Notes under the pieces: model-generated | What the model was told of the DNA's origin: nothing | Databases searched by the model: none | Seen by the model: the letters and a program-made list of their open reading frames with translations, nothing else | IMG/VR virus record: IMGVR_UViG_3300027861_002706 | Location: 1-64,000 of that record | Strand: one strand, 5' to 3' | DNA: 64,000 bases | Source of the DNA: a virus | Program-made: the position numbers and the translations under genes | In this document: positions 1 to 64,000 of the stretch, one piece after another | Position numbering within the stretch: the first letter of the stretch is position 1 | Layout: each line of letters opens with the position of its first letter

Positions 1-120
1 AAGAATAGAGACTGGATACCCATGTACTTAGTGTGTATGGGGAATAGCTCTAAGGATAAGATAATGATCTATGATAATAAACAAACCTACAGAGATTACA
101 CTCTCCAGATAAAATGCTAG
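1..120 (+). CDS. 3' end of an upstream gene (partial, hypothetical)
   Basis: Frame 1 is open from base 1 to TAG at 118-120 (KNRDWIPMYLVCMGNSSKDKIMIYDNKQTYRDYTLQIKC) and overlaps the ATG at 114, matching the tight gene packing elsewhere. Confidence 0.5.
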   Translation, partial: KNRDWIPMYLVCMGNSSKDKIMIYDNKQTYRDYTLQIKC

Positions 121-551
121 ATCATAGCAATGTAGAAAGCTGGACTCCAAGCTATTGTGCGGCTCATAAGTCGTACAATAAAGTATCTTTGAATCGCGCT
201 AGCCCAGTTATCTACATGTCTAATCAAACTGAATTTAGAACTGACGATCTAAAGAAGATATTTTCTACCGCAATCTCTTCAGTTGGAGACATTACTAGGG
301 TATGGTATGTTACTGTGGGCTATAGGTATAGCAAAGAGGTAGGGAATTGCCATGGATGGGCATATCTTGACACAGGTAGATTCCATATATCTCTTCCACA
401 TTGGCCTAGTAATATAAAAATGAATGAGCTATGTCAAATAATACAACATGAGATAGATCATTGTTTAGGATTAAACCATGTCGAAATGTTAGACTGGTGG
501 AAATTGAAACCAACATGGAATAAAGAACTAGAGAGACCAAGGAAAAGATAA
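114..551 (+). CDS. Small zinc metallopeptidase (metzincin-type motif)
   Basis: QHEIDHCLGLNH matches HExxHxxGxxH. Confidence 0.7.
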   Translation: MLDHSNVESWTPSYCAAHKSYNKVSLNRASPVIYMSNQTEFRTDDLKKIFSTAISSVGDITRVWYVTVGYRYSKEVGNCHGWAYLDTGRFHISLPHWPSNIKMNELCQIIQHEIDHCLGLNHVEMLDWWKLKPTWNKELERPRKR

Positions 552-569
552 TGTCAGAAAGCAGAAGCA

Positions 570-1307
570 ATGGATAAAATGGATGAAGAAGTTCTTGTTG
601 TACCTAAGGATATATTCTTTGCCAGGTTCGAATACTTTGAAGGATTCAAGCCAGCTAAGCATTTTTATGACGAGAGTGAGTATACCCATGATCTAGAAGG
701 ACATGAATACACTATGTGTTCTGATCATATTCTTGAGAATAAACATTACATGAAGCGCAGAGATTGTGAAGAAGATCCTAGTTATCTGCAGATTATACCT
801 TACATATGTATATTTCACAATGATGGTATCTTCTATGTTGAACGCGGGAGCGGATCGGGTGAGTCAAGATTACACGGTAAGATATCGATAGGTATGGGCG
901 GGCACTTAAATGAGGACGATTGGGATTGGACCTGGCCAGCATACAACCCGCTACTGAAGAAGTCCTCTACGGTTACACATGGATGTAGGAATGATTTAAT
1001 CCTTCATGGTGCAATGAGAGAACTTTATGAAGAGACTGATATAAACGGTAATATAAATATCACATTTGCTGGCCTTATAAATCATGATTGTGATCCAGTA
1101 AATGCAGTTCATTTAGGTGTAGTATTCTTTGCTAAATTATGGGAAGATGCAACTATACAGCCTAAAGAGCTGGAGAAAATATCTGCACATGGATTGATGT
1201 ATCCACACATACTCATGGACAGTAGACACTATGATAGACTAGAGCTTTGGTCCAAGTCTATCTTAGATAAGCTAAAGGAAATAGATAAGAATGAACATTA
1301 CGGATAA
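570..1307 (+). CDS. NUDIX hydrolase (predicted phosphoesterase type)
   Basis: Nudix box GAMRELYEETDI plus EEDPSYLQIIPY and RLHGKISIGMGGHLN, motifs typical of the COG4112-like family. Confidence 0.85.
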   Translation: MDKMDEEVLVVPKDIFFARFEYFEGFKPAKHFYDESEYTHDLEGHEYTMCSDHILENKHYMKRRDCEEDPSYLQIIPYICIFHNDGIFYVERGSGSGESRLHGKISIGMGGHLNEDDWDWTWPAYNPLLKKSSTVTHGCRNDLILHGAMRELYEETDINGNINITFAGLINHDCDPVNAVHLGVVFFAKLWEDATIQPKELEKISAHGLMYPHILMDSRHYDRLELWSKSILDKLKEIDKNEHYG

Positions 1308-1584
1308 AATAAACGAGTTAAACAAGAAACTTTTTACTGACCTACAAGAAGCATCTTCTGGTAATATGGAAGAGCTTGAAGTTGTTGGAGAAAAGGTAGA
1401 AGGTATTATTAATACATGGGGAAAAGATCTTGCCGAAGCAACTAGGATGGAATGTGATCCACCTCGGTTCAAGGTAAAGATAGATGCTGATTCTGATCAG
1501 CCTTTAATGATTGAACCAGCGAATGATGTTGCCAAAGAGATCTTTGATATTAATGATGTGCTAGGTCTGCAGAAAGATTCTTAA
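1291..1584 (+). CDS. Hypothetical acidic protein
   Basis: 97-aa ORF overlapping the NUDIX stop, protein-like composition. Confidence 0.7.
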   Translation: MNITDKINELNKKLFTDLQEASSGNMEELEVVGEKVEGIINTWGKDLAEATRMECDPPRFKVKIDADSDQPLMIEPANDVAKEIFDINDVLGLQKDS

Positions 1585-1729
1585 TTATTTGACCTAGTTC
1601 TTCTTGAGGTATATGTAGTAGGTGACTAGCCTCCTTAGTCCCATGCTCATAGCATAACACAAGAATATATCTCTGATATGCTGTTAATTTTGACAGTAGT
1701 CTTGATTTAGGTTCTACTATTATATCTAT
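1550..1729 (-). CDS. Unannotated 59-aa sigma-70 region-4-like helix-turn-helix protein (non-canonical start or frameshift product)
   Basis: Read by hand: IDIIVEPKSRLLSKLTAYQRYILVLCYEHGTKEASHLLHIPQEELGQIIKNLSADLAHH-TAA. It fills the only large apparent gap. No upstream ATG/GTG/TTG; an ATA overlaps the upstream TAG. Confidence 0.55.
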   Translation of the reverse strand: MDIIVEPKSRLLSKLTAYQRYILVLCYEHGTKEASHLLHIPQEELGQIIKNLSADLAHH

Positions 1730-2814
1730 GATATGATTTCTTCCAGTATCTTTTCAGGATTATGTGCTTTTCTTAGTTCTATTTTTGATTGGTCAGAGAT
1801 GTCTTTGTTCATTGCATAGTCAATTGAATCTTTAAGAGATAGCTGATTTGGGGATGCCCACCAGCTATCACTAGATGAATTACCATCAAAGACAGGAATC
1901 ATAGTATGATCATATATCTGCATGTAGCTTCCTATATCGCTACTCGATGTGTTATGAGTATGTGTGATTGGAACAGTTCCACATAGTGCAGATTGTATGA
2001 CTGTTTGATTTATTCCAGATGTTCTGCTGATATTAATCGAAGTAGAGCACGCGTTATACACTTGTGCTAATTCTTCATCCGCTAATGGGTTAGATAGAAG
2101 AACTATCCTAGGCCCATCCTTACTATTAGATCTCTGTCTGACTTGACTAATCATTTGAATGATAGCAGGATCATCTGCAGTGTTCATAGTATTCTTATAT
2201 GTTCTTAAGATTATGGTTAAATCATTTTGGGTATACTGCGAGCATAATACTTCAAGGACTTCTATTATGCTTGTGGCATCTGATTGTTTTCCCTGGATAA
2301 GAACAGCAGGTTTTCTATCTTCTATCCTAATACCATTTTCCCGGACAGTAACATTCGCAATATCTGCTTCACCTGAAATTTTGCCAAAGATATCTATATC
2401 TATTGGCTCATTAATGATAGCAACATCGCATTCAACGTTTGCTCTAATCGCTGAGGCATAGTCCTCTTCGGAAGTCACTAGAACTTTATCCATCATAGAA
2501 CATTTGCTTACCCATTCTTTTGGAATAGCTGATCCTTTGCCCCATGATATCCATCCTATATTCTTTGCTCCTTCATGTAAGGTCCAGAATTCTGGCGATT
2601 TCATATTAATACATACATCTGGATTTTCTAGTTTAGATTCACATGCTGTTTTAACATCATCGAGAAGTTCTGTTTGAATCATTATACATACAGGGTCATG
2701 TTTAATATTAGTTATTTTAAACTCATGTGAATCTTTATTGTGTTTAAACAAAGCCCTACATCTGGAACTGATAGAATTGGGAGAGTTTATATCTCCAGCA
2801 AGATGTATCTTCAA
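1726..2814 (-). CDS. Degenerate GT-B (GT4-like) glycosyltransferase
   Basis: GT4-like layout (DKVLVTSEED, NEPIDIDIF, LADEELAQVYNACS, SALCGTVPI), but the EGFGxxxxE motif is replaced by SGINQTVIQ. TTG start overlaps the upstream TGA. Confidence 0.65.
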   Translation of the reverse strand: MKIHLAGDINSPNSISSRCRALFKHNKDSHEFKITNIKHDPVCIMIQTELLDDVKTACESKLENPDVCINMKSPEFWTLHEGAKNIGWISWGKGSAIPKEWVSKCSMMDKVLVTSEEDYASAIRANVECDVAIINEPIDIDIFGKISGEADIANVTVRENGIRIEDRKPAVLIQGKQSDATSIIEVLEVLCSQYTQNDLTIILRTYKNTMNTADDPAIIQMISQVRQRSNSKDGPRIVLLSNPLADEELAQVYNACSTSINISRTSGINQTVIQSALCGTVPITHTHNTSSSDIGSYMQIYDHTMIPVFDGNSSSDSWWASPNQLSLKDSIDYAMNKDISDQSKIELRKAHNPEKILEEIIS

Positions 2815-4169
2815 ACTGAAACTCCAATCATTTTTCTTGGTTTACTTACTACCTGCTGTATGAGTTCATGATGCTGCGTGGCTAATAGGTCGTGATCAAA
2901 TCTAGATAGCATATCTATTCTTCCATTCGAAGACAGGGTTTTGTAGAGTTCTTTATTTTTATAAAGACTATAGATTTGTTTTATAGCATGATTAATGTCT
3001 ATGAATCCTCTGTCTATTGAGCTTATGGGCTCTGGATACAGCTCACAATCTACTGAGAGACCGCCCTTCTTTGATATCTCAGGTTGAGCAGTGTAGTCAG
3101 TGTATACGACAGGTAGACCGCAAGCCTGAGCTTCAATCAGAGGTATCCCGAAGCCCTCTCCTCCAGATAAGGAAACAAACAAGTCAAACATATTATAGAG
3201 GTCTGACATTTCAGATGTTTTTAATCCGCTATCTTGAGTAAGTTTACTAGTAAATATTACTGTGTTTCCAAGCCCCCACATGTCTCTATGCAGATTAAAG
3301 TCCCAGCCTATATTTGCTTGGTTATATGCATGCATCCATAGTCGTAAGTCTTCGATTGGTTCACCTGGAGATACGTCTGTAGATTTACAGTACTTACATT
3401 CAGTAGGTATACTGGCAATACTTCTCTTCTGTCGGTTATATATTCCTCTAGTGACTCTATCACATGAATTACAGTTTATATAATTGCCGGTTTTAAGATA
3501 GTAAATGGTCTCAAAAAGATTCCATGGATTCTTTCGAGTTTGATCTTTACCTACCCAGCCAATGATAAAGCTATTAAGTATATCTGGATTTACTGCTTCT
3601 CTCAGTTTTTGTTTCTTATCTTCTGCATATGGATGGAAGATATTATTATCTACTCCGTGGTAGATCATTGCTGGCTTAACTCCAGTAAGATCCTCTACGG
3701 CATCTGCTCCGAACTCACTGGATACTATTGATAGTTCGGCAGCGTTAAGAGTTTTCTCATATCTCAATGGAGTAGGTGTACCATCTATCTCAAGGTATTG
3801 AATATACTTATAGCCTAATTGATTTCTGAGGAAAGACATATGCTCTACCATATATACGTCAGCTAAAGTCCACACTATGTCTGGCTTGAGCTGATTACAT
3901 AATGCCGGGAAGGATTGTGCCCCCCATTTGTCTTGCTCTAGAGGCTTTCGATTACCTTGTGGATCAAAGTTTGTGTTTGTAGGAATTATTTTCCAAGGGA
4001 CTGACTCTATCTCTTTCATTTTGAACCAGCCCTGCTGTACAATCTCGTACTTACCTGTACGCAATAGACGAGTCCATACTTCTCTTATCTGAGAGCCAAA
4101 AGAAGTATGATTGTCAGCGGCGTAGCCACAGATAAGAATCTTTGTTTTGTCCGACTGTTCAGTTTCCAT
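2811..4169 (-). CDS. GT4-family glycosyltransferase with inserted Cys4 zinc ribbon
   Basis: IYHGVDNNIF, YNMFDLFVSLSGGEGFGIPLIEAQACGLPVV; insertion CNSC-x21-CKYC. Confidence 0.88.
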   Translation of the reverse strand: METEQSDKTKILICGYAADNHTSFGSQIREVWTRLLRTGKYEIVQQGWFKMKEIESVPWKIIPTNTNFDPQGNRKPLEQDKWGAQSFPALCNQLKPDIVWTLADVYMVEHMSFLRNQLGYKYIQYLEIDGTPTPLRYEKTLNAAELSIVSSEFGADAVEDLTGVKPAMIYHGVDNNIFHPYAEDKKQKLREAVNPDILNSFIIGWVGKDQTRKNPWNLFETIYYLKTGNYINCNSCDRVTRGIYNRQKRSIASIPTECKYCKSTDVSPGEPIEDLRLWMHAYNQANIGWDFNLHRDMWGLGNTVIFTSKLTQDSGLKTSEMSDLYNMFDLFVSLSGGEGFGIPLIEAQACGLPVVYTDYTAQPEISKKGGLSVDCELYPEPISSIDRGFIDINHAIKQIYSLYKNKELYKTLSSNGRIDMLSRFDHDLLATQHHELIQQVVSKPRKMIGVSV

Positions 4170-4986
4170 TTAATTCCCTTTTAGCAGAGTTTATCCAGGA
4201 CTCAGGTAAGTCCTTTAACATGAATTTCTGATCACATATCCGATTAAACGGACAAGCAGAGCATTTAGATCTTGAAGTATTTGGCAGGTAAACGCCTTTT
4301 CTAATCAAATCTACTGTATTTGTACATGTCTGCAATGATATGTCAAGCATATATCTAGAAACCTTAGTAGAAATTCTAGGTATTCCAAAGTAAGAGAGGT
4401 ATCTGTGACCGTAAGGATATTCTATCCTATGAGATATGATGTTGTCTATGAAATATCTAGCTAATCCAACATCTATGTGGTCATAATTTTGTATATTCTT
4501 ATATGTTTTATCGTCTATCAACGAAGTAAATTCGTAAGATCTTTTTGATCTGTTGCCATCATTTCTTATGGTCATTAGATCTATCTTGCTCGAGACATGT
4601 AGATCTTCTCCTAGCTCAACAGTGAAAGGATAATTGAACATCGCTATGATGTCTTTACTTATGTCTATGTACTCTATAATAGTATTTATGACGATAAGAC
4701 CTTGAGCGTAGAGTTCGATAAGTCTCTGTGAATCTCTGCAGTTATTTGACAAAGAAGTAAATTTCTCTTTGAATGTTTCAGCTGCATCTGCTATAAAGGA
4801 CCTAGGATGCTTCCTTCTAAGACCCCACTCATTTGCTATGATGAAGAAGGCATCATGCATGGCTTCAACATAAATTTCATTGGCGTTAATTGGTTTGTAG
4901 GGTAAGTTTAGCTCATGTTTATATCTGTAATAAAGCCCGCAAAAAAGATAGTTTTTAATTTGTTCAGAACTGTAAATGTTACTCAT
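4159..4986 (-). CDS. PD-(D/E)XK/RecB-Cas4-like fold protein, probably nuclease-inactive
   Basis: N-terminal NYLFCGLYY and C-terminal CSACPFNRIC (Fe-S staple pattern) with SSKIDLM. The expected D/E-x-K is not evident (YEFTS). Confidence 0.6.
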   Translation of the reverse strand: MSNIYSSEQIKNYLFCGLYYRYKHELNLPYKPINANEIYVEAMHDAFFIIANEWGLRRKHPRSFIADAAETFKEKFTSLSNNCRDSQRLIELYAQGLIVINTIIEYIDISKDIIAMFNYPFTVELGEDLHVSSKIDLMTIRNDGNRSKRSYEFTSLIDDKTYKNIQNYDHIDVGLARYFIDNIISHRIEYPYGHRYLSYFGIPRISTKVSRYMLDISLQTCTNTVDLIRKGVYLPNTSRSKCSACPFNRICDQKFMLKDLPESWINSAKRELNGN

Positions 4987-5003
4987 GTTAGTTTGGAATT
5001 CGA

Positions 5004-7499
5004 GTGGAAAATGATTTAGATGTAATTAAGTCCAAGATCATGCCTTTCTTGTCTCAATATCTTGAAGATATGAAGATAGAAATAGTTACTAGAGGTCATG
5101 ATCAATGGATAAGCTGCCTTAACCCAGAACATGAAGACTCAGATCCTTCCATGCATTTTGTACCGGAGAGTGATAGCACTATATTAAAGTGCTTCTCCTG
5201 TAACGCTAGTTATAATATATTTCATGCTGCAAATATACTTGAAGATAAACCTTTATCGGGAAAAGAATTTATACAAGATAATTTATATTATCTTTGTGAT
5301 AAGTACAGTGTAAAACATGACTTACTATCTATCTCAGAGGATGAACTGCGAGAAATTTCTATCAGAAAGGCCTACAGGGATGCTGCAAAGGTTTTTAGAA
5401 ATCAGTGTATCAAAGATAAAGATTTTTCTTTTGTCAACAGTAGGAATCGGGGTATTTCTGACACTATTGCTGCTAGCATGGGTATTGGAACTGTTTACTG
5501 GGATCCTTTCAAAGAAGAGATGAAGGAACTTGGTCATAACCAGAAATGGTTAGAGTCGATCGGGATCAGCTCAGATTTTATAGGTCTAGACTACCTGACT
5601 TTTATATTAAAAGATGAAAAGGGAGACTGCATAGGACTGGCACGAAGATGGATGCGTTGGAAAAAGGAAGACCATAAGGCAAGCAGGGAATCTGGATCAC
5701 ATTATATACCTAAGTATAAGAACAGCGACAGTACAAAGAATCCATTGTATAAAAAGAATCAATTCCTATACGGACTGTATAGAGCGCTAGAAGCTAAGAC
5801 AAGTAAGATAGATCTTGTTGAAGGATACACTGATGCCATTGCAATGATGCAAGCGGGTCATAGCCACGTTGCTGCAGTCTGTGGTACTGCAATAACAAAA
5901 GATCAAGTTCAGTTACTTAAGGACCTCGGCTTTACAAATATAAATATAACGTTAGACGGCGATGAAGCTGGCATACATAATATGGATAAGTATTTAGAAA
6001 GCTTTAGGTCTACGCCAGGCATAAGAGTTACTATAACTATATTAGAATTTGATGACTCTGTAGAACCAGAAGATAGAGATCCATGCTACTGGATACAGAT
6101 GCATGGTCTTGCTGAATACTTCGAGATAAAAAGAAAGACTGCATTCGATTGGCAACTAGAAAAACTTATATCTAAAAAAGTTGCCTATCCTGATATTGCA
6201 AAGCAGATGATTGACTATATACTGGCTGAATCTTCGGCTATTGACAGAGAATCATTAATAAAAGAGCTGAGCAGTAGAACAGGGATAAGCCGTGACGCCA
6301 TTCAGAAAGAAATTAATAGTAGAACTAACAACAGCGTCAATCAGATTATTGATGAATGTAATAAAAGAATCTCTAGAGCACAAACAGCAGAACAAAAACT
6401 TGAGTTCCTTAGGGCGGCAGTCAGCAAGGCAGAAACCTCAGTAAGACCTAAAGGAGTAGAAGACCTTTCCGTAAGGGCTAGTTATTCTACGATTGAAAAT
6501 ATAACTAACAAGTTTGTACAAGACAATCCTGGCTTGACTGGATGGGATTGCGGCATAGAAGGTATCAATAAATATTTCGGTGGGATACCTAAGTCAAAAG
6601 AGTTGATAGCATTTGGCGGAAATCCTAATACAGGTAAGTCTACTCTCCTATATAATATATGCTATGGGCTATTGAATAACGAGCCTAATGGATTGACCTG
6701 TGCATTTTGGTCACTAGATGATCCTATCGAAAGTGTAACAGCTAAGATGTTAGCTATAAAAACTGGGTTTAGTATAAATCAATGTAAATATGCTAGTAAT
6801 AATATACCTGCGAGAGGTATCAGCACGAGAGATACTCCTGAGTATAAAGAAGCCATTGAATGGATCCATAACGTCACTAGGTCTGGTAAATTCATACCTC
6901 AGTCTACCGGGATGGGTGAAACGATAGAGTCATGTGAAAAATGGCTCCGATCTATACGAGAAGAAACCGGCAATGACATCGTCCTATTCATAGATAGCTT
7001 CCATAATATATCTGGAGGAGGAGATGATGAGAGGATCAAAGCCAAGCGTGCAGCAGAATGGATGCAAAAGATATCCGATACATTAGATCTGACTATCGTA
7101 TGTACTATGGAATGCAATAAGCAGGGAATGAACTCTAAGCGCCCTCATATAGAACATCTTGGTGAGTCAGGCAAGATGGCATTCTCATTCAAATTAGTCG
7201 GAATGGTGTATAACGACTTGCATGAAAACAGAGAGAGAGCCAAGAGCTATTGGACAGATTCTAATGGAAAAGATAGGCCTATTATAGAAGTTTCTTATGA
7301 GAAGAATAAGATTACCTCCTATAAAGGAACACAATCATTTAAGTTTAAAGACGAGTGTGCAACACTAGAGGAAATCAGCTATGCTCAGATCGAAGAGATG
7401 GTAAAAGATAGACATGAAAAGAAGATCGAAAAACAAACTGGCATACCTAATGTCAAACTCTATGAAGGTAATTTAGATGGCTTCAGTAGCACTGGATAG
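5004..7499 (+). CDS. Fused DnaG-type primase / DnaB-like helicase
   Basis: Zn-binding CLNPEH...CFSC, Toprim LVEGYTDA and LDGDEAG, Walker A GGNPNTGKS, Walker B LFIDSFH. The start may be ATG 5040. Confidence 0.9.
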   Translation: MENDLDVIKSKIMPFLSQYLEDMKIEIVTRGHDQWISCLNPEHEDSDPSMHFVPESDSTILKCFSCNASYNIFHAANILEDKPLSGKEFIQDNLYYLCDKYSVKHDLLSISEDELREISIRKAYRDAAKVFRNQCIKDKDFSFVNSRNRGISDTIAASMGIGTVYWDPFKEEMKELGHNQKWLESIGISSDFIGLDYLTFILKDEKGDCIGLARRWMRWKKEDHKASRESGSHYIPKYKNSDSTKNPLYKKNQFLYGLYRALEAKTSKIDLVEGYTDAIAMMQAGHSHVAAVCGTAITKDQVQLLKDLGFTNINITLDGDEAGIHNMDKYLESFRSTPGIRVTITILEFDDSVEPEDRDPCYWIQMHGLAEYFEIKRKTAFDWQLEKLISKKVAYPDIAKQMIDYILAESSAIDRESLIKELSSRTGISRDAIQKEINSRTNNSVNQIIDECNKRISRAQTAEQKLEFLRAAVSKAETSVRPKGVEDLSVRASYSTIENITNKFVQDNPGLTGWDCGIEGINKYFGGIPKSKELIAFGGNPNTGKSTLLYNICYGLLNNEPNGLTCAFWSLDDPIESVTAKMLAIKTGFSINQCKYASNNIPARGISTRDTPEYKEAIEWIHNVTRSGKFIPQSTGMGETIESCEKWLRSIREETGNDIVLFIDSFHNISGGGDDERIKAKRAAEWMQKISDTLDLTIVCTMECNKQGMNSKRPHIEHLGESGKMAFSFKLVGMVYNDLHENRERAKSYWTDSNGKDRPIIEVSYEKNKITSYKGTQSFKFKDECATLEEISYAQIEEMVKDRHEKKIEKQTGIPNVKLYEGNLDGFSSTG

Positions 7500-8436
7500 A
7501 ATACATAATTTATTAGTAAATCCTTACGTTAAAGAGACCAGACGAGGTGGAGCAAGATACCCCAGTAGTTCTAGCACTACATATATAAATCAATATGGAG
7601 AAGATACAGTTGTAGGAACCTGCCTACGACGTCAATGGTACGCTTCTCAGGACTACGAAGAGACTGGTGAGAGGAATGCCGAGGGTACGATGAAGGCCCT
7701 TGCCGGTAACCTCTGGTCTCAGTTCCTAGTTGATAGAATCAAGGAGGCTGGATTCTGGTATGGGGACGAAACGAGCTTCTATAATGCGGAGCTAAATGTC
7801 TCCGGTAGAGTAGATGTCATAGTGGCCGAGGAGGGCACCAGACACCCCGTAGGAGTGGAGATCAAGACGGTTGGGACCTTTGTATCAAAGGGGGTCATCA
7901 AGCCCACAGCAGCCTACCCACTGGCTCCTAAGGAAGACCATGTTCTACAGACAATGATTTATCTATATCATTATAGGAATGCAATCAAGAAATGGGTATT
8001 ACTATATATGGATAGAAATACCATGGAGATGGCTGAGCATGTAGTAAGACTAGAAGAAGAAGACGGCTATCACTACCCTGTAATTTCCAATGAGATGGGC
8101 GTAAAAGAATGGAAACATATCAGGGTAGAAGATATCATTAGACGCTGGCAAGAATTAGAGATTCATATCAAAAATAAGACTTTACCAGAGAGAGACTATG
8201 AGCTACAGTATGCTAACTCTAAGATAGCTGCTATGTACAATACTGGCCGGCTCACTAAAACTGATTCTAAAAGAATCCAAAGAAGAGTAGAAGCTGGTGA
8301 AGTAGATGATAACAAGCCACCTCTACTGGAGAAAGGAGATTGGCAATGTCGATTTTGCCCGTTTCTTCAGGAATGTTATCGAGAAGAGATCGCACCAGAT
8401 CAGATCTCGAACGAACAGATGGATGCAACACTATGA
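7477..8436 (+). CDS. Cas4/RecB-like PD-(D/E)XK exonuclease
   Basis: GTCLRRQWY, SGRVDVI, VEIKT, QTMIY and CRFCPFLQEC (four-Cys Fe-S pattern). Confidence 0.85.
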   Translation: MASVALDRIHNLLVNPYVKETRRGGARYPSSSSTTYINQYGEDTVVGTCLRRQWYASQDYEETGERNAEGTMKALAGNLWSQFLVDRIKEAGFWYGDETSFYNAELNVSGRVDVIVAEEGTRHPVGVEIKTVGTFVSKGVIKPTAAYPLAPKEDHVLQTMIYLYHYRNAIKKWVLLYMDRNTMEMAEHVVRLEEEDGYHYPVISNEMGVKEWKHIRVEDIIRRWQELEIHIKNKTLPERDYELQYANSKIAAMYNTGRLTKTDSKRIQRRVEAGEVDDNKPPLLEKGDWQCRFCPFLQECYREEIAPDQISNEQMDATL

Positions 8437-8693
8437 GTAAGAAGAAACTTCGTACGGTTTATACTAAAGAACATGTGATTGAATCATATCGCGAGGGCTT
8501 AGTAGATGGCATGTCTAAGGGAGAAAGAGTATCTAGCGATATACTTAATCTATATGAAAGGATAAACACTATAAGAAAAGCACTAAAAGATTATGGATAT
8601 ATCCTACCAAACAATCAGCTGTCCTCTAAAGGTGAATCAATGCCAATGATCATTGCTATATTCGATGCTATTGATCTGAAAGAAGAAGAATAA
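8433..8693 (+). CDS. Hypothetical protein
   Basis: ATGA overlap with the nuclease stop gives MSKKKLRT..., a better start than 8340. Confidence 0.7.
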   Translation: MSKKKLRTVYTKEHVIESYREGLVDGMSKGERVSSDILNLYERINTIRKALKDYGYILPNNQLSSKGESMPMIIAIFDAIDLKEEE

Positions 8694-8694
8694 C

Positions 8695-9702
8695 ATGGAT
8701 AAAGTAGCAATAGTCACTGGTATTACAGGCCAGGATGGATCTTACCTAGCCGAACTTCTTATCTCTAAGGGATACACAGTAGTAGGAACAGTAAGAGCTA
8801 CAGTAACATCAAAGGATGAGAAGTTTAAGAACCTAAATAATATAATTGGTTCTCAAAAGCTCTTTTTAGAGTGCTGTGATATCTGTGACTATGGTGCTAT
8901 TGATAGAATAGTACGTAATTATAGTCCAGTAGAGATATATAATTTAGCTGCACAATCAGATGTAGGAGAATCCTTTAAGACTCCATTGGCTACATGTTCC
9001 ATGAATATGCTTGGCGTAGCAAACCTGCTAGAAGTTATACGGAATAATAATCCCGACATAAGAATGTATCAAGCATCTACATCAGAGATGTTTGGAGATA
9101 ATACTACCACTCCTCAAAATGAAGATACATTGTTCTCTCCAGTTTCTCCGTATGGAGTTGCTAAGTTAGCTGCTCACTACATGGTCAAAAGCTATCGTAG
9201 TTCATATGATATGTTTGCTGCTAACGGAATACTCTTTAATCATGAGAGCCCTCGTAGAGGTGAGAACTTTGTGACTAGAAAGATAACGAAAGCTGCTGCA
9301 AGGATAAAGCTAGGTAAGCAAGATAAGTTAGAGCTAGGCAACCTTGATGCGTTTAGGGACTGGGGATTCGCTGGAGATTATGTAAAAGCAATGTGGTTAA
9401 TACTTCAACAGGATGTACCAGATGACTTCGTAATAGCAAGCGGAGAAACTCATAGCGTGCGAGAACTTCTGGAGTTAGTGTTTAGACATGCTGATCTTAG
9501 TATAGTTGAACATGTGAATACAACAAGTGATTTGTATAGGCCAACAGAAGTACCGAAACTTTGGGGCGATCCCAGTAAAGCAGAAGAGCAATTAGGATGG
9601 AAAAGAGATATGGGATTTGAAGATCTTATTATACATATGTACGAAGAAGATCTTGTGAGAGAGTCGGGAAAAAATACTCAGTACAGTGATATTCTAATCT
9701 AG
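8695..9702 (+). CDS. gmd: GDP-mannose 4,6-dehydratase
   Basis: GITGQDGSYLAE, YNLAAQSDV, YQASTSEMFG, SPYGVAKL, NHESPRRGENFVTRKI, RDWGFAGDYV. Confidence 0.97.
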   Translation: MDKVAIVTGITGQDGSYLAELLISKGYTVVGTVRATVTSKDEKFKNLNNIIGSQKLFLECCDICDYGAIDRIVRNYSPVEIYNLAAQSDVGESFKTPLATCSMNMLGVANLLEVIRNNNPDIRMYQASTSEMFGDNTTTPQNEDTLFSPVSPYGVAKLAAHYMVKSYRSSYDMFAANGILFNHESPRRGENFVTRKITKAAARIKLGKQDKLELGNLDAFRDWGFAGDYVKAMWLILQQDVPDDFVIASGETHSVRELLELVFRHADLSIVEHVNTTSDLYRPTEVPKLWGDPSKAEEQLGWKRDMGFEDLIIHMYEEDLVRESGKNTQYSDILI

Positions 9703-10245
9703 ATGGCTAAAAGAAAAAGATATACTGTTCAAGAGATGAGAGCAATGGCTGCTCAAAATCAAAACGATTTTGATATGGTAGCCAAATGGAAAGGTTCTCA
9801 GTCTGACGTAGTAGAACAAAACATTAACTGCCTGGTCTGCGGCGCTCCTAATATAATGATAATTCATAGACATAATATGGTTAATGTAATGGGTGCTAAG
9901 TATCTCTGTGATGCTTGTACTGATTTTGGTTGGGCATGGATGGGTAATCTATGCGCAGAAGATCCAGAAGAAGCACGTCAAAGAGGCACTGTGATAGAGG
10001 AAGGTAGATCGATATCTACTCTAGAAGAGAACGCGAAGGCCGGGGGCGATCGCCTTGAAGCAAATGGAATGTTATTTGGCAGTAGAAAAAAGATTCAAAG
10101 TAGTAATCAGAATCCCACTGCAGCCTATAAGCCTATAAGAAACTTTGATGATGATACTCTTCTATTGCATCTATCTAAATGTAAACACCCCAGAGATATC
10201 GATGAAGGTAAGTCTTGGGAGCTTTGGATAGAAAAGAAGAGATGA
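9703..10245 (+). CDS. Hypothetical protein with CxxC...CxxC zinc finger
   Basis: NCLVCG ... LCDACT; abuts the gmd stop directly. Confidence 0.7.
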   Translation: MAKRKRYTVQEMRAMAAQNQNDFDMVAKWKGSQSDVVEQNINCLVCGAPNIMIIHRHNMVNVMGAKYLCDACTDFGWAWMGNLCAEDPEEARQRGTVIEEGRSISTLEENAKAGGDRLEANGMLFGSRKKIQSSNQNPTAAYKPIRNFDDDTLLLHLSKCKHPRDIDEGKSWELWIEKKR

Positions 10246-11216
10246 AGCTTTTGTATATGGCACAACTTGTCATGAATCCTATTGGTGGTGCTGAGATAAG
10301 CACTATCAATTTAATAGATAGTTTAAAATCCAACGGGGTAATTGTAGATTATATAGACTCTTCTAACGTAGAAAAGTTCAATCAAGATATAAGTATAATG
10401 GGTCCTGAAAAATATTTCAAAGACTATGATGCAATTTTAACTCAATTAAACTGGACAGGACAAGTATTAGACTTGGCAAAAGCGGCTGGGAAAAAAGCCA
10501 TATACTTTTTCCATAGCTGGGAACATATATGTAAAGTTGGTCACACTGGAATAATTCCATCTATATGTAATAGGATTTGTCGCCATTGTTTCTATAAGAA
10601 TAAAGAGTTTAAGCCAGATTATACTGTAGCAAACTCAGAATATACAAAAAAAATGCTGGAAGATCACTATGATATAAAAAGTGAGGTGATATATCCTTCA
10701 CTTAATCTAAAAGATTTTATATGTAAGGATCGTTCACCAGAGTATATTACTATGTCAAGACTGCATTATATGAAAGGCACAGATAGATTTATTAAAATAG
10801 CTAAACGAATGCCTGACCATAAGTTTAGGATAGTAGGCTATGGTAAAGAGGAGTGGGATGATGACATACCAGCGAACGTTACTGTATCTGGGCACCTAAG
10901 CCCTAAAGAATGCTACCAGGAAGCGTCTCTGTGGTTATCTCCTTCTAGATTCGATTCATTTGGAATGACAGTTATAGAAGCTCAACTAAATAATATACCT
11001 ACGATAGCAACAAATATATGCGCAGTAAAAGAAGATGAGACTGTCATGTTAGGATCTACTATAGATGACGGAGATGATATAGATGAATGGATAGAAAAGA
11101 TATCATATTGGAACAAGAAAGTAGATACGATAAAGCCGAGTAGGTCTATGCTAGAAAAATTTGTCACGACAGAATCGGGGGCTACTCTTATAAAGATTAT
11201 AGAAAACTTAACGTGA
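10242..11216 (+). CDS. GT4-family glycosyltransferase
   Basis: IGGAEIS, VANSEYT, VIYPS, KGTDRF, PSRFDSFGMTVIEAQLNNIP. ATGA overlap supports a start at 10242. Confidence 0.88.
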   Translation: MKLLYMAQLVMNPIGGAEISTINLIDSLKSNGVIVDYIDSSNVEKFNQDISIMGPEKYFKDYDAILTQLNWTGQVLDLAKAAGKKAIYFFHSWEHICKVGHTGIIPSICNRICRHCFYKNKEFKPDYTVANSEYTKKMLEDHYDIKSEVIYPSLNLKDFICKDRSPEYITMSRLHYMKGTDRFIKIAKRMPDHKFRIVGYGKEEWDDDIPANVTVSGHLSPKECYQEASLWLSPSRFDSFGMTVIEAQLNNIPTIATNICAVKEDETVMLGSTIDDGDDIDEWIEKISYWNKKVDTIKPSRSMLEKFVTTESGATLIKIIENLT

Positions 11217-12142
11217 AGATTTTACTGACACTTAATAAAACACTATCTAACGGGAAATCAAAATGGCTAGATAGTGGTTACTATAATGTATATCTACCCT
11301 TAAAAGATCTAGATCATGAAGTTTATCTTTGGGATACAGTAGAACCAGACAATCCTAACTATTCAAAAGTAGTTGAAGATTTTAAACCTGATTTGATATT
11401 TTGCTGTATTACTGGTGACCAAAGCTTGACACCTGCAGAACATCTTTGTATGGAAAGTATTTCAAAAGAGACAGAAAAAGGTAACTGCAAGACTTTTAAT
11501 TGGTTTTGCGACGATGTCTGGCGATTTGATAACTTCTCTAGTAAGATGTGTAAGCTATTTCATGTATGCTCTACTACAGAACCTAGCTATATCTCTAAGT
11601 ATAAAGAAATTGGATATAAGAATATTATATTAGGGGGATGGCATGTTAATAAGGATTTTCACTTAGCAACAAATAATAACAAGATACACGACATGGTCTT
11701 TATTGGGCATCTAAATAATCCAGAAAGAGTATGGCTTATAGATTACTTAAGGACTAGTAAGGTTGACATTAAAACTTTTCGAGGAGTAGACCATGGTGAT
11801 ATGGTTAGTAAAATGAGCCAATCTAAAATAGGTATAAACTTTAGTAAAAACTATTGTGGGTTTCCAGTCAAGACCCAAGTTAAATTAAGACCATTTGAAA
11901 TAGCTGCAGCAAATAGTCTAATATTTACTCAGTATCATAAAGATCTTGAATATTTTTTTGAGCCAGAGAAAGAAATGATTTGTTTTAAAGATGAAATAGA
12001 AATGCTCGATAAAGCTAAGTTTTTATTATCAAATCAAAATCAAATAAAAAGAATTACTAATAGCGGTAATGTTAGGTTTAATAACGAACATGAATCTCAT
12101 ATTAGAATGAAAAAAATACTGCAAGAAGCAATGGATAAATGA
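11213..12142 (+). CDS. CgeB-like (GT-B) glycosyltransferase
   Basis: NWFCDDVWRF, MVFIG, SKIGINFS, KLRPFEIAAANSLIFTQYHKDLEYFFEPEKE. Confidence 0.85.
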   Translation: MKILLTLNKTLSNGKSKWLDSGYYNVYLPLKDLDHEVYLWDTVEPDNPNYSKVVEDFKPDLIFCCITGDQSLTPAEHLCMESISKETEKGNCKTFNWFCDDVWRFDNFSSKMCKLFHVCSTTEPSYISKYKEIGYKNIILGGWHVNKDFHLATNNNKIHDMVFIGHLNNPERVWLIDYLRTSKVDIKTFRGVDHGDMVSKMSQSKIGINFSKNYCGFPVKTQVKLRPFEIAAANSLIFTQYHKDLEYFFEPEKEMICFKDEIEMLDKAKFLLSNQNQIKRITNSGNVRFNNEHESHIRMKKILQEAMDK

Positions 12143-13035
12143 AAATTTATATAAAAGACCATCCTTCTCATGCTGGTAAGTGGATATATCGTGGCTACTT
12201 TTCTGCCTGGAGTTTCTTAAAATACGAACCTGTTTTTTATAACAGCCTTGATATAGTTAAAGAACAAAACTATATGATCATGTCAACAGATTCCTCAGTA
12301 TCTCTTAAAGATTTAGATACAATAAGTAAATCTGAAAAATCTTTTATTTTTGTTCAGCCTAACTGCTTTCCAGATCCATGGGGAAAACATCCAAACTTTT
12401 ATTCTTGTTGCAAGGATGAAATTATAGACTCACTAAATAAAATGACAAATGTTATTTTATGGACTTTTCTAGATACTAAAGATGAATACTATAAAAAATG
12501 GGACAAAATTTATACCATTCCATTAGCATATGATTCACTAAACTATAGCAAGAATATAGAAAATAAATACAATTTCGATGTCTGCTTTATCGGTGGAATA
12601 GCAGACAATGGATTCAATGAAAAGTATAAAATAATGTGTGACCATTTTGATGTACTTAGAAACTCGAACCTGCAATGCGGAATTTTTATAAACAAAAACT
12701 TAAGTCACCAAGAAGAAAATGATATTATCTGTACCAGCAGAGTCACGTTAAACATACATGATGCGTACCAGAGAGAGCTAGGACTGGACACCAATGAAAG
12801 AACTTTTAAAAGTCTTGGATTGAATGGATGTTTGGTCAGCGATAAAGTTAATCAAATTTCAAGAATTTTTCCATATATACAAATGTCTAGTGATCCAAGT
12901 GAAATGCTAAATATAGTTCAGCACTATATTTCTATGAGAAGTGATCAACTTCAAGAGATAAAAGATAGTAATAGGGAATTGATAGCTAAAGACCATACTT
13001 ATATTGAACGAGTAAAGGAAATTCTAAAAAAATGA
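12139..13035 (+). CDS. CgeB-like (GT-B) glycosyltransferase
   Basis: DVCFIGG, SRVTLNIHD, TNERTFKSLGLNGCLVSD, HTYIERVKEIL. Confidence 0.8.
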   Translation: MKIYIKDHPSHAGKWIYRGYFSAWSFLKYEPVFYNSLDIVKEQNYMIMSTDSSVSLKDLDTISKSEKSFIFVQPNCFPDPWGKHPNFYSCCKDEIIDSLNKMTNVILWTFLDTKDEYYKKWDKIYTIPLAYDSLNYSKNIENKYNFDVCFIGGIADNGFNEKYKIMCDHFDVLRNSNLQCGIFINKNLSHQEENDIICTSRVTLNIHDAYQRELGLDTNERTFKSLGLNGCLVSDKVNQISRIFPYIQMSSDPSEMLNIVQHYISMRSDQLQEIKDSNRELIAKDHTYIERVKEILKK

Positions 13036-13760
13036 ATCCTAAAGTATCTATAATAATACCCTGCTACAATACAGAAAAGTATGTGGAGCAATGTGTATAT
13101 TCTGCTTTAGACCAAGACTATAAAAACATAGAGGTTATTGCTGTCGATAATGAAAGCACTGATACAACAAGGGATCTTTTGCTTGAAATACAAAAGAAGA
13201 GAATCGAACTAATAGTAGATGACGCACCAAATCTTCATAAGTACTCTTGGGATGAAGCAAGAAATGTAGCTTTAGAAAGATGTACTGGAGACTATATAAC
13301 TTTTATTTGCTCTGATGACTTCTTAGAAAAAGAATATATATCTACTTACGTGAAGTTTTTAAACGCCAATCCAGAGTATTTGGCTATGCAGAGCCCCATA
13401 AGGGGAGTACAAGATGGACAACCTACAAGCATTCAATCTCATTCCTATGGTTCATTAGAAAATTTTAAGCAGCAATGCCTACAGGGATGTCCAGTAAATA
13501 CACCTACCGTAATTTATAGTAAAAAACTGTATAATGATGGACTGTTAAAAACTTTCCCAGAAAAATACTACGGAGCAGCTGACTACGACTTATATTGCAG
13601 ACTAGCCGATAATGAAGTAATGATACATTTACTTCCCATGTGGATCGGCTATAACTATAGGTGGCATCCTGAGCAGTGCACGTGGGGAATGCATAAAGAA
13701 CCCGTTAGTTATGATCAGTTAATTCAGAATTACTGGAGAGATAAATGGACACAGGTTTAA
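13032..13760 (+). CDS. GT2-family glycosyltransferase
   Basis: VSIIIPCYN, VDNESTD, ARNVAL, ICSDDFL, AADYDLYCRL. Confidence 0.92.
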   Translation: MNPKVSIIIPCYNTEKYVEQCVYSALDQDYKNIEVIAVDNESTDTTRDLLLEIQKKRIELIVDDAPNLHKYSWDEARNVALERCTGDYITFICSDDFLEKEYISTYVKFLNANPEYLAMQSPIRGVQDGQPTSIQSHSYGSLENFKQQCLQGCPVNTPTVIYSKKLYNDGLLKTFPEKYYGAADYDLYCRLADNEVMIHLLPMWIGYNYRWHPEQCTWGMHKEPVSYDQLIQNYWRDKWTQV

Positions 13761-14353
13761 CCCCATCTGATTTAAGAGCATTTGAACTAAAAGTCTTTGA
13801 CTTATTTAAAAACAAGAAGATTAAATCCCCCATACATTTAAGAGGGGGAAATGAAGAGCAGCTAATAGAAATATTTAAGGGTATTAATCCGGAAGACTAT
13901 CTCTTTCTTACATGGGCTAGTCACCTGGAGTGTCTTTTAAAAGGTGTACCGGAAGAAGAAATACTAGAAGCCATACTTGCAAACAAATCCATATGTTTGT
14001 CATTTAAAGAATACAATGTACTGTCTTCTGCAATTGTTGGAGGCAATGCCCCTATAGCTACAGGAATTGCCCTGGGTTTAAAGCTGAACAGTAAAGAAAA
14101 CGGGGTGTGGTGCTTTGTTGGCGACATGTCTTTCTATACTGGCGCAGTACAGGAGAGCATTAGATACTCTGAAGTACATGATCTCCCTATAACTTTTGTA
14201 ATAGCAGACAATAAAAAGAGCGTAGAAACCCCCACGTCTGCTGTCTGGGGGACAGGCATAAAAGACTTGGCCGATAAATCAAATAAGTGTATCTACTATG
14301 AGTACGAAAATTACTTTTTGCACGCTGGAATTGGAGAGAAGGTACTCTTTTGA
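13745..14353 (+). CDS. Thiamine-pyrophosphate-dependent enzyme, short E1-alpha-like subunit
   Basis: IHLRGGNEE, SAIVGGNAPIATGIALG and a TPP-binding GDMSFYTG...FVIADN motif. Confidence 0.85.
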   Translation: MDTGLTPSDLRAFELKVFDLFKNKKIKSPIHLRGGNEEQLIEIFKGINPEDYLFLTWASHLECLLKGVPEEEILEAILANKSICLSFKEYNVLSSAIVGGNAPIATGIALGLKLNSKENGVWCFVGDMSFYTGAVQESIRYSEVHDLPITFVIADNKKSVETPTSAVWGTGIKDLADKSNKCIYYEYENYFLHAGIGEKVLF

Positions 14354-14877
14354 ATTACGCAGAAGAGCTTAAAAAAGCAATGCTTTATTTGTCAGAACAG
14401 CCAGACACTATATTCATTGGACAAAGCATGGAATATGGTGGAATTGCAATGGCAAGTTCATTTGACACGATACCAGCTGACAAGAAGATGGAGATGCCTG
14501 TAGCAGAAAATCTACAGATGGGTATATCTACCGGCTTAGCTCTAACAGGACATGTACCTGTATCAGTTTATCCAAGATGGAACTTTTTATTGCTAGCAGT
14601 AGACCAATTGGTAAACCACTTAGATAAATTGTCTGAAATGACTAGAGGAAAATATAATCCAAAAGTAATCATACGCGTTGCAGTTGGAGTCAAGTCACCA
14701 ATTGACCCGCAAGAACAACATGTAGGTGATTTTACTGAAGGGTTTAAAAGTATACTAAGAAATATAAATGTTGTTAAATTAAACAACGCAGAAGATATAA
14801 TGCGAGAGTATAAGAAAGCATACACTAGTGAAGATGGCGTATCTACCGTATTAGTAGAAGAGCATCAGTTTGCCTAG
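14350..14877 (+). CDS. TPP enzyme E1-beta-like subunit (pyrimidine-binding domain only)
   Basis: FIGQSM, EMPVAENLQMGISTGLAL, AVDQLVNH, VIIRV; only 175 aa, lacking the C-terminal domain. Confidence 0.85.
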   Translation: MNYAEELKKAMLYLSEQPDTIFIGQSMEYGGIAMASSFDTIPADKKMEMPVAENLQMGISTGLALTGHVPVSVYPRWNFLLLAVDQLVNHLDKLSEMTRGKYNPKVIIRVAVGVKSPIDPQEQHVGDFTEGFKSILRNINVVKLNNAEDIMREYKKAYTSEDGVSTVLVEEHQFA

Positions 14878-15706
14878 GGTTTTAATCACTGGAATAACAG
14901 GGTTCTTAGGTAAAGAACTAAAGGAGTACCTGTTTTCCTATGAAATCACAGGTATATCCAGATCAAGTGAGATCTCGATTGATCTTACAGACAGATCACA
15001 GGTAGATCTGTTCTTTAAATGCAATAGCTTCTTTGACTACGTCATACATACTTCTGTTGCCGGTGGTAAAAGAGGTGTTTACGACGACTACGATGTATTG
15101 TTGAAAAATCTATTAATGTTTGACAATATAATATCTAATAAAAGACACTTCGGTAAAATGTTTAATTTTTGTTCTGGCGCAGCATTCGGAAGATCAAACA
15201 ATGTAGTTCAGGAAAAAGAAGAAAACATTGGAAAGTATTGGCCTACAGATTACTACGGACTATCAAAAAATATAATAGCAAGAAAAATTAAGCAATTAAA
15301 TTACGTATATAATCTTAGATTATTTGGATGCTTTGGAAGACATGAGGGGTTCTCCAGATTCATCGGGTCTTATATCAGACAGATTAAATATGGTGAACGA
15401 CCAGTAATTCATCAAGACAAGCAGATGGATTTCATATCTGCACAAGATGTGTCAAAAATTATAGAATACTATATAGAAAATCAAGATCAAGATCTACCTA
15501 GAGACATTAACCTTGTCTACCCAGAAAAATTAAGGATACTAGACATAGCAAAAAAGATTGAAAGAATAACTGGTTCAGGTATACTATCTTTAATCCAAAA
15601 CCCTGGAATGGGAAACACATATACTGGTGATGGATCCAAGCTTCAGTTGCTAGGAATAGAATTAGATGGTTTAACAAAAGGAATTGAAGATTATGTCATC
15701 AAGTAA
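14870..15706 (+). CDS. NAD(P)-dependent epimerase/reductase (extended SDR)
   Basis: ITGITGFLG Rossmann motif, YGLSK (YxxxK), LRLFGCFG. Confidence 0.88.
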   Translation: MPRVLITGITGFLGKELKEYLFSYEITGISRSSEISIDLTDRSQVDLFFKCNSFFDYVIHTSVAGGKRGVYDDYDVLLKNLLMFDNIISNKRHFGKMFNFCSGAAFGRSNNVVQEKEENIGKYWPTDYYGLSKNIIARKIKQLNYVYNLRLFGCFGRHEGFSRFIGSYIRQIKYGERPVIHQDKQMDFISAQDVSKIIEYYIENQDQDLPRDINLVYPEKLRILDIAKKIERITGSGILSLIQNPGMGNTYTGDGSKLQLLGIELDGLTKGIEDYVIK

Positions 15707-17021
15707 AGACGATGTCTTAAAGGCTGTTAGAGAATTTTTCCGTGGTAAAAGTTCTAGCTGGGACAAAGAGAAAGACTGGGTAAAGTATTCAGGGCCGTCC
15801 TTTGACGAAGAAGAATATGTAGCAGCAGTTGAATCACTGTTATCAGAATGGCTCATATTTGGCAAATATGCTGCTGAGTTTGAGCGAGTTTTTCCAAAGT
15901 ACTTAGGTAAAAAGTCAGGGATCCTAACTAACTCTGGTAGCTCAGCCAATCTGTTAATGATGACAGCAGCTAAATCAAATAACTTGTATGGATTTGAGCC
16001 CGGAACAAAGATACTTACACCTGTAGTATGTTTTCCAACTACAATTAATCCGATTCTACAAAACGGGTTTGAACCCGTTTTTGTAGATGTAGAACTGCCT
16101 AGCTTAAATCTCAACTTAGATCATGTAGAAAGAAAGCTTGCTGAGTATCCTGACATAAAAGGTATTACTTTTGCCCATGTCTTAGGTAACCCTCCAGATA
16201 TGGAAAGACTTATGAGTATTGTAAAAGAACATAATCTAGTCTTTTTTGAAGATGCCTGCGACGCCCTGGGCTCATACTATGACGGCAATAAGCTTGGATC
16301 ATATGGACATATGTCTAGCTGTTCATTTTTCCCTGCCCATCATATGAGTATGGGGGAGGGGGGCCTTGTAGCCACCGACAATGCAAGAGCAAGGAAGGTT
16401 CTAACCTCCACACGCGATTGGGGAAGAGCCTGCTATTGCAATACTGCTAAGCCTGGAGACGTGACCTGCGAGACTGCCTGTGGTGACAGATTTAAGAACT
16501 GGCTGCCCGGTATGCCAGAGGTAACATATGATCATAGATATGTATTTGACGAAATTGGATACAATTTAAAGCCATTAGACCTGCAGGCAGCCATGGGATT
16601 AAAGCAATTAGACAAGTTGGAAAAGCTAGATGCTGCAAGAAGAAGCAACTATAAAAAATTATATAAAATATTCTCTAAATACGAAGAGTATTTTTATTTA
16701 CCAGAAGCAACTAAAAAGTCTGATCCATGTTGGTTTGGATTCTCTATAATTGTAAAAGACAACTCACCTTACAAAAGAGAAGATATAGTTAGACATCTGG
16801 AAGCAAACAGGATACAGACTAGATCCTATTTTAGTGGAAACATCTTAGCTCACCCAGGGTACAATCATATGGCCAAAGGACGTGACCTAGATAAGGAATT
16901 CCCTGTTGCAAAAAAGGTTACAGCAGATTGTTTTTTCCTTGGCACATTCATAGGGCTTACCGAAGAAAAGATAGACTACATAGAGGAAAAGCTAGATAGT
17001 CTACTCAAGGGAAAACAATGA
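15693..17021 (+). CDS. rfbH: NDP-4-keto-6-deoxyglucose 3-dehydrase (E1, PMP/[2Fe-2S]; RfbH/DdhC-like)
   Basis: NSGSSANLL, EDACDALGS, SFFPAHHMSMGEGG (His at the Schiff-base Lys position), RDWGRACYC...CGDRF, YDHRYVFDEIGYNLKPLDLQAA. Confidence 0.92.
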   Translation: MSSSKDDVLKAVREFFRGKSSSWDKEKDWVKYSGPSFDEEEYVAAVESLLSEWLIFGKYAAEFERVFPKYLGKKSGILTNSGSSANLLMMTAAKSNNLYGFEPGTKILTPVVCFPTTINPILQNGFEPVFVDVELPSLNLNLDHVERKLAEYPDIKGITFAHVLGNPPDMERLMSIVKEHNLVFFEDACDALGSYYDGNKLGSYGHMSSCSFFPAHHMSMGEGGLVATDNARARKVLTSTRDWGRACYCNTAKPGDVTCETACGDRFKNWLPGMPEVTYDHRYVFDEIGYNLKPLDLQAAMGLKQLDKLEKLDAARRSNYKKLYKIFSKYEEYFYLPEATKKSDPCWFGFSIIVKDNSPYKREDIVRHLEANRIQTRSYFSGNILAHPGYNHMAKGRDLDKEFPVAKKVTADCFFLGTFIGLTEEKIDYIEEKLDSLLKGKQ

Positions 17022-17965
17022 AAATAGTTTATGTAACAGGGTGTTTGGGTTTTATAGGATCCCACATAACGGCCAGATACTTAGATGAAGGATGGATGGT
17101 CTATGGTATAGATAAGTGTACTTACGCATCAAATACTGACCTTCTAGATAAGTTTAGGCAGTTTCCTAACTTTAGGTTTGAAAAAACTGATATAAAAGAT
17201 ATAAAACATTTATATGACTGCGACTACATAATAAATACTGCTGCAGAATCACATGTGGAAAACAGTATTATTAATAGCGATGAATTTATTAATAGTAATG
17301 TGCTTGGAGTAAAAAACTTACTTGATTTAATTAGAAATAAGGCAAAGAACTGTAATCCTAGACCAATAATGCTACACATTAGTACGGATGAGGTCTATGG
17401 AGACATCGAAAGCGGCAACCATACAGAAGAAAATTTGCTACGCCCTAGCAACCCATACTCGGCTGTTAAAGCTGCTGCAGACATGCTAGTGCTAGCATGG
17501 GCACGCACATATGGCATTGAATATATAATATTACGTCCTACTAATAACTATGGCATTGGACAATACCCAGAAAAGTTAATACCTTTATCAGTAAAAAATC
17601 TAATAAGAAATAAAAAGATCAGATTACATGATGAAGGAAGACCTATACGTAATTGGTTGCATGTAGAAGATACAACTGATGCCGTAATGAAAGTAATTGA
17701 ATCTGGCCAAGTAAATAATATATATAATATTGCAGGAGGATTTGAACAAACAAATGCCGATACAGTAAAAAAGGTTATATCTGCATATCATAATACTGAA
17801 GACTGGCAAGCCTATGTAGATTTCAATTATTCGCGTAAGGGACAAGACGTAAGATACGCCCTAGACGACACAAAAATAAAAGCTTTAGGGTGGGAACCTA
17901 AAAGGGTATTCGACGAAGAAATAAATCTAATTGTAAAGCACTACAAGGAAAATTTTATATGGTAG
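17018..17965 (+). CDS. rfbB: dTDP-glucose 4,6-dehydratase-like
   Basis: TGCLGFIG, AAESHV, STDEVYG, YSAVK, NNYGIGQYPEKLIP, RKGQDVRYALD. Confidence 0.9.
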   Translation: MKIVYVTGCLGFIGSHITARYLDEGWMVYGIDKCTYASNTDLLDKFRQFPNFRFEKTDIKDIKHLYDCDYIINTAAESHVENSIINSDEFINSNVLGVKNLLDLIRNKAKNCNPRPIMLHISTDEVYGDIESGNHTEENLLRPSNPYSAVKAAADMLVLAWARTYGIEYIILRPTNNYGIGQYPEKLIPLSVKNLIRNKKIRLHDEGRPIRNWLHVEDTTDAVMKVIESGQVNNIYNIAGGFEQTNADTVKKVISAYHNTEDWQAYVDFNYSRKGQDVRYALDDTKIKALGWEPKRVFDEEINLIVKHYKENFIW

Positions 17966-18813
17966 ATAGTAAAATGAAAACAGCATGCTTAATCTACGCA
18001 ACGAAAAGTTTCCACGAAAGGTTAGCTCATTGTGCACTTAGAAGTTTTAAAAAATGGCACCCAACTATCCCTGTAATAGGGGTTAAGACTGATCACGTTA
18101 CTCCTGATATAGAAATGTCAGAGTTGGACGAAGAGATGCTTATGGTTATAGGTATACGGAAATATGCTCTTGCAAGTAGAGCTATGAAAGAGAATAACCT
18201 AGATAAGATTATAATTCTAGGGTCTGATACTATTACCTGTGGAGTACTAGATGAATTTATAGACAATAACTCAGCAGACATCCTAGCAACTTTGGATTAC
18301 CCATACCCTATATCTACCGCCGTATTTAATGGACAAGGGTATGAACATTTAAATGCTGATGTTGTATGTTTTAACTCTACGGAAGCTATTGATAGTATTG
18401 TTGAAAGAAGCCCTGCGCACGGTCATTGGTGTGAGCAAGGTGGTTTAAATGAAGTGTACTATACATCTGGATTTAAATGTGAAACCGTAGACTCCCCATA
18501 TAATGAATCTAATGTTGCATATAATGTTAGATCCAAAGGTAATACAGTAGCATCCCCTATGACTCAATGGGAATACACTAATAAGTTTATAGTTAGAGAT
18601 TCTAAGTTACTCATACCTACTCCCACCTTACAAACTAGATTGAAGCATTTGAAAGTATGGCATTATTGTGAAGGGTTCGGATGTTTGGATTACACATCCC
18701 AGAAAGAACGTATGGATTATTGGTTTACTAAAGGGTTTAACGAAGAAACTAAAAAATTCTTTAAAGAAGAGTGTGATTGCGGGGATTTCTTTGATGGAGA
18801 TTTTACACTATGA
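17959..18813 (+). CDS. Putative GT-A fold glycosyltransferase (GT8/GT77-like)
   Basis: ALRSFKKWHP, IIILGSDTI (degenerate DxD), LNADVVCF, EQGGLN; operon context. Confidence 0.55.
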   Translation: MVDSKMKTACLIYATKSFHERLAHCALRSFKKWHPTIPVIGVKTDHVTPDIEMSELDEEMLMVIGIRKYALASRAMKENNLDKIIILGSDTITCGVLDEFIDNNSADILATLDYPYPISTAVFNGQGYEHLNADVVCFNSTEAIDSIVERSPAHGHWCEQGGLNEVYYTSGFKCETVDSPYNESNVAYNVRSKGNTVASPMTQWEYTNKFIVRDSKLLIPTPTLQTRLKHLKVWHYCEGFGCLDYTSQKERMDYWFTKGFNEETKKFFKEECDCGDFFDGDFTL

Positions 18814-19709
18814 AAGTAGTAGTTACAGGAGGCTCGGGATTTCTAGGAACTAGGCTTCAATTAAAAAACCCAGATTGGATTTATATTTCATCAAAAGACG
18901 CAGACTTAACCAATTATAATGAGTGTATAAACCTTTTCAACAAGTACACTCCCGACGCAATCATACACTTGGCTGCTAAAGTAGGAGGTATCAAGGAGAA
19001 TGCTACGAAACCTGCCGAATTCTATGATATTAATATACAGGTAAATACTAATGTTTTAAAAGCCTCATACAAGTGTGGCATTAAACGAGTTTTATCCTGT
19101 TTGAGTACTTGCACCTTCCCTGATGCAGTTTCGTCCTACCCTTTCTCAGAAGATAATATATTCGATGGACCTCCCGCTATTACTAATAGGGCTTACGGAT
19201 TCACAAAAAGGGCTTTGTACATTCAAACTCTAGCATATAGAGAGCAGTATGGAGTTAATTATTCCTGCTTCTGCCCTTCTAACCTTTACGGACCTAATGA
19301 TAATTTTGATTTGGAGTCTTCCCACTTCGTACCTGCTCTTATAAGGAAATTAGAAGAATCTGAAGATGGAGATAGTTTAGAGTTATGGGGAACTGGAAAT
19401 CCAAAGAGACAGCAACTTTATGTCGATGACTTAGCAGAGATCATCCCCATACTATTGGAAAAACATAATTCGGACATACCTCTTATCGTTGCACCGAATG
19501 AAAACTTTAGTATAAAGGAGATGGCAGATATCAGTAGATCTATAATAGGTCGAGAGATAACTTTCACATTCAATGGAAGCCTTGATGGACAGTTTAGAAA
19601 GGATGGGTCTAATGAAAAGTTTAAAGAGCTCGTCCCAGACTTCGAATTTACTTCTTTTAAGAAAGGATTAAAGCAAACTTATGAGTGGTTTAAAGAAAGA
19701 ACAAGATGA
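18810..19709 (+). CDS. fcl: GDP-L-fucose synthase
   Basis: TGGSGFLG, HLAAKVGGI, LSTC, YGFTK, PSNLYGPNDNF, SHFVPALIRK, WGTGNPKRQ. Confidence 0.93.
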   Translation: MKVVVTGGSGFLGTRLQLKNPDWIYISSKDADLTNYNECINLFNKYTPDAIIHLAAKVGGIKENATKPAEFYDINIQVNTNVLKASYKCGIKRVLSCLSTCTFPDAVSSYPFSEDNIFDGPPAITNRAYGFTKRALYIQTLAYREQYGVNYSCFCPSNLYGPNDNFDLESSHFVPALIRKLEESEDGDSLELWGTGNPKRQQLYVDDLAEIIPILLEKHNSDIPLIVAPNENFSIKEMADISRSIIGREITFTFNGSLDGQFRKDGSNEKFKELVPDFEFTSFKKGLKQTYEWFKERTR

Positions 19710-20340
19710 TTTTAATTGGGAGATGTACACCACCCTATACTATGAGAGAGAGATGGTAGAGGGACTCCAAAGACGGGATTCGCTCGACATGTTGGTAAAG
19801 AGTTCTTATGTTGATCGAGCCTTAGAGCCTAAAGTGGTATACTCGGATAACCTGCACTCTAATTGGAAAGAGTTATATAATCAGATATGTACGCTAGGGG
19901 TTAGCTCTGTCTTTGAATGTGGTACTGGATGTGCCCATCATTTAATTAACATATGCAAGCTTTGTCCTGAAATAATGATTAATGGTTGTGATTATTCCCA
20001 ATCTCAAATAGACTTAGGGTACAAGTATTTCTCCTTAATAGAGTATTCCTTTGCTAAAAGACTTAAGATAGTAGATATGACTACTCAAGAAGCTACAAAA
20101 GGACTACCTACCTCTGAATTTGTATATACGCAAGCTGTAACTATGCATCTAAGTTGGGATAGAGCTAAAAAGTTCTTAACTAATATGGGAAAGTTATCTA
20201 GTAAGTATGTCTATTTGATCGAAAATATTTATGCGCATGATTACTCCGCACTATTGAAAGAAGCTTTACCTGAGTTTGAAATAGCATCCGCTAATTCTGA
20301 TTATATTATAGGAGCAATCTTATTAAAGAGGAAAAGATGA
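19681..20340 (+). CDS. Class I SAM-dependent methyltransferase
   Basis: VFECGTGCAHHL motif I, GCDYSQSQI, VYTQAVTMH. Confidence 0.8.
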   Translation: MSGLKKEQDDFNWEMYTTLYYEREMVEGLQRRDSLDMLVKSSYVDRALEPKVVYSDNLHSNWKELYNQICTLGVSSVFECGTGCAHHLINICKLCPEIMINGCDYSQSQIDLGYKYFSLIEYSFAKRLKIVDMTTQEATKGLPTSEFVYTQAVTMHLSWDRAKKFLTNMGKLSSKYVYLIENIYAHDYSALLKEALPEFEIASANSDYIIGAILLKRKR

Positions 20341-20598
20341 TCAATCTGCTCCTAATATGGGCTCTATAGTTACATATCTTACTCTAGTGACGGCGCCCTT
20401 TGGTATAGATGTAACACTACCTACTGTGTCGTCGTCGTGTGAGTACGTAGAGCATATCACAACAGCCTTGTCGTCATTCCTGAGTACATACCCCATGGTA
20501 ACAAACCTCTGTGGTTCGATGAGCTGAGCCTCTTCTTGGGTCCGCCACTCATCATCCCCTATAATATCTAGCCACTCTACTATTACTGCTTTTAGCAT
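20341..20598 (-). CDS. Small conserved-type phage hypothetical protein
   Basis: VEWLD...W...P...TMGY...IPKGAV pattern typical of small phage proteins; last gene of the minus-strand block. Confidence 0.7.
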   Translation of the reverse strand: MLKAVIVEWLDIIGDDEWRTQEEAQLIEPQRFVTMGYVLRNDDKAVVICSTYSHDDDTVGSVTSIPKGAVTRVRYVTIEPILGAD

Positions 20599-20599
20599 T

Positions 20600-20878
20600 T
20601 TATCTTCTATCTTCTATGAACTCTTCCCAATTAAACTTATGTATTGTCCAGCCCGAGAACTGAGACATATCTACAGTACCATACTCTACTATCTCATTCT
20701 TCTCTGAATCATATAATCCCACTCTGGCTGTACCTGATGCGTTAAGTATAAGCATTGCAGAGTCCGGATGTCTGACTATCGTATCAGGTTTAGCCGGTGT
20801 GCCGCTACACCCCGTTATCAATCCGATCATTAATATCGTCGATAATGCTATCATCAAGCTCTTCCCTGAGGTCTTCAT
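20600..20878 (-). CDS. Lipoprotein, putative o-spanin
   Basis: Basic N-terminus, hydrophobic stretch and lipobox LITG-C; its 5' part is embedded in the upstream gene in another frame. Confidence 0.65.
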   Translation of the reverse strand: MKTSGKSLMIALSTILMIGLITGCSGTPAKPDTIVRHPDSAMLILNASGTARVGLYDSEKNEIVEYGTVDMSQFSGWTIHKFNWEEFIEDRR

Positions 20879-20987
20879 TGTTACCTACCTGTCTAATTGA
20901 GCTGCTAGATCTATTCTTTTTAGTAAAGAACCAGTCTACTAGTAAGCCGAGTATAGATTTAAGTATACCCTTAAGCTTATCTAACAC
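20805..20987 (-). CDS. Small membrane-associated protein, putative i-spanin
   Basis: Amphipathic/hydrophobic N-terminus ILKSILGLLVDWFF plus acidic tail; 74-bp overlap with the lipoprotein gene. Confidence 0.5.
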   Translation of the reverse strand: MLDKLKGILKSILGLLVDWFFTKKNRSSSSIRQVGNNEDLREELDDSIIDDINDRIDNGV

Positions 20988-21310
20988 TATGATATCTCTA
21001 AAACGGCAGCTATTACATCTATAGTCGTCGCGTTGCCTGCTGTGACTTGTATGGCATCACTCGCCTCTAAGACTAATGTGCCGTCTATTATCTGTAAAGA
21101 GGAGTTGGCTGGCAAATCAGCTGCAGTCACGATTGAGGCCACGTTACCTCCTTGCTCTCGTACGACTACCGTCACAGTTGTGTCTGACGCAGTAGTATTA
21201 GAGCAGTATATGGACTTAACTATAGATGTAGTTAGGGCAGGCGCAGTATATAACGTGGTTGCGCTAGTGGGGACATCAACTAACGAGGCGTTCTTATATG
21301 TATTTGCCAT
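20987..21310 (-). CDS. Small beta-rich virion/fibre-associated protein
   Basis: MANTYKNA...TTLYTAP...LVLEASDAIQVTA pattern, seen beside fibre genes in aquatic phages. Confidence 0.65.
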   Translation of the reverse strand: MANTYKNASLVDVPTSATTLYTAPALTTSIVKSIYCSNTTASDTTVTVVVREQGGNVASIVTAADLPANSSLQIIDGTLVLEASDAIQVTAGNATTIDVIAAVLEIS

Positions 21311-21672
21311 TAGGGTAATTCTCCAGTTACTTCCGTTAGTCCTATGGCATCAAGCATCTCAATAAAGCTACATGCTTGGCCGACTGAGGTTACATTACTT
21401 GCCTGGACTACGTGTGTGTCAGGATCCACTCTAGCATAGGAAAGGGTAGTTAGCTCCCCCATTCTTGCTTGCATTCCAGTGAGCATATCTTGAGTAGACA
21501 TGGTATTAGCGCCCAGGTGTGTAGCAGGATATTCTGCGTCTGCAGATATTTCTATGTTAAAGCTATATACATCATCTGGATTGTTAGTTACACCAGTAGC
21601 TATCTCTTGAGCTAGTGTATGGTCGGAGGTATTTATCACGAGGTAGTGTCTATATATCCAATCACTAGGCAT
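21310..21672 (-). CDS. Hypothetical protein, possible fibre chaperone
   Basis: Directly follows the LamG gene; ISADAEYPATHLG motif. Confidence 0.55.
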   Translation of the reverse strand: MPSDWIYRHYLVINTSDHTLAQEIATGVTNNPDDVYSFNIEISADAEYPATHLGANTMSTQDMLTGMQARMGELTTLSYARVDPDTHVVQASNVTSVGQACSFIEMLDAIGLTEVTGELP

Positions 21673-22562
21673 TATGGTGCTCCTGCAAAGTAAATATGAT
21701 TGCTCGGTAATGGGATATTATATTTTGCGGATAAATATCCCTCCATTTTCTGTCTATCGGATGTACTAATCATTGTATTAAATACTGCAGCTTCATACAT
21801 ATAATCTTGATATATACCATTAGATCCATTACCCTTACTACCTAAGGTATATGTAGTTAAATCAACATTATCTCTAGAGATATACGCGATATGACCACCA
21901 CTACCATTAAACCATACATACAAGTCAGTTATATTACCTGATCTATATTCTATTCCCATGCACATTATTGCAGGATAAGAATGCCCTAAATCTGTACCTA
22001 GCTGCATGGATCTATTATGTTGATTACTTCCATCATTCCTATATATAGTGATTTTGTTAGTAGATACGCTACCGTCTGTATCCACAAACATTCTTACTGC
22101 TAAATGCTTATGTGCATTTGTTTGACCAGAAGAATCATTGAAAGAAATCAAGTATTTATTCCCTGAATAGTTTATAATCTCCGCGACTACTATCATAAAG
22201 AAGTTATAGTTACTAGTAGAGGGGAATGAATCCGTGAATAAATCATCTCCTCCGTCAAAATACAAGGCGTCATATCCATTCAATTGATGATCTGTCTTAT
22301 ATGTAGGCTTTTTACTAGTAGTAGACTGTGCAAGAGTAAGACCATTCCCGCTACTATCAGACCAAGAGGCAACTGGATCATTATGGTTAAGACTAAGTGT
22401 GTCTACCTTATGCCAAGCCTCCAGCGTAGCAATGTCTGTAGGAGTGAATTTAGCAGCAGAACTATGGAGTCTCCCTCGTTTTCTCTCCTTGAGATGTTGG
22501 TTCAACGACATCATTCCTTTTTCAGGAACGTGTCGCCGGTCTATACCTATTCTTTTAGTCAT
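21672..22562 (-). CDS. LamG/concanavalin-A-like lectin domain protein (receptor-binding candidate)
   Basis: FTPTDI..LEAW, SWSDSSGNG, KPTY, LYFDGGDD, RQKMEGYLSAKY. Confidence 0.8.
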   Translation of the reverse strand: MTKRIGIDRRHVPEKGMMSLNQHLKERKRGRLHSSAAKFTPTDIATLEAWHKVDTLSLNHNDPVASWSDSSGNGLTLAQSTTSKKPTYKTDHQLNGYDALYFDGGDDLFTDSFPSTSNYNFFMIVVAEIINYSGNKYLISFNDSSGQTNAHKHLAVRMFVDTDGSVSTNKITIYRNDGSNQHNRSMQLGTDLGHSYPAIMCMGIEYRSGNITDLYVWFNGSGGHIAYISRDNVDLTTYTLGSKGNGSNGIYQDYMYEAAVFNTMISTSDRQKMEGYLSAKYNIPLPSNHIYFAGAP

Positions 22563-22566
22563 GTTA

Positions 22567-25500
22567 TTATCCTATAAACCAAGCAAATGCTTCTGCAGGA
22601 GTAAGATCAGAAGACCCGCCACCACCAGGAAGATTTCCTATTTGAACTTTCTTTTTAGCATGCAGTGCTGCACTATCTTCAATGATAAGAAGGTCTGCCG
22701 ATACCGGAGTTGTCTTTTCAGTAAGAGACGATATTTCAGCCGCGACATTATCATGGATAGCAGTTCCATCTGCTCCATCATCAACTGTCGGGTTAGGATA
22801 GGTACCGCCTAGATCACCACCGGCTGATCCATTTGGTGGACGACTAGCACTTGAGTCATCCAATGTGGCATCAGTAACAACAGCGTTTAATTCAGCTAGA
22901 GTTCCGGCATCAAGATTACCTATGTCTGTATTATGCGGATTAGTTTTACTGCTGAGATGGGTATCTATGGTAGCATGAGTATTACTGCCTACATTTTGTA
23001 TAGCAGTATGGTCTATATCGCCTTCAATAAAGTGTACTGTTCCGCTAGCAGTATGCGCATTAAAATCTACTAATGCAGCCTTAGTATCTCCTAAGGTATC
23101 TACATATGTTTTATTGGCTGCATCGAGAGTTGATCCAGGAGCTTTTGTAACTGTTAGTGTTTTGCCAGCTGGAATAGTAAGACTACCTGATATAGTTTGA
23201 TCACCAGTAGCAGTTTTATCAAGATATACATCTGAAAGATCTCCATGGTTAAAGTTCTTCGGCATATTAGCCGTAGACCCTCCTGGAAGATCAGCAGGAT
23301 TTAGATTCTTAATAGTCGATTCAATGCCGATATAATCTATATGGGCCTGTTGATAGTAAAGGGCAAGATTTGAACCTGCATTGATATAATGCCCAGTCTC
23401 AGGAACAAGTTTAAGATATATATTGTCTCCAGTAAATGGATTTATTATTGCAGGCGAGTGTATCACTCCGATCGCGTTTGTTGGAACAATATTTCCTGTG
23501 GCTAAGACGCTTCCAGTAGTATGTACTCCTCCTGTTACGGAGACAGGATAGATAGAGTAATCCATAGAGACTAAGTAGATGGCATTGCCAGCTTTACTCA
23601 TATGTACGTGGACTTCTTCAATAGTAGATTCATATCCTGGCTCGATAATATTTGTATTATATTCTTTATATTCTATCACTGGATCAGTGTAAGTATCATC
23701 AACATCGTCGGTTATAGTATTGCCATGTATCGAATCAGCTAAAGTAAATGATTCGGATTGAAAATCATGTTCGAATAGATGTATATGACGATTAACAAAT
23801 TTAGAAACACTAGTATCCCAAACTAGCGAATCCATTCCACTTACATTTGTTACAGATACATCCGCTAATCCAGCAATACTAGTGAAGTGTATGTCTGTGT
23901 CACTGGTGTGGAGTATAATGGTTGCAGACTGAGCATTAAAGTTATCAACGGTGGCATAGCTACCGAAGTCAACTATCTGGGACTCAGTGATATCTATCTC
24001 ACCAGTCGTGAAGTGGATGCCCGTGTCGCCAGTGTGTGGTACAAACTCACTGGTTAATGTATATTGTGGGTGGTCATTGTCGGATAGCCCAAGTATGTTC
24101 CCGTGATCTATCTCACCAGTAGTGAAGTGGATGCTCGCATCACCGGTGTGACCTGTAAAGTTGCCACTGAGGTCGTTAACATAAGTGTTGGTAGCATATG
24201 TGCCAAGGTCAACTATCTGGGACTCAGTGATACTGATCTGGCTTGTTGTAAAGTGGATGCCCGTGTCACCAGTATGCCCTGTCATGGCTGTGACATGGTT
24301 ATCTATATCATCATGACTGTTAATACCTATGTTAGTTATAAGAGTGTGATTGATATCGCCTTGAGTAAAGTGGATATCGGCATTACCTGTGTGCCCTGTA
24401 AAGTTGCCACTAAGAGTATCAACATCACTGCTACTACCGGCTGGAACCCACGCCGGCATAGCATCTATTCCTCTAGTTTCCAGCACGTATCCACTATTAG
24501 CGGCGTCTAATTCTATCCAGTCTCCTCCGCTGTTAATCAGAATGGAGCCAGTGTCTGTGTTATTTTCAGTAACATTACCAAAATTATCTAAAGATACTCC
24601 AGCATATGCCACACTTCCAGGGGTAGAAACCCATCCTCCATAGGCAGTCTGGTATATTAAAAAATGTCCCTGGGTGGCGTGGGCGGGGTATCCAGGAGTA
24701 GATGGATGGCTTACATCACCTATATCAATCAGGCCTGTTATTGAAGCAGTTGCCCATGATGGATAGCCATCGGAGCCTTGCTGCAGAAACAGTCCAGTAT
24801 TGTCAGTACCTGTGACTAGTCCTGTTAAAGTTGATCCAGTACCATAATATATTGATCCATCGTCGATTGGATTAGGAGTATCTGAAAGACCGATGAAGTC
24901 ACTAGCGCCGGCGCCGGCGCTACCACTCACATTAGCAGGTTTCCAAGTTCCACCTGTGAATGTTAATACTTGTCCTGCAGAAGGAGAAATAGCAGATACG
25001 TCATCTAATCCAGTAAGCTTAGTGAAGTGTATGTCCGCGTTACTGATATGCGGTATAAAATCACTAGTTAATGTGTACTGGGGGTGGTCATTGTCAAGTA
25101 GCCCAGCTATGTTTCCGTGATCTATCTCACCTGTAGTAAAGTGAATGCTTGCATCCCCAGTGTGCCCTGTGAAGTTGCCACTAAGAGTATCAATATCACC
25201 GACACCACCAGCTGGAACCCACGCCGGCAAAGCATCTGTTCCTCTTGTCTCCAAGACATATCCGCTATTAGCAGGGTCTAGCTCTATCCACGTTGCACCG
25301 CTGTTAATTAGAAGAGAACCAGTGTTTATATTGTCTACAGTGACGTTACTTAAATAACCGAAAGGTATCCGTTCCGCCATAATAGCGGGAGTTACCGGAA
25401 CCCAAAAACCTGAGTCGGTTAGGTTTGCTTCATATACTAGAACCTTCCACGGCTCGGGTGCTCCATATACTTCGAAATTAACATCTGTTAATCCAGATAG

Positions 25501-28500
25501 CGTAGAGCTACCACCGCCGCCGCCACCAAAGTTACTAGTAGCAGCACCAGTCCAGTTACTACCGTCGTAAACTAAAACTTCGCCGGCTGCAGGATCATCA
25601 TCTACACCACCTATGTCGCTTAGGCTGCTGCTATTAAGCCAACTACCAGTAAGCATTTCTACCATACCAGTCCAGTATGGTGTAGTAGCTGCCGCGCCAG
25701 TACTTATAAGTACATGGTCGACAGAGTTAGGAGGCTCTAGCGCATCCCATTCTGAGCCATTCCAACGAAGCAAAGCCCCTGCATTTGTGGGTGCAGGAAG
25801 ATGACCTCCTTCAATGCCTGCCCAATAAGGATAACCTATTGTGCTCTGCCGTAGATATTTACTGGCGCCATCGCCGGAAGGCAACAGATCAATTCTACCT
25901 CCACTGAATATATATATATCTCCGTTTTGTGGTGCAGCCGGTAAGCCATGATCTCCCCAGCCAAAAGCAGTATTCCAGTCACCAACCTTTGTATAAGTAA
26001 TATCACGGATTCCTATATTAATCTTATCAGCGGTTCCCATATCAATATTGAAGCCGCTAGCATCGAGGTTGCCACCTAGCTGAGGAGATGTATCTTCAAC
26101 AATACTTGATATGCCGCCGCCAGCACCCGCAGGGGTATCCCATCTTATATATCCGTCAGGACCTTGTTGTAAGAATTTTCCGGTACTACTCTCACCTGTA
26201 GCTAGTCCTGTTATTTTGTCATCAGTAACATAGAGCACTTCTCCGTTATCAATAGCTAGTGTAGTATCATCAAGATCAATGAAGCTAAGTGTTGCTATAG
26301 CTGCAGCGTTGGTCGCACCTGTGCTCGCTATGTTACTCACGTTGGTTGCTATATTACTCACATTGGTTGCTATGGCTGCAGCGTTGGTCGCACCTGTGCT
26401 CGCTATGTTGCTCGCATTGGTTGCTATATTACTCACATTGGTTGCTATGGCTGCAGCGTTGGTCGCACCTGTGCTTGCTATGTTACTCACGTTGGTTGCT
26501 ATATTACTCACATTGGTTGCTATGGCTGCAGCGTTGGTCGCACCTGTGCTTGCTATGTTACTCACGTTGGTTGCTATATTACTCACATTGGTCGCTATAG
26601 CTGCAGCATTGGTTGCTCCAGTGCTCGCTATGTTGCTCGCATTGGTTGCTATGTCGCTCACGTTGGTCGCTATAGCTGCAGCATTGGTTGCTCCAGTGCT
26701 CGCTATGTTGCTCACGTTGGTTGCTATGTCGCTCACGTTGGTCGCTATAGCTGCAGCATTGGTTGCTCCAGTGCTCGCTATGTTGCTCGCATTGGTTGCT
26801 ATTGCTGCAGCATTGGTCGCACCTGTGCTTGCTACAAGAGTATCTACTTCAGATTCTCTGTAATATAGAACATCTCCCCTACCGGTAGTTAAATACTGTC
26901 CATGGTCATCGCCATCTAGGTTTAGTAGGCTAGCGTGGCTTATACTGCCTAAATCTACTGTGCCACTAGCTATTCCACTAGCATGCCCAAATTCATCGAA
27001 TGATATATCTCGTATAAAGGTATTTCCTGCATTATCTGAGTCTGGAGCTACTGGAGTAACAGCGGGATGAGCAGTTAAATACCCAAGAGTTCCATGGTTG
27101 CCCCAACCATGAGCTGTATTCCATTGCCCTATATTAGCTGCATCCGCAGCATTAATAGTAACAGTGCCATCCCCATCAGAAACTACAATGCCGGCACTGC
27201 TAAAGTCTGAAGTTGGGGCATACTGGGGATGATCAGCAACATCCTCTAGGCCACCTAATAAACCATGACTTATACTGCCTGGAGCTATAGTATCTTGACC
27301 AACAGTAGCTACGTGTCCATGTGTATTAAACGTCATTGCAGAAATAAATTTGTTAGTCGCAGCAGTTATATTATCCGGCTGACTAAAATTACCACCACTA
27401 ATATTTCCGTGATTTATTTGAGTTTCATCAAAAGAAATACCTATGCCATCGGCATCACCTGCTGTAGTTACAAATGAACCATCACCGGACATGTATAAGA
27501 CCGGATCTGTACTAGCATCTACTACAAGGCCGCCATCTCCTGCTGCACCTGAGAATCCGTCACCACCAACACCACCGGCTCCACCATCACCAAGAGTATC
27601 GGCAACATATCCAATAAATATCTGTGGAGTAGGTATAGTGTTACAAAATCTATCAAATACTTGTTTTACTATCACAGTATTAGACCCAGCGGCGGCATGG
27701 CTAGATATATCTACAAATAAACTCAGCCCATCAGCCGATAATGTAGTATTCGCACCAACATCATTTCCCCCATTAACTGTTATATTCCCAGGCCCAGTCA
27801 TACAAGCTAGATCAACTTGATGTGTGAAGGTAAGCATCACTGTAGTAGGCAGGGCTCCAGAGTCTACCAGTGCAGCATATTGTGGGAATGAGTTGTCTAA
27901 TGCGGGTACAGGTCTCTCGAAATACAATATATATAGTGTTAAACTTTGCTGATTGATGTTAACCAGCGATTGCGCTATGACATCTTTGTATTTTACTCCT
28001 ACTGAGTTTAGATAAGCTGCAAGTCTGTTCTGTACATTTGCGTATCTAGGTATAGAGACCTCTAATACACCTAGATATCCTTGTCTTTTAACTACAGGAG
28101 GGTGATCTTCTCCTCTATCGTGAAAAGATGCCGCACCTATGGTATAGGATATTGCACGTATACCTAGTCCTTGATCAGACAGAGCATTACCGGCTCTGTC
28201 AGACACTGATACAATCTCAAGAGTTTTAACTCCTGCGATATTGTATCCAGCAATACTACCTACATCAATATTAAGTATATACTCATCTACTGACAGTAGA
28301 TTCGCAGCTACATCTGTCTGATTATACTTAACAGACCCTAATTTTATAGACCCGGGATTTATCTTATTATTAAATACTATAGAAACTTTGGCAGGAGCTG
28401 CACCTGTAGAAAATGCTCCTCCGTTAGGAGGGAATATGCTTTCTGGGTAAAATTCATTCTCTTGTACAGATAATCTAAGAGCTACGTTCTTCTCTTGATC

Positions 28501-28644
28501 ATTACCTATAGCTTCAAACTTTATAATTTTTGTAGAGTCTACCGGACTCTCTCTATCTGTGAGAGAGTGTAAGATCCGTTTAAATCCAGATAGACTATTC
28601 GGGTTACCTGGGTCATGATTATAGAAGTATTCTACTATAGGCAT
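22567..28644 (-). CDS. 2025-aa repeat-rich tail fibre protein
   Basis: Ig-like N-terminal segments, HxxLxGLxxxDHPQY motifs, IATN coiled-coil repeats, duplicated modules, TKAPGSTLDAANKTYVD fibre motif. Confidence 0.85.
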   Translation of the reverse strand: MPIVEYFYNHDPGNPNSLSGFKRILHSLTDRESPVDSTKIIKFEAIGNDQEKNVALRLSVQENEFYPESIFPPNGGAFSTGAAPAKVSIVFNNKINPGSIKLGSVKYNQTDVAANLLSVDEYILNIDVGSIAGYNIAGVKTLEIVSVSDRAGNALSDQGLGIRAISYTIGAASFHDRGEDHPPVVKRQGYLGVLEVSIPRYANVQNRLAAYLNSVGVKYKDVIAQSLVNINQQSLTLYILYFERPVPALDNSFPQYAALVDSGALPTTVMLTFTHQVDLACMTGPGNITVNGGNDVGANTTLSADGLSLFVDISSHAAAGSNTVIVKQVFDRFCNTIPTPQIFIGYVADTLGDGGAGGVGGDGFSGAAGDGGLVVDASTDPVLYMSGDGSFVTTAGDADGIGISFDETQINHGNISGGNFSQPDNITAATNKFISAMTFNTHGHVATVGQDTIAPGSISHGLLGGLEDVADHPQYAPTSDFSSAGIVVSDGDGTVTINAADAANIGQWNTAHGWGNHGTLGYLTAHPAVTPVAPDSDNAGNTFIRDISFDEFGHASGIASGTVDLGSISHASLLNLDGDDHGQYLTTGRGDVLYYRESEVDTLVASTGATNAAAIATNASNIASTGATNAAAIATNVSDIATNVSNIASTGATNAAAIATNVSDIATNASNIASTGATNAAAIATNVSNIATNVSNIASTGATNAAAIATNVSNIATNVSNIASTGATNAAAIATNVSNIATNASNIASTGATNAAAIATNVSNIATNVSNIASTGATNAAAIATLSFIDLDDTTLAIDNGEVLYVTDDKITGLATGESSTGKFLQQGPDGYIRWDTPAGAGGGISSIVEDTSPQLGGNLDASGFNIDMGTADKINIGIRDITYTKVGDWNTAFGWGDHGLPAAPQNGDIYIFSGGRIDLLPSGDGASKYLRQSTIGYPYWAGIEGGHLPAPTNAGALLRWNGSEWDALEPPNSVDHVLISTGAAATTPYWTGMVEMLTGSWLNSSSLSDIGGVDDDPAAGEVLVYDGSNWTGAATSNFGGGGGGSSTLSGLTDVNFEVYGAPEPWKVLVYEANLTDSGFWVPVTPAIMAERIPFGYLSNVTVDNINTGSLLINSGATWIELDPANSGYVLETRGTDALPAWVPAGGVGDIDTLSGNFTGHTGDASIHFTTGEIDHGNIAGLLDNDHPQYTLTSDFIPHISNADIHFTKLTGLDDVSAISPSAGQVLTFTGGTWKPANVSGSAGAGASDFIGLSDTPNPIDDGSIYYGTGSTLTGLVTGTDNTGLFLQQGSDGYPSWATASITGLIDIGDVSHPSTPGYPAHATQGHFLIYQTAYGGWVSTPGSVAYAGVSLDNFGNVTENNTDTGSILINSGGDWIELDAANSGYVLETRGIDAMPAWVPAGSSSDVDTLSGNFTGHTGNADIHFTQGDINHTLITNIGINSHDDIDNHVTAMTGHTGDTGIHFTTSQISITESQIVDLGTYATNTYVNDLSGNFTGHTGDASIHFTTGEIDHGNILGLSDNDHPQYTLTSEFVPHTGDTGIHFTTGEIDITESQIVDFGSYATVDNFNAQSATIILHTSDTDIHFTSIAGLADVSVTNVSGMDSLVWDTSVSKFVNRHIHLFEHDFQSESFTLADSIHGNTITDDVDDTYTDPVIEYKEYNTNIIEPGYESTIEEVHVHMSKAGNAIYLVSMDYSIYPVSVTGGVHTTGSVLATGNIVPTNAIGVIHSPAIINPFTGDNIYLKLVPETGHYINAGSNLALYYQQAHIDYIGIESTIKNLNPADLPGGSTANMPKNFNHGDLSDVYLDKTATGDQTISGSLTIPAGKTLTVTKAPGSTLDAANKTYVDTLGDTKAALVDFNAHTASGTVHFIEGDIDHTAIQNVGSNTHATIDTHLSSKTNPHNTDIGNLDAGTLAELNAVVTDATLDDSSASRPPNGSAGGDLGGTYPNPTVDDGADGTAIHDNVAAEISSLTEKTTPVSADLLIIEDSAALHAKKKVQIGNLPGGGGSSDLTPAEAFAWFIG
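24903..24922. repeat. Perfect 20-bp palindrome TAGCGCCGGCGCCGGCGCTA
   Basis: Sequence equals its own reverse complement; encodes the SAGAGAS linker in the fibre. Confidence 0.95.
26291..26833 (-). repeat. Coding tandem repeat, 75-nt unit (ASTGATNAAAIATNVSNIATNVSNI)
   Basis: Eight copies of ASTGATNAAAIAT: six full 25-aa units, one 18-aa unit and one partial, with high DNA identity. Confidence 0.95.
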
Positions 28645-28646
28645 AT

Positions 28647-29171
28647 TTAGCCAACCGCAAAATCAACCTGCACAGTCAGCTTGGTGACATTGGTAGCCGC
28701 CTTGACGTCCAGTATTAGAGAACTGGTATTAGAAAGTGCGGCACCCGTGTCGGGGCCCTTTAGCTGCCATGCACTTGACGCTCCTGTAAGGTCGGCCGTT
28801 AATATTTCTGTTGTATCATTAAGGAAGTTGGCTGTGAGCCCATCTCCAGAATATATGACCTTTACTTCACCTATAGTAACATCTGTTCCAGGTCTCAATA
28901 GATAGAATTGTCCGGTTTCTATATTAGTTGAGCTACTAAATATATTTGAAACGTTATGTGTGAGTATCCTTGAGTTAAGGCTGGCATTATTCGACTCTAA
29001 ATCAGTGATATCAGATTTAACAGCAACAATAGAATTCTCGTTTGCTTGTATACGAGTCTCCTGTAGTTTACTAAGCGCCAATAGCTCTGCTTTAGCAGCC
29101 TTAAGATCTATCTGCTTTTGCTTAGCGGATAGAAGGCTATCTATATCGGGATTAGTGTATGGATCTGCCAC
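28647..29171 (-). CDS. Coiled-coil plus beta-sandwich virion protein
   Basis: Heptad-like N-half (IQANENSIVAVKSDITDLESNNASL) and beta-rich C-half. Confidence 0.7.
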   Translation of the reverse strand: MADPYTNPDIDSLLSAKQKQIDLKAAKAELLALSKLQETRIQANENSIVAVKSDITDLESNNASLNSRILTHNVSNIFSSSTNIETGQFYLLRPGTDVTIGEVKVIYSGDGLTANFLNDTTEILTADLTGASSAWQLKGPDTGAALSNTSSLILDVKAATNVTKLTVQVDFAVG

Positions 29172-29173
29172 TT

Positions 29174-29395
29174 TTAATCCTTATCATCATGATCTTCATC
29201 ATGATCTTTCTTTTTCTTCTTCCATTTTCTTCGCATAATTTTTTCTAGTGTTGATTTACTACACTTCTTTTTTTTATGTGTAAAATTTGATTCCACTACT
29301 AATGGCGTAGCTGCCTTCTTCTTTTTAGGAAGACCTAGCACCTTTCTTATCAACATATGCAATGCTGAGAAAATTGATCTAATTGGGTTTGCCAT
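29174..29395 (-). CDS. Small Lys-rich protein with amphipathic N-terminal helix
   Basis: AGGAGG RBS; IFSALHMLIRKVLGL followed by poly-Lys runs and an acidic His/Asp tail. Confidence 0.7.
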   Translation of the reverse strand: MANPIRSIFSALHMLIRKVLGLPKKKKAATPLVVESNFTHKKKKCSKSTLEKIMRRKWKKKKKDHDEDHDDKD

Positions 29396-29498
29396 TTTTC
29401 TTCCTCCTTTTCTGTTGATCTTTCTTTTTTCCAGAAGATTTCTTTATCCGAGAAGCTTTTGTTTTTTTACTAGAGTATGAACCTGGACCGAAAGCCAT
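29379..29498 (-). CDS. Unannotated 39-aa highly basic peptide
   Basis: Read by hand: MAFGPGSYSSKKTKASRIKKSSGKKKDQQKRRKKNGKPN-TAG, with AGGAG upstream of the ATG; fills the 29396-29514 gap. Confidence 0.7.
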   Translation of the reverse strand: MAFGPGSYSSKKTKASRIKKSSGKKKDQQKRRKKNGKPN

Positions 29499-29514
29499 TT
29501 TTTATCTCCTATTC

Positions 29515-30810
29515 CTACGATACACTGTACTGAAGACCTATTGAGTCAAGCACAGGGGTAGTACCTGCGAAGAAGTTACTGCTGACAGATGCAGTTTCTA
29601 TGTAGTTAAGAGTAGTAATAACATATATATTATCGACTGTTCCTAAATCTATCGGTTGCACAAGACTTTGTGGACTAGAGTTTATACTAGAGTCCCATAG
29701 GATATTATTCCCAAGTAGGTCTGAGGCAATCTTAAACCGCATGTTATCTATATCTTTAGTATAATCAGGAGTAGTCTCAAAGAGATGTAGGCCTTTAAAT
29801 TTCTTATTAGGAGGACAAGTAAACTTTGTTATAAATGTATGGTTGTCACCGAGAGAAGCTGTAGCAGAATATGTTTTATCAAACTCTGACAGCTGGAGGC
29901 CTAGCTCTTGTAGGCCATAGCTAAAGACTTTTCGGCCGTTCTCTTCATACCAATTTCTCTGCCTAAGTCTTATCTTTATCCTTTGTACAGATTGGGTAGA
30001 GAAGAAGAATCTGGAGTCGCGTGCATTATCTAAGGGAAGAGCAGTAGTTGGAAAAATGGGGTATGAATTTCCTGGCGCACTAAAACCACCAGATAGATCC
30101 GCGCTTATACCCAAGTCGAACACATCTACCTGCGACACAGGATATGGCCTGATGTATAGGGCATTCGCTTCAGTGTTAGCCTGGTCAGGTATCCTGACAG
30201 TGAGCTCTACCTGTACTTCTTCAACATCGCTATCTAAATCGAACTCTACTTTTCTTTGCCAATAGCTTTGATTGTCTCCATTGAATGCATTCTCTGGATT
30301 ACCTTGAGATAGTTTTACGTAGCCGGATTCATAGTCTACAAGCTCTATAATAGACGTGACATCTATTTGAATAGACTGAGATATAGGCACAATGCTGCCA
30401 GAAATTATACTATTCGTATAAAACTTGTTTTCTACTGCATTTATGGGTACAGTCGCTTGGTTAAATAGTGTATTAATCCTGGGTTTTGTAGATTGATTGG
30501 TTCCTGGGAAAGTGATACCAGTCAGGTCTGTCATGGACTTAAATGCTTTTATGCGTAAATTTTGTGCAGCCCTGATGGCTCTGTCAAAGGACTCCTCGTC
30601 CTCGAGCTGGGCTACTCTCTTCTTTAAGTTAGAAATTTCTCTTATAGCTGTGTTTAATACATCAAGAGTGGAGCTCTCATTGACGTTTACCTGGTTTACA
30701 GTGTTTTGCAAATCAGCGATCGTAGAGTCTACAAATTTATTCATATCAGAACTGCTTATTCGGCCGTTCTGAGGTATTCTCATTCGTTCTGTCGTTAAGT
30801 GTACTGACAT
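29515..30810 (-). CDS. Virion structural protein, paralogue 1 of 4 (helical N-module plus discoidin-like domain)
   Basis: RISSSDMNKF...DL; NAFNGDNQSYW. Confidence 0.7.
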   Translation of the reverse strand: MSVHLTTERMRIPQNGRISSSDMNKFVDSTIADLQNTVNQVNVNESSTLDVLNTAIREISNLKKRVAQLEDEESFDRAIRAAQNLRIKAFKSMTDLTGITFPGTNQSTKPRINTLFNQATVPINAVENKFYTNSIISGSIVPISQSIQIDVTSIIELVDYESGYVKLSQGNPENAFNGDNQSYWQRKVEFDLDSDVEEVQVELTVRIPDQANTEANALYIRPYPVSQVDVFDLGISADLSGGFSAPGNSYPIFPTTALPLDNARDSRFFFSTQSVQRIKIRLRQRNWYEENGRKVFSYGLQELGLQLSEFDKTYSATASLGDNHTFITKFTCPPNKKFKGLHLFETTPDYTKDIDNMRFKIASDLLGNNILWDSSINSSPQSLVQPIDLGTVDNIYVITTLNYIETASVSSNFFAGTTPVLDSIGLQYSVS

Positions 30811-30811
30811 T

Positions 30812-33748
30812 TTAACCTATTCTAGCATTATACCTAAAGACTTTAGGCGTGACTCCGCCATCTGCTGTTCTGTCCTTTAGCATAGTGATTTTAACCATGA
30901 CTTTTCTTGCTTCCACTTGACCAGGTATCTCGTACTGGTACTTCATAAGAAAATCTTCTGAAGTCTGTTCGGCAAAACTAGTTACAACTCCTGCATTATC
31001 TGTCACTGCTTGATAATTATATAATTCTGCTGTTGATCCAGGCTGAAAATTAAGCACAATTTTACCATTTACTATTGCAAAATGATCATGATTAGTTCTA
31101 AGCACTGAGTTCTTGAGGAAATCATAAGTCACCTCGCTCATTGCCACGCGTGTCGATTGGAGGTCAACGAAGTACTTTCCTCCTCTTACGAATATGTAAT
31201 CTCCAGCTATATCCTTCAGCTCTATCACCTTTTTGACCGCAGCAGTTGAAAAGACTGCAGGATCTCTAGATTTTACAATAATTTGGTGCCATCCTCTAGG
31301 TATAAATGGAGTCTCAGTCGAGTTAGATAGATCAATTGTGAACTGTGGCGAATTTATTATGAATTTCTCTCCAACGACTAGGTCTAATGCTAGAGGGTTG
31401 TACTCTATCTTCACTGGATCAAGAGAAGGCTGATATACCCAGGTAGAGTATGTATGGAGGTCTGTTGGAGTTTCTTTATAATAAAAGTCTATATATACTG
31501 CCAGATCTCCTTGATTTGGGAGTATACCGCCAGAAGGGATCCTTGTTATCGAACCTTGATTGATGTTTATACTGTAATCGGGACCCTGGTTATACACTTC
31601 TTCATCATCTGGATCACCGAATTTACTAGTGACCTTTATCGTTGGCCTAATTACGGCGTTTTTACCTCTAGGGATAAACCTATATACAGCCTCTACTTGT
31701 TCATCTGACCTTATATTCATAAGAGATTTCATATATATATTATTGTCTCGTATTCCAGCAACACGCTTTGTTATATCTGGGTCTATACTGTAGTCAACAG
31801 ACAATATTTGCCCAGACGAATCAATGCTACTTCCACTGTCGGTTATTCTTATGCCGCCATCGAATAGACCCTCGAGGTCTGTAGTCAAGATATAGTCTGT
31901 ATCGCGCTCGTACGTCAAACTCTGCCCAGAGTTGGGTCCGCTACTCTGTACTCCTGTTTCTCTCACGATAGGTTCATTTGCAGGAAGAGATTGGGACACT
32001 AGTGGAAAATCAGACAAAGTACTAACGTTAAATCCGCTAAGTGTTATTTGTTCTCCAACTATATTCATTTGACTACCATACCGGTTAAGCTTATATATGG
32101 AATAGTCTGGTCTGGGGTCTGATATTGGATTTATATCTAGAGTTGGGAATAATCCCATAGATTGAGGCTTATAATCTATTGGATTAGCTACCGTTAACTT
32201 AGTCTTTATCTCGCTACCCACGCCTCCGCCGGCGTATACCTCATACCCCGAGTTAATCGCTGCAGATTCACTTAATACAGTATATATGTTCTGAAAATCT
32301 CCTCCGTTGAAGGAGATATAGGAGTTTTTAACTTGCCTAAGTATAACCTCTTCATTTATATTTCTATTCCACCCACCAAATCCCCTGAATAGTTGGGCAG
32401 ATGCAAATACATTAGAATCTCCACTATCTATTCCTATTGGTAGCCCGTAAAAATCTATGCCTTTATGTGTTTCAGTTGAAATCAAGCCAGATGGAGCATG
32501 TATATCTCTTGATTTATAGGCTCCATTCCTAAATTCTATAGTTCTTTTCCCAGGTATATCGCTTGATTTATTAGAAGGTACTACGAGCTGCCAATCGCCT
32601 ATCTTGTTACTAGAAGAGTCAGCCAAGCAGACATAATAGTTTATGCTACATGCAGTAGGTATAGTTTCTGACGAAGTGAGGGACACTCTATTGATATTTC
32701 TAGCGAGACCTTTAGGTTTTAACACCTTAGAGATATATTGTCCTTCAGTAGCGGTACCTAGTGAATAGAAGCCTACGTGCTTGAGGCCAAACATATAGAT
32801 GAAGTTTCCATTTTGGTCTTCTTCATCGTATTCTTGTTTCGTTATAATAAACCTAACTTTTTCTACTTGAGTAGAAGGAAAATCCATATTATATGTCTTA
32901 GATTCTTGCTCAATCGATACGGATTCCGGTGTCTGTGGAAATATTATATAGTTGATATCATCAACCGTGTATTGCATTTGAACCTGCATGGGCTTACCGG
33001 AGTGTGGTATCAGTTGCACTCTAGTGATACTAAATACGCTGTCGGAAATGGCTGATAGTGGGATATCAAATTGTATAGCGAGAGGGCCCGGAGTACTGGT
33101 AACAACATCGTATCTCCATGGAGAATAGATATCAGAGAATGCATTTCCAAATCCAGCAGCAGGTCCATGATTAGATGAAACCACATCTCTGGAAGCTATA
33201 ACTGGCCAGGAGTCTTTCTCATATAAATGATTTAGCTTTATCTTTGACCCAGCAAGGTTGCTATACGGCAAGGATAGGCATCCTTCACGGACATCGACTA
33301 TATCTTTTGTACTGAGGTTTAGATTTGTCTTGGCTGTGGACTGAAAATTATCAAAGACCCCAAAAAAGTTGCCGTTCGCGTTATCTATAATAAATAACAA
33401 ATTATCTAAATAATCAATTATCTCATTCATCTGCTGAGATTGAGCCCTATATGAAAGATCAAACGTATTCAGTTTCATTAGCGTATTTGCTACTATATCC
33501 GTGATTTCATCATAGGCAATATCTATGTCAAACTCGAATCTCTCAAAAAAGCTATTGTAATGATCTATATTAAATACTCGTTTTCTTTCTTGAGGCTTAT
33601 ATCTCAATGTAGGTAGCCCATAGCTATCGCCAAGGATCTCTCCTATCTTATTCTGAAGGGCGCTAGTATCTAACAGCTTACCATCTTGCATCTGCATTAA
33701 TGATAGGTCAGCTATTAGCTTAGTTATTTGTTTTTTAGATAATGACAT
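30812..33748 (-). CDS. Virion structural protein, paralogue 2 of 4
   Basis: FNIDHYNSFF...DIDIAYDE; NAFSDIYSPW; repeated YQxGxDYxI beta modules. Confidence 0.7.
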   Translation of the reverse strand: MSLSKKQITKLIADLSLMQMQDGKLLDTSALQNKIGEILGDSYGLPTLRYKPQERKRVFNIDHYNSFFERFEFDIDIAYDEITDIVANTLMKLNTFDLSYRAQSQQMNEIIDYLDNLLFIIDNANGNFFGVFDNFQSTAKTNLNLSTKDIVDVREGCLSLPYSNLAGSKIKLNHLYEKDSWPVIASRDVVSSNHGPAAGFGNAFSDIYSPWRYDVVTSTPGPLAIQFDIPLSAISDSVFSITRVQLIPHSGKPMQVQMQYTVDDINYIIFPQTPESVSIEQESKTYNMDFPSTQVEKVRFIITKQEYDEEDQNGNFIYMFGLKHVGFYSLGTATEGQYISKVLKPKGLARNINRVSLTSSETIPTACSINYYVCLADSSSNKIGDWQLVVPSNKSSDIPGKRTIEFRNGAYKSRDIHAPSGLISTETHKGIDFYGLPIGIDSGDSNVFASAQLFRGFGGWNRNINEEVILRQVKNSYISFNGGDFQNIYTVLSESAAINSGYEVYAGGGVGSEIKTKLTVANPIDYKPQSMGLFPTLDINPISDPRPDYSIYKLNRYGSQMNIVGEQITLSGFNVSTLSDFPLVSQSLPANEPIVRETGVQSSGPNSGQSLTYERDTDYILTTDLEGLFDGGIRITDSGSSIDSSGQILSVDYSIDPDITKRVAGIRDNNIYMKSLMNIRSDEQVEAVYRFIPRGKNAVIRPTIKVTSKFGDPDDEEVYNQGPDYSININQGSITRIPSGGILPNQGDLAVYIDFYYKETPTDLHTYSTWVYQPSLDPVKIEYNPLALDLVVGEKFIINSPQFTIDLSNSTETPFIPRGWHQIIVKSRDPAVFSTAAVKKVIELKDIAGDYIFVRGGKYFVDLQSTRVAMSEVTYDFLKNSVLRTNHDHFAIVNGKIVLNFQPGSTAELYNYQAVTDNAGVVTSFAEQTSEDFLMKYQYEIPGQVEARKVMVKITMLKDRTADGGVTPKVFRYNARIG

Positions 33749-33750
33749 GA

Positions 33751-36321
33751 TTAACCCCTAGATAGACTGGTCTTAGGGACTAGTTTTACGCGATATTTTT
33801 TGAGCACAGGTGTGTAATACTCGGGATTAGCTAACGACGGATCGTTTTTCATCACAGCCTTTAGTCTGACTTGTTTAGCAGGCATCTCTGTCGTAATAGC
33901 CTTTATAGTAGTAGATCCTCCAGGCCCTGAGGTTTCAAAATTCACAGTAAGTATCTCCGGGACTACATTACCCTCGTTAGAGTACAGAGTTGGATGTCCT
34001 GTAGGATTTATGCGGTGCCAATCTCCATCATTAAAGGAGATATAGTACTCTATGTATCTCCTTTCAGGACTAAACTCAGCTGGGATCTCTTCGACTACCT
34101 CTAGTTGAGCTTTTATAATCTCTTTAGGAGTAGAAAAGCTTTTGCTTACTAGTTCAGAAGTCGGAGAAAATTTATAGTTAAACACAGATAGTTCTCTAAC
34201 TCCTATAGCATATCTCACCTTATCATAGTTCACTTCTAGCCATTGTTTTGCAATACTCCAACCGCTATCATCATGTGTAGTAGTCGTTTTAACACTTGTT
34301 TTTGAACCAAATAGAGCAGAAAGAACCCCGGCGATTATAGCGACTGGAATGGCGACAGGAGCAAGAGCTGCGAATGGTATAGCAAGTGCAACAGATCCAC
34401 CACCGGCGACTGCGCTTGCTAGAAGAGATCCCCCTATTCCAGCTCCCCCTGTGCTAGACCCCGAGACGCCTGCAGAATGAGAACCTGCGGCTGATTCTGG
34501 ACTGAAATCATCTACTGTATTATTATTACTATATATAGCTATAGTCTGAAGATAGTTCAGCTTGACAACTCTAGATATAAGGGTTTTACTTTTAGTTGTT
34601 GTATTCGTGTCTTTAGTAGACCCGTACCACTTTTTTTTCCGTTTTCTTACATGTACTGTAGTGTCAATCTCTCTTACCATTTGAACCGAAAGTCGCTGAT
34701 AGAGTGCTGGTACAGGTACTTTTTGTATTATTTTGAGTCGTACGTACCTGGAGAATGTCATTGGAAAGCTAAATACGCCCTTACCTCGGAAAGAGTACCT
34801 ATCGGGAGCTAGCACTTGTACGGCAACATCTGCCTGTAGCTCCTCGTTGGCTTCATCTGTTAAAACATTAGCGAATCTATGCTTGTACATGCCTGGAATA
34901 GTTTTGAACCCCTCAGATTCTGTGCCTGCAGTAGACACATCAGTTATTTCCATCCAAGCTGTTTCACCAAAGTTGATAGGCTGAAGGCTTACCCAGCTAA
35001 CAGGCTTTACTTGACCTAGATCTATCGTAATCTGTATCTCAAAATCTTCATTATCTGTTTGAATAGCTAAATCTCTAAGCTCGTCTAAGGAAAACTCTTC
35101 TGTACCTGGAGTTTGCTCAATTTTCTTGACGTATTCAGCTTCCCAGAATGATGCACTGCTCTCATCAAACATTCTTCTTCTTACTGCATTTTTCTCTGCC
35201 TCGCTGGCACCTCTATCAAACAACAGTAGGTCTTGAGCGCGCATAGCAGTACCGGGGATGTAACCATCTTGCTGTGTGGGGTCGAAAGGCTCATTTGTTG
35301 TATTGATCGTTTGGGTTGAATTTAGTTGCTCATCAGATATCCTGAATGGCCTCTCATCAAGATGCCATTGGCCACCCTCTGGTCTAGCTTGACCCATGAA
35401 ATTGTAGAAATTACCCTCGTAATATCTATTAACATTATCTGTTCTTGGAATACCCCCGACTATTCCAATCGTAGGCGGCGCGGGCTGTGGCGCAGACGTT
35501 CCTCCAGGTACTGTTCCTACTCCAGGATCTACTCCTTGTTGGGAACCATACCAGGCTCCTCCGCCTCCGAGTCCGGCATTACCAGTCATTGAGGGAATCG
35601 TTGTTGGAGTACCTACTGCACCTCCAGCAACAGCCCCAGCAGCAGGCGCAGCAGTAGGCGCAGCAGTAGGCGCAGCAGTAGGCGCAGTAGCTGATTCATT
35701 TACATAGAATCCCCCATTATCTGTTAGTATACTTGAAGGAGCGAGAGGTTCACAAGTGACTTTAGTTCCACCACCAACTAGATTGACGGATTCAATTCTA
35801 TTTAAAGTAACAAGACCATCTGCTGTTCTGACATCTGCGCTTGGTGCGGATAGGGCGAAAGCACCATCTACCTTTTTAATACTTTGAAAATCATCACCAA
35901 CGACAAGTACCTCTTGACCAAGCTGACCTTGGAATAGCCTGACATCAGTTATCTTAGATAGCGCAACTTCGCTGCGGTTCTCTAATTCTTTACCCATCTG
36001 TTTGGCGGCGTTATAAGACCCTATCACAATCGGCTTTATCGCGTTAGTCTCATCGGTACATACGGACAAGTCCTCCATTGCATCTAATATGGTGTCATTG
36101 TATTTTTCAGCTACTACGACATCTCCTTTAGTCAAAGGAGAGAACTGGAATCTAGGAGATTTAGCTTTAGTAAAGAATCTTTTAAACTCTATGAATAAGT
36201 CTGTCAGTATATCGAATATACTCCCACGATCTCTTTCGGAGTTTCTCCTGACAATACGGTCAAATAGCGCCGCAATCTTATTCTTGGTTAGCCTAGAGCG
36301 GTTTGGGTTCTTGAATCTCAT
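33751..36321 (-). CDS. Virion structural protein, paralogue 3 of 4, with low-complexity linker and hydrophobic segment
   Basis: VVAEKYNDT...DL; MFDESSASFW; PTAA repeats; GGSLLASAVAGGGSVALAIPFAALAPVAIPVAIIAGVLSALFG. Confidence 0.7.
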   Translation of the reverse strand: MRFKNPNRSRLTKNKIAALFDRIVRRNSERDRGSIFDILTDLFIEFKRFFTKAKSPRFQFSPLTKGDVVVAEKYNDTILDAMEDLSVCTDETNAIKPIVIGSYNAAKQMGKELENRSEVALSKITDVRLFQGQLGQEVLVVGDDFQSIKKVDGAFALSAPSADVRTADGLVTLNRIESVNLVGGGTKVTCEPLAPSSILTDNGGFYVNESATAPTAAPTAAPTAAPAAGAVAGGAVGTPTTIPSMTGNAGLGGGGAWYGSQQGVDPGVGTVPGGTSAPQPAPPTIGIVGGIPRTDNVNRYYEGNFYNFMGQARPEGGQWHLDERPFRISDEQLNSTQTINTTNEPFDPTQQDGYIPGTAMRAQDLLLFDRGASEAEKNAVRRRMFDESSASFWEAEYVKKIEQTPGTEEFSLDELRDLAIQTDNEDFEIQITIDLGQVKPVSWVSLQPINFGETAWMEITDVSTAGTESEGFKTIPGMYKHRFANVLTDEANEELQADVAVQVLAPDRYSFRGKGVFSFPMTFSRYVRLKIIQKVPVPALYQRLSVQMVREIDTTVHVRKRKKKWYGSTKDTNTTTKSKTLISRVVKLNYLQTIAIYSNNNTVDDFSPESAAGSHSAGVSGSSTGGAGIGGSLLASAVAGGGSVALAIPFAALAPVAIPVAIIAGVLSALFGSKTSVKTTTTHDDSGWSIAKQWLEVNYDKVRYAIGVRELSVFNYKFSPTSELVSKSFSTPKEIIKAQLEVVEEIPAEFSPERRYIEYYISFNDGDWHRINPTGHPTLYSNEGNVVPEILTVNFETSGPGGSTTIKAITTEMPAKQVRLKAVMKNDPSLANPEYYTPVLKKYRVKLVPKTSLSRG
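35638..35692 (-). repeat. 12-nt coding tandem repeat (PTAA x3 plus flanking variants)
   Basis: gcagcagtaggc is repeated on the + strand. Confidence 0.9.
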
Positions 36322-38951
36322 AGCTTTGTATTCTTTATCTTTACTTTGATGTTATCTACTTTAGGGGTTATGTCTGTAACAATATTCACGTTACATCTCA
36401 TAGTTATATTGACCTTTACGTACTGTGTAAGCCACCTATAAAATACTTTTATATTACTTTGTTTAATTGGCTTACTAAAATATATGAATGGTCCTGCTTG
36501 GATATATTGATATTCGAGTCCAACAGCATTGTCGTCTACAAATGCGGGGTTCTCTAGTTTTTCAAAATCCGTGAGATTGAATGCTTTGACGTCATTGACA
36601 AACACTCGTGTCGGCTCATAGGTATTATCCTGAAAATAGAATCTTCGGCCATCGACATAGTAGGACTGGCCAGCTTGGTACTCAGTAGAGCTATTAGTAG
36701 ATCCCGCATAGTTGCTAGCCAGAGTCATGCTTGTGGCGTTTGTTATGGATTCTATCTGATATGTTTCAGTTTCATTTTTGACGCGGAAATAATTAGTTAC
36801 TCCGATAGATGTGTCTATGTTAGATGTAAAATCTGTTAGGTATCCAGTTACCGCGGTATCGCTGTTAGTAGTAGCGACTGTTCCAGCCATGTAGTTTGGT
36901 TTTGTAGGCTCGAATATCCATTTATCGGACTCTCCATCTAGCTTAGTCCAAGACGATGCATTATTTATTATCTCGTATTCGGTGTATGGGTAGTACGAAA
37001 GTCTTATCGCATTGTTTGTATTGGTTTCTGTGAATGTTTCACCATCACTAAACTCTTTTGAGTCAAACACTTTTAGTGCGTTGACTGTAACCGCAGATGG
37101 CAACACCCAGTAGTCGATAGTATATATAGCATTAGAATCAAAATTGTTTACAATAGTGAGTTTACCGAAGCTGCCCGATGTGTCGAATGTATACTCGGAT
37201 AGTAGGATTCGCATTCCGTTTTTTCGAATAACTACGGCAGAGCCCTGTAGGGGTTTAAATCTAGTGTAACCATACTCATCTGCTCTAGGAATTTTTAAGT
37301 ACTCATCCTTAACTTTATATCCAGAAATACCTTGTACGGTACTAATCCTAGGCGCGCTATCTGGTAATATAGGAATTCTTGTGTTGTCTGCAAATTCAAG
37401 TTCGTACTCTATGGAGGTTCTATTAAATTTAGTGTATCCATCATTAAATTCAGGATGAATCTCTGTAGCTTCTAGTTGGATCTCAGTGATAGTAGCATTC
37501 GAGTTGAATTTTGGTGATTCATAGTATGATACTGGCTGGTATCGTACATATGATATATCTATAGATCGTATCCCATATATATATTCAAATTTCTTTACTT
37601 CTATGGTTTCTGGAGTGTTAGGTTTATCCGGTTGATCAGATCCCATTAGCGATGCAATTGACTTACTTTTAGGAAGAGCTATCTTATGCAATATGCTAGT
37701 CATAGCATCAGTAAAATTTTGCATATTTTTATACTGATCTTTTTGTTTTACATCTTGAAAATGCATGTATCTTATCTCTTCAGATACCATATGGACTGCA
37801 TTTAGGAAGGCTAATTTTTCTGGCTCAGCTTTTATAACTCCATAATTCATATCGTCTAATTTAAAATCAAACATAGAATCGTCATATTCTGATTGAGCTA
37901 TCTGACTCCATAGCATTTGGTTATGGACTATGTTTGCTGGTAAATGATATATATTTTTATCATAGTTTTCTTGCTCAAGTACTATAATCAGATTAGACAT
38001 AGCGATTGGCCTGAATGATATCTCGTACCAATCGAGTGTAGGCTCCTTTACGGTAAACCCGGGCACAGTTCTGTATGTGCTCTCAGAAGGATTTTGCTTA
38101 TATGCAAGATCTACTATTCTTACAGGATAAGGAGCAAATGGGAGAATAGATATGTTATTTACTTTACTTGTTTTTGGGAACTGAATCTCTATCTCACCGA
38201 TCGCGCCATTGGAAGTATAGCTTGTGCCTAATCCGGCATCAGAGGTAGTTTGATAAGTATGTTTAACAACTTCATCTGTAAGAACCAGCTGGGCCCAAAA
38301 TGTTCTTGGATCATTATCGAGCATATTGTCGGTATCAAATGACTGATCTAAGTTATTAGTTATTCCACCGCCAAGATTCTTAATAGTTACTACAGTCTCA
38401 GATTCACCAGTTCTCTTGTCTTGGACTCTAGCTCTGCTGCGTTCACCTAGTTCTAATTTTCTTACATCAGTATCAACGATGGCTTTAGGTTGTCTTTTAG
38501 TAGCGTTTCTGGCATCAGAAAAATCTATGTATTTAAGGTCCTGATACTGGGGATTATCTTTTAAAAATTGGTACTTCTCTATCTCATTCAGGGACTTAAT
38601 GATTGATGCTTTAGACTGTGTAAAATCTGCTAAGTTGGATGCAAATGACGTACTTGCTATTTTATCTACCTGATTTAGCTCAGAATAGAGTGCAAACATG
38701 TCTACATACAGTTCTTTTTGTGTGTCGTTCCAGTCTTCTGAGCTAATTCTTTCACCAGGTATTGCTTCTCTGAACTTAGTTATAGGTTCAAGAGTCGATT
38801 TAGCTATCCTTTTGATCAGGGTAGCTAATAGCTCCTTGGCTTCACCGGAGTTACTTACCATACCCGCTTTAATCTCTGAGTTAATCAGGGACTTGAGCGC
38901 GGAACGTCTACCCTTAGATAGAACAGATGATATTTGTTGTAGTAGCTTCAT
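36318..38951 (-). CDS. Virion structural protein, paralogue 4 of 4
   Basis: RISSEDWNDT...DMFALYSE; NMLDNDPRTFW; C-terminal TPKVDNIKVKI, resembling the TPVL/TPKV ends of the other paralogues. Confidence 0.7.
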   Translation of the reverse strand: MKLLQQISSVLSKGRRSALKSLINSEIKAGMVSNSGEAKELLATLIKRIAKSTLEPITKFREAIPGERISSEDWNDTQKELYVDMFALYSELNQVDKIASTSFASNLADFTQSKASIIKSLNEIEKYQFLKDNPQYQDLKYIDFSDARNATKRQPKAIVDTDVRKLELGERSRARVQDKRTGESETVVTIKNLGGGITNNLDQSFDTDNMLDNDPRTFWAQLVLTDEVVKHTYQTTSDAGLGTSYTSNGAIGEIEIQFPKTSKVNNISILPFAPYPVRIVDLAYKQNPSESTYRTVPGFTVKEPTLDWYEISFRPIAMSNLIIVLEQENYDKNIYHLPANIVHNQMLWSQIAQSEYDDSMFDFKLDDMNYGVIKAEPEKLAFLNAVHMVSEEIRYMHFQDVKQKDQYKNMQNFTDAMTSILHKIALPKSKSIASLMGSDQPDKPNTPETIEVKKFEYIYGIRSIDISYVRYQPVSYYESPKFNSNATITEIQLEATEIHPEFNDGYTKFNRTSIEYELEFADNTRIPILPDSAPRISTVQGISGYKVKDEYLKIPRADEYGYTRFKPLQGSAVVIRKNGMRILLSEYTFDTSGSFGKLTIVNNFDSNAIYTIDYWVLPSAVTVNALKVFDSKEFSDGETFTETNTNNAIRLSYYPYTEYEIINNASSWTKLDGESDKWIFEPTKPNYMAGTVATTNSDTAVTGYLTDFTSNIDTSIGVTNYFRVKNETETYQIESITNATSMTLASNYAGSTNSSTEYQAGQSYYVDGRRFYFQDNTYEPTRVFVNDVKAFNLTDFEKLENPAFVDDNAVGLEYQYIQAGPFIYFSKPIKQSNIKVFYRWLTQYVKVNITMRCNVNIVTDITPKVDNIKVKIKNTKL

Positions 38952-40210
38952 TCAAACTCCAACAGTGTGTCAACACCTAGAGTTACATGTTTGGATATTC
39001 GACGCTTGATCTCAGCTATTGTCATTACATCTTTAACTTCTTCTGGTATCTCTGCGATGATTACAGATGATCCTGGGTAAGGCACCCCGTCAGCAAATCC
39101 AACATCAGTAACAGAGTACATGTTTTTATTCTTTTGCAAGCTGCTACTGTACTCTGCATCTTTTATTCCACCACCTCTGGTACGTGTATCTAGTATATTT
39201 GTATCTTCTACGGTATTAGTCTGTCTGATATGGTATCCACCAAGGATAAGTATCGGCTCATTTTCAGCAGGCAAAGAAACTATCGCGTCTAATAGGTTGT
39301 TAGATATCTTATGATAGATAGACTTACCTCGAGATATCCCATCTGGATGAACCTCTGTTGGTTTCAAGTATATAAGTACATATCTGCCAGCTACGCCTGG
39401 GTTCTGTTCTATGGCCGGGTTCAGATTTATCTTATCATATACATACGAGATATCTTTATACGTATATTCTACAAAGACTTCAGAATTTTGAGGTAGCTCT
39501 TCTTTAAGATATATGAAGCCGTTTTGCTCGTCTACATCTTCTATCATGTCATATAAAGGTACACCGCCATCTACAGATATATCTATATTACTATCTCTAT
39601 AGTATAGTGGTTTATCTCTCAGTATTATTTTTTTTCTATCTGAGAATAGTCCTTTATCTGCACCTGGCTTATACGGGCGGCCATAGACAGGATGCCAGAG
39701 TTGGTTTTCATACTCCGGTACACTGAATATATAGTTTTTACCACCGTGAGATTTAGATATTGTTCCTATATCGATTCTTGGATACCATGGTGCGGTTCTA
39801 TCGCTGTCACTTACTCCGTCTATTCGTATTCTAGTTTCTTCTTCGTACCTAACTACATGTCTTTTTAGATCTATAAAGTAGCCACCCTCATAGTTGGGAG
39901 CAGAGGTGTTAGTCACCAGTTCACCAGTATCTAAATTTAGCGCCTCGTTCAAAGCTACTGCTTTAAATGGGAGGTTAGAGACATTGATATCTCTTTGAAA
40001 ATCCCTTATATTTTTATCAGTGTATATTATCTCTATTGTTTTAGCAGGAGACATTTGCTCCAAGACAACACTGGTGTCAGTTCCAGAAATACTAAAATCT
40101 GTACCAAAGGTACCAGAATTAGAATGATAGACGATAAGCCCTCGGGACTTATCTCTTTTCTCCACATAGTGGACTGGTATCTTTTGGTGCGGGTCTGAAA
40201 ATCTGGTCAT
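38948..40210 (-). CDS. Virion structural protein (LDTRTRGGG motif)
   Basis: 420-aa ORF in the structural operon; LDTRTRGGG...DVGFADGVPYPG. Confidence 0.65.
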   Translation of the reverse strand: MTRFSDPHQKIPVHYVEKRDKSRGLIVYHSNSGTFGTDFSISGTDTSVVLEQMSPAKTIEIIYTDKNIRDFQRDINVSNLPFKAVALNEALNLDTGELVTNTSAPNYEGGYFIDLKRHVVRYEEETRIRIDGVSDSDRTAPWYPRIDIGTISKSHGGKNYIFSVPEYENQLWHPVYGRPYKPGADKGLFSDRKKIILRDKPLYYRDSNIDISVDGGVPLYDMIEDVDEQNGFIYLKEELPQNSEVFVEYTYKDISYVYDKINLNPAIEQNPGVAGRYVLIYLKPTEVHPDGISRGKSIYHKISNNLLDAIVSLPAENEPILILGGYHIRQTNTVEDTNILDTRTRGGGIKDAEYSSSLQKNKNMYSVTDVGFADGVPYPGSSVIIAEIPEEVKDVMTIAEIKRRISKHVTLGVDTLLEFE

Positions 40211-40211
40211 G

Positions 40212-43200
40212 TTATCCTGTATTTACGTATAAATCGTATCTGCCTGCATTAGCGGTTAAAACTGTAAAGTAAGTATCTTGTCCAGCAGTCCCATACTGCA
40301 CTATGGGCTCTGGATTTATGACTTCTCTCTTTCCAGGTATCAACTTGTATGAATTCGCGCTATCTGATGCATTATATTCTACAAAGATAGACTTCCCTGA
40401 TAAAGATAAAAAGTGGCTATATATAACAACTGCGAAATTACCTGCAGGAAGATCATTATTATAGAAGTCCTTTGAAGATACTTCTATGTCGTAAGGGTAC
40501 TGGGCTATATCTAGCTCAGTACCATTTTCTGAGACTATCCTTATCTCAGGCTTTAGCACATCTAGATCTGATACTAAGATCCCGGATTTGTTGAGATAAT
40601 ACCTACCTCTGCCCACTAGATACTTATAGAATAAGGGGTACGGCGCTTCTAGATCTCTTCCAACAGCAGATCTATTAGATATTACTATATCCGTAGTGTC
40701 TATTTGTCCCCCATAATAGAGCTGTGTTCCAGCGATGTATTCAACTACTTGATTTTGGAGTGAGAACTTACCGCGGAGATGGTTAGAGATATTAGCCGAC
40801 TCCATATCTGAAAGATCTATAATTGATATATTATTATCTGCATCTAGATCAGGTGTATTTATCTTTGCTAAGTTCACACTACCATCAGGTACGGTAGGAG
40901 CTATCCTGAATGGAGACTTTGTCTCACACACAACAGCTGCTATTCCACTAGATATAATGGTCCTATCAAATGAATTTGTATACTTATATGGCCTATCGCT
41001 GGATATCTTATATGAACCAAAGTCTACATATAGATGAGTATCCCCTGCGGTTCCCTCAGGCATGACAGCGTAGGCCACTCGAGGACTAGTGGCTAGTACT
41101 CTTCCTGTATTCAATTTGGATCCCCCTACATATACGTCTAAGGGAGGATCTGATTTGATAGTATCTGTCTGACTCCAGTCAGAGAAGGTAGAGCTATCTA
41201 ATAGACCTTCTATCACAGTTAGTTCATCTATTGATCCGACACAGCTAGCAGCTATCTCTATTCCCGGTTTAGCTGCCCCTCCAACATTCATATAATTGCT
41301 GATGGTCTGGGGAACCAACTCAGTAAATTCTTCGTAAGTTCCTGCGACCCAGGTTCTAACTGAAGTAGTCGTAGGATCTATTGCGACACCACACGACCTA
41401 TATGTATTGGTTCCTGCGTATGCGGAAGTATGAGAGTGAGATAAACGAGGTGAAGCGTTACCGTTATACACATCTACATACAGGTAGCCACTGGTGTCAA
41501 TACCTATATCATAACCCTTGATAGAGGCACCCGTTGAAATGTATCTGACTATACTGGATTTTTGAATTGGATTTCTATATCCACCAAACTTGAAGAACAC
41601 AGACATCGGCTGATCGTTACCGCCAGCCATGCCAGCATCGTATGGCACAAGCATTCCGCCATATATCTCTGATCCATTATTTAAGAACGATCTAGCGAAG
41701 TGGGTAGCTGATCCTATGACGCCAGATTCACCTCTAATAGTAATCCTTCTTTTTGCATGAGGTATTATTGCTTCATTGTTAGTTCCGCCCCAGAACTCCA
41801 CATCGTCTACAATAGGACCAGCTGATTCATTGAAGTGAAGAAGTGTCTGTGTTTTCCAATCGCTAGCAGTCCCTGCTCCAGTATACGCTGGTATCTCGTA
41901 TATATTTCTGAAGAATGGATCTACTATACCGGCGGATTGTGCATAATTAGATAGACTGGCTGCGGAAGTTTCTATCCTTAATTCATCTATTCTCATATGT
42001 GTAGGATTATTATTAAGATTATCGGAACCTGCGAATATACCTCCGTCACTCAGATCCATATCACCTATACTGGCAGATCTAGTGAGTGCGTTTAACTCTC
42101 CGTCGATTGAGGCACTTAGGTAAGTACCTCTTTTTGATATACTTATCAAGCTATCCTTATTGAGAGGTACTGGCCAAGTTCCTGTCGCAGAGACAGAATT
42201 GGCCCGCAAAATAGGATAGCCCTTGTTATCTAAGGATAATTTTATTTCATTACTAGATCCTACAGCATAAAAAATTACTCCATTATTAGATAAGTTATAG
42301 GCTAATAGATTAGCATAAAAATCTATGGTCCAATCAGCAGCAGCAAAATTATAAGCATTAGTCGTAATTGCATAAAATGATCCTTTTGTTATATCATGTA
42401 ATCGTATATTTGATACGCTGAACTCTGTTTTATCTGGCGCGATATCCTGTGTGGATGTCCATGATATTTTGTTATTACCATCAACAAAATCCTCAATTAA
42501 GAGCTCAACTTCTTTTACGCCTTTATAGTCAAAGTTGGTGAAATAGGATGTATTCAATAATGAACCATTATCATGTACAACTTTAATTGCACCAAAAGCA
42601 ATATCTAAATGGAACTTGAGAAGCTTATCTCCATCAGAGCCAGTGATATTTGTTATTGCAAAACCATCAGATAGTCCAGTAGAATGAGCCTTAACTACTT
42701 GAGCGTTATATGGAGTACCGGTAAGATTGTCCGCTGCGATATCTAGGTAATGTGTGCCAGCGGAAAATTCTATGGTTTCATTAGAGTTAGCAATAATCTC
42801 TAGTCCGCTACCAATAAATCCAAAGGCCGTACCAACACCAGTGTCTCCGTTAGGATCCACATACCCCGTGACGTCTATAAACGTATCTAAAAATGATGTA
42901 GCATTAGTGGCCGACACTGCAGAAGTTCCAAGCTGAATTTGTTCATTAAAGACTCCCGCTATACCTGACTGGACTTCAAGTGTGGTCTGCCCTGTTATGT
43001 CATTTGTAGAGGAGTCCACTAGATCAGATCCACTATTAAAATGATATAAACCTACAGTGGTAGAGGATGGAATTCTTTCCGATCTTAGGTTATTAGTACT
43101 ATCCAATTGGATAGCTATTGTATTGCCGCCGTCTACTCCACCCCAGCTAGGCTCTAATATTATCTTAGATTTGTCCGAGGAAGATTTGAGTGTGATGCGA

Positions 43201-44288
43201 TCGACTCGCGGAGGTTCTGCAGTCCCATCTGTAGACGCTTGGCTTATATAGAATCTTAATTTATCTGTACCATCCCCTGCTGTAGGTATTCCATTGATTA
43301 GTATCTCTTGATTAGGTACGCTGGTGATAGTTGTGTACGATCCATAGTCTGTCCAATTGGCGGTCACGCTGCTCTTATACTGTGGCTTTATCTTAGTCAG
43401 TCCGTTGCCGGTCTCTATCTCGCTAACTACATAAATGGCGTTATACTTTGTAAGGCCAAGACTAGGAGCATATTCTGGAGTAATGGCGGTTTGTTCTCCA
43501 GTAGAGTATATGCCTGAAGCAATTGAATCTTCGTCAAGATACATTCCTGACGCGGATTGATATATATAATCAACTAATGTTTTACCTATAGTTTCTGGAG
43601 AAGTTGTATCGCTGCCAGTATCGAATGCACCTAGCTGTAATTTTTTTGATACGGTTGCTCCAGTAAACTTATCGATACCAGCGAAAGCACTACCGTCCTG
43701 TAGTAATACATAGTAGTCATCTTGTTTGAATCCAAATCTTAGTCTTTGTGGAGCAGCTTCTAGATCTATAGGTATGAAGTCTGTAGCGCCTCTAACTCCT
43801 ACACCTGAATCAACAAAATAAAATTCTATTCGTTGGGCACCATCATCGACTAGCATGCTATGGCCAAGCTTAGTAGACGATGTATCCGCTATAGGGACTT
43901 GGACTCTAGTTTCAATTGTGTATCCAGCAGTGTTACTCACAGAATTAAAGTATGAAGTTTCTGTTAGATGAAAATATTCAGAGGTAGCAGTAGTTTCAAA
44001 GTTTAGAAATGAGCCACCAACAGCAAACCTACTCGAAGAATGTCCACCTCCTGCAGATATATCGAATTGACTTTCTAACACACCTGGAGCAGGAGATATA
44101 TCATTTTGATTAGTCCATGTTGGAGTAATCCACGTGGTTCCGATATATCCCGTGTTAGACGCATTAGATAATAGTCTTAGCGTACTACCAACTATACCGA
44201 TTTGAGTAGAGTCACTTAGCGTGAATCCATCAGTCTCTGTATCCAGAAACTCTTCAGTAGATAGATGTGCACTAGGAGGAGTAAACAT
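40212..44288 (-). CDS. Large multi-LamG (lectin-like) virion protein
   Basis: TVGLYHFNSG...DSSTN, WTIDFY, MRIDELRI, TLLHFNESAG, GSIDELTV. Confidence 0.75.
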   Translation of the reverse strand: MFTPPSAHLSTEEFLDTETDGFTLSDSTQIGIVGSTLRLLSNASNTGYIGTTWITPTWTNQNDISPAPGVLESQFDISAGGGHSSSRFAVGGSFLNFETTATSEYFHLTETSYFNSVSNTAGYTIETRVQVPIADTSSTKLGHSMLVDDGAQRIEFYFVDSGVGVRGATDFIPIDLEAAPQRLRFGFKQDDYYVLLQDGSAFAGIDKFTGATVSKKLQLGAFDTGSDTTSPETIGKTLVDYIYQSASGMYLDEDSIASGIYSTGEQTAITPEYAPSLGLTKYNAIYVVSEIETGNGLTKIKPQYKSSVTANWTDYGSYTTITSVPNQEILINGIPTAGDGTDKLRFYISQASTDGTAEPPRVDRITLKSSSDKSKIILEPSWGGVDGGNTIAIQLDSTNNLRSERIPSSTTVGLYHFNSGSDLVDSSTNDITGQTTLEVQSGIAGVFNEQIQLGTSAVSATNATSFLDTFIDVTGYVDPNGDTGVGTAFGFIGSGLEIIANSNETIEFSAGTHYLDIAADNLTGTPYNAQVVKAHSTGLSDGFAITNITGSDGDKLLKFHLDIAFGAIKVVHDNGSLLNTSYFTNFDYKGVKEVELLIEDFVDGNNKISWTSTQDIAPDKTEFSVSNIRLHDITKGSFYAITTNAYNFAAADWTIDFYANLLAYNLSNNGVIFYAVGSSNEIKLSLDNKGYPILRANSVSATGTWPVPLNKDSLISISKRGTYLSASIDGELNALTRSASIGDMDLSDGGIFAGSDNLNNNPTHMRIDELRIETSAASLSNYAQSAGIVDPFFRNIYEIPAYTGAGTASDWKTQTLLHFNESAGPIVDDVEFWGGTNNEAIIPHAKRRITIRGESGVIGSATHFARSFLNNGSEIYGGMLVPYDAGMAGGNDQPMSVFFKFGGYRNPIQKSSIVRYISTGASIKGYDIGIDTSGYLYVDVYNGNASPRLSHSHTSAYAGTNTYRSCGVAIDPTTTSVRTWVAGTYEEFTELVPQTISNYMNVGGAAKPGIEIAASCVGSIDELTVIEGLLDSSTFSDWSQTDTIKSDPPLDVYVGGSKLNTGRVLATSPRVAYAVMPEGTAGDTHLYVDFGSYKISSDRPYKYTNSFDRTIISSGIAAVVCETKSPFRIAPTVPDGSVNLAKINTPDLDADNNISIIDLSDMESANISNHLRGKFSLQNQVVEYIAGTQLYYGGQIDTTDIVISNRSAVGRDLEAPYPLFYKYLVGRGRYYLNKSGILVSDLDVLKPEIRIVSENGTELDIAQYPYDIEVSSKDFYNNDLPAGNFAVVIYSHFLSLSGKSIFVEYNASDSANSYKLIPGKREVINPEPIVQYGTAGQDTYFTVLTANAGRYDLYVNTG

Positions 44289-45039
44289 CGTTTGGTGCTT
44301 TCACTGTTGTCCAATCACTATACTGTGAGACCTCGTCATATATAGTTCGATAGGCTACTCTAAAGCCATACTCAACGCCAGAATTAATAGTCCTTGTTAT
44401 AACACCATGCTTTCTGTCTAGTATATGTCCTGGAGAAGAGATACTACCGAACCTTGCCCAGCCAAACATTGTGCTAACGTTACCAGTATTCTCATGGTAC
44501 ATTTCAATCTTATAGTGATCTATGTATGGTATCAGACTTTTCCCAGATATAGAACTAAATGGTATACCTAGTTCTACGTAGTAGTAATTATTCTCCTTCA
44601 AAACAACCTTGCTAATGGGATGAGGTTTAGTATACATAAGGGAATTAACATCTATGCTACTAGTATTTCCATTTGCATCTACAAATGAGAATGAGAATGT
44701 GGATATATCTCCACTACTTATTATAGAAGTGTCGATCGTTAGATCGTAAACATAGTTAGTAGTCGCTGGACAAAATACTCCTATATCTGTACTAGATCCA
44801 ACAATTATATTAGGTGTGCCTATACATTCAATAGCGCATGTACATTCTTGCGGGAATAAACTTTCCTCGAAAGTGACCCTGATACCACCACCTTCATCGA
44901 ATCCTGTAAGAGAGAATGGTGGTGGAGTGTATCCTTTTTGAAAATTATAGATAGATCCATTGATACACTCCTCAGAGCATTCATCTAAGGGGAGCGGTAT
45001 TATTGGCATGTTTGTAGCACCGATATAAAAATCTGTCAT
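44272..45039 (-). CDS. Virion protein with FN3/Ig-like C-terminal domain
   Basis: VEYGFRVAYRTIYDEVSQYSDW resembles the terminal strands of FN3; Cys-rich N-terminus. Confidence 0.6.
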   Translation of the reverse strand: MTDFYIGATNMPIIPLPLDECSEECINGSIYNFQKGYTPPPFSLTGFDEGGGIRVTFEESLFPQECTCAIECIGTPNIIVGSSTDIGVFCPATTNYVYDLTIDTSIISSGDISTFSFSFVDANGNTSSIDVNSLMYTKPHPISKVVLKENNYYYVELGIPFSSISGKSLIPYIDHYKIEMYHENTGNVSTMFGWARFGSISSPGHILDRKHGVITRTINSGVEYGFRVAYRTIYDEVSQYSDWTTVKAPNDVYSS

Positions 45040-48000
45040 AGTCCTAGAATCTCCGCATCAGTACAATCGGGTGTAAAGTTTCCGTCTGGACCTATAATAC
45101 CCACTCTGAACACTATTTTGAACATAATCGACTGAGTGGAGAAGAATGACGAAAAGTGATTGCACATATCAGCTACATAGTTGTAGGTCCCGGGGATAGC
45201 AAAATCTCCATCTCCACTATGCTGAGTATCGGTTTTAAGTGGCACTAGTTCATGCCAGGATCCATCGGTTCCGTTAGTAGTATCTATGGAGAACGAGCAC
45301 AGATCGTAAAAGACTTGGTATCGTTTACCAGAGGGTGCAGTTGTAGGATTGCCTAGCGCATCGCACACGTATATATTTGTAGTTATATCTATCAGACAAG
45401 GGTTTGAAGGTCGCTGACATATCTGTACCGTCTCAACTTTCCATTCATTAGTTGGACAGACTACGCATTCTCCATCTCCAGGCGTGGGAACGTCTGTAGG
45501 GGGAGGTGGTGGAAGTCCTCCTGAGTCTCCGGGATCCGGCATATTCTCTGGTGGCTCATCTCCTGCCGGTATGATATCGCCATTCATGTTAGGTGGAGCA
45601 AGAGGGCAATGGAACACAGGCAGGCTAGGTAGAGTATAAGTGCTCACTGGTAACAACGCATTTGAGTCTAGGCTAAGATTCCCTGTGACAATAACATCGT
45701 TATACTGGCCTGCAGCACCTTGTGCATAGACAGTGATTCCGTCGCCTGGAAGACTATCAAACCCTAGATACGGAGTATCTCCTGCAACCACTTGATTTAT
45801 TTGTCCAGCAACACCTGTTTCATATCCACTGACAACAGGAAGTAACATATATCCGTCATGGTTTGTACTAACCATGGTATTGTAGTCATTCCTGTTGTTG
45901 TTAAGAACTACTAATCCATTGATAATAGGAGTCTGTATCGCTCCGCCCATATATCCAGACCCGTTAGCTATTCCGCTAAAAGTGAGGTCTGTTGGATGTG
46001 CTAAATTGCTTCCTACTATAGTATATGCATAAGCACAATGGACCTTGTCTTCTACATCGGTTACTTGTATGTCTATATCTGCCCCAAGTGTAGTTGAATA
46101 TTGGAGATAGCAATTATGTGCGCCAGGGAATATTTCTACTCCGTCTATAGCAAATCTACTGGAGGAAACTCCAGTAGAAGACCCATCTGTGACCGTGAGT
46201 TTAGTCTTAAGTCCTCTGCTCGAAGCTATCTGAGGTATCTTCACTACGAAGTCTACTGTATCTGCAGTAGCGACTAGCCTACGTTTTTCACCTGGTCTCG
46301 GGTATATTCTTGTAGCGTATCTCCATGCAGGATTATTCGTAAGGTCTGCCAGGCTACCTGGTAAGAATGGCGACTGTGAAGTGTATCCTTCTACAGTGTA
46401 TCCATCCGGAGCAATAACTACTGACTCATCAGATGAGACAAGCAGCTTATTATTCGAGCTAAATACCATTCCAATAACCCTAGCTGCTCCAGGGGCTAGT
46501 CCAGGCGGAATGATCGCATTCATAAATGAGTATGATGATGGACGAATGTTAATCTTATTATGGGCAAACCACCTAAAGGATTGATCTGAAGTTAAGATAC
46601 CTAATATGACCAAGCACCCGTGCTCTGTACGATGCTTGGATCTATTCACGATCCCAAGACTAGCTGGTGTGACTAGGTTGGTATCAACGATAGATGAATC
46701 GTTCACAGTAGTATAGGCCTTTAGCGCTACACTTTTATTTACTATATCGAATATGCCATTAAGTACTTCTTCGGACTCAAAGTTCAGGAAGGGCCCTACC
46801 CCATAGAAAACTCCTGCACCACCGTTATATATAACATTAGAGTCACCGACTGTATTGAAATCTCCAGAGACTGGTATCTCGTAGTCCTGGTTAGCATTAG
46901 TCGGAGATAGCGGCTCGGTAGATCTTCTGAAAAAGTTCTTTGTTTTGAACTTGTCGGAACTAACAAGTCTATTGACTAAGAATAGCTCCATAGCAGATGT
47001 GGGAGATGATGATGCAATTCCGTCTTTTGAGCTGGCTGGCTTCAGAAGCCTGCCGTGGACATCTGTCTTGACCGGTGCCTTGACGGCATGTTTGGCCAGT
47101 AACTCTATTATATTTTTACCTGGAGTTTTATAGGTATATGCATCTAAGTTTAATGAGCCCGCCCCAGACAATTCACTTGCGTTAAGCAGAGTATATGTGG
47201 GGTTAGCTTTTCCATCAGTTGTTATTAAAGATGAGCCTAGTGCTCTGCTCGCTACTTTTGTTGTCAGATATTCAGTTCTAGATCCGACTATATCGCTAAA
47301 GGCTCCTTGCTTGAATATTTGATTCGAAAGTACGGTTGTTGTTCCAGGCTGATTTGGGGTATTCTCGATAGCTGACCGAGTGACCATTCCTGGTAGATTA
47401 AGCAGCCCTCCAGCCAGGGAAGCACGGCCTCTTTCCGCTTCCCTGTACTCTGCTATCCTGGTTAATGGCTTCTTAGAGGACAGAATGTCTCGTGAATTTG
47501 GATTTATTCCACTAGGTCTTCTCTTATCTCCCTGAGATGGACCTTTCTCTGGTTTGAATTTGGTATTCATTCGGGTTTTTCGTGCGTATCTGGCTCCGGG
47601 TACTGCACTATTCGGTGGCATATCTGCCGCAGGAGTATCGGTTGAACTATCCGACCCTCCTGGGATAGAAGAATCGTTACCTTCATCCGCAGTGCCTCCA
47701 GAGGAGCTTGGGGGCCCTCCAGACTCAGCGGACGAGTCTGCCTCTGTACCAGCCCCACCTCCCGCTGCAGAGTCTCCACCGCCTCCTGGGGCAGTCACCG
47801 GAGGAGGAGGAGGCCAAGTAGTGTTAGCAGGCAGCTCGTTCTCAGCGGTGTTAGGCATATCAAAAGGTATACCCATAAGGGATATACAGTAGTTAAAGTT
47901 GTTCAATAGAAATGCGCTTTGATCAGCTGAAGCTTGATCGCCAGCAGTCATTGTCTCATGGGTAAATGGTCCAATAATATCAACTCCGTAGTCCCAAGCA

Positions 48001-48494
48001 ATTCCTACCGTTATTTGTTCATTCTCAGGTAAGACTAGTGGAAATACGCTATTGATATCTACCATTGTCATTAAGCCAGTTTCGCCCTGTCCAGGTAAGT
48101 ATGGCAGATTATGGGTATATGTAAAACTTGTGTTTTGCATATCCCATATTCCTGGGCAGGTCATTAACAATTCGAATATGATTACATTTCTGGTTGTGAG
48201 CCAGTAAGTAAAGTCTCCGACAGGGGTATAGTCTGATTCTATATAAGTTAATGCTGTAGCAAGAAAAATCTCAAGATCGGCTGGATTTAACCACACCCAA
48301 TCGCCTGTTCCTGTAGTTCCATCAGGATTATTTGCTGGTAAAGATGCTGTACCTGATGGCATTTCTGGCCAATGCACATGCATAGCGGGGTATGATACGC
48401 CTTCAACAGTATGCCATCCTATAGGCAATCCCTCTTGAAACTGGAGGCAAGCATTGACTACTTGAACGCAGGGGACAGCAATTCCGTCTGGCAT
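45036..48494 (-). CDS. 1152-aa virion protein with Pro/Gly/Ser-rich linkers and Cys-rich C-terminus
   Basis: PPPPPVTAPGGGG and PPPPPTDVPTP linkers, a basic central segment, and six Cys in the C-terminal ~140 aa. Confidence 0.7.
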   Translation of the reverse strand: MPDGIAVPCVQVVNACLQFQEGLPIGWHTVEGVSYPAMHVHWPEMPSGTASLPANNPDGTTGTGDWVWLNPADLEIFLATALTYIESDYTPVGDFTYWLTTRNVIIFELLMTCPGIWDMQNTSFTYTHNLPYLPGQGETGLMTMVDINSVFPLVLPENEQITVGIAWDYGVDIIGPFTHETMTAGDQASADQSAFLLNNFNYCISLMGIPFDMPNTAENELPANTTWPPPPPVTAPGGGGDSAAGGGAGTEADSSAESGGPPSSSGGTADEGNDSSIPGGSDSSTDTPAADMPPNSAVPGARYARKTRMNTKFKPEKGPSQGDKRRPSGINPNSRDILSSKKPLTRIAEYREAERGRASLAGGLLNLPGMVTRSAIENTPNQPGTTTVLSNQIFKQGAFSDIVGSRTEYLTTKVASRALGSSLITTDGKANPTYTLLNASELSGAGSLNLDAYTYKTPGKNIIELLAKHAVKAPVKTDVHGRLLKPASSKDGIASSSPTSAMELFLVNRLVSSDKFKTKNFFRRSTEPLSPTNANQDYEIPVSGDFNTVGDSNVIYNGGAGVFYGVGPFLNFESEEVLNGIFDIVNKSVALKAYTTVNDSSIVDTNLVTPASLGIVNRSKHRTEHGCLVILGILTSDQSFRWFAHNKINIRPSSYSFMNAIIPPGLAPGAARVIGMVFSSNNKLLVSSDESVVIAPDGYTVEGYTSQSPFLPGSLADLTNNPAWRYATRIYPRPGEKRRLVATADTVDFVVKIPQIASSRGLKTKLTVTDGSSTGVSSSRFAIDGVEIFPGAHNCYLQYSTTLGADIDIQVTDVEDKVHCAYAYTIVGSNLAHPTDLTFSGIANGSGYMGGAIQTPIINGLVVLNNNRNDYNTMVSTNHDGYMLLPVVSGYETGVAGQINQVVAGDTPYLGFDSLPGDGITVYAQGAAGQYNDVIVTGNLSLDSNALLPVSTYTLPSLPVFHCPLAPPNMNGDIIPAGDEPPENMPDPGDSGGLPPPPPTDVPTPGDGECVVCPTNEWKVETVQICQRPSNPCLIDITTNIYVCDALGNPTTAPSGKRYQVFYDLCSFSIDTTNGTDGSWHELVPLKTDTQHSGDGDFAIPGTYNYVADMCNHFSSFFSTQSIMFKIVFRVGIIGPDGNFTPDCTDAEILGL

Positions 48495-48509
48495 ACTACT
48501 CTCCTGCTA

Positions 48510-51500
48510 TTAAACCAATGACCACGCCACTGTGTTCTTGAATGGGTTATGGGCTACTACCTTCATTGATAAATGTTTGGCCTGTATGCCGGCGACTCTA
48601 TCTGGTGCAGCAGCTGTTATTTTTAAGTCTATTTCTGCGTCGTAATCAACTATTATATCTCCAGTTATCTGATCAAGCACCGTTTTATCTATATTGATAG
48701 CATAGTGTTGATCAACTGTGACCCAGGCTAATCTTCTATTATACGTGACTTCTATTGGTTGATCCTGATTCCCCGAGATAAGGATCTGACCTTTTGTATC
48801 ATCATATATAAATTCGCCATGTCCAGGTTTGTCTTGATAGCTTAAAGCTAGTACTCTGTCAAAGACTGACCCAGTAGACATTTTACACACGATGCTGCCT
48901 ATCACCGCATAGTCTCCTACATCGTATTTTGTAATACCATTAATAACTGAGAGAGGCGCAATTGTTCGTGTATAATTGCTAGAAGACTCTAGGCTATATA
49001 CAGTGAGATTCTGGTCTCTTACTACTATATTGCCATGATTGATATTAGCTATTTTATAGTCTACAGGTAGTTTGCCAAAGGTCTTGTCCATAGCAGTTCC
49101 TGAGGGGAACGTGGTTGTCTGAGACGCTAGAGGTTTATTCCCCCTGTATTGTATATCTGAAATACTAGGGGCTTCTGTAAAAAAGTTAACCGTTCCATTC
49201 GCGTCAGATTCCACCTCTATCAGCTGCCCATACTTATCTGGGAAGCCTAGCTCTCTATGTAGCAGTGAACCCGGGTATAGTCCTTTTGGTTCTATTAGCT
49301 CAAGGAATATTCGTTTAAACGCATATGGATTATTCTTATCATCTAGGATACGGATGCTAACAAACTCTGGTCCACTACCTTGGACGCAGAGTTGTGCACT
49401 AGACGGAGCCTCTATCTTAGTTGGTCCAGGAACATCAAGATCCCATGTGATATGATTATCGATATACGTTCCTGAGCTATGGTAATGAGTTGTCTTAGAG
49501 AACTTATTTTTACCAGAAGTTTTAGCCCATGGGAGATATTTGATTCTTCCCGCTTGCCAAAACCAGTCAGTTAGTATAGTAGAGTTATACGGTGCTGCGG
49601 CATCAAAATCTGAAGCAGGAACTGGTCCAATCTGGAGGAATCCATTTGTTGAAGAATTTCTGAGAGGGGAGAGTGTGAGATCCTTGACTTCATAGAAGCC
49701 AGAGTTTGTAGACTCATACTCCACAGTCATATCAGACATGTTTGGTATACGGTTATATCGAGTAGGCTCAATTCCCTTTTCAAACTGTAGACAGTCTACT
49801 CCCATAGGATTACCGGTTTCAGAGTATATCCTGAATTGTATTTTTCTTGTATTAGTATCTATCGGTATTAGATCTGTATCTATCTTTGACAATGTAGTAG
49901 TATCTGTTGGTGCAGTAGTCACATAAGATGCTACCGGATATGATTCTCCTGAGTTCCCTATTCCTATACCAAGCCTTTGCCATGGAGAGGCAGTAGACGC
50001 AAGCGACATATCTGAAGAAATCTCATATGAGTATCCACTATTATGCTTGAGCAGAACATCATTTCCATCATATGTCAAGAAATCGAAGTACATCTTTCCC
50101 GTCTCATTGGGTGCTGCAGTATACAGTGAGAAGAAATAGTTCTGGTCAGGATCTATATCGACTACTTCTTGAGCGACATAATGGTCCGAGTAGTTACCTG
50201 TTGGAACATCGAAGACCAGCATGTTCTCACCCATCAAAGGTCTCAACGCGCTGAACCCACTGACCTGGACCATTGACCTGGAAGATATTCTTCCATCTGT
50301 TTTAAGCATATAGTCGAACGGAACTTCCGCTCCAACATGCATAAAGGTCGTAGCTCCCAAAGTTCTTGCAACAAACTGTTCAGTTATATTCAAGTTAATA
50401 GGGTCATTAACTGTAGTAGAGTATACCCCGCCATTAGACTGATGTGCATAGGCTGGATCATCTTGAACAGTAGAGAACGGATTAGCGACGTATACAAAAT
50501 CTGATGTATCAATGTTATAATCAACTATAAGATCGGATACTATATTGCCGTATTCGAACTGTGGATTAAGCGCGAGGTTAGAGTCCTGATGAAAGTTTAG
50601 CTTTACACCTTCGGGAGACATTGCAGTGTTAAATTCATAAGGAAGTAGACTATTAGAATCTAATAATCTAATTGTATCATCGGTTATAACGATAGGCGCA
50701 GCATCCTTAGGATTTTCTGGGAAGATGTATCGTTTTATACCGTCCCTGATCCTGAATCTATACATAACATCTCGTAGCGTAAATTTCTCATGGTCACTAG
50801 ACCAGAGTCTAACTTTGCCATGTATCGCTATAACGTCAGCTTCCGATGTTATATCTAGGCCTTTATGTTTGAGTACAAATTTATCCCCAAAAATCTCAAA
50901 TGAACTACTAGTTAATACTTGCTTGCCGGAGACGTACAGTACGGGAGAACGTATCTCTCTAGGCATAGTGAATACAGTCTGCCTAATGGCATCCAGAGTA
51001 TATGCTTTCTTGTCAGCATAGAGGTAGTATGGTTTTTCTCTTATAAAGAAGAACCCAGACTTTACTTCTGGCATCCAACAGCTGACGGAAGATTGATACT
51101 GTTCTGTGACAGCATCTATGTGAGAAAGAACTCCACCGATCACACATTCTACATTATCTATATTCTGTAGATCGGGGTCACTTTCCACAGTCGCACCAAA
51201 GAAACCTCCCGCTACGGCCATTTCATTGGCTCCAATAGTAGGTGCAGATCCACGAGAGTTGCCTAATACATCTGAGCAGAGAAGAGAGTCATCTATATAA
51301 TCATCTAGCTCGCTAGCGGGATCTCCACATACCTCCTTACCCATAGCTATGCAGGGTGAAGAGGCAAGCATGTTCAAGTCTATGCTCGAATTAGCTATGT
51401 CAGTGTTTTGTACTATGAATACAGGGTCTTGCGAGATAGAGTAGCTATCGCTATCTACGTTATTGCTTGTTACATTTCTCCAGTCAGTCAGAGTTTCTAC

Positions 51501-52286
51501 CAGAGTAACCGCAATTGAACCATCCGATAGCTCTTCTCTGATCTTAGCTACGTTACCGTTAAGCGAATATAGGTCATTAAAGTTTGACTGCAGATTAGTC
51601 AGGTCCCGCTGATTTATCATCAGTGTGTTCCCTGCAATAGTAAACAATAAGTTATTGAATAAGGTAGCCTTGCCGTGATCAAGAACACCTTGGCCCTGAT
51701 CCTTTTGTAGCTCGATATAGACACAAGTATCTGTGCTAGAAGAGGCCTGCTGGTCGTTGAACACCGTATTATACACGAGTGCTACATCTTTGACTAGAGT
51801 AGTTACTATACCATACTTAGCGTTAAAGACTATATTGTTTAGGATCTGTGCTTGGTCAGATTGATAAATCCATATGCCTACATTCTCACTATCTAGGACT
51901 ATATTTTTTTCTATGATTAGATTGTGGCAATTAGGTCCAGTAGAAATACCTTTTTGGAATCCGCGGAAGTACATCCTTCTAATAGTCACATAGCTGGTAC
52001 CTGATCCGATAGAACATCCATTAATAAATGATCCAGTAATAGCTTGAGTTTTTAGTGCATCAATAATTGGCAGGATGTTATTAGCTGCGCCTATAACTAA
52101 TCTATTGATAGCTGTTGGCTTAAGTATATTCTCTGGTATAAAAAATCCAGCGTATATTCCATCTTCTGAAATAATAATGTTATGTTCTTCAGTAAATTCA
52201 ACGGATCCTTGGTCAAAGATTAATTGACTGATGGCATCTTGGACTTCTGTATATAGCTGATTCGGTCCTACAAAATAATTGGCCAT
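48510..52286 (-). CDS. Virion protein with right-handed beta-helix and CBM-like domain
   Basis: Parallel beta-helix repeats (NLIIEKNIVLDSENVGIWIY, ILNNIVFNAKYGI, LFNNLLF), SSPCIAMG...PTIGANE, DCLQFEKGIEPTRY. Confidence 0.75.
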   Translation of the reverse strand: MANYFVGPNQLYTEVQDAISQLIFDQGSVEFTEEHNIIISEDGIYAGFFIPENILKPTAINRLVIGAANNILPIIDALKTQAITGSFINGCSIGSGTSYVTIRRMYFRGFQKGISTGPNCHNLIIEKNIVLDSENVGIWIYQSDQAQILNNIVFNAKYGIVTTLVKDVALVYNTVFNDQQASSSTDTCVYIELQKDQGQGVLDHGKATLFNNLLFTIAGNTLMINQRDLTNLQSNFNDLYSLNGNVAKIREELSDGSIAVTLVETLTDWRNVTSNNVDSDSYSISQDPVFIVQNTDIANSSIDLNMLASSPCIAMGKEVCGDPASELDDYIDDSLLCSDVLGNSRGSAPTIGANEMAVAGGFFGATVESDPDLQNIDNVECVIGGVLSHIDAVTEQYQSSVSCWMPEVKSGFFFIREKPYYLYADKKAYTLDAIRQTVFTMPREIRSPVLYVSGKQVLTSSSFEIFGDKFVLKHKGLDITSEADVIAIHGKVRLWSSDHEKFTLRDVMYRFRIRDGIKRYIFPENPKDAAPIVITDDTIRLLDSNSLLPYEFNTAMSPEGVKLNFHQDSNLALNPQFEYGNIVSDLIVDYNIDTSDFVYVANPFSTVQDDPAYAHQSNGGVYSTTVNDPINLNITEQFVARTLGATTFMHVGAEVPFDYMLKTDGRISSRSMVQVSGFSALRPLMGENMLVFDVPTGNYSDHYVAQEVVDIDPDQNYFFSLYTAAPNETGKMYFDFLTYDGNDVLLKHNSGYSYEISSDMSLASTASPWQRLGIGIGNSGESYPVASYVTTAPTDTTTLSKIDTDLIPIDTNTRKIQFRIYSETGNPMGVDCLQFEKGIEPTRYNRIPNMSDMTVEYESTNSGFYEVKDLTLSPLRNSSTNGFLQIGPVPASDFDAAAPYNSTILTDWFWQAGRIKYLPWAKTSGKNKFSKTTHYHSSGTYIDNHITWDLDVPGPTKIEAPSSAQLCVQGSGPEFVSIRILDDKNNPYAFKRIFLELIEPKGLYPGSLLHRELGFPDKYGQLIEVESDANGTVNFFTEAPSISDIQYRGNKPLASQTTTFPSGTAMDKTFGKLPVDYKIANINHGNIVVRDQNLTVYSLESSSNYTRTIAPLSVINGITKYDVGDYAVIGSIVCKMSTGSVFDRVLALSYQDKPGHGEFIYDDTKGQILISGNQDQPIEVTYNRRLAWVTVDQHYAINIDKTVLDQITGDIIVDYDAEIDLKITAAAPDRVAGIQAKHLSMKVVAHNPFKNTVAWSLV

Positions 52287-54388
52287 TAGTCTGTCACAAT
52301 TCCAGCAGTGTTCCCACCTGCGCTAGAAGAAGGAGCACTAGAGGCAGTCTGGGAAATGATTCGGGTAGTTTGAAGCGGGGCTGTCACTGGGATAACTCGA
52401 GTAGACTTTTCTCTAACAGTCACGAGCAAGTCCGTGTTCGCACCTATGCCGCTTTTGAGCTGATCTGGATCTACTCCAATGTAGTTGAGCTCTGAGCCGT
52501 CAATAATGTTAGAGTAGTTATAGGCGTATGCTTCGTTGCTGCTTAGTGGAGTTATAAACCCAGAGTTCTGTTGAGCCCAATATCCATACGTAAAGTCGTA
52601 GTTCGTTGGAAGAGATGTTCTACCGATCGCTTCATTCTTGTCTGTTTGCCATACACTTCTATCTGCTACTGCAAGGCCCCACTGTATTTTGAACTTGGCA
52701 GATAGGTTATCTGCATAGGTGTTTATCTTAGTGCCAAAGTAATTGTTGTGCTGGTTGACATACTGGCCGTAGAAGCCTTCATCTTGAAGTGCTTCTATAT
52801 TACAGTTAGCCCATTTAATAGGCAATCCAGTCACTTCATTCCCACCATTGTCTAAGTAGTATCTATCACTAGCAGTAGTGGGAGGCATCTTCTGCAGATA
52901 GTCTATTGGAGATCCGGTATCAACAGTAGATCCTGTTGTTACGGAGAATAGAAGTGTGTTATTTATCGCCATATTTGTTATAAAATCAGCAGCATCTTTA
53001 AATGTTTTTCCTTTTTTAGCTAGAGACTCTGCATATGAATATGATATGAATACAGGGTTTTCTAGTAGAGAGTTATTTTTAAAGTGTATCTTGTCTTTTG
53101 TAGAGTACCAATTATTCTTATTTGGTATTTCATTACCTACAGGGGATTCTACTCTTATAACAGCCGAGGTAGGTGTCTTTTTTAATTCAATAGTCCAATC
53201 AAATGGATCTATCTTGTGCCGCTCGTGTTTTACATAGAACAAATTACAAAAGATCTGTAACTTGTCGGAAGATATAGCTATGTTAGCTATGCTGTTTGGA
53301 TGATCTTTGGCAAAGTTTGCGTGCGGAATCAAAGTTAACGCCGCATCATCAAAGACAATATCCAGCTCCCTTATCACAGAGTTGAGTAATGGGAGATAGT
53401 TTGTACCTCCCCTATGCTTATAAACATCGAAAAGTCTACGCTTGTAATTTATATTGTCTTCTTTTGGTATTCTTTCTAGTCCCAGCAAGTAGCCAAATTT
53501 ATCGAATACATTATAAAATTGATGATATCTTTGTTCGGACGTGTTTATATCTATATGTATTATTTTATATCTGGAATAGGTTCCTTTCTTATCTATTGCT
53601 CTGACTAATAGCTTTTCTTTTATGTTATGGATTGGTACTTCCGCGGACCATGCGGTAGAACTAAGTATAGTCGTATTTCTAGTGGACCCATTTATCTCTA
53701 TACTAGAGATATCTGGAGCTTTGCTACCAGCGATCGTAGTTGTTATACCATTGACCTTTTGATCGTATCTATCTATGCTCCATGAATAATCGAATATGAT
53801 TGTCTTTGGTTCAAAGAACTGTACCTGAGAAGGGAATCCTCTAGATCCATTCTCCGCTACAGGTATGACTCGCCATAGATATTTATGATATTCGGCATTA
53901 ACTAGTTCAATCATATCTATAAGATCTATAGTATATGAGAGCTTTTGCTTTAGTGGCGTTTCGTAGTCTATATCAGATACAACGTTAGATCCTACAACGA
54001 GATTAGTAAACTGCTTCAAGAGAGGATTCGACTTGACCTGCTGGTCAAGTATAAATGGCTCAAAGTTATCATCTAAATTTTCTTTGCCGAGATCTGGAGT
54101 TATCTCAAGTATATAACTAGATGGCATTTCTGCCTCGATAGGAACACCTTCATATCCAGTAAGATCAACTGCTCCAGTGTAGACAACTCCAGTAGTAGTC
54201 TCTATCATATCGGCAAATGAACTTTGCCAGTAATATGTTAAGTCGCTATAGGATCTTGTTGCTGAGTTATAGTCGGCTGGAACTTCTGGTCTAGGTAGCA
54301 CTTGGCTACCAACGCCAACATTGATGGCACCGAAAGGCTGAGTGAATCCGTCAAAAGGGGCTCCTTCTGGTACTCCGGTATGTGCCAT
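52286..54388 (-). CDS. Baseplate wedge-like protein (P2 gpI/T4 gp7-type motif)
   Basis: FDKFGYLLGLERIPKEDNINYKRRL...GGTNY..LLNSVIREL; N-terminal Ig-like segments. Confidence 0.6.
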   Translation of the reverse strand: MAHTGVPEGAPFDGFTQPFGAINVGVGSQVLPRPEVPADYNSATRSYSDLTYYWQSSFADMIETTTGVVYTGAVDLTGYEGVPIEAEMPSSYILEITPDLGKENLDDNFEPFILDQQVKSNPLLKQFTNLVVGSNVVSDIDYETPLKQKLSYTIDLIDMIELVNAEYHKYLWRVIPVAENGSRGFPSQVQFFEPKTIIFDYSWSIDRYDQKVNGITTTIAGSKAPDISSIEINGSTRNTTILSSTAWSAEVPIHNIKEKLLVRAIDKKGTYSRYKIIHIDINTSEQRYHQFYNVFDKFGYLLGLERIPKEDNINYKRRLFDVYKHRGGTNYLPLLNSVIRELDIVFDDAALTLIPHANFAKDHPNSIANIAISSDKLQIFCNLFYVKHERHKIDPFDWTIELKKTPTSAVIRVESPVGNEIPNKNNWYSTKDKIHFKNNSLLENPVFISYSYAESLAKKGKTFKDAADFITNMAINNTLLFSVTTGSTVDTGSPIDYLQKMPPTTASDRYYLDNGGNEVTGLPIKWANCNIEALQDEGFYGQYVNQHNNYFGTKINTYADNLSAKFKIQWGLAVADRSVWQTDKNEAIGRTSLPTNYDFTYGYWAQQNSGFITPLSSNEAYAYNYSNIIDGSELNYIGVDPDQLKSGIGANTDLLVTVREKSTRVIPVTAPLQTTRIISQTASSAPSSSAGGNTAGIVTD

Positions 54389-54389
54389 C

Positions 54390-56516
54390 CTAAACCTCTA
54401 TTTTAATACGGACCCAGGTGTCTGTACTAGGTACTTCGATAACAGCTGTTTTTCTATCTATGGGGGAGATAGCACCAGTGGTTATCTGAGTCACAGCTCC
54501 AGGGCCATCGGCACTAGTACCGGCTGTATGGATAGTTACCTTGTAGTCCTGAGCTCTAAAGTCTCCGCCTAAATTATGATATATAGTAGGAGTAGTCGAG
54601 GCAAACTTCCTCCACGTAGAGTCATACTTACCGGCTGGCCTATAGGTAGTGAGTTGATCAAAAGTACTGCCGCCGTTATGCTCCGCTTCTGCAACTAGAA
54701 TACTTTGGTCACTAGGAACTCCATAGTCGGATCCATACCATACTCCGTCAGATTCTAGTCCCGCAGATGCAACACTGTTCTCATTGGCTAGAGATAAGTA
54801 CTTAGTACCAGCATCAGCCGAATTGACAGAAGCAGTATCGGCATTAACATTAGACTTTACTATACCTCTGACATCGGCTACTACTGGGTTAGTAGTGCTA
54901 GCAGTAATATCAAAATCATTGCCATTGAGTGCGACAAAATCAGGATTACAGAAATATGGGTTATATATCCTATAGGACATACCAGATGCAGGCAGGGAGC
55001 TGAGTGTCCTTGACAACTGCCAGCTAGTAGTCGCACTGTTGTATGCAGCTATGGGAATCTTTTCTCCTGCGCTTGGCCCACTGCGGATATCAAATATCCA
55101 TGTGCCATCGTTGAATCTATCTGTATAGTATAGGCCACCTCCGGCAATATTAACGAGTAAAGCGTTACTGGATATCGTAGTATCTACGACTAGATCACCT
55201 GTAGTAGAGTCTTGAGTGGCAGTGCTAGCCGCCCCTCCGGTTAAAGTTCCATCCTCTGCCATTTGACCAATAGAACATATATTGACAGTATCGCCGCACC
55301 AGTCAGGTCCAGCAGGACGCATATACTTATGCCTATTGGCAATGTATGATGGATCTAATCCATCTACCAAGGAGGGGGTTGTTCCGCCATGGTTATTCAA
55401 AATAATATCTCTATTAATAGTTACATCATGCTCAGTAGTACTACCAACCTGATCTATTCTACCGCTAACTGTTAAATCTCCAGCGATATAAACTTTATCC
55501 GCAGATCCGTTGCCGAGATATGCATCACCGTTTACTTGAAGATCTTCTTGGAAGGTATTCACTTGAATTTCAGCTTGCGAATTTATGACAGTATGACCAC
55601 CTAAAGTGAATAAGTTACCTGCGATATAGGTATTACCATAAACCCTCAAAGCGTCATGGACTCCTTGATCCCTACCGGAATCATCAAGGAACAAAGCAGA
55701 GGTTACTGCCGCATCGGTAATTCCGGTAGATCTTGTAGTGCCCGTAGGAGACATACTTACGAGACCTATCATATTAAGGATATCGCCAGTATGGTCTGTT
55801 ATAGTGCCAGTCATAGGGTCAAGAGCACTACCACCCTCGAATGAGCCACAGTATACCTTGAACTCATTCGCGTTAATCTCAACTACATCATTAGAATTCC
55901 CTAAAGTGATAGTATGGCCTGGCTGCCCATCTAGAGATTTAAAAGAGATGTCTTCAGCTAATCCCTGAACATGTATTCTCTTGGGAAGTTTACTATCGAT
56001 CTTAGCATTTGTGCTCTTGACTAGTACCTCTGCGGATCTTACACCTTCATTCTTTGTAGATCCTGCGCCCGCCCATATCTCTAGCTTATGCAATACATCT
56101 TGCATCTGACTTAGATATTCACCATAGTATTTATCAGGATCAGCAAGATAAGTTAGAGTAAAGTCGCTAGCAGGGAGAGCACTAAAATACACTACCCCAT
56201 GATTATAATCAGTGAGCCCCGTATCGAGTGTACCAAAGGTAGATTCTACTGTGCTTCCTAGTCGAGGCTTATGGTTCATATACAGAGCGTTATTGTTAGA
56301 TACATCTATGTCGCCGGTTAGATGCTTCTCGTCGCTAACAGATACAGAAACTTGCTGATCGTCTGTCTTATTGACAAAGACATCATAATATGTAGGCCAG
56401 AGTATGTTTGGCGCAGCAGGATGATATGGATTATTCTGTACTAGCCTATTCAGGCTAGTATTGATAAAAGAAGTGTTCTTATCAGGCGAACTATCTGAAT
56501 GAGTTGTATATGCCAT
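54390..56516 (-). CDS. Tail/baseplate-associated fibre-like protein
   Basis: 708 aa, beta-rich; VNGDAYLG/IAGDLTVSG beta-helix-like repeats; LVDGLD motif. Confidence 0.6.
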   Translation of the reverse strand: MAYTTHSDSSPDKNTSFINTSLNRLVQNNPYHPAAPNILWPTYYDVFVNKTDDQQVSVSVSDEKHLTGDIDVSNNNALYMNHKPRLGSTVESTFGTLDTGLTDYNHGVVYFSALPASDFTLTYLADPDKYYGEYLSQMQDVLHKLEIWAGAGSTKNEGVRSAEVLVKSTNAKIDSKLPKRIHVQGLAEDISFKSLDGQPGHTITLGNSNDVVEINANEFKVYCGSFEGGSALDPMTGTITDHTGDILNMIGLVSMSPTGTTRSTGITDAAVTSALFLDDSGRDQGVHDALRVYGNTYIAGNLFTLGGHTVINSQAEIQVNTFQEDLQVNGDAYLGNGSADKVYIAGDLTVSGRIDQVGSTTEHDVTINRDIILNNHGGTTPSLVDGLDPSYIANRHKYMRPAGPDWCGDTVNICSIGQMAEDGTLTGGAASTATQDSTTGDLVVDTTISSNALLVNIAGGGLYYTDRFNDGTWIFDIRSGPSAGEKIPIAAYNSATTSWQLSRTLSSLPASGMSYRIYNPYFCNPDFVALNGNDFDITASTTNPVVADVRGIVKSNVNADTASVNSADAGTKYLSLANENSVASAGLESDGVWYGSDYGVPSDQSILVAEAEHNGGSTFDQLTTYRPAGKYDSTWRKFASTTPTIYHNLGGDFRAQDYKVTIHTAGTSADGPGAVTQITTGAISPIDRKTAVIEVPSTDTWVRIKIEV

Positions 56517-56523
56517 TTTTATC

Positions 56524-58347
56524 CTATGTCACGCAAATTTGATCGTATTTCTCTCTGGTAAAGAACTGCCCGTCGTCAGCATCTATGTAGTAGTCATACG
56601 CAAAATCGGTTTCATACTTAATTACTCCGTCATTTGTTTCTACGACAAACTTAGATCTGCTTCCATCGACTTTGCCCATCTGGCTGAACAAAACGCTCCC
56701 TGTCTCAACTCCGGTATTGAATAAGCTAGCAGTTGCATCTGGAACCTTAAAGTCTTGAATACACTCAAGATAGGTTCCCTGAAATCCCCTTTTCGAGGAT
56801 ATAAACTTAAATGTATAGTATACTCTAGCACCTAGAGACTCTCTACAAAAAGCTACTAAATAGTCATGATCAATGGTGAGGGCTCGTATCGCTAAAGTAT
56901 AAGTCTCTGATCCAGAATTCATGTGATCTTTTATAACAGTATACTTATTTGTATTGTCTCCGAAATAGTCTCTTTCAGCTATCGCAAAAGATCCATAGTC
57001 ATCATTGAATTGCAGAGAGCTCTTTTTTATCTTAGAGGAGTCATGCGGGTCAATACTCCATTTCATAGTAGAAGATGCTCTCTCATACTGATTTGTAGCC
57101 AGACCCATAGTATTCACAGATATGGCCGACTCTGTTGAGGGGGCTACGCTTCGCAATCTAGTTGGTATCGCATCATTGTAAAATGTATTTTCATCAGTAA
57201 CTTTGAAGATCCTAGTTTTAGGCCGTATATTATAGTATGAAGTATTTGAGTTTAAGACGACTGAAGTCTGAGTATAGTCAGAAGTATTATTGGAGTATAC
57301 ATTATATGTTTCATCAGAATAAACCATAGACAGTTTTGCCCAGGGTACTGTTTCTCCATCTCTTCTTGTCCATCTCGTTGGTATTTTTCCTATTTCTAAT
57401 TGAAAGCAATCGATATAAAATGAATAGTCGCTAGTATTATACCTATAGTCAGATTTAATATTGCATTTTATATAAGCAGAAGGTTTAGCCAAAGATATAG
57501 TAGTATGCACCTTTTCCCAATAAGCGATCTGACCGGTTGAGTTATCTGAGAGTATCCCTTCTTCCGTGGTGGAGGTAGGTATATCAACATATGATTGCCC
57601 AATTGATCCATCCACATACAGTACGTCAAGTTGTAGTTGATTGCTATCAATTATATTTGTATCTATTCTACCAGAATGGTTTGGGACCATGACCATTGCG
57701 GATAGCACTAGGTCTTGACCTTTAGGCATGCTTATAGCATACGACTGATACGCTGATGCGTACTCTCCAGATTCAACAGAAATAGCTAATGCGTTACCGG
57801 CGCTTAAACTATATTCGGAGTCTGCTTTGACTATAGCTCCAGTAGATTTATCTATTGCCCATCGACATGGTGTGTCTGGTATGGCTCTTCCTGGTATCGA
57901 GAGGTCAGAGTTGTATATAACATTCGGACTTACTTGTTCAGCTAGATCCTGACCTACCTTGGGATAGTCTTGTATAAACCCGGAATAAGCTAAATCAGAT
58001 TCTACAGTATCTAGGTATTTATTTTTCTTCCCGGCAAAATGTTGTTCGGATAAATACTCAGCGCTCATAGCAAAGCCATTTATAAGTTGCTGGTAATTAC
58101 TCGTATCGTTAAATCTACCTGCGTGCCAAAATGGTAAATCGTTACAGATCATTTGAGTATGGTCGGACCAATGTCCTGCTAGTTTATTAAATGAATTGCC
58201 AGTAGACGCATCAAAACTATAGCTTATATCTAATTCATTGGTCTGGACAGGTACCGGCAGATAGCTATACCTTAAAGTGAGCTCATTATACTCTACTCTG
58301 TTGTAGGCATACGTAACCTTTAGGGTTTTATAATCTGAATCTGCCAT
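56524..58347 (-). CDS. Baseplate protein with CBM4/9-like domain
   Basis: NVIYNSDLS...FYIDCFQLEIGKIPTRW. Confidence 0.6.
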   Translation of the reverse strand: MADSDYKTLKVTYAYNRVEYNELTLRYSYLPVPVQTNELDISYSFDASTGNSFNKLAGHWSDHTQMICNDLPFWHAGRFNDTSNYQQLINGFAMSAEYLSEQHFAGKKNKYLDTVESDLAYSGFIQDYPKVGQDLAEQVSPNVIYNSDLSIPGRAIPDTPCRWAIDKSTGAIVKADSEYSLSAGNALAISVESGEYASAYQSYAISMPKGQDLVLSAMVMVPNHSGRIDTNIIDSNQLQLDVLYVDGSIGQSYVDIPTSTTEEGILSDNSTGQIAYWEKVHTTISLAKPSAYIKCNIKSDYRYNTSDYSFYIDCFQLEIGKIPTRWTRRDGETVPWAKLSMVYSDETYNVYSNNTSDYTQTSVVLNSNTSYYNIRPKTRIFKVTDENTFYNDAIPTRLRSVAPSTESAISVNTMGLATNQYERASSTMKWSIDPHDSSKIKKSSLQFNDDYGSFAIAERDYFGDNTNKYTVIKDHMNSGSETYTLAIRALTIDHDYLVAFCRESLGARVYYTFKFISSKRGFQGTYLECIQDFKVPDATASLFNTGVETGSVLFSQMGKVDGSRSKFVVETNDGVIKYETDFAYDYYIDADDGQFFTREKYDQICVT

Positions 58348-58351
58348 TCAA

Positions 58352-58828
58352 CTAGACTTCCCCAATGATGCCTATTGTAGTAGACGCGCCAACCTCTGAA
58401 GGAAGGTTAGCTGGAATAGATTGCTTGATCCAAATATGAAAATCGCCCCCAATACCAAGGCTGGCTGTGACTTCAACTGCATTTGCAAGTCCGATAGGTT
58501 CAACAAAGGTTGCGCCACTGGGCAAAGTTGTTGGCGTGCTGATTAAGTTAGATCCATCTAGAGCTATTTGAATCTGTCCAGGGTGTTTGACATTGTTTAG
58601 AAATATTTTTACGTTTTTGATTGGAGTACCCGACGTGTTCTCTACCCAAATCTTTTGATACCTTACCCGAGCATCTTGACCAATATAATCGCTAACTCCT
58701 TCTGGAAAAACATCACTAAGTGTAGCTCCTATTAGCGTACTTGTTGCTGCACCACCAACGGTATTATTGTCTGGAGGACTACTTATATTCCAACTCGCAG
58801 ACTGGTAAAAAGTTACATCAAGTGCCAT
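58352..58828 (-). CDS. Small baseplate/virion protein
   Basis: 158 aa, beta-rich (YQKIWVENTS), immediately after baseplate J. Confidence 0.65.
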   Translation of the reverse strand: MALDVTFYQSASWNISSPPDNNTVGGAATSTLIGATLSDVFPEGVSDYIGQDARVRYQKIWVENTSGTPIKNVKIFLNNVKHPGQIQIALDGSNLISTPTTLPSGATFVEPIGLANAVEVTASLGIGGDFHIWIKQSIPANLPSEVGASTTIGIIGEV

Positions 58829-59967
58829 TATTGCCTCACCATTATCGGGTTAATCTCATCTTCGTCAGGAACGAAGAGCTCGTCCTCTTCTAGTCTTAGA
58901 TCTCTTATCGCCTGAACTCTCTTATTTATACAGAGAAATACAACTTCTGCACTTGAGATCGAACTATCTGCGCTAAGAACTGCCGATACAATCCGGCTCA
59001 TGCTAAGATCATCTCCTGGTCGCATGGCGCCTATTGCCGCCTCCACCTTGAACTCAGCCTGCCTAATGATAGTTTCTTTCAATGAATCATTAACTCGATT
59101 TGAAAAAGATATTTTAACTTCTATTTTTACTGGTATATAATCATATTCTCTTATATTAAAAGATATACCAAATCCTGTTGAACTTGCTAAGCTCTCGCGG
59201 ACCATAGCTAATGTTGATTGAGATACTCTATTGCCTGTGGGGAGTAGATATACATCATAGGACCCTGATCCTGAGACGCCTAACCTTAAGTCTACGCTGG
59301 CAACATCTTGAAACCTCATTAAGCCAGATATAATATTAGAAGAATTTGCACCTTCTGATGCAACTGCGGCATTCGATATTCGAGATCTAAACGAGCTATC
59401 TAACTCTCTCCCCTTGGAATAGTTTATTGCATTAGTGTTAGTTACATAAACATCAGGATTGCCTAAATCATGGACTGTAAATTCTCCGGGTCCAATGTTA
59501 AGCAGCCCATCACTAGATGTAGATACTGAAACAAATACGAATGTATCTGTATCATTAAAAGAAGTTGAGTTTGATGTTGTTAGGGAGGTTCCATCATCGA
59601 ACCGAGATATCTTTATTCCGGCAGGTATCACATTGCTGCCTAGCACGCGCTTTAATGTATTTACTCCAGTTACATAAAACTTTATAAGCTTATCACCAGC
59701 CGTCGCTTTAAAATTGCTTAAGTCTAATCTTGATACTCCAAAAATAGATCCGATGAGATCAAGGTAGTAACCAGAAGCTGTATCCAGATACGCCATACTG
59801 GAAGAGTCTGCTATCTCTCCAGATAATCTAGCCATCTGAGTATTCATAATATCAGTTATACTTCTTACGGAGCTTCCTACACCTAGGTTAGTGAACGGTG
59901 TATTCAATGCGATAAATCTTAAACTCTCGTCTTGAAATTGACTAAATGACTTTCTCTTTTTAGGCAT
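58828..59967 (-). CDS. Baseplate J-like protein (T4 gp6/P2 gpJ family)
   Basis: ASGYYLDLIGSIFGVSR, VIPAGI, GRELDSSFRSRI, GSGSYDVY, DDLSMSRIVSAV. Confidence 0.88.
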   Translation of the reverse strand: MPKKRKSFSQFQDESLRFIALNTPFTNLGVGSSVRSITDIMNTQMARLSGEIADSSSMAYLDTASGYYLDLIGSIFGVSRLDLSNFKATAGDKLIKFYVTGVNTLKRVLGSNVIPAGIKISRFDDGTSLTTSNSTSFNDTDTFVFVSVSTSSDGLLNIGPGEFTVHDLGNPDVYVTNTNAINYSKGRELDSSFRSRISNAAVASEGANSSNIISGLMRFQDVASVDLRLGVSGSGSYDVYLLPTGNRVSQSTLAMVRESLASSTGFGISFNIREYDYIPVKIEVKISFSNRVNDSLKETIIRQAEFKVEAAIGAMRPGDDLSMSRIVSAVLSADSSISSAEVVFLCINKRVQAIRDLRLEEDELFVPDEDEINPIMVRQ

Positions 59968-60395
59968 TATGCTACTGCTTCCAGTGTGCCATTATTAAAG
60001 TCATACTTGTATGCTAGAATTATATCTTCCGAACTAATACTTGTAATAAGCTCCATTATGGGCTCCTTGATCTTAAGTATTATAGCAATCTCATGATTAC
60101 CAACAGAGACTACTTCTAGGCTATGGTTAGACCAGTTAAGAATCCCTTGATCATTTAAACGTTGACTGATATGGAGTTTTATCATATTTCTTGTATGTCC
60201 GTCATTGGGTCTCCCAATAAAACGATCTGGACTTGCTCCAAAGTTTTTATGCGGATTATAGTCAGAGTATTCTGTCAGTAAGCAAAAATTAATAGCTCTT
60301 ACGAGCGACACCGCCGAACTAGACCCCTGTAGATCGCCCGCAAATACGGACAGATCTCCATCTACTGTAGTATGTATGTCTGTCTCTGCGTACAT
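59967..60395 (-). CDS. gp25/gpW-like baseplate wedge protein
   Basis: DGDL.V..GDL, LLTEYSDY.PH.NFGA...FIG pattern; adjacent to J. Confidence 0.75.
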   Translation of the reverse strand: MYAETDIHTTVDGDLSVFAGDLQGSSSAVSLVRAINFCLLTEYSDYNPHKNFGASPDRFIGRPNDGHTRNMIKLHISQRLNDQGILNWSNHSLEVVSVGNHEIAIILKIKEPIMELITSISSEDIILAYKYDFNNGTLEAVA

Positions 60396-60401
60396 TTGAT
60401 C

Positions 60402-60836
60402 CTACTCCGGTAGAAACGAATCGTAATCGATCACTTCGTAAATATACTTAATTTCCCTCTTGTATTCATCTCTATCTAGCTCCTCTAAACCTTTTATTAT
60501 CTCAGATCCTAGTGTTAATAGAAACAAGAATTCGCTGTTATCTGGCCCTAATATAGAAAAGGGGGTTAATGGAGTAGAGGGGATCTCTGATGCCCTATTA
60601 TCTATGGCATTTCCACCAAGTATAGTATTTTCTGGAGCTGCTTCACTTCTAAGAGTATCTGAATCTAGTTCAATTTCGTCCCTATTGGCAGTGATTCCAC
60701 CTGCTCCTTCATCTAGCCCAGGAGTGATCTTGACTTCCCCTCTATGGGGATTCCATGTTATCGGGCCAAGATTGATGTCACCATTATTCAGAAACACCTT
60801 AGGAACTTGTATTCTCTCGGGATCTAGAGTAGACAT
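60402..60836 (-). CDS. Hypothetical baseplate-region protein (spike/adaptor candidate)
   Basis: 144-aa ORF with AGAGG RBS, located between the hub and wedge genes. Confidence 0.6.
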   Translation of the reverse strand: MSTLDPERIQVPKVFLNNGDINLGPITWNPHRGEVKITPGLDEGAGGITANRDEIELDSDTLRSEAAPENTILGGNAIDNRASEIPSTPLTPFSILGPDNSEFLFLLTLGSEIIKGLEELDRDEYKREIKYIYEVIDYDSFLPE

Positions 60837-60847
60837 TTATTCCTCTT

Positions 60848-61585
60848 TTAACTACTTCGATTATTCATTGCTGGTCTTTTAACTACTTGGATAACACCTT
60901 TATCACATCCATCGTTCAATATTGCTTGCATACCATTTTGTAAATTTTTTCCTAAGGAGTTACTATTGCTGACATCTGCCGACTTAATTTGCTCAGATAC
61001 TCCGATAGGAACTATACTCGTATGTCTAATATCTCCTGGATTTTTCCATGATATATCTAGTATAGTTATATGTGAAACATCGCTAGGTGCTCCAGTTCTT
61101 GCATTAGAAATCTCTAATTTGATAATAGGACTGTTTATAGGATTAGTAAAATCTATGTGGACATCACCAAAATAGCCCTTAGGCATTTTCCTTGTATAAG
61201 CACTAGCCCAATTAGCTATATATAAACCAATAGCCCGATCAGTAGTCTCGTCAGAAGTTTCAATAGCATCTATCTCTGTCTGAGTGAGGAAGCCAGACTT
61301 AACGTCTGACTTTAAAAATTCTATCTGATCGTTGATGCTACCCGATAGGCTATTTAGTTTATCCATTACCTTATTATATCGAGATCGCTCCATTATGACC
61401 ACATACTGTTGTGTTCCAGTAGTTATCTCGCCTTTTATATTAATGATATCTCCTATTACGGGAGTACTTGTATCAAGATAAGGACCCCTGTAAACAATAG
61501 CGTGCTCTATAAAGCTGCTATTATGCATACTGGGGTGATTTTTGGCATACTCAACTAGTTTGTTGCCCGGTGTACTTCTCGCCAT
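60848..61585 (-). CDS. Hypothetical baseplate-region protein
   Basis: 245-aa ORF in the operon; no recognisable motif. Confidence 0.65.
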   Translation of the reverse strand: MARSTPGNKLVEYAKNHPSMHNSSFIEHAIVYRGPYLDTSTPVIGDIINIKGEITTGTQQYVVIMERSRYNKVMDKLNSLSGSINDQIEFLKSDVKSGFLTQTEIDAIETSDETTDRAIGLYIANWASAYTRKMPKGYFGDVHIDFTNPINSPIIKLEISNARTGAPSDVSHITILDISWKNPGDIRHTSIVPIGVSEQIKSADVSNSNSLGKNLQNGMQAILNDGCDKGVIQVVKRPAMNNRSS

Positions 61586-61594
61586 CAGATTCGC

Positions 61595-64000
61595 CTACCC
61601 TTCTTCAAATTGATCGAGTATATCCGGGGCTTCTCCTTGAGAAGCGATAAAGTCAGCCCAGAGGTATCGCGCCTGCTCCATTATGTTATCTATGCCATGA
61701 GGATTGCTACTTGCGACATCGATTGCACGGAGCCCGGCAGAGAACACTGTATTATTATATCTTAAAAGTTTTATCTTGGCCGGGAGGTATACTGGTATAC
61801 TCCCATCAATACGGTGAGCGCCGGCAGAGAACACGTCTCCTTCATTTGCATCTATAACCGTTTGCTGAGATATAACTGGATTCAAGTACTCATCCATAAC
61901 ACTACTTCCACCTCGAAGCATCAATCGCCCATACACAACATTCAACCATATAGCTCTTGCTCCAGCGGTGATTCCTGCTCCAGCGATAGAGCCTATCGCA
62001 GCGTTTCTAGCAGATATCGCTGCGGTGTATGCCGCCGTCTCAGCAGCAGTAGCAGTAGCAGGAAGAGCCCCAGCGGCTATCAGCCTTATCTGCTCTCGTG
62101 TTAACATTGCCTCAGCTCTGGCTCCCAGGTGGCCAAAAAGGCCTGCGCCGAGGCCTTGGCTAGAGGAGGTGCCTCCACCAAATATAGCTCTACCTGCACT
62201 TATCAGTGGATCGCTAAGGCTATAAGGTGCATAGCCACTCTCTCCTGGCTGTAATGCCATTTTTTTAAGCGGTGCTCGAGCAACACCCTCTGCGAGGCGT
62301 CTGTTTGCTCTGTTTATACGTACATTTTGTCCGTATCTGTAGCCTCTTCTAAGAACGTTTCTGAATCCGGTTGTTGCCCAATTCCGCCAAACTGCTCGTT
62401 GTGCGACTCTTGCTCCAACAACGACTCCTGCTCCAGCGAGTCGAGCGCCGCTCGTAAGTATCGTTTTAAGTGTGAACCAGACACCTGATGTTATGCCACC
62501 GGTGAATATCGAGCCAAATAACGCTGCAACAGTTATTGTGTCCATTACGCCCATAAAGGTTTTACCGTTAGCAAAAGAATACATCCATCTCTCGGCCTGG
62601 CCTGCATTATACGTTCCCAAAAAGCTATTCACTCGGGTTAGACCTACTGGAACTACAGTAGTCGTCCATCCGCTAGTAGAACTGTAGTTTTGTATAACAC
62701 GTTCAGCCATTATTTCTCCATGGATATTATTGACATTATCTACAATCCTAACTGAGTCATAAGGTTTAATATTTCTACCAATCATGATTAAATTACCACG
62801 ATACATCTTTGATAAACCTTGTGCTAATCTGAAGTTATTAACTTGTAGAGCTAGATTAGGAGTAGTCGCATTTATCTCTGTAAAAGTTTCAAGGATATCT
62901 TCTGGACCAGCATATAATCCTGCATAATTCATGCCCACCGAATTTTTCCTGGGCCATATCCCAAACTCTTGGTCAGAATCTATCTGAAAAACCCCTGCTG
63001 ACTTATTGATTCCACCTTCTTCTATGCCATAGTTAGTTGGCCCCCAATCACCCCACCCCGCTGTTTCATTAACAGTATTAATGGGTACTCTCAAGGAAAC
63101 TGCACTCCACATATCGGACTGTGTCGCAACTACATTATTTGCTATTAGGTCATGATCAGAAGAGACTACATGGTGATCCCTAAATAGTTTATGAGTAAAC
63201 GGTAGCATCTCGCTAGTATCGTCTTTGCTATTCATTATATCTTGCAGGACATCATTGTCTCTTTCTTCGCCATCTAATCCGATAGGGTTGAGTAGCTTGG
63301 TTGCCAGCTGAAGAGCTTGTTTGTATTCCATCAATGTTTTTACTATATAATCAACTGCAAGACTGTTGCCTGCTGCGGGATTCCTTGCAAAAGAAGTAGA
63401 GAGCTCTTCTCTCTTCGACATAAGATTTTTAAAGATCGAGATTTTCCTATCGGTACGAGAAGTATCCATAAATGTTGATGTCAGGAAGGGAACAATAGCT
63501 ATTTGTTCCGTAGAGTTGACTTGCCAACTAGCATCGAGGTTTACCTCGACGGCAGCTCCTTCCTCTTTGCTCGTTGACTTAAATAATCCAAAGTCCGACT
63601 CGTTGCTAATCAACAATGGCCAAAAATCTAATCTCTGCCCCGCGTGGTGGACTGCATTTCCGCTAATCGTAGTACTATTAACTTCGAGAGTGTTATTCAA
63701 TAAAGCACTAAGGCTAATGCTAGTATATAGCGGATTAGGCTTAAATGAATTTCCTCCAAAATTATATAAGGAGTTCCAGTTGGTTGTATTAAGTACATTC
63801 TTGCTGTTTAATCTGATCTTAGCTATAGCCTTAGAAGCTGTAGCTAGTTTGGTAAAGTCTGCTTCAGTTAATTTGCTCGTGTCTAAATTAAGGAATATAG
63901 CGAGCAAATTAGCATGCACGTCATCAGAAAGGTAAGGTTCATCAGAGATGGGCCTGAAGAGTGTATTCACCACTAGGTCTTCTAATTCCTTAAAGCCTCC
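61595..64000 (-). CDS. Baseplate hub-like protein with hydrophobic C-terminal extension (5'-truncated by the window edge)
   Basis: The frame is open to base 64000 (GGFKELEDLVVNT...). MYRGNLIMIGRNIKPYDSVRIVD...ERVIQNYSSTSGWTTTVVP resembles the gp27/late-control-D C-terminal fold. Confidence 0.7.
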   Translation of the reverse strand, partial: GGFKELEDLVVNTLFRPISDEPYLSDDVHANLLAIFLNLDTSKLTEADFTKLATASKAIAKIRLNSKNVLNTTNWNSLYNFGGNSFKPNPLYTSISLSALLNNTLEVNSTTISGNAVHHAGQRLDFWPLLISNESDFGLFKSTSKEEGAAVEVNLDASWQVNSTEQIAIVPFLTSTFMDTSRTDRKISIFKNLMSKREELSTSFARNPAAGNSLAVDYIVKTLMEYKQALQLATKLLNPIGLDGEERDNDVLQDIMNSKDDTSEMLPFTHKLFRDHHVVSSDHDLIANNVVATQSDMWSAVSLRVPINTVNETAGWGDWGPTNYGIEEGGINKSAGVFQIDSDQEFGIWPRKNSVGMNYAGLYAGPEDILETFTEINATTPNLALQVNNFRLAQGLSKMYRGNLIMIGRNIKPYDSVRIVDNVNNIHGEIMAERVIQNYSSTSGWTTTVVPVGLTRVNSFLGTYNAGQAERWMYSFANGKTFMGVMDTITVAALFGSIFTGGITSGVWFTLKTILTSGARLAGAGVVVGARVAQRAVWRNWATTGFRNVLRRGYRYGQNVRINRANRRLAEGVARAPLKKMALQPGESGYAPYSLSDPLISAGRAIFGGGTSSSQGLGAGLFGHLGARAEAMLTREQIRLIAAGALPATATAAETAAYTAAISARNAAIGSIAGAGITAGARAIWLNVVYGRLMLRGGSSVMDEYLNPVISQQTVIDANEGDVFSAGAHRIDGSIPVYLPAKIKLLRYNNTVFSAGLRAIDVASSNPHGIDNIMEQARYLWADFIASQGEAPDILDQFEEG

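Follow-up and report, generated by a model that had tools for sequence, protein, structure and literature searches.

Gene content of the locus

The window, i.e., the whole 64,000-nucleotide stretch of DNA analysed here, belongs to a 117.6-kb contig (~91% complete) of a tailed phage that is uncultured, widespread in the sea and without a close cultured relative. The glycan genes share the contig with genes for MCP, portal, TerL and baseplate, phage genes are present on either side of the glycan cluster, and the left-hand junction between backbone and cassette is bridged in three independent metagenomes, all of which agrees with the first-pass annotation in placing the cluster inside a phage genome. 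Fourteen overlapping genes form an operon downstream of a primase-helicase (8695-20340), and from 5004 to 20340 every gene abuts or overlaps the next, making one contiguous operon; the overlaps of 4 to 31 nt support the translational coupling claimed earlier. As the co-orientation behind the primase-helicase had suggested, the operon comes immediately after the genes of the primase-helicase and a Cas4-like nuclease and belongs to a transcription unit shared with replication genes; late virion genes lie on the opposite strand. The glycosyltransferase GT4a and its degenerate paralogue U362 are separate from the operon, at 1726-4169. The first-pass annotation had read 1726-20340 as a glycan system; the enzymes and the phage origin stood, but 4159-4986 (a PD-(D/E)XK nuclease) and 7477-8436 (the Cas4-like nuclease) hold no glycan gene.

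Table 1. Features of the glycan locus, with strand and main evidence
Feature	Position	Strand	Evidence
U362, conserved, catalytically degenerate GT-B (GT4-like) paralogue	1726..2814	-	hhalign vs GT4a family: Prob 94.5%, E 7.7e-8, residues 235-353
GT4a, GT-B glycosyltransferase, GT4	2811..4169	-	Pfam Glycos_transf_1 3.8e-12
Gmd, GDP-mannose 4,6-dehydratase, conserved flank	8695..9702	+	Pfam GDP_Man_Dehyd 1.9e-121, 406 bits; TIGR01472 385.8 bits (under cut-off of 415)
U180, lineage-specific protein, left anchor of island	9703..10245	+	two CxxC pairs read in sequence
GT4b, GT-B glycosyltransferase, GT4	10215..11216	+	Pfam Glycos_transf_1 1.6e-14, Glyco_transf_4 2.1e-7
CgeB-like glycosyltransferase 1	11213..12142	+	Pfam Glyco_trans_1_2 5.1e-19
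CgeB-like glycosyltransferase 2	12139..13035	+	Pfam Glyco_trans_1_2 3.7e-13
GT2 (GT-A) glycosyltransferase	13032..13760	+	Pfam Glycos_transf_2 1.9e-27
ThDP enzyme alpha subunit, PP domain, E1 type, 202 aa	13745..14353	+	Pfam E1_dh 6.5e-14; TIGR03182 72 bits
ThDP enzyme beta subunit, Pyr domain, 175 aa	14350..14877	+	Pfam Transket_pyr 8.4e-5; PDH E1 beta NF006667 3e-11
Extended SDR	14870..15706	+	Pfam Epimerase 1.8e-23
E1/RfbH-type PMP- and Fe-S-dependent NDP-4-keto-6-deoxyhexose 3-dehydrase	15684..17021	+	NF011936 449.8 bits (over curated cut-off 423)
NDP-glucose 4,6-dehydratase, dTDP type	17018..17965	+	TIGR01181 306 bits (cut-off 365)
U284, phage-specific GT-A-like protein	17959..18813	+	Atlas structure matches
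GDP-L-fucose synthase, GMER/Fcl type	18810..19709	+	PDB 4b8w (human GFS) 252 bits, E 7e-74; NF047922 196 bits (under cut-off 500)
Class I SAM-dependent methyltransferase, linked to GDP-sugar genes	19681..20340	+	Atlas feature matches
Replaceable glycan cassette (hypervariable island), GT4b to methyltransferase	10232..20349	.	read depth and joints in independent seawater metagenomes

Pfam, curated profiles, PDB and Atlas structure matches confirmed the enzymes named earlier (gmd+fcl, rmlB-like, rfbH-like, TPP alpha/beta, SDR and the glycosyltransferases), each at its proposed position. The 4,6-dehydratase gave only 79 bits for the CDP type. The RfbH-type dehydrase also matched the E1 structure 3BCX with 325 bits and has a His corresponding to H220 and conserved Cys at the Fe-S positions.

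Five glycosyltransferases, GT4a included, are supported by Pfam and are joined by U284 and the methyltransferase. The two CgeB-like proteins have homologues in other viral cassettes (41-49% and 40-51% identity, respectively). U284 had no sequence match in Pfam, PHROG or PDB and falls into virus-only Atlas clusters; its structure matches Nucleotid_trans/GT8 clusters (TM 0.65-0.72), bearing out the earlier GT-A-like call, and its homologues hold the equivalent cassette position in L011, L026, L002 and L007. For the methyltransferase, proposed as such before, the ten best Atlas feature matches (0.96-0.97, with class I SAM methyltransferases at 0.97) were all methyltransferase clusters, Pfam Methyltransf_25 matched weakly (E 0.084), and homologues stand in the order FCL-MTase-GMD in two other contigs (L067 and L068).

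The start of U362 overlaps the end of GT4a. Pfam and PHROG searches with U362 were without match, and its 13 full-length homologues share 45-84% identity; the profile match to the GT4a family and the replacement of the EX7E glutamates by (S/T)..Q fit the degenerate GT4 described earlier. E338..E346 is invariant in the GT4a family, whose profile has the chlorovirus NY-2A protein B736L as its top PDB match (3oy2, E 8e-11). GT4a-like genes stand at the head of the cassette in other viral loci, and we regard GT4a as a candidate acceptor-specific priming transferase. U180 has seven homologues and no family assignment and, judging from its CxxC pairs, is probably a zinc ribbon. As predicted from these gene identities, the operon produces two unusual activated sugars and, with GT4a, the locus has six or seven soluble glycosyltransferases, which supports the dedicated phage-borne pathway of the first-pass annotation with two NDP-sugar routes, about seven glycosyltransferase-like genes and a methyltransferase.

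Replacement of the cassette between phage variants

In independent seawater metagenomes, the cassette is swapped between exact anchor points with constant flanks. Reads of run X2 contained a joint from 10232 to 20349 at a depth of 17.8, with the island at ~14.4; the depths of these two variants sum to about that of the flanks (~34.6). Run X9 showed near-total replacement, with an island depth of ~0-2 versus 20-30 in the flanks and loose ends at 10241 and 20352; one 10.4-kb contig diverged past 11143. The left boundary of the island is the stop codon of U180. About 10.1 kb of the operon is exchanged between phage variants like a bacterial O-antigen/serotype locus, and this population-level replacement, absent from the first-pass annotation, is new here.

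The same data bear on whether a bacterial LPS locus was chimerically joined to a phage contig. The contig is linear and the cluster lies close to its left end, island and flanks differ in depth, and no second IMG/VR contig spans the region, all as expected of an artefact. Against this, the U180-to-GT4b junction on the left is bridged by independent contigs from three runs (X2, 10161-11001; X3, 9924-10780; X9, 10095-11143), the positions of the skip joint and of the loose ends coincide exactly with gene ends at either side, and phage genes flank the cluster. Gmd, with a read depth equal to that of the flanks, GT4a and U362 all lie within the constant-depth backbone, and the cassette genes have their closest relatives in viral contigs (61-73% identity), with bacterial matches at or below 40-42% in a pattern-limited scan. 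A chimeric join, which the first-pass annotation had named as one result that would overturn its reading, is therefore extremely improbable. The junction stretch was found in runs of at least 17 seawater studies.

Activated sugars and the ThDP slot

ThDP enzymes and transporters were counted in 47 marine viral loci carrying this RfbH-type dehydrase. A ThDP enzyme lies within 10 kb of the dehydrase in 39 of them, as a split transketolase in 18, an ALS-type enzyme in 11, a split E1 in seven and two types together in three. These three enzyme types are mutually unrelated and often share a slot across loci; in the closest cassettes, a transketolase-type or ALS-type enzyme occupies the same GT2-to-SDR slot. 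The SDR adjoins the dehydrase in viral cassettes, too (30-46% identity). AviB1/AviB2 and YerE are known to put C4 acetyl branches onto 4-keto sugars (PMC4753412), and the linkage of dehydrase and ThDP enzyme in viral loci, which is new here, points to C4-branched 3,6-dideoxyhexoses. The beta subunit carries a Glu within a PVAEN motif. The ThDP-Mg motif of the alpha subunit, GDM..(x26)..DN, is non-canonical compared with GDG..NN, which counts against the proposed chemistry.

Because the contig encodes no nucleotidyltransferase, the phage would draw on host GDP-mannose and NDP-glucose, probably dTDP-glucose. By homology, Gmd and the GMER-type synthase would form GDP-L-fucose or a close 6-deoxyhexose, and the 4,6-dehydratase together with the E1-type Fe-S/PMP 3-dehydrase an NDP-4-keto-3,6-dideoxyhexose; neither an E3-type reductase nor a ferredoxin is encoded in the contig, and a host reductase would have to supply the electrons. 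The order of the genes, published work and the conservation of the ThDP slot suggest that C4 receives a two-carbon acyl branch from the split ThDP enzyme; the SDR may then reduce this branch or the 4-keto group, giving a putative yersiniose-like C-branched dideoxyhexose. Six soluble glycosyltransferases and the methyltransferase would build a short methylated hetero-oligosaccharide. Taken alone, the enzymology and the cassette are likely to be right.

Acceptor of the glycan and known counterparts

No ORF between 1 and 20.3 kb contains a hydrophobic segment, and the whole contig encodes no polytopic membrane protein and no flippase-like protein, in keeping with the earlier claim that lipid-carrier and export genes are lacking. 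None of the 975 ORFs of the 47 dehydrase-bearing viral loci, nor the cluster of cyanophage S-H68, yielded a large polytopic protein, whereas both bacterial control loci contained ORFs with 10-12 hydrophobic segments. Likewise, a priming phosphoglycosyltransferase, Wzx, Wzy or ABC transporter was found neither in the contig nor in the 47 related loci, and this absence across viral loci is new here. For the contig itself, absences are weaker evidence because it is ~91% complete and without a detectable DNA polymerase.

Our best explanation, offered tentatively and at somewhat less than even probability when taken whole, is the cytoplasmic assembly of a variable glycan, from host-derived sugars and with an exchangeable cassette, on one or more virion proteins, the acceptor being the least certain step. 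A conserved core (GT4a, the dead paralogue U362, Gmd and U180) would be combined with the 10.1-kb cassette, such that GT4a primes the virion protein and the cassette enzymes add a variable outer part, resulting in strain-variable 'viral serotypes'. Mycobacteriophages are cited as a precedent for virus-encoded virion glycosylation (PMC12619734), and the nearest PDB relative of GT4a, a chlorovirus glycosyltransferase, is counted as a further precedent. Transcription together with replication genes rather than with the late virion genes, which lie on the opposite strand, counts against a virion acceptor.

That early or middle timing would suit remodelling of the host envelope, in which phage glycosyltransferases act on undecaprenyl-linked O-unit, capsule or LOS intermediates that the host exports. 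The surface of infected cells would be altered, e.g., blocking superinfection or re-adsorption of progeny to the lysing cell, and cassette diversity would track host O-antigen diversity. The enzymes are typical of O-antigen pathways (RfbH over its curated cut-off, Gmd, Fcl, GT2, GT4), and the G+C content of the island (0.33-0.37) is below that of the rest of the contig, as in O-antigen loci. O-antigen glycosyltransferases are likewise soluble or peripheral and need no transmembrane segment, and the phage could make use of Und-P, Wzx, Wzy and WaaL from the host. However, Wzx, Wzy and WaaL are usually selective and would have to accept a complete unit that is new to them, with six or seven sugars including rare ones, and the missing export genes weigh against this reading given the polytopic proteins of the bacterial controls. 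The phage also looks lytic; incidentally, no integrase was noticed among the annotated ORFs. Host-envelope remodelling is the prevailing interpretation for cyanomyophage and pelagimyophage islands (PMC1079782, PMC7029224, PMC12801897); here we consider it possible, if on the unlikely side.

The solubility of every enzyme would also suit another cytoplasmic or host acceptor, i.e., host proteins such as flagellin, pilin or S-layer, a small molecule, a lipid, or NDP-sugars serving as metabolic sinks. CgeB-like glycosyltransferases are tied to spore-coat protein glycosylation in the Pfam family description, and the system is tied to no particular acceptor; cassette-type variation and the number of glycosyltransferases nevertheless favour an exposed, selected structure over a metabolic role, making such acceptors improbable.

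Modification of a hydroxylated base in phage DNA by an oligosaccharide, as protection against restriction enzymes or CRISPR, is modelled on T-even phages, RB69/DLP3 and MT/5mYOX gene clusters. The position directly behind the primase-helicase and Cas4-like nuclease favours it, DNA-modifying glycosyltransferases are reportedly similar to LPS and teichoic-acid enzymes, and documented phage DNA glycans reach up to three sugars and come with phage NDP-sugar genes, e.g., for UDP-arabinose (10.1101/2023.12.21.572611; PMC13326640). No known DNA glycan calls for as many as six or seven glycosyltransferases plus a methyltransferase, however, and the search for hmC/hmU synthesis genes proposed in the first-pass annotation returned no gene for a hydroxylated base in the ~91% complete contig: no thymidylate-synthase homologue (hmC, hmU, 5hoC), C5-cytosine methyltransferase or TET/JBP dioxygenase. 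With ~9% of the genome missing and a DNA polymerase likewise undetected, a precursor gene could sit in the missing part. We judge DNA quite improbable, the least supported of the three acceptors proposed earlier; the other two, virion proteins and the host surface, are indistinguishable in silico.

Phage sugar clusters of this kind have been known since 2005. The 'LPS' islands of cyanophages and pelagimyophages are of the same kind as the cluster described here, and the literature on marine myophages interprets them as modifying the host O-chain (PMC7029224, PMC1079782).

Phage backbone and genes of the operon

The IMG/VR record is linear, 117,601 bp long and 91% complete according to the CheckV estimate, and the window forms its first 64 kb. 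Besides a baseplate wedge protein, the window encodes several proteins annotated as 'virion structural'; head, portal, terminase and ribonucleotide reductase genes lie further along the contig (see table), and from 20.3 kb rightwards every gene is on the minus strand. These features mark the record as that of a genuine tailed phage. Its large terminase (TerL) shares at most 33% identity with that of any cultured phage, with Moorella phage MTATph1 as the top match and the Bacillus 0305phi8-36 group next. The backbone is not T4-like (Tevenvirinae or Kyanoviridae), and a megablast comparison of the operon with 50,697 phage records gave no nucleotide match. The stretch 6500-10500 is present in runs of at least 17 seawater or marine studies, indicating a widespread marine phage.

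TerL relatives at 82-100% identity are present in IMG/VR, none of which extends as far as the glycan cluster, and IMG/VR searches with the primase-helicase, a 296-aa neighbour, the contig's last ORF or a U362 profile returned no relative covering the left 22 kb. Among other IMG/VR contigs, several independent ones have a TerL at 98-100% identity and, judging by the coordinates listed, seem to end ~10-11 kb past this gene, near the right end of our own contig at ~117.6 kb; the shared stop hints at a physical genome end or an assembly-breaking region. No DNA polymerase of family A or B was detected across the 117.6-kb contig, despite the presence of a primase-helicase, nucleases and a ribonucleotide reductase. 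The polymerase is either encoded in the missing ~9% or too diverged for detection, and the missing part may therefore hold replication and nucleotide-metabolism genes.

The enzyme content named by the first-pass annotation was borne out gene by gene using Pfam, NCBIfam and PDB matches.

Positions of the glycan genes and of phage marker genes, with the basis of each assignment
Feature	Positions	Strand	Basis
U362, degenerate GT-B paralogue	1726-2814	minus	hhalign
GT4a, second GT4	2811-4169	minus	Pfam
Gmd	8695-9702		Pfam 406 bits; TIGR01472 385.8 bits, just below equivalog cut-off 415
U180, left anchor	9703-10245		
GT4b, GT4	10215-11216		Pfam
CgeB-like Glyco_trans_1_2	11213-12142		Pfam
CgeB-like Glyco_trans_1_2	12139-13035		Pfam
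GT2	13032-13760		Pfam
Shortened PDH-E1-type ThDP alpha (202 aa)	13745-14353		Pfam, NCBIfam
Shortened PDH-E1-type ThDP beta (175 aa)	14350-14877		Pfam, NCBIfam
Extended SDR	14870-15706		Pfam
RfbH	15684-17021		NF011936 449.8 bits, curated cut-off 423
dTDP-glucose-4,6-dehydratase-like	17018-17965		306 bits; CDP type just 79 bits
U284, GT-A-like	17959-18813		Atlas model
GDP-fucose synthase (GMER/Fcl)	18810-19709		252 bits to human enzyme in PDB; NF047922 196 bits, cut-off 500
Methyltransferase	19681-20340		class I SAM likeness
Major head protein (MCP)	96667-98115		whole-contig annotation
Portal	100741-102915		whole-contig annotation
Large terminase (TerL)	104812-106851		whole-contig annotation
Ribonucleotide reductase	114825-116798		whole-contig annotation

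Three assignments that had been made by eye also held. The Atlas model of U284 superposes on Nucleotid_trans/GT8 (GT-A) clusters with TM values of 0.65-0.72, in agreement with a GT-A-like fold; the protein belongs to virus-only Atlas clusters and has no tblastn match in phages. The methyltransferase call is supported by likeness to class I SAM methyltransferases (feature score 0.97), the best ten matches all being methyltransferase clusters, and because its homologues lie between Fcl and Gmd in other contigs, the enzyme probably acts as a sugar methyltransferase in the GDP branch. U362, read as a degenerate GT4, matches GT4a family members over their C-terminal GT-B domain (hhalign, Prob 94.5%, E 7.7e-8). 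A phmmer search of the PDB gave nothing significant for the ORF products U219 and U284, and the ORFs left without assignment yielded weak Pfam hints only (E up to 10).

Two genes fall outside the glycan system, correcting the first-pass annotation, namely a PD-(D/E)XK nuclease at 4159-4986 and a gene resembling a Cas4-type nuclease at 7477-8436. The latter (plus strand, 319 aa) sits between the primase-helicase and Gmd, and towards its C-terminus it carries grouped cysteines (WQCRFCPF..C) of the kind usual in Fe-S nucleases of the Cas4/RecB family; Pfam gave a weak PNK3P hint. From the primase-helicase (5004) to 20340, neighbouring genes all abut or overlap, and a promoter/terminator scan found sites no more numerous than in shuffled sequence.

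Predicted sugar routes and the ThDP enzyme

The operon encodes both a Gmd-family dehydratase and a GMER-family epimerase/reductase, the two enzymes of the GDP-L-fucose pathway. Since the Fcl score lies below the NF047922 cut-off, the product of this first route may be fucose or a related 6-deoxyhexose, and we predict GDP-L-fucose or a close 6-deoxyhexose.

The second route starts with a dTDP-type 4,6-dehydratase and an E1-type 3-dehydrase. The dehydrase, which scores above the RfbH cut-off, aligns with the solved Yersinia E1 (3BCX) over 411 residues at 325 bits, compared with 167 bits for ColD, and retains both the active-site His in place of the PLP lysine (FFPAHH) and the cysteines at the E1 [2Fe-2S] positions. 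This makes it a redox-dependent C3-deoxygenase rather than a ColD-type enzyme. A ColD-type enzyme making GDP-colitose together with Gmd and Fcl was considered and ruled out by length, by the Fe-S cysteines and by the two bit scores. The usual partners of E1/RfbH/DdhC enzymes, a dedicated E3 reductase and a CDP-glucose 4,6-dehydratase, are missing. As neither a Fer2-type (E3, Fe-S flavoprotein) reductase nor a nucleotidyltransferase was found in the contig, the host must provide an electron donor as well as the two NDP-hexose precursors. SpnQ, another enzyme of the E1 type, is served by general cellular reductases. Homology shows a predicted conversion, by the phage, of host GDP-mannose and NDP-glucose to a GDP-6-deoxyhexose and an NDP-4-keto-3,6-dideoxyhexose.

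An E1-type ThDP alpha/beta pair and an SDR are encoded directly upstream of the 3-dehydrase, thereby combining a predicted carboligase and a predicted ketoreductase with the deoxygenation step. The pair has a variant ThDP-Mg motif (GDM..DN) and the Pyr-domain glutamate. Scanning IMG/VR for the dehydrase yielded 47 viral loci, some of them near-duplicates, and 39 of these carry a ThDP enzyme within 10 kb of the dehydrase: 18 a transketolase-type split enzyme, 11 an ALS-type single chain, 7 an E1-type split enzyme and 3 two types. The order GT2-ThDP-SDR-dehydrase-4,6-dehydratase is kept in the most similar cassettes (L011/L026, L045, L007, L002, L005 and L012-L014), whose ThDP slot is occupied by any of three unrelated architectures. 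The enzyme here is of the split PDH-E1 type and not a YerE-like (ALS-type) flavoprotein, the ALS type being confined to sister cassettes. AviB1/AviB2 (PDH-like) and YerE (ALS-like) attach an acetyl branch to 4-keto sugars at position C4, and subsequent reduction turns this branch into hydroxyethyl (PMC4753412). We count this chemistry, the linkage in 39 of 47 loci and the shared slot as support for ThDP action on the 4-keto-3,6-dideoxy sugar. ThDP-dependent C4 acylation followed by SDR reduction would give a yersiniose-like branched sugar. A search of the papers available found nothing linking C4-branched dideoxy sugars to phages. The mass of the predicted C8 branched dideoxyhexose would make it easy to recognise by glycoproteomics, LPS or nucleoside analysis in marine viral fractions.

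In some sister viral cassettes (L005:6469-9190; also L013, L014 and L036), the ThDP slot is taken by an ALS/YerE-like ThDP enzyme of 595 aa, followed by a PanB-like ketopantoate hydroxymethyltransferase homologue (330 bits). Such a partner is unusual for a sugar pathway and may indicate C-hydroxymethylation.

The cassette and its anchors

We compared the contigs of three independent seawater DNA runs (X2, X3 and X9) with the record over positions 4000-23999. X2 has a flank depth of ~34.6 and a depth of ~14.4 over 10.2-17 kb, and one of its contigs, with a depth of 17.8, joins 10232 to 20349; the depths of the two forms sum to approximately the flank depth. For X9, the depth is 20-30 in the flanks and ~0-2 over 11.3-20 kb; loose ends lie at 10241 and 20352, and one contig of 10.4 kb matches 10095-11143 and diverges beyond. 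The island is bounded by the U180 stop codon (10245) and the methyltransferase stop (20340), the latter abutting the stop of the first minus-strand gene. Together, the depth drops, the skip joint and these boundaries indicate that everything from GT4b to the methyltransferase forms one cassette, which is swapped or lost while its anchors stay fixed. Glycosyltransferase and deoxysugar genes are thus located inside a region (10232-20349) that varies between otherwise syntenic genomes, and the constant backbone includes GT4a, the pseudo-glycosyltransferase U362, Gmd and U180. With anchors resolved to a few bases, cassette alleles become minable from metagenomes.

The same contigs bear on whether the locus could be an artefact. 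Among the contig matches listed, none explicitly spans 20340. All three runs have contigs that bridge the junction between U180 and GT4b, and phage genes lie on both sides, which makes a chimeric assembly unlikely; we regard an artefact as very improbable. A scan of bacterial genomes recovered 3 loci only, and because it was limited by its patterns, the impression that the closest relatives are viral is only suggestive.

A second variable stretch, at ~22.7-24 kb (22676-23999), falls in the C-terminal part of a 2025-aa ORF (22567-28644, minus strand) and looks like a hypervariable fibre tip. It exhibits depth drops, joints and loose ends in X2 and X3, and is near-identical in X9 despite the different glycan cassette of that run, suggesting that the cassette and the putative fibre tip reassort independently.

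Three further observations concern the locus in other samples. Inside the conserved gmd gene, 8801-8938 and 9246-9375 are replaced in other samples by diverged segments of the same length, and one X2 contig joins 20339 back to 9199, giving the order Fcl-MTase-Gmd that is also found in the related viral loci L067 and L068; both suggest that cassettes from different phages have recombined. The marine metatranscriptome X19 contains contigs at 90-99% identity on 4006-9698 and 20673-21670 and none on 10-20 kb, which a different cassette allele could explain; the X19 data may be carried-over DNA.

Outside the cassette, the genes for GT4a and U362 overlap by 4 nt, placing an active GT-B enzyme next to an inactive GT-B paralogue. 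U362 has 13 full-length homologues at 45-84% identity, and the EX7E glutamates, invariant in the GT4a family, are replaced in every one of them. Judging from these alignments, U362 is a conserved pseudo-glycosyltransferase and no decaying gene. A prediction of the GT4a-U362 complex scored 0.00, a value that weighs neither for nor against binding, and the AlphaFold2 model of U362 has a mean pLDDT of 49, poor for fold comparison. The best solved relative of GT4a is the chlorovirus glycosyltransferase B736L. A pair of this kind is a candidate for the acceptor-specific step.

Candidate acceptors and known systems

No ORF in 1-20.3 kb has a hydrophobic segment, and a hydrophobicity screen found no polytopic membrane protein in the contig. 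The gene sets of Wzx/Wzy- or ABC-dependent O-antigen synthesis (flippase, polymerase or permease plus priming phosphoglycosyltransferase) are therefore not represented. The 47 related viral loci, with 975 ORFs in total, likewise encode no large polytopic protein, nor does the cyanophage S-H68 cluster, whereas ORFs with 10-12 hydrophobic segments are present in each of the two bacterial loci that the dehydrase search recovered. The contrast is clear, albeit with a small control, and suggests that phage versions of such clusters are consistently without flippase, polymerase and priming transferase.

In the mechanism we propose, six soluble glycosyltransferases and the methyltransferase would assemble a short methylated oligosaccharide in the cytoplasm. 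GT4a, perhaps with its pseudo-glycosyltransferase partner as in GtfA/GtfB, would make the acceptor-specific first transfer, and the cassette enzymes would then add the variable outer part. As acceptor we tentatively favour virion proteins: every enzyme is soluble and no phage version has export genes, the complexity of the system would suffice for a complete glycan and not just a side-branch, there are viral precedents, and the island adjoins fibre-like genes. S/T/P-rich stretches occur in the virion ORFs 45036-48494 and 52286-54388 and, outside the window, in 86091-89468. The published view for marine myophages (PMC1079782, PMC7029224), that host envelope intermediates are modified, is the next possibility and to us somewhat less probable. 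Acceptors of other kinds are unlikely. DNA we consider quite unlikely, as all known routes to glycosylated phage DNA begin with a thymidylate-synthase homologue or with a C5-methyltransferase plus 5mYOX/TET (10.1101/2023.12.21.572611; PMC13326640), and the contig (~91% complete) contains none of the hydroxylated-base genes PF00303, PF00145 and PF12851.

Two proteins encoded elsewhere deserve mention. The minus-strand ORF G000:C1:86091-89468 of the whole contig encodes a 1125-aa virion-module protein with repeated Thr/Ser/Val-rich units (ATTTSTSVTTS...), four hydrophobic segments and DUF7187 as its only Pfam match, a possible O-glycosylation substrate. At the distal end of the late operon, beside the island, a 92-aa ORF (20600-20878, minus strand) has an N-terminal hydrophobic segment ending in a lipobox-like LITGC and may be a lipoprotein or o-spanin.

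Returning to virion proteins as the acceptor, it is tempting to speculate, if with some doubt, that the virions of marine tailed phages bear a coat of oligosaccharides that are strain-variable, resemble O-antigen and contain C-branched 3,6-dideoxy sugars, through cytoplasmic, lipid-carrier-free assembly by a conserved priming glycosyltransferase (with its pseudo-glycosyltransferase partner) and a swappable cassette. In that case 'serotypes' would exist within phage populations and reassort independently of the fibre tip, and such surface variation would have consequences for adsorption, for grazing, for the stickiness of particles and for how phages are recognised by immune systems.

Several known systems resemble parts of the locus. 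Chlorovirus PBCV-1/NY-2A and the mimivirus fibrils rely on their own Gmd/GMER-type enzymes, soluble glycosyltransferases and methyltransferases, with no host ER or lipid carriers. Among phages, mycobacteriophages such as Che8/Corndog are cited as cases of virus-encoded virion glycosylation (PMC12619734). The sequence likeness of these viruses to our phage is limited to generic GT4 motifs, and the host here is a bacterium. GtfA/GtfB, the cytosolic O-glycosyltransferase pair of serine-rich-repeat adhesins, similarly sets an active GT4-type GT-B enzyme beside a GT-B paralogue devoid of the catalytic motif; here too the likeness is generic GT4 similarity, with Gtf1 structures among the PDB matches of GT4a (E ~5e-6). 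Bacterial O-antigen loci share the enzyme families and a low-G+C cassette swapped between conserved flanks in the galF-gnd manner, but their Wzx, Wzy, Wzm/Wzt and priming transferase are absent here and in the 47 viral loci. The yersiniose and acyl-branched octose pathways (Yersinia DdhB/E1/E3/YerE/YerF; avilamycin AviB1/AviB2; paulomycose) have the same order of 4,6-dehydratase, E1-type 3-dehydrase, ThDP C4 acylation and ketoreduction (PMC4753412). In contrast to the CDP-type dehydratase, E3 and ALS-like flavoprotein YerE of the yersiniose pathway, our phage has a dTDP-type dehydratase without E3 and a shortened split E1 alpha/beta pair, and its product is predicted from genes.

The closest parallels are the islands of marine T4-like cyanomyophages and pelagimyophages (P-SSM2, S-SCSM1/2R, S-H68 and PMP HRC), which combine many glycosyltransferases with NDP-sugar enzymes and are hypervariable, near fibre genes and without export genes (PMC1079782, PMC7029224, PMC12801897). 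P-SSM2 has 24 'LPS' genes (PMC1079782), S-SCSM2R 13 glycosyltransferases (PMC12801897) and the pelagimyophages a hypervariable host-recognition cluster (PMC7029224), while cultured cyanophage S-H68 carries an E1-like dehydrase (38% identity) in a 17-kb sugar/glycosyltransferase cluster adjoining tail-fibre and baseplate genes. 'LPS-like' clusters have been recognised in abundant marine lytic phages since 2005, and the present locus, as a compact, fully soluble example, sharpens the old question of what they glycosylate without answering it. It differs from the myophage islands in its non-T4-like backbone, in its compact, translationally coupled operon behind the primase-helicase, in a predicted ThDP branching step, in boundaries resolved to a few bases, and in the location of GT4a, U362 and Gmd outside the variable cassette. 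New, in comparison, are the unrelated, non-T4-like backbone for a marine phage glycan cluster, the tight linkage, as read from gene neighbourhoods across marine viral contigs, of the E1 dehydrase to three apparently interchangeable ThDP enzymes, the split into a conserved core with a pseudo-glycosyltransferase and a swappable cassette, and base-resolved cassette boundaries with alleles that co-exist in single samples.

Follow-up and report, generated by a model that had tools for sequence, protein, structure and literature searches.

Gene content of the locus

The window analyzed is a 64,000-nucleotide stretch (positions 1 to 64,000) of the IMG/VR virus record IMGVR_UViG_3300027861_002706. The full record is 117.6 kb and about 91% complete, and it encodes a primase-helicase as well as baseplate and virion proteins, which confirms that this uncultured virus is a tailed phage. 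Five genes on the + strand encode the two chains of a ThDP enzyme (TPP alpha and TPP beta), an SDR, an E1/RfbH-type 3-dehydrase, and an RmlB-type 4,6-dehydratase (Table 1). All junctions between them overlap by 4-29 nt, and the upstream GT2 gene overlaps the TPP alpha start by 16 nt. The original prediction that these are five coupled genes is therefore confirmed. The assignments rest on strong profile matches to real ORFs, and the lengths are conserved in more than 100 homologues, so this is not chance.

Table 1. Predicted sugar-related genes in and around the five-gene module (positions in the 64,000-nucleotide window)
Position	Strand	Length (aa)	Predicted product
8695..9702	+		GDP-mannose 4,6-dehydratase (Gmd)
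10215..13035	+	333, 309 and 298	Three soluble glycosyltransferase-like genes
13032..13760	+	242	GT2-family glycosyltransferase; candidate transferase for the product
13745..14353	+	202	Miniature ThDP enzyme alpha chain, PP (diphosphate-binding) domain only
14350..14877	+	175	Miniature ThDP enzyme beta chain, Pyr domain only
14870..15706	+	278	Extended SDR; inferred reductase of the acyl branch (YerF-like) or C4 ketoreductase
15684..17021	+	445	E1/RfbH/DdhC-type PMP- and [2Fe-2S]-dependent NDP-4-keto-6-deoxyhexose 3-dehydrase
17018..17965	+	315	RmlB-type NDP-glucose 4,6-dehydratase
17959..18813	+	284	Viral GT-A-like protein (GT8 / Nucleotid_trans-like)
18810..19709	+	299	GDP-L-fucose-synthase-like (Fcl-like) epimerase/reductase

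The alpha and beta chains are roughly half-size versions of E1 subunits. TPP alpha matched Pfam E1_dh (52 bits, E 6.5e-14) over profile positions 7-170 of 300, and its GDM...N ThDP/Mg motif (G126, D127, N156) is invariant in 42 homologues. The AF2 model of this chain has a pLDDT of 94.4, and its best PDB match is human PDH E1 alpha (TMq 0.79, TMt 0.45). TPP beta matched Transket_pyr over residues 14-170 of 175 at 22.7 bits, which is below the 27-bit cut-off, and the NCBIfam PDH E1 beta model NF006667 at 42.8 bits (E 3e-11). The cofactor-activating Glu of the beta chain aligns (“MPVAEN” against E1 beta “DTPISE”), and E53 and H124 are at least 95% conserved in 101 sequences.

The SDR matched Epimerase (83.7 bits) and has the GxxGxxG and YGLSK motifs, and its nearest Atlas clusters are generic NDP-sugar SDRs. 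The 3-dehydrase scored 449.8 bits against the NCBIfam RfbH equivalog NF011936 (cut-off 423) and matched the Yersinia E1 structure 3BCX (E 6e-96). It has the active-site His in place of Lys (“FFPAHH”) and the Cys of EDAC, CYC, and TAC, and the same residues are kept in 10 phage orthologues. The 4,6-dehydratase scored 306 bits against TIGR01181, below the 365 cut-off, compared to only 79 bits against the CDP-type TIGR02622. It matched PDB 2HUN (E 8e-68), and the catalytic STDEVYG and YSAVK motifs are kept.

Other genes nearby also encode sugar enzymes and glycosyltransferases. The GT2 gene matched Pfam Glycos_transf_2 (96.7 bits), and the three genes upstream of it gave Glycos_transf_1 and Glyco_trans_1_2 hits and have no TM-like segments. 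Gmd (PF16363, 406 bits) probably belongs to a second, separate sugar route together with the Fcl-like gene, which scored 196.5 bits against NF047922 (cut-off 500) and has a YGFTK motif. The 284-aa protein between the RmlB-like and Fcl-like genes had no Pfam or PDB sequence hit, but its Atlas feature and structure neighbors are viral clusters, some carrying PF03407 or PF01501.

Conservation of the module in phages and bacteria

Conserved gene neighborhood strongly supports the idea that the ThDP pair branches the 4-keto-3,6-dideoxy product of the RfbH-type 3-dehydrase. Eight related viral loci (L036-L043) were compared, and in all of them the GT2 gene lies upstream of TPP alpha, mostly directly. 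The order GT2-alpha-beta-(GT)-SDR-E1-RmlB is kept in the seven loci that extend past the pair; the eighth, L043, ends inside alpha. Alpha and beta are the best-conserved members (67-80% identity), while the SDR is syntenic in all close loci but only 37-41% identical. The RmlB-type gene is always adjacent to the E1-type gene in related loci (54-70% identity). Gmd is adjacent to the Fcl-like gene in L036, L037, and L042, and Gmd and the Fcl-like gene were not found in L038 and L039, although E1 and RmlB are never missing. The 284-aa gene is present in L040 and absent from most related loci. The same five genes also occur in a second arrangement, E1-RmlB-alpha-beta-SDR, in another locus, L079.

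In more distant lineages the same alpha/beta family is partnered with the other known kind of His-type 3-dehydratase, which is ColD-like, in about 37 phage loci. Among the more distant viral loci, the DegT-family gene nearest the pair carries His at the Schiff-base Lys position in 36, and in most of these it lacks the Fe-S cysteines and abuts beta (-28 to +8 nt). Its best PDB match is ColD (2GMS, 181.8 bits). The same triad occurs in 59 of 65 bacterial loci from Burkholderiales, SAR11, Verrucomicrobiota, Planctomycetota, and others.

Relationship to known ThDP enzymes

Pyruvate, branched-chain 2-oxoacid, and acetoin dehydrogenases have an E1 alpha2-beta2 component. The phage pair shares its fold and cofactor motifs: the PP domain has GD(G/M)...N and the Pyr domain has the activating Glu. 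However, the pair scores far below the PDH E1 equivalog cut-offs (72 against 394 bits for alpha and 43 against 321 bits for beta). The pair lacks the alpha C-terminal region and the beta transketolase-C domain that docks E2, and neither a Transketolase_C domain nor an E2 was found anywhere in the phage genome. Genuine E1 alpha chains found in 401 Bacteroidota genomes scored at most 132 bits against the family profile, compared to 291 bits for a true bacterial member. On a quick ML tree, the pair forms its own clade, across a long branch from the genuine E1 alpha chains sampled. Clustering with genuine dehydrogenases and occurrence without rfbH neighbors had been named beforehand as grounds for rejecting the branched-sugar reading; the pair does not cluster with the sampled E1 alpha chains, and it is almost never found without a 3-dehydratase neighbor.

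Two-subunit alphaKADH2 enzymes (AviB1/AviB2, Pau11/Pau12, AlmDI/DII, KbDH alpha/beta) occur inside actinomycete deoxysugar gene sets without E2 or E3 and are thought to move a pyruvate-derived C2 unit onto a keto-sugar; KbDH alpha/beta couples pyruvate to keto-sugar analogues in vitro (PMC12247030, PMC4425429). Those enzymes are full-size and belong to secondary-metabolite clusters. Pau11 and Pau12 are 325 and 345 aa (PMC4425429), and the phage chains are about 60% and 50% of that, with no beta C-terminal domain and a short alpha tail that carries its own conserved Y187/H193/G195 motif. The pair is thus a miniature form and not an enzyme of AviB1/AviB2 size, and its context is glycan genes of phages and Gram-negative or aquatic bacteria.

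In the yersiniose A pathway of Yersinia pseudotuberculosis (DdhA-D, YerE, YerF) and the related erwiniose, caryophyllose, and gastriose clusters, a 4,6-dehydratase and an E1-type PMP/[2Fe-2S] 3-dehydrase are followed by ThDP-dependent acyl addition to the C4 ketone and NAD(P)H reduction of the branch, and the sugar is destined for a glycan (PMC9306805). The logic of the phage module matches, and its 3-dehydrase is about 50% identical. However, YerE is a single-chain enzyme of the decarboxylase/AHAS superfamily, while the phage enzyme is a two-chain enzyme of the E1/transketolase fold. The phage dehydratase is RmlB-type rather than the CDP-type RfbG, there is no RfbF or E3 (DdhD), and the phage has only soluble glycosyltransferases and no Wzx/Wzy-type membrane proteins. 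In the colitose pathway (ColB/Gmd, ColD, ColC), the 3-dehydratase is of the ColD type that partners this ThDP family in other phages and in bacteria, whereas the enzyme in the window is E1-type with Fe-S cysteines. No ThDP step is known in colitose or forosamine biosynthesis. As with SpnQ, a TDP-sugar 3-dehydrase, the Fe-S dehydrase of the phage has no dedicated reductase gene and must use general cellular reductases.

Proposed pathway

We propose that the five genes form one phage-borne pathway that turns a host NDP-glucose into an NDP-linked 4-C-acyl-branched 3,6-dideoxyhexose by yersiniose-type chemistry. In this view, the RmlB-type enzyme would make NDP-4-keto-6-deoxy-D-glucose, and the E1-type dehydrase would remove the 3-OH to give NDP-4-keto-3,6-dideoxyglucose, with electrons from a host flavodoxin or ferredoxin reductase. 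The alpha/beta enzyme would then decarboxylate a 2-oxo acid (pyruvate is the default guess) and add the resulting acyl-anion equivalent to the C4 ketone, creating a tertiary alcohol with an acetyl-type branch. The SDR would reduce the branch carbonyl, and the GT2 and other soluble glycosyltransferases would put the sugar on a cytoplasmic acceptor, probably virion protein. YerE acting on CDP-4-keto-3,6-dideoxyglucose and alphaKADH2 enzymes branching keto-sugars provide the precedent (PMC9306805, PMC12247030, PMC4425429). The sequences themselves establish the gene identities, the intact catalytic and cofactor motifs, the translational coupling, and the conserved synteny, while every chemical step, the order of the last two reactions on the sugar, the nucleotide, the acyl donor, the role of the SDR, and the acceptor are inferred. 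We consider this reading more likely than not, on comparative evidence only and in the absence of biochemical data for any member of this miniature family.

The original interpretation, that a ThDP pair branches the product of RfbH, is thus partly supported. Its description of the five genes as a complete route overstates the case: the 117.6-kb genome has no nucleotidyltransferase, ferredoxin, or FNR-type reductase, so the nucleotidyltransferase and the electron donor for the Fe-S dehydrase must come from the host. Its proposals of pyruvate as donor, a dTDP nucleotide, and a YerF-like SDR remain assumptions. The E1-type enzyme is much closer to the CDP-specific Yersinia E1 (325 bits) than to an actinomycete NDP-type 3-dehydratase (9WVY, 135 bits), yet the dehydratase beside it is RmlB-type, so the nucleotide pairing is odd.

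A dehydratase, an E1, and an SDR of roughly 280 aa is exactly the canonical route to 3,6-dideoxyhexoses such as abequose or paratose. The phage SDR has no diagnostic match either way and could equally be a C4 reductase like RfbS/RfbJ, which would give an unbranched sugar. The alpha/beta pair might then supply an acyl or aldehyde unit, or decorate the glycan after glycosyl transfer, as was proposed for AviB1/B2 and Pau enzymes (PMC4425429). We regard this as unlikely, although it is the strongest alternative. It does not explain why alpha/beta is locked between the GT2 and the SDR in every relative, or why in other lineages it abuts a ColD-type 3-dehydratase, with no SDR directly adjacent in the one locus annotated in detail, L079. 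Post-transfer branching would still be C-branching of the same 4-keto sugar, and so a variant of the proposed pathway.

The pair could also work like a small transketolase or DXS, making or extending a sugar phosphate that is activated later. In bacteria it sits in a cassette with a GHMP kinase, a SIS isomerase, and a nucleotidyltransferase, and most ColD-linked viral loci and the fused cyanophage forms have a heptose-type kinase nearby. One homologue, P0193, is an APH-kinase-alpha fusion, and weak DXP_synthase_N and transketolase hits occur. However, the window has no kinase, isomerase, or nucleotidyltransferase, and neither do its seven close relatives apart from one SIS-like match in L041, so the phage could not activate a sugar-phosphate product. 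The kinase, SIS, and nucleotidyltransferase genes are fully explained as GDP-heptose activation steps upstream of a 4,6-dehydratase and a ColD-like enzyme, and this alternative appears improbable.

Least likely is branching of a different keto-sugar, in which the pair would act at C3, or on the 4-keto-6-deoxy product of the RmlB-like enzyme or Gmd before or without 3-deoxygenation, and the E1 product would go to another sugar. AlphaKADH2 enzymes branch at C3 or C4 of various TDP-keto-sugars (PMC12247030), and the window also encodes Gmd. The fused cyanophage homologues have 4,6-dehydratase-like SDRs but no 3-dehydratase within 9 kb, and the acceptor of the family is therefore not always a 3-deoxy sugar, which, like the heptose-type kinases that travel with the pair in other lineages, also counts against the proposed pathway. 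On the other hand, a His-type 3-dehydratase lies within a few kb of the pair, and usually abuts it, in nearly all of the more than 100 loci examined, and Gmd and the Fcl-like gene were not found in some related loci (L038, L039) that keep E1 and RmlB.

Two different 3-dehydratase types, both making 4-keto-3,6-dideoxy sugars, are thus partnered with this ThDP family. The phage probably uses the module to build a rare deoxy-sugar with an extra carbon side branch, through a miniature two-chain ThDP enzyme that recurs beside sugar 3-deoxygenating enzymes in many other phages and aquatic bacteria.

Gene Content and Enzyme Anatomy

The window is the first 64 kb of an IMG/VR virus record that is 117.6 kb long and was rated about 91% complete. 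It carries a primase-helicase, and a long minus-strand block encodes virion and baseplate proteins. The five genes named in the original prediction are present and coupled, every junction overlapping by 4-29 nt, so that the observation is confirmed. They lie within a longer operon on the opposite strand to the virion block. The coordinates of these features and of features in related loci are collected in the table.

Coordinates of features in the phage window and in related viral and bacterial loci
Feature	Sequence	Position	Strand	Size
Glycan region examined for TM-like segments (20 proteins)	Window	1726-20340
Operon	Window	5004-20340	+
Unknown protein	Window	9703-10245		180 aa
Five-gene module (alpha, beta, SDR, RfbH-like, RmlB-like)	Window	13745-17965	+
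Miniature ThDP alpha chain	Window	13745-14353		202 aa
Viral GT-A-like protein	Window	17959-18813		284 aa
Methyltransferase-like protein	Window	19681-20340		219 aa
Sulfotransferase-domain protein	L004 (= L036, related phage)	4329-6335		668 aa
Two different alpha/beta pairs	L079 (phage contig)	1-11319
Fused alpha-beta gene SSM2_198	L001 (Synechococcus phage S-SM2)	8992-10200
Fused alpha-beta gene gp190	L002 (Prochlorococcus phage P-TIM68)	9049-10194
GHMP kinase-alpha-beta-ColD-like cassette	L089 (bacterial locus)	6419-15000
GHMP kinase-alpha-beta-ColD-like cassette	L086 (bacterial locus)	4537-11315

E1 (RfbH/DdhC) is a DegT-fold 3-dehydrase in which His220 of the Yersinia enzyme replaces the Schiff-base Lys of PLP aminotransferases, and its [2Fe-2S] cluster is bound by the motif C-X57-C-X-C-X7-C. 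The 445-aa phage protein passes the NCBI RfbH equivalog cut-off (NF011936, 449.8 against 423 bits) and aligns end to end with Yersinia E1 (PDB 3BCX, E 6e-96, residues 29-439). The phage sequence SFFPAHHMSMGEGG aligns with SFYPAHHITMGEGG of E1, and the H220K mutant entry 3BB8 shows K at the first H. The Cys residues of EDAC, CYC and TAC, the presumed [2Fe-2S] ligands, are all present, with a six-residue insertion that lengthens the last spacer. The same features hold in ten phage orthologues. A dedicated E3 (DdhD/AscD) reductase and a CDP-sugar supply (RfbF, RfbG), however, are missing: the 117.6-kb genome has no Fer2, NAD_binding_1 or NTP_transferase match, and thus no plant-type ferredoxin, FNR-type reductase or nucleotidyltransferase. 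NDP-glucose and the electrons for the Fe-S dehydrase must therefore come from the host, and the description of the route as complete in the original prediction is too strong.

The 315-aa protein is an extended SDR closest to dTDP-glucose 4,6-dehydratase. It scores 306.2 bits against TIGR01181, below the equivalog cut-off of 365.1, and only 79 bits against the CDP-glucose type (TIGR02622). The catalytic Thr-Asp-Glu and YxxxK motifs are kept, as STDEVYGD and YSAVKAA align to PDB 2HUN. The 278-aa extended SDR keeps GxxGxxG and YGLSK, and only generic NDP-sugar SDRs were found as its neighbours. On sequence alone it may be a YerF-type reductase of an acyl branch, but it may equally be an RfbS/RfbJ-like C4 reductase, which would give an ordinary dideoxyhexose.

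Genuine 2-oxoacid dehydrogenase E1 enzymes (PDH, BCKDH, acetoin DH) have a full-length alpha chain (about 320-370 aa) and a beta chain with a transketolase-C domain. The phage alpha chain matches only the ThDP-binding half of E1 alpha (Pfam E1_dh, E 6.5e-14, profile positions 7-170 of 300). Its GDM...N ThDP/Mg motif is invariant in 42 homologues. The predicted structure (pLDDT 94.4) superimposes on roughly the N-terminal half of human PDH E1 alpha (TMq 0.79, TMt 0.45). The chain ends about 45 residues after the motif, in a tail with its own conserved Y187/H193/G195. The 175-aa beta chain matches only the pyrimidine-binding domain of E1 beta or transketolase, and it keeps the cofactor-activating Glu (E53) and a His (H124) in at least 95% of 101 sequences. 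The genome has no transketolase-C domain (PF02780), no E2 acyltransferase (PF00198), no second DegT gene and only four extended SDRs. Annotation of the pair as a PDH auxiliary metabolic gene was therefore rejected. Pseudogenes or truncation by mis-calling were also rejected, because lengths and motifs are conserved in more than 100 homologues and natural alpha-beta fusions of about 400 aa exist.

Surrounding Genes

Upstream of the module lie Gmd, an unknown 180-aa protein with several Cys pairs and no family match, three GT-B-like glycosyltransferases and a GT2. Downstream lie a viral GT-A-like protein, an Fcl-like SDR and a methyltransferase-like protein. The 284-aa GT-A-like protein has no Pfam or PDB sequence match. 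Its Atlas neighbours by features and by structure are viral clusters, some carrying Nucleotid_trans or GT8 domains, and it is probably another GT-A glycosyltransferase, inserted in this phage and in the related viral locus L040 only. The 219-aa protein has a class-I methyltransferase-like glycine motif and a weak hit to a pseudaminic-acid-associated methylase (19 bits), and it is also found after the Fcl-like gene in related locus L042. The glycan operon of a related phage (L036) holds a protein with a sulfotransferase domain, which hints at a sulfated glycan in that relative.

None of the 20 proteins examined in the glycan region, including at least six glycosyltransferase-like proteins, has a TM-like hydrophobic segment, and there is no Wzx, Wzy or polyprenyl-phosphate transferase. 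This argues for a cytoplasmic acceptor, probably virion protein or DNA, rather than an undecaprenyl-linked export pathway.

Related Viral Loci

The alpha chain has more than 2,500 metagenomic relatives, nearly all 198-206 aa. In a library clustered at 50% identity, 339 clusters match at E up to 1e-10. Most of the best 150 are about 200 aa, and a few are natural alpha-beta fusions. Among homologues of the alpha chain, two are interrupted by inteins or homing-endonuclease domains (Intein_splicing/Hint in P0147, LAGLIDADG in P0167), and one (P0193) has an N-terminal APH-type kinase domain fused to alpha. Megablast of the operon against the phage collection found no match.

Eight IMG/VR contigs carry alpha at 67-78% identity. 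Seven of these show GT2-alpha-beta-(GT)-SDR-E1type-RmlB-like, and the eighth (L043) ends inside alpha. Fcl-like and Gmd are often nearby but were not found in two loci. The five-gene unit of the original prediction is therefore the conserved core, while Gmd and Fcl-like look like a second, GDP-fucose-type route. A colitose-type reading (Gmd, then RfbH, then Fcl-like) was considered and rejected, because the dehydrase is E1-type and always adjacent to the RmlB-like gene and because Gmd and Fcl-like were not found in some related loci.

Thirty-seven further viral loci carry alpha at 45-53% identity, and alpha is always followed by beta. In 36 of the 37 (the other, L070, ends about 800 bp after beta), the nearest DegT-family gene has His at the Lys position. 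In most of these loci it has no Fe-S cysteines and starts within -28 to +8 nt of the end of beta. Its best solved relative is ColD, the Fe-S-independent GDP-4-keto-6-deoxymannose 3-dehydratase (2GMS, 181.8 bits). Some phage contigs (L079 and L050/L051) carry two different alpha/beta pairs. One pair sits beside E1-type, RmlB-like and SDR genes, in L079 as E1type-RmlB-alpha-beta-SDR. The other sits between a B12-binding radical SAM enzyme and a ColD-like dehydratase with an RmlC-like epimerase, followed by phosphoribosyltransferase- and PNP/UDP-phosphorylase-family genes.

Cyanophage genes annotated "transketolase central region-containing protein" in S-SM2 and P-TIM68 are fused alpha-beta members of this miniature family. 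They sit in heptose-type sugar islands beside a Zn-ADH and a carbohydrate kinase, with no DegT gene within 9 kb. In these fused forms, branching of a 4-keto-6-deoxy sugar would have to occur without 3-deoxygenation, and, as a less likely rival to the main reading, the window's pair may also act in this way.

Bacterial Loci and Phylogeny

Scans of genome contigs with the window's alpha chain and with protein P0203 found nothing, and a scan with protein P0056 found only genuine E1 alpha. A scan with RfbH gave only relatives at 40-42%, with no TPP pair nearby. Plasmids hold only genuine E1 alpha, at under 31% identity. A sample of 401 Bacteroidota genomes held only genuine E1 alpha, scoring at most 132 bits in frames of 330-450 aa, and the top full-coverage hit, the one example checked, was a PDH E1a-E1b-E2 operon. 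A sample of 401 Pseudomonadota genomes held one true member, at 291 bits, in the arrangement GHMP kinase-alpha-beta-ColD-like-nucleotidyltransferase-SIS-SDR-GT.

Using that alpha as query found 65 bacterial loci, from Burkholderiales, Pelagibacteraceae single cells, Verrucomicrobiota, Planctomycetota, Chitinophagaceae, Acidobacteriota and Gemmatimonadota. Of these, 59 have a His-type ColD-like gene beside the pair, and three of the other six are truncated. A cassette of GHMP kinase, miniature TPP alpha, beta, His-type ColD-like dehydratase, nucleotidyltransferase, SIS isomerase, SDR and B12-radical-SAM is conserved across Burkholderiales (Piscinibacter, Massilia, Sphaerotilus), SAR11 single cells, Verrucomicrobiota, Planctomycetota and others. 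It looks like a route to a branched, possibly C-methylated 3,6-dideoxy-heptose.

A quick maximum likelihood tree, from a fast rather than a careful search and with a Bacteroidota-only outgroup, puts all 105 sequences of the miniature family across a long branch from 20 genuine E1 alpha chains. It resolves the window's clade (8 rows, support 100), a viral ColD-linked clade (27 rows) and a bacterial clade (62 rows).

The company of the pair with heptose-type kinases in bacteria, in ColD-linked phages and in the two cyanophages, together with the APH-kinase-alpha fusion, suggests that the pair may work at the sugar-phosphate level. The window has no kinase, isomerase or nucleotidyltransferase, and its seven close relatives have none apart from one SIS-like match in L041. 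That reading therefore does not fit this clade. In the other clades, those genes are explained as the GDP-heptose activation steps upstream of a ColD-like enzyme.

Proposed Pathway and Comparison with Characterized Systems

E1-type and ColD-type 3-dehydratases are non-orthologous, but both yield NDP-4-keto-3,6-dideoxy sugars, which is the acceptor class used by YerE (PMC9306805). Their repeated and often abutting linkage to one ThDP enzyme family is the strongest available evidence that this family acts on that product. The pair has both domains needed for a ThDP active site, and it lacks what a dehydrogenase complex needs. We therefore read the module as 4,6-dehydration, 3-deoxygenation, ThDP-dependent acyl addition at C4, reduction of the branch and glycosyl transfer by the GT2. 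Gene identities, motifs and gene order were read from the sequences, whereas every chemical step, including carboligation by the pair, is inferred, as are the donor and the nucleotide. Pyruvate is the only donor seen so far for alphaKADH2 enzymes, while longer 2-oxo acids serve some YerE-like enzymes (PMC12247030). The dehydrase is nearest to a CDP-specific enzyme, while the dehydratase is RmlB-type. The interpretation in the original prediction, a branched-sugar route using a two-subunit TPP enzyme, is partly supported: it is the best-supported reading, although it is not proven.

Functionally, the proposed module parallels the yersiniose A pathway. YerE is a single chain of about 550-600 aa with TPP_enzyme_N/M/C domains. 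The best families for the phage pair are E1_dh and Transket_pyr, and TPP_enzyme_C gives only a weak 25-bit local hit over the ThDP motif, so its ThDP enzyme belongs to the E1/transketolase fold and not to the YerE (decarboxylase) superfamily. The nearest described analogues are the two-subunit alphaKADH2 enzymes of actinomycete antibiotic clusters (AviB1/B2, Pau11/12 and KbDH alpha/beta), which are so far reported from secondary-metabolite clusters (PMC12247030). As in these systems, the phage pair is a two-chain E1-like ThDP enzyme encoded among NDP-keto-sugar-forming genes without E2 or E3. Pau11 and Pau12 are full-size, at 325 and 345 aa (PMC4425429), and comparable subunit size is not found in the phage pair. 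Literature searches found no phage example of ThDP sugar branching or of rfbH, and no paper describing such an enzyme in a virus, although we cannot exclude that a survey reported to cover alphaKADH2 clusters (Krug et al., 2024, Angew. Chem. e202403535) already lists some bacterial members. On this reading the chemistry is known, and what is new is the miniature two-chain ThDP enzyme, the pairing of an E1-type dehydrase with an RmlB-type dehydratase, and the phage carrier.

More tentatively, the pair may represent an unrecognized and widespread lineage of miniature heterodimeric ThDP carboligases, a further, independently evolved class of sugar C-branching enzyme beside YerE-like, alphaKADH2 and split-transketolase types. 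It would be habitually partnered with PMP-dependent 3-dehydratases of both E1 and ColD type, in marine and freshwater phages and in abundant aquatic bacteria (SAR11, Verrucomicrobiota, Planctomycetota, Burkholderiales). In this view, the phage would use it to make a new branched dideoxy sugar that it attaches in the cytoplasm to its own virion proteins.

C-branched deoxysugars are rare, immunologically distinctive components of bacterial surfaces and antibiotics, and only a few enzyme types are known to make the branch. If the proposed pathway holds, viruses encode this chemistry themselves; a 2025 review of such enzymes names viruses only as an unexplored source (PMC12247030). A much smaller ThDP carboligase would also exist, with 377 aa in two chains against about 670 aa for Pau11 and Pau12 together, which would be attractive for biocatalysis of tertiary alcohols and for structural work. 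Routine annotation of these genes as "pyruvate dehydrogenase E1" or "transketolase" auxiliary metabolic genes would be corrected. The same pair would mark an undescribed sugar cassette in some of the most abundant aquatic bacteria, including SAR11, which would make the composition of their surface glycans, and phage-host recognition there, directly testable.
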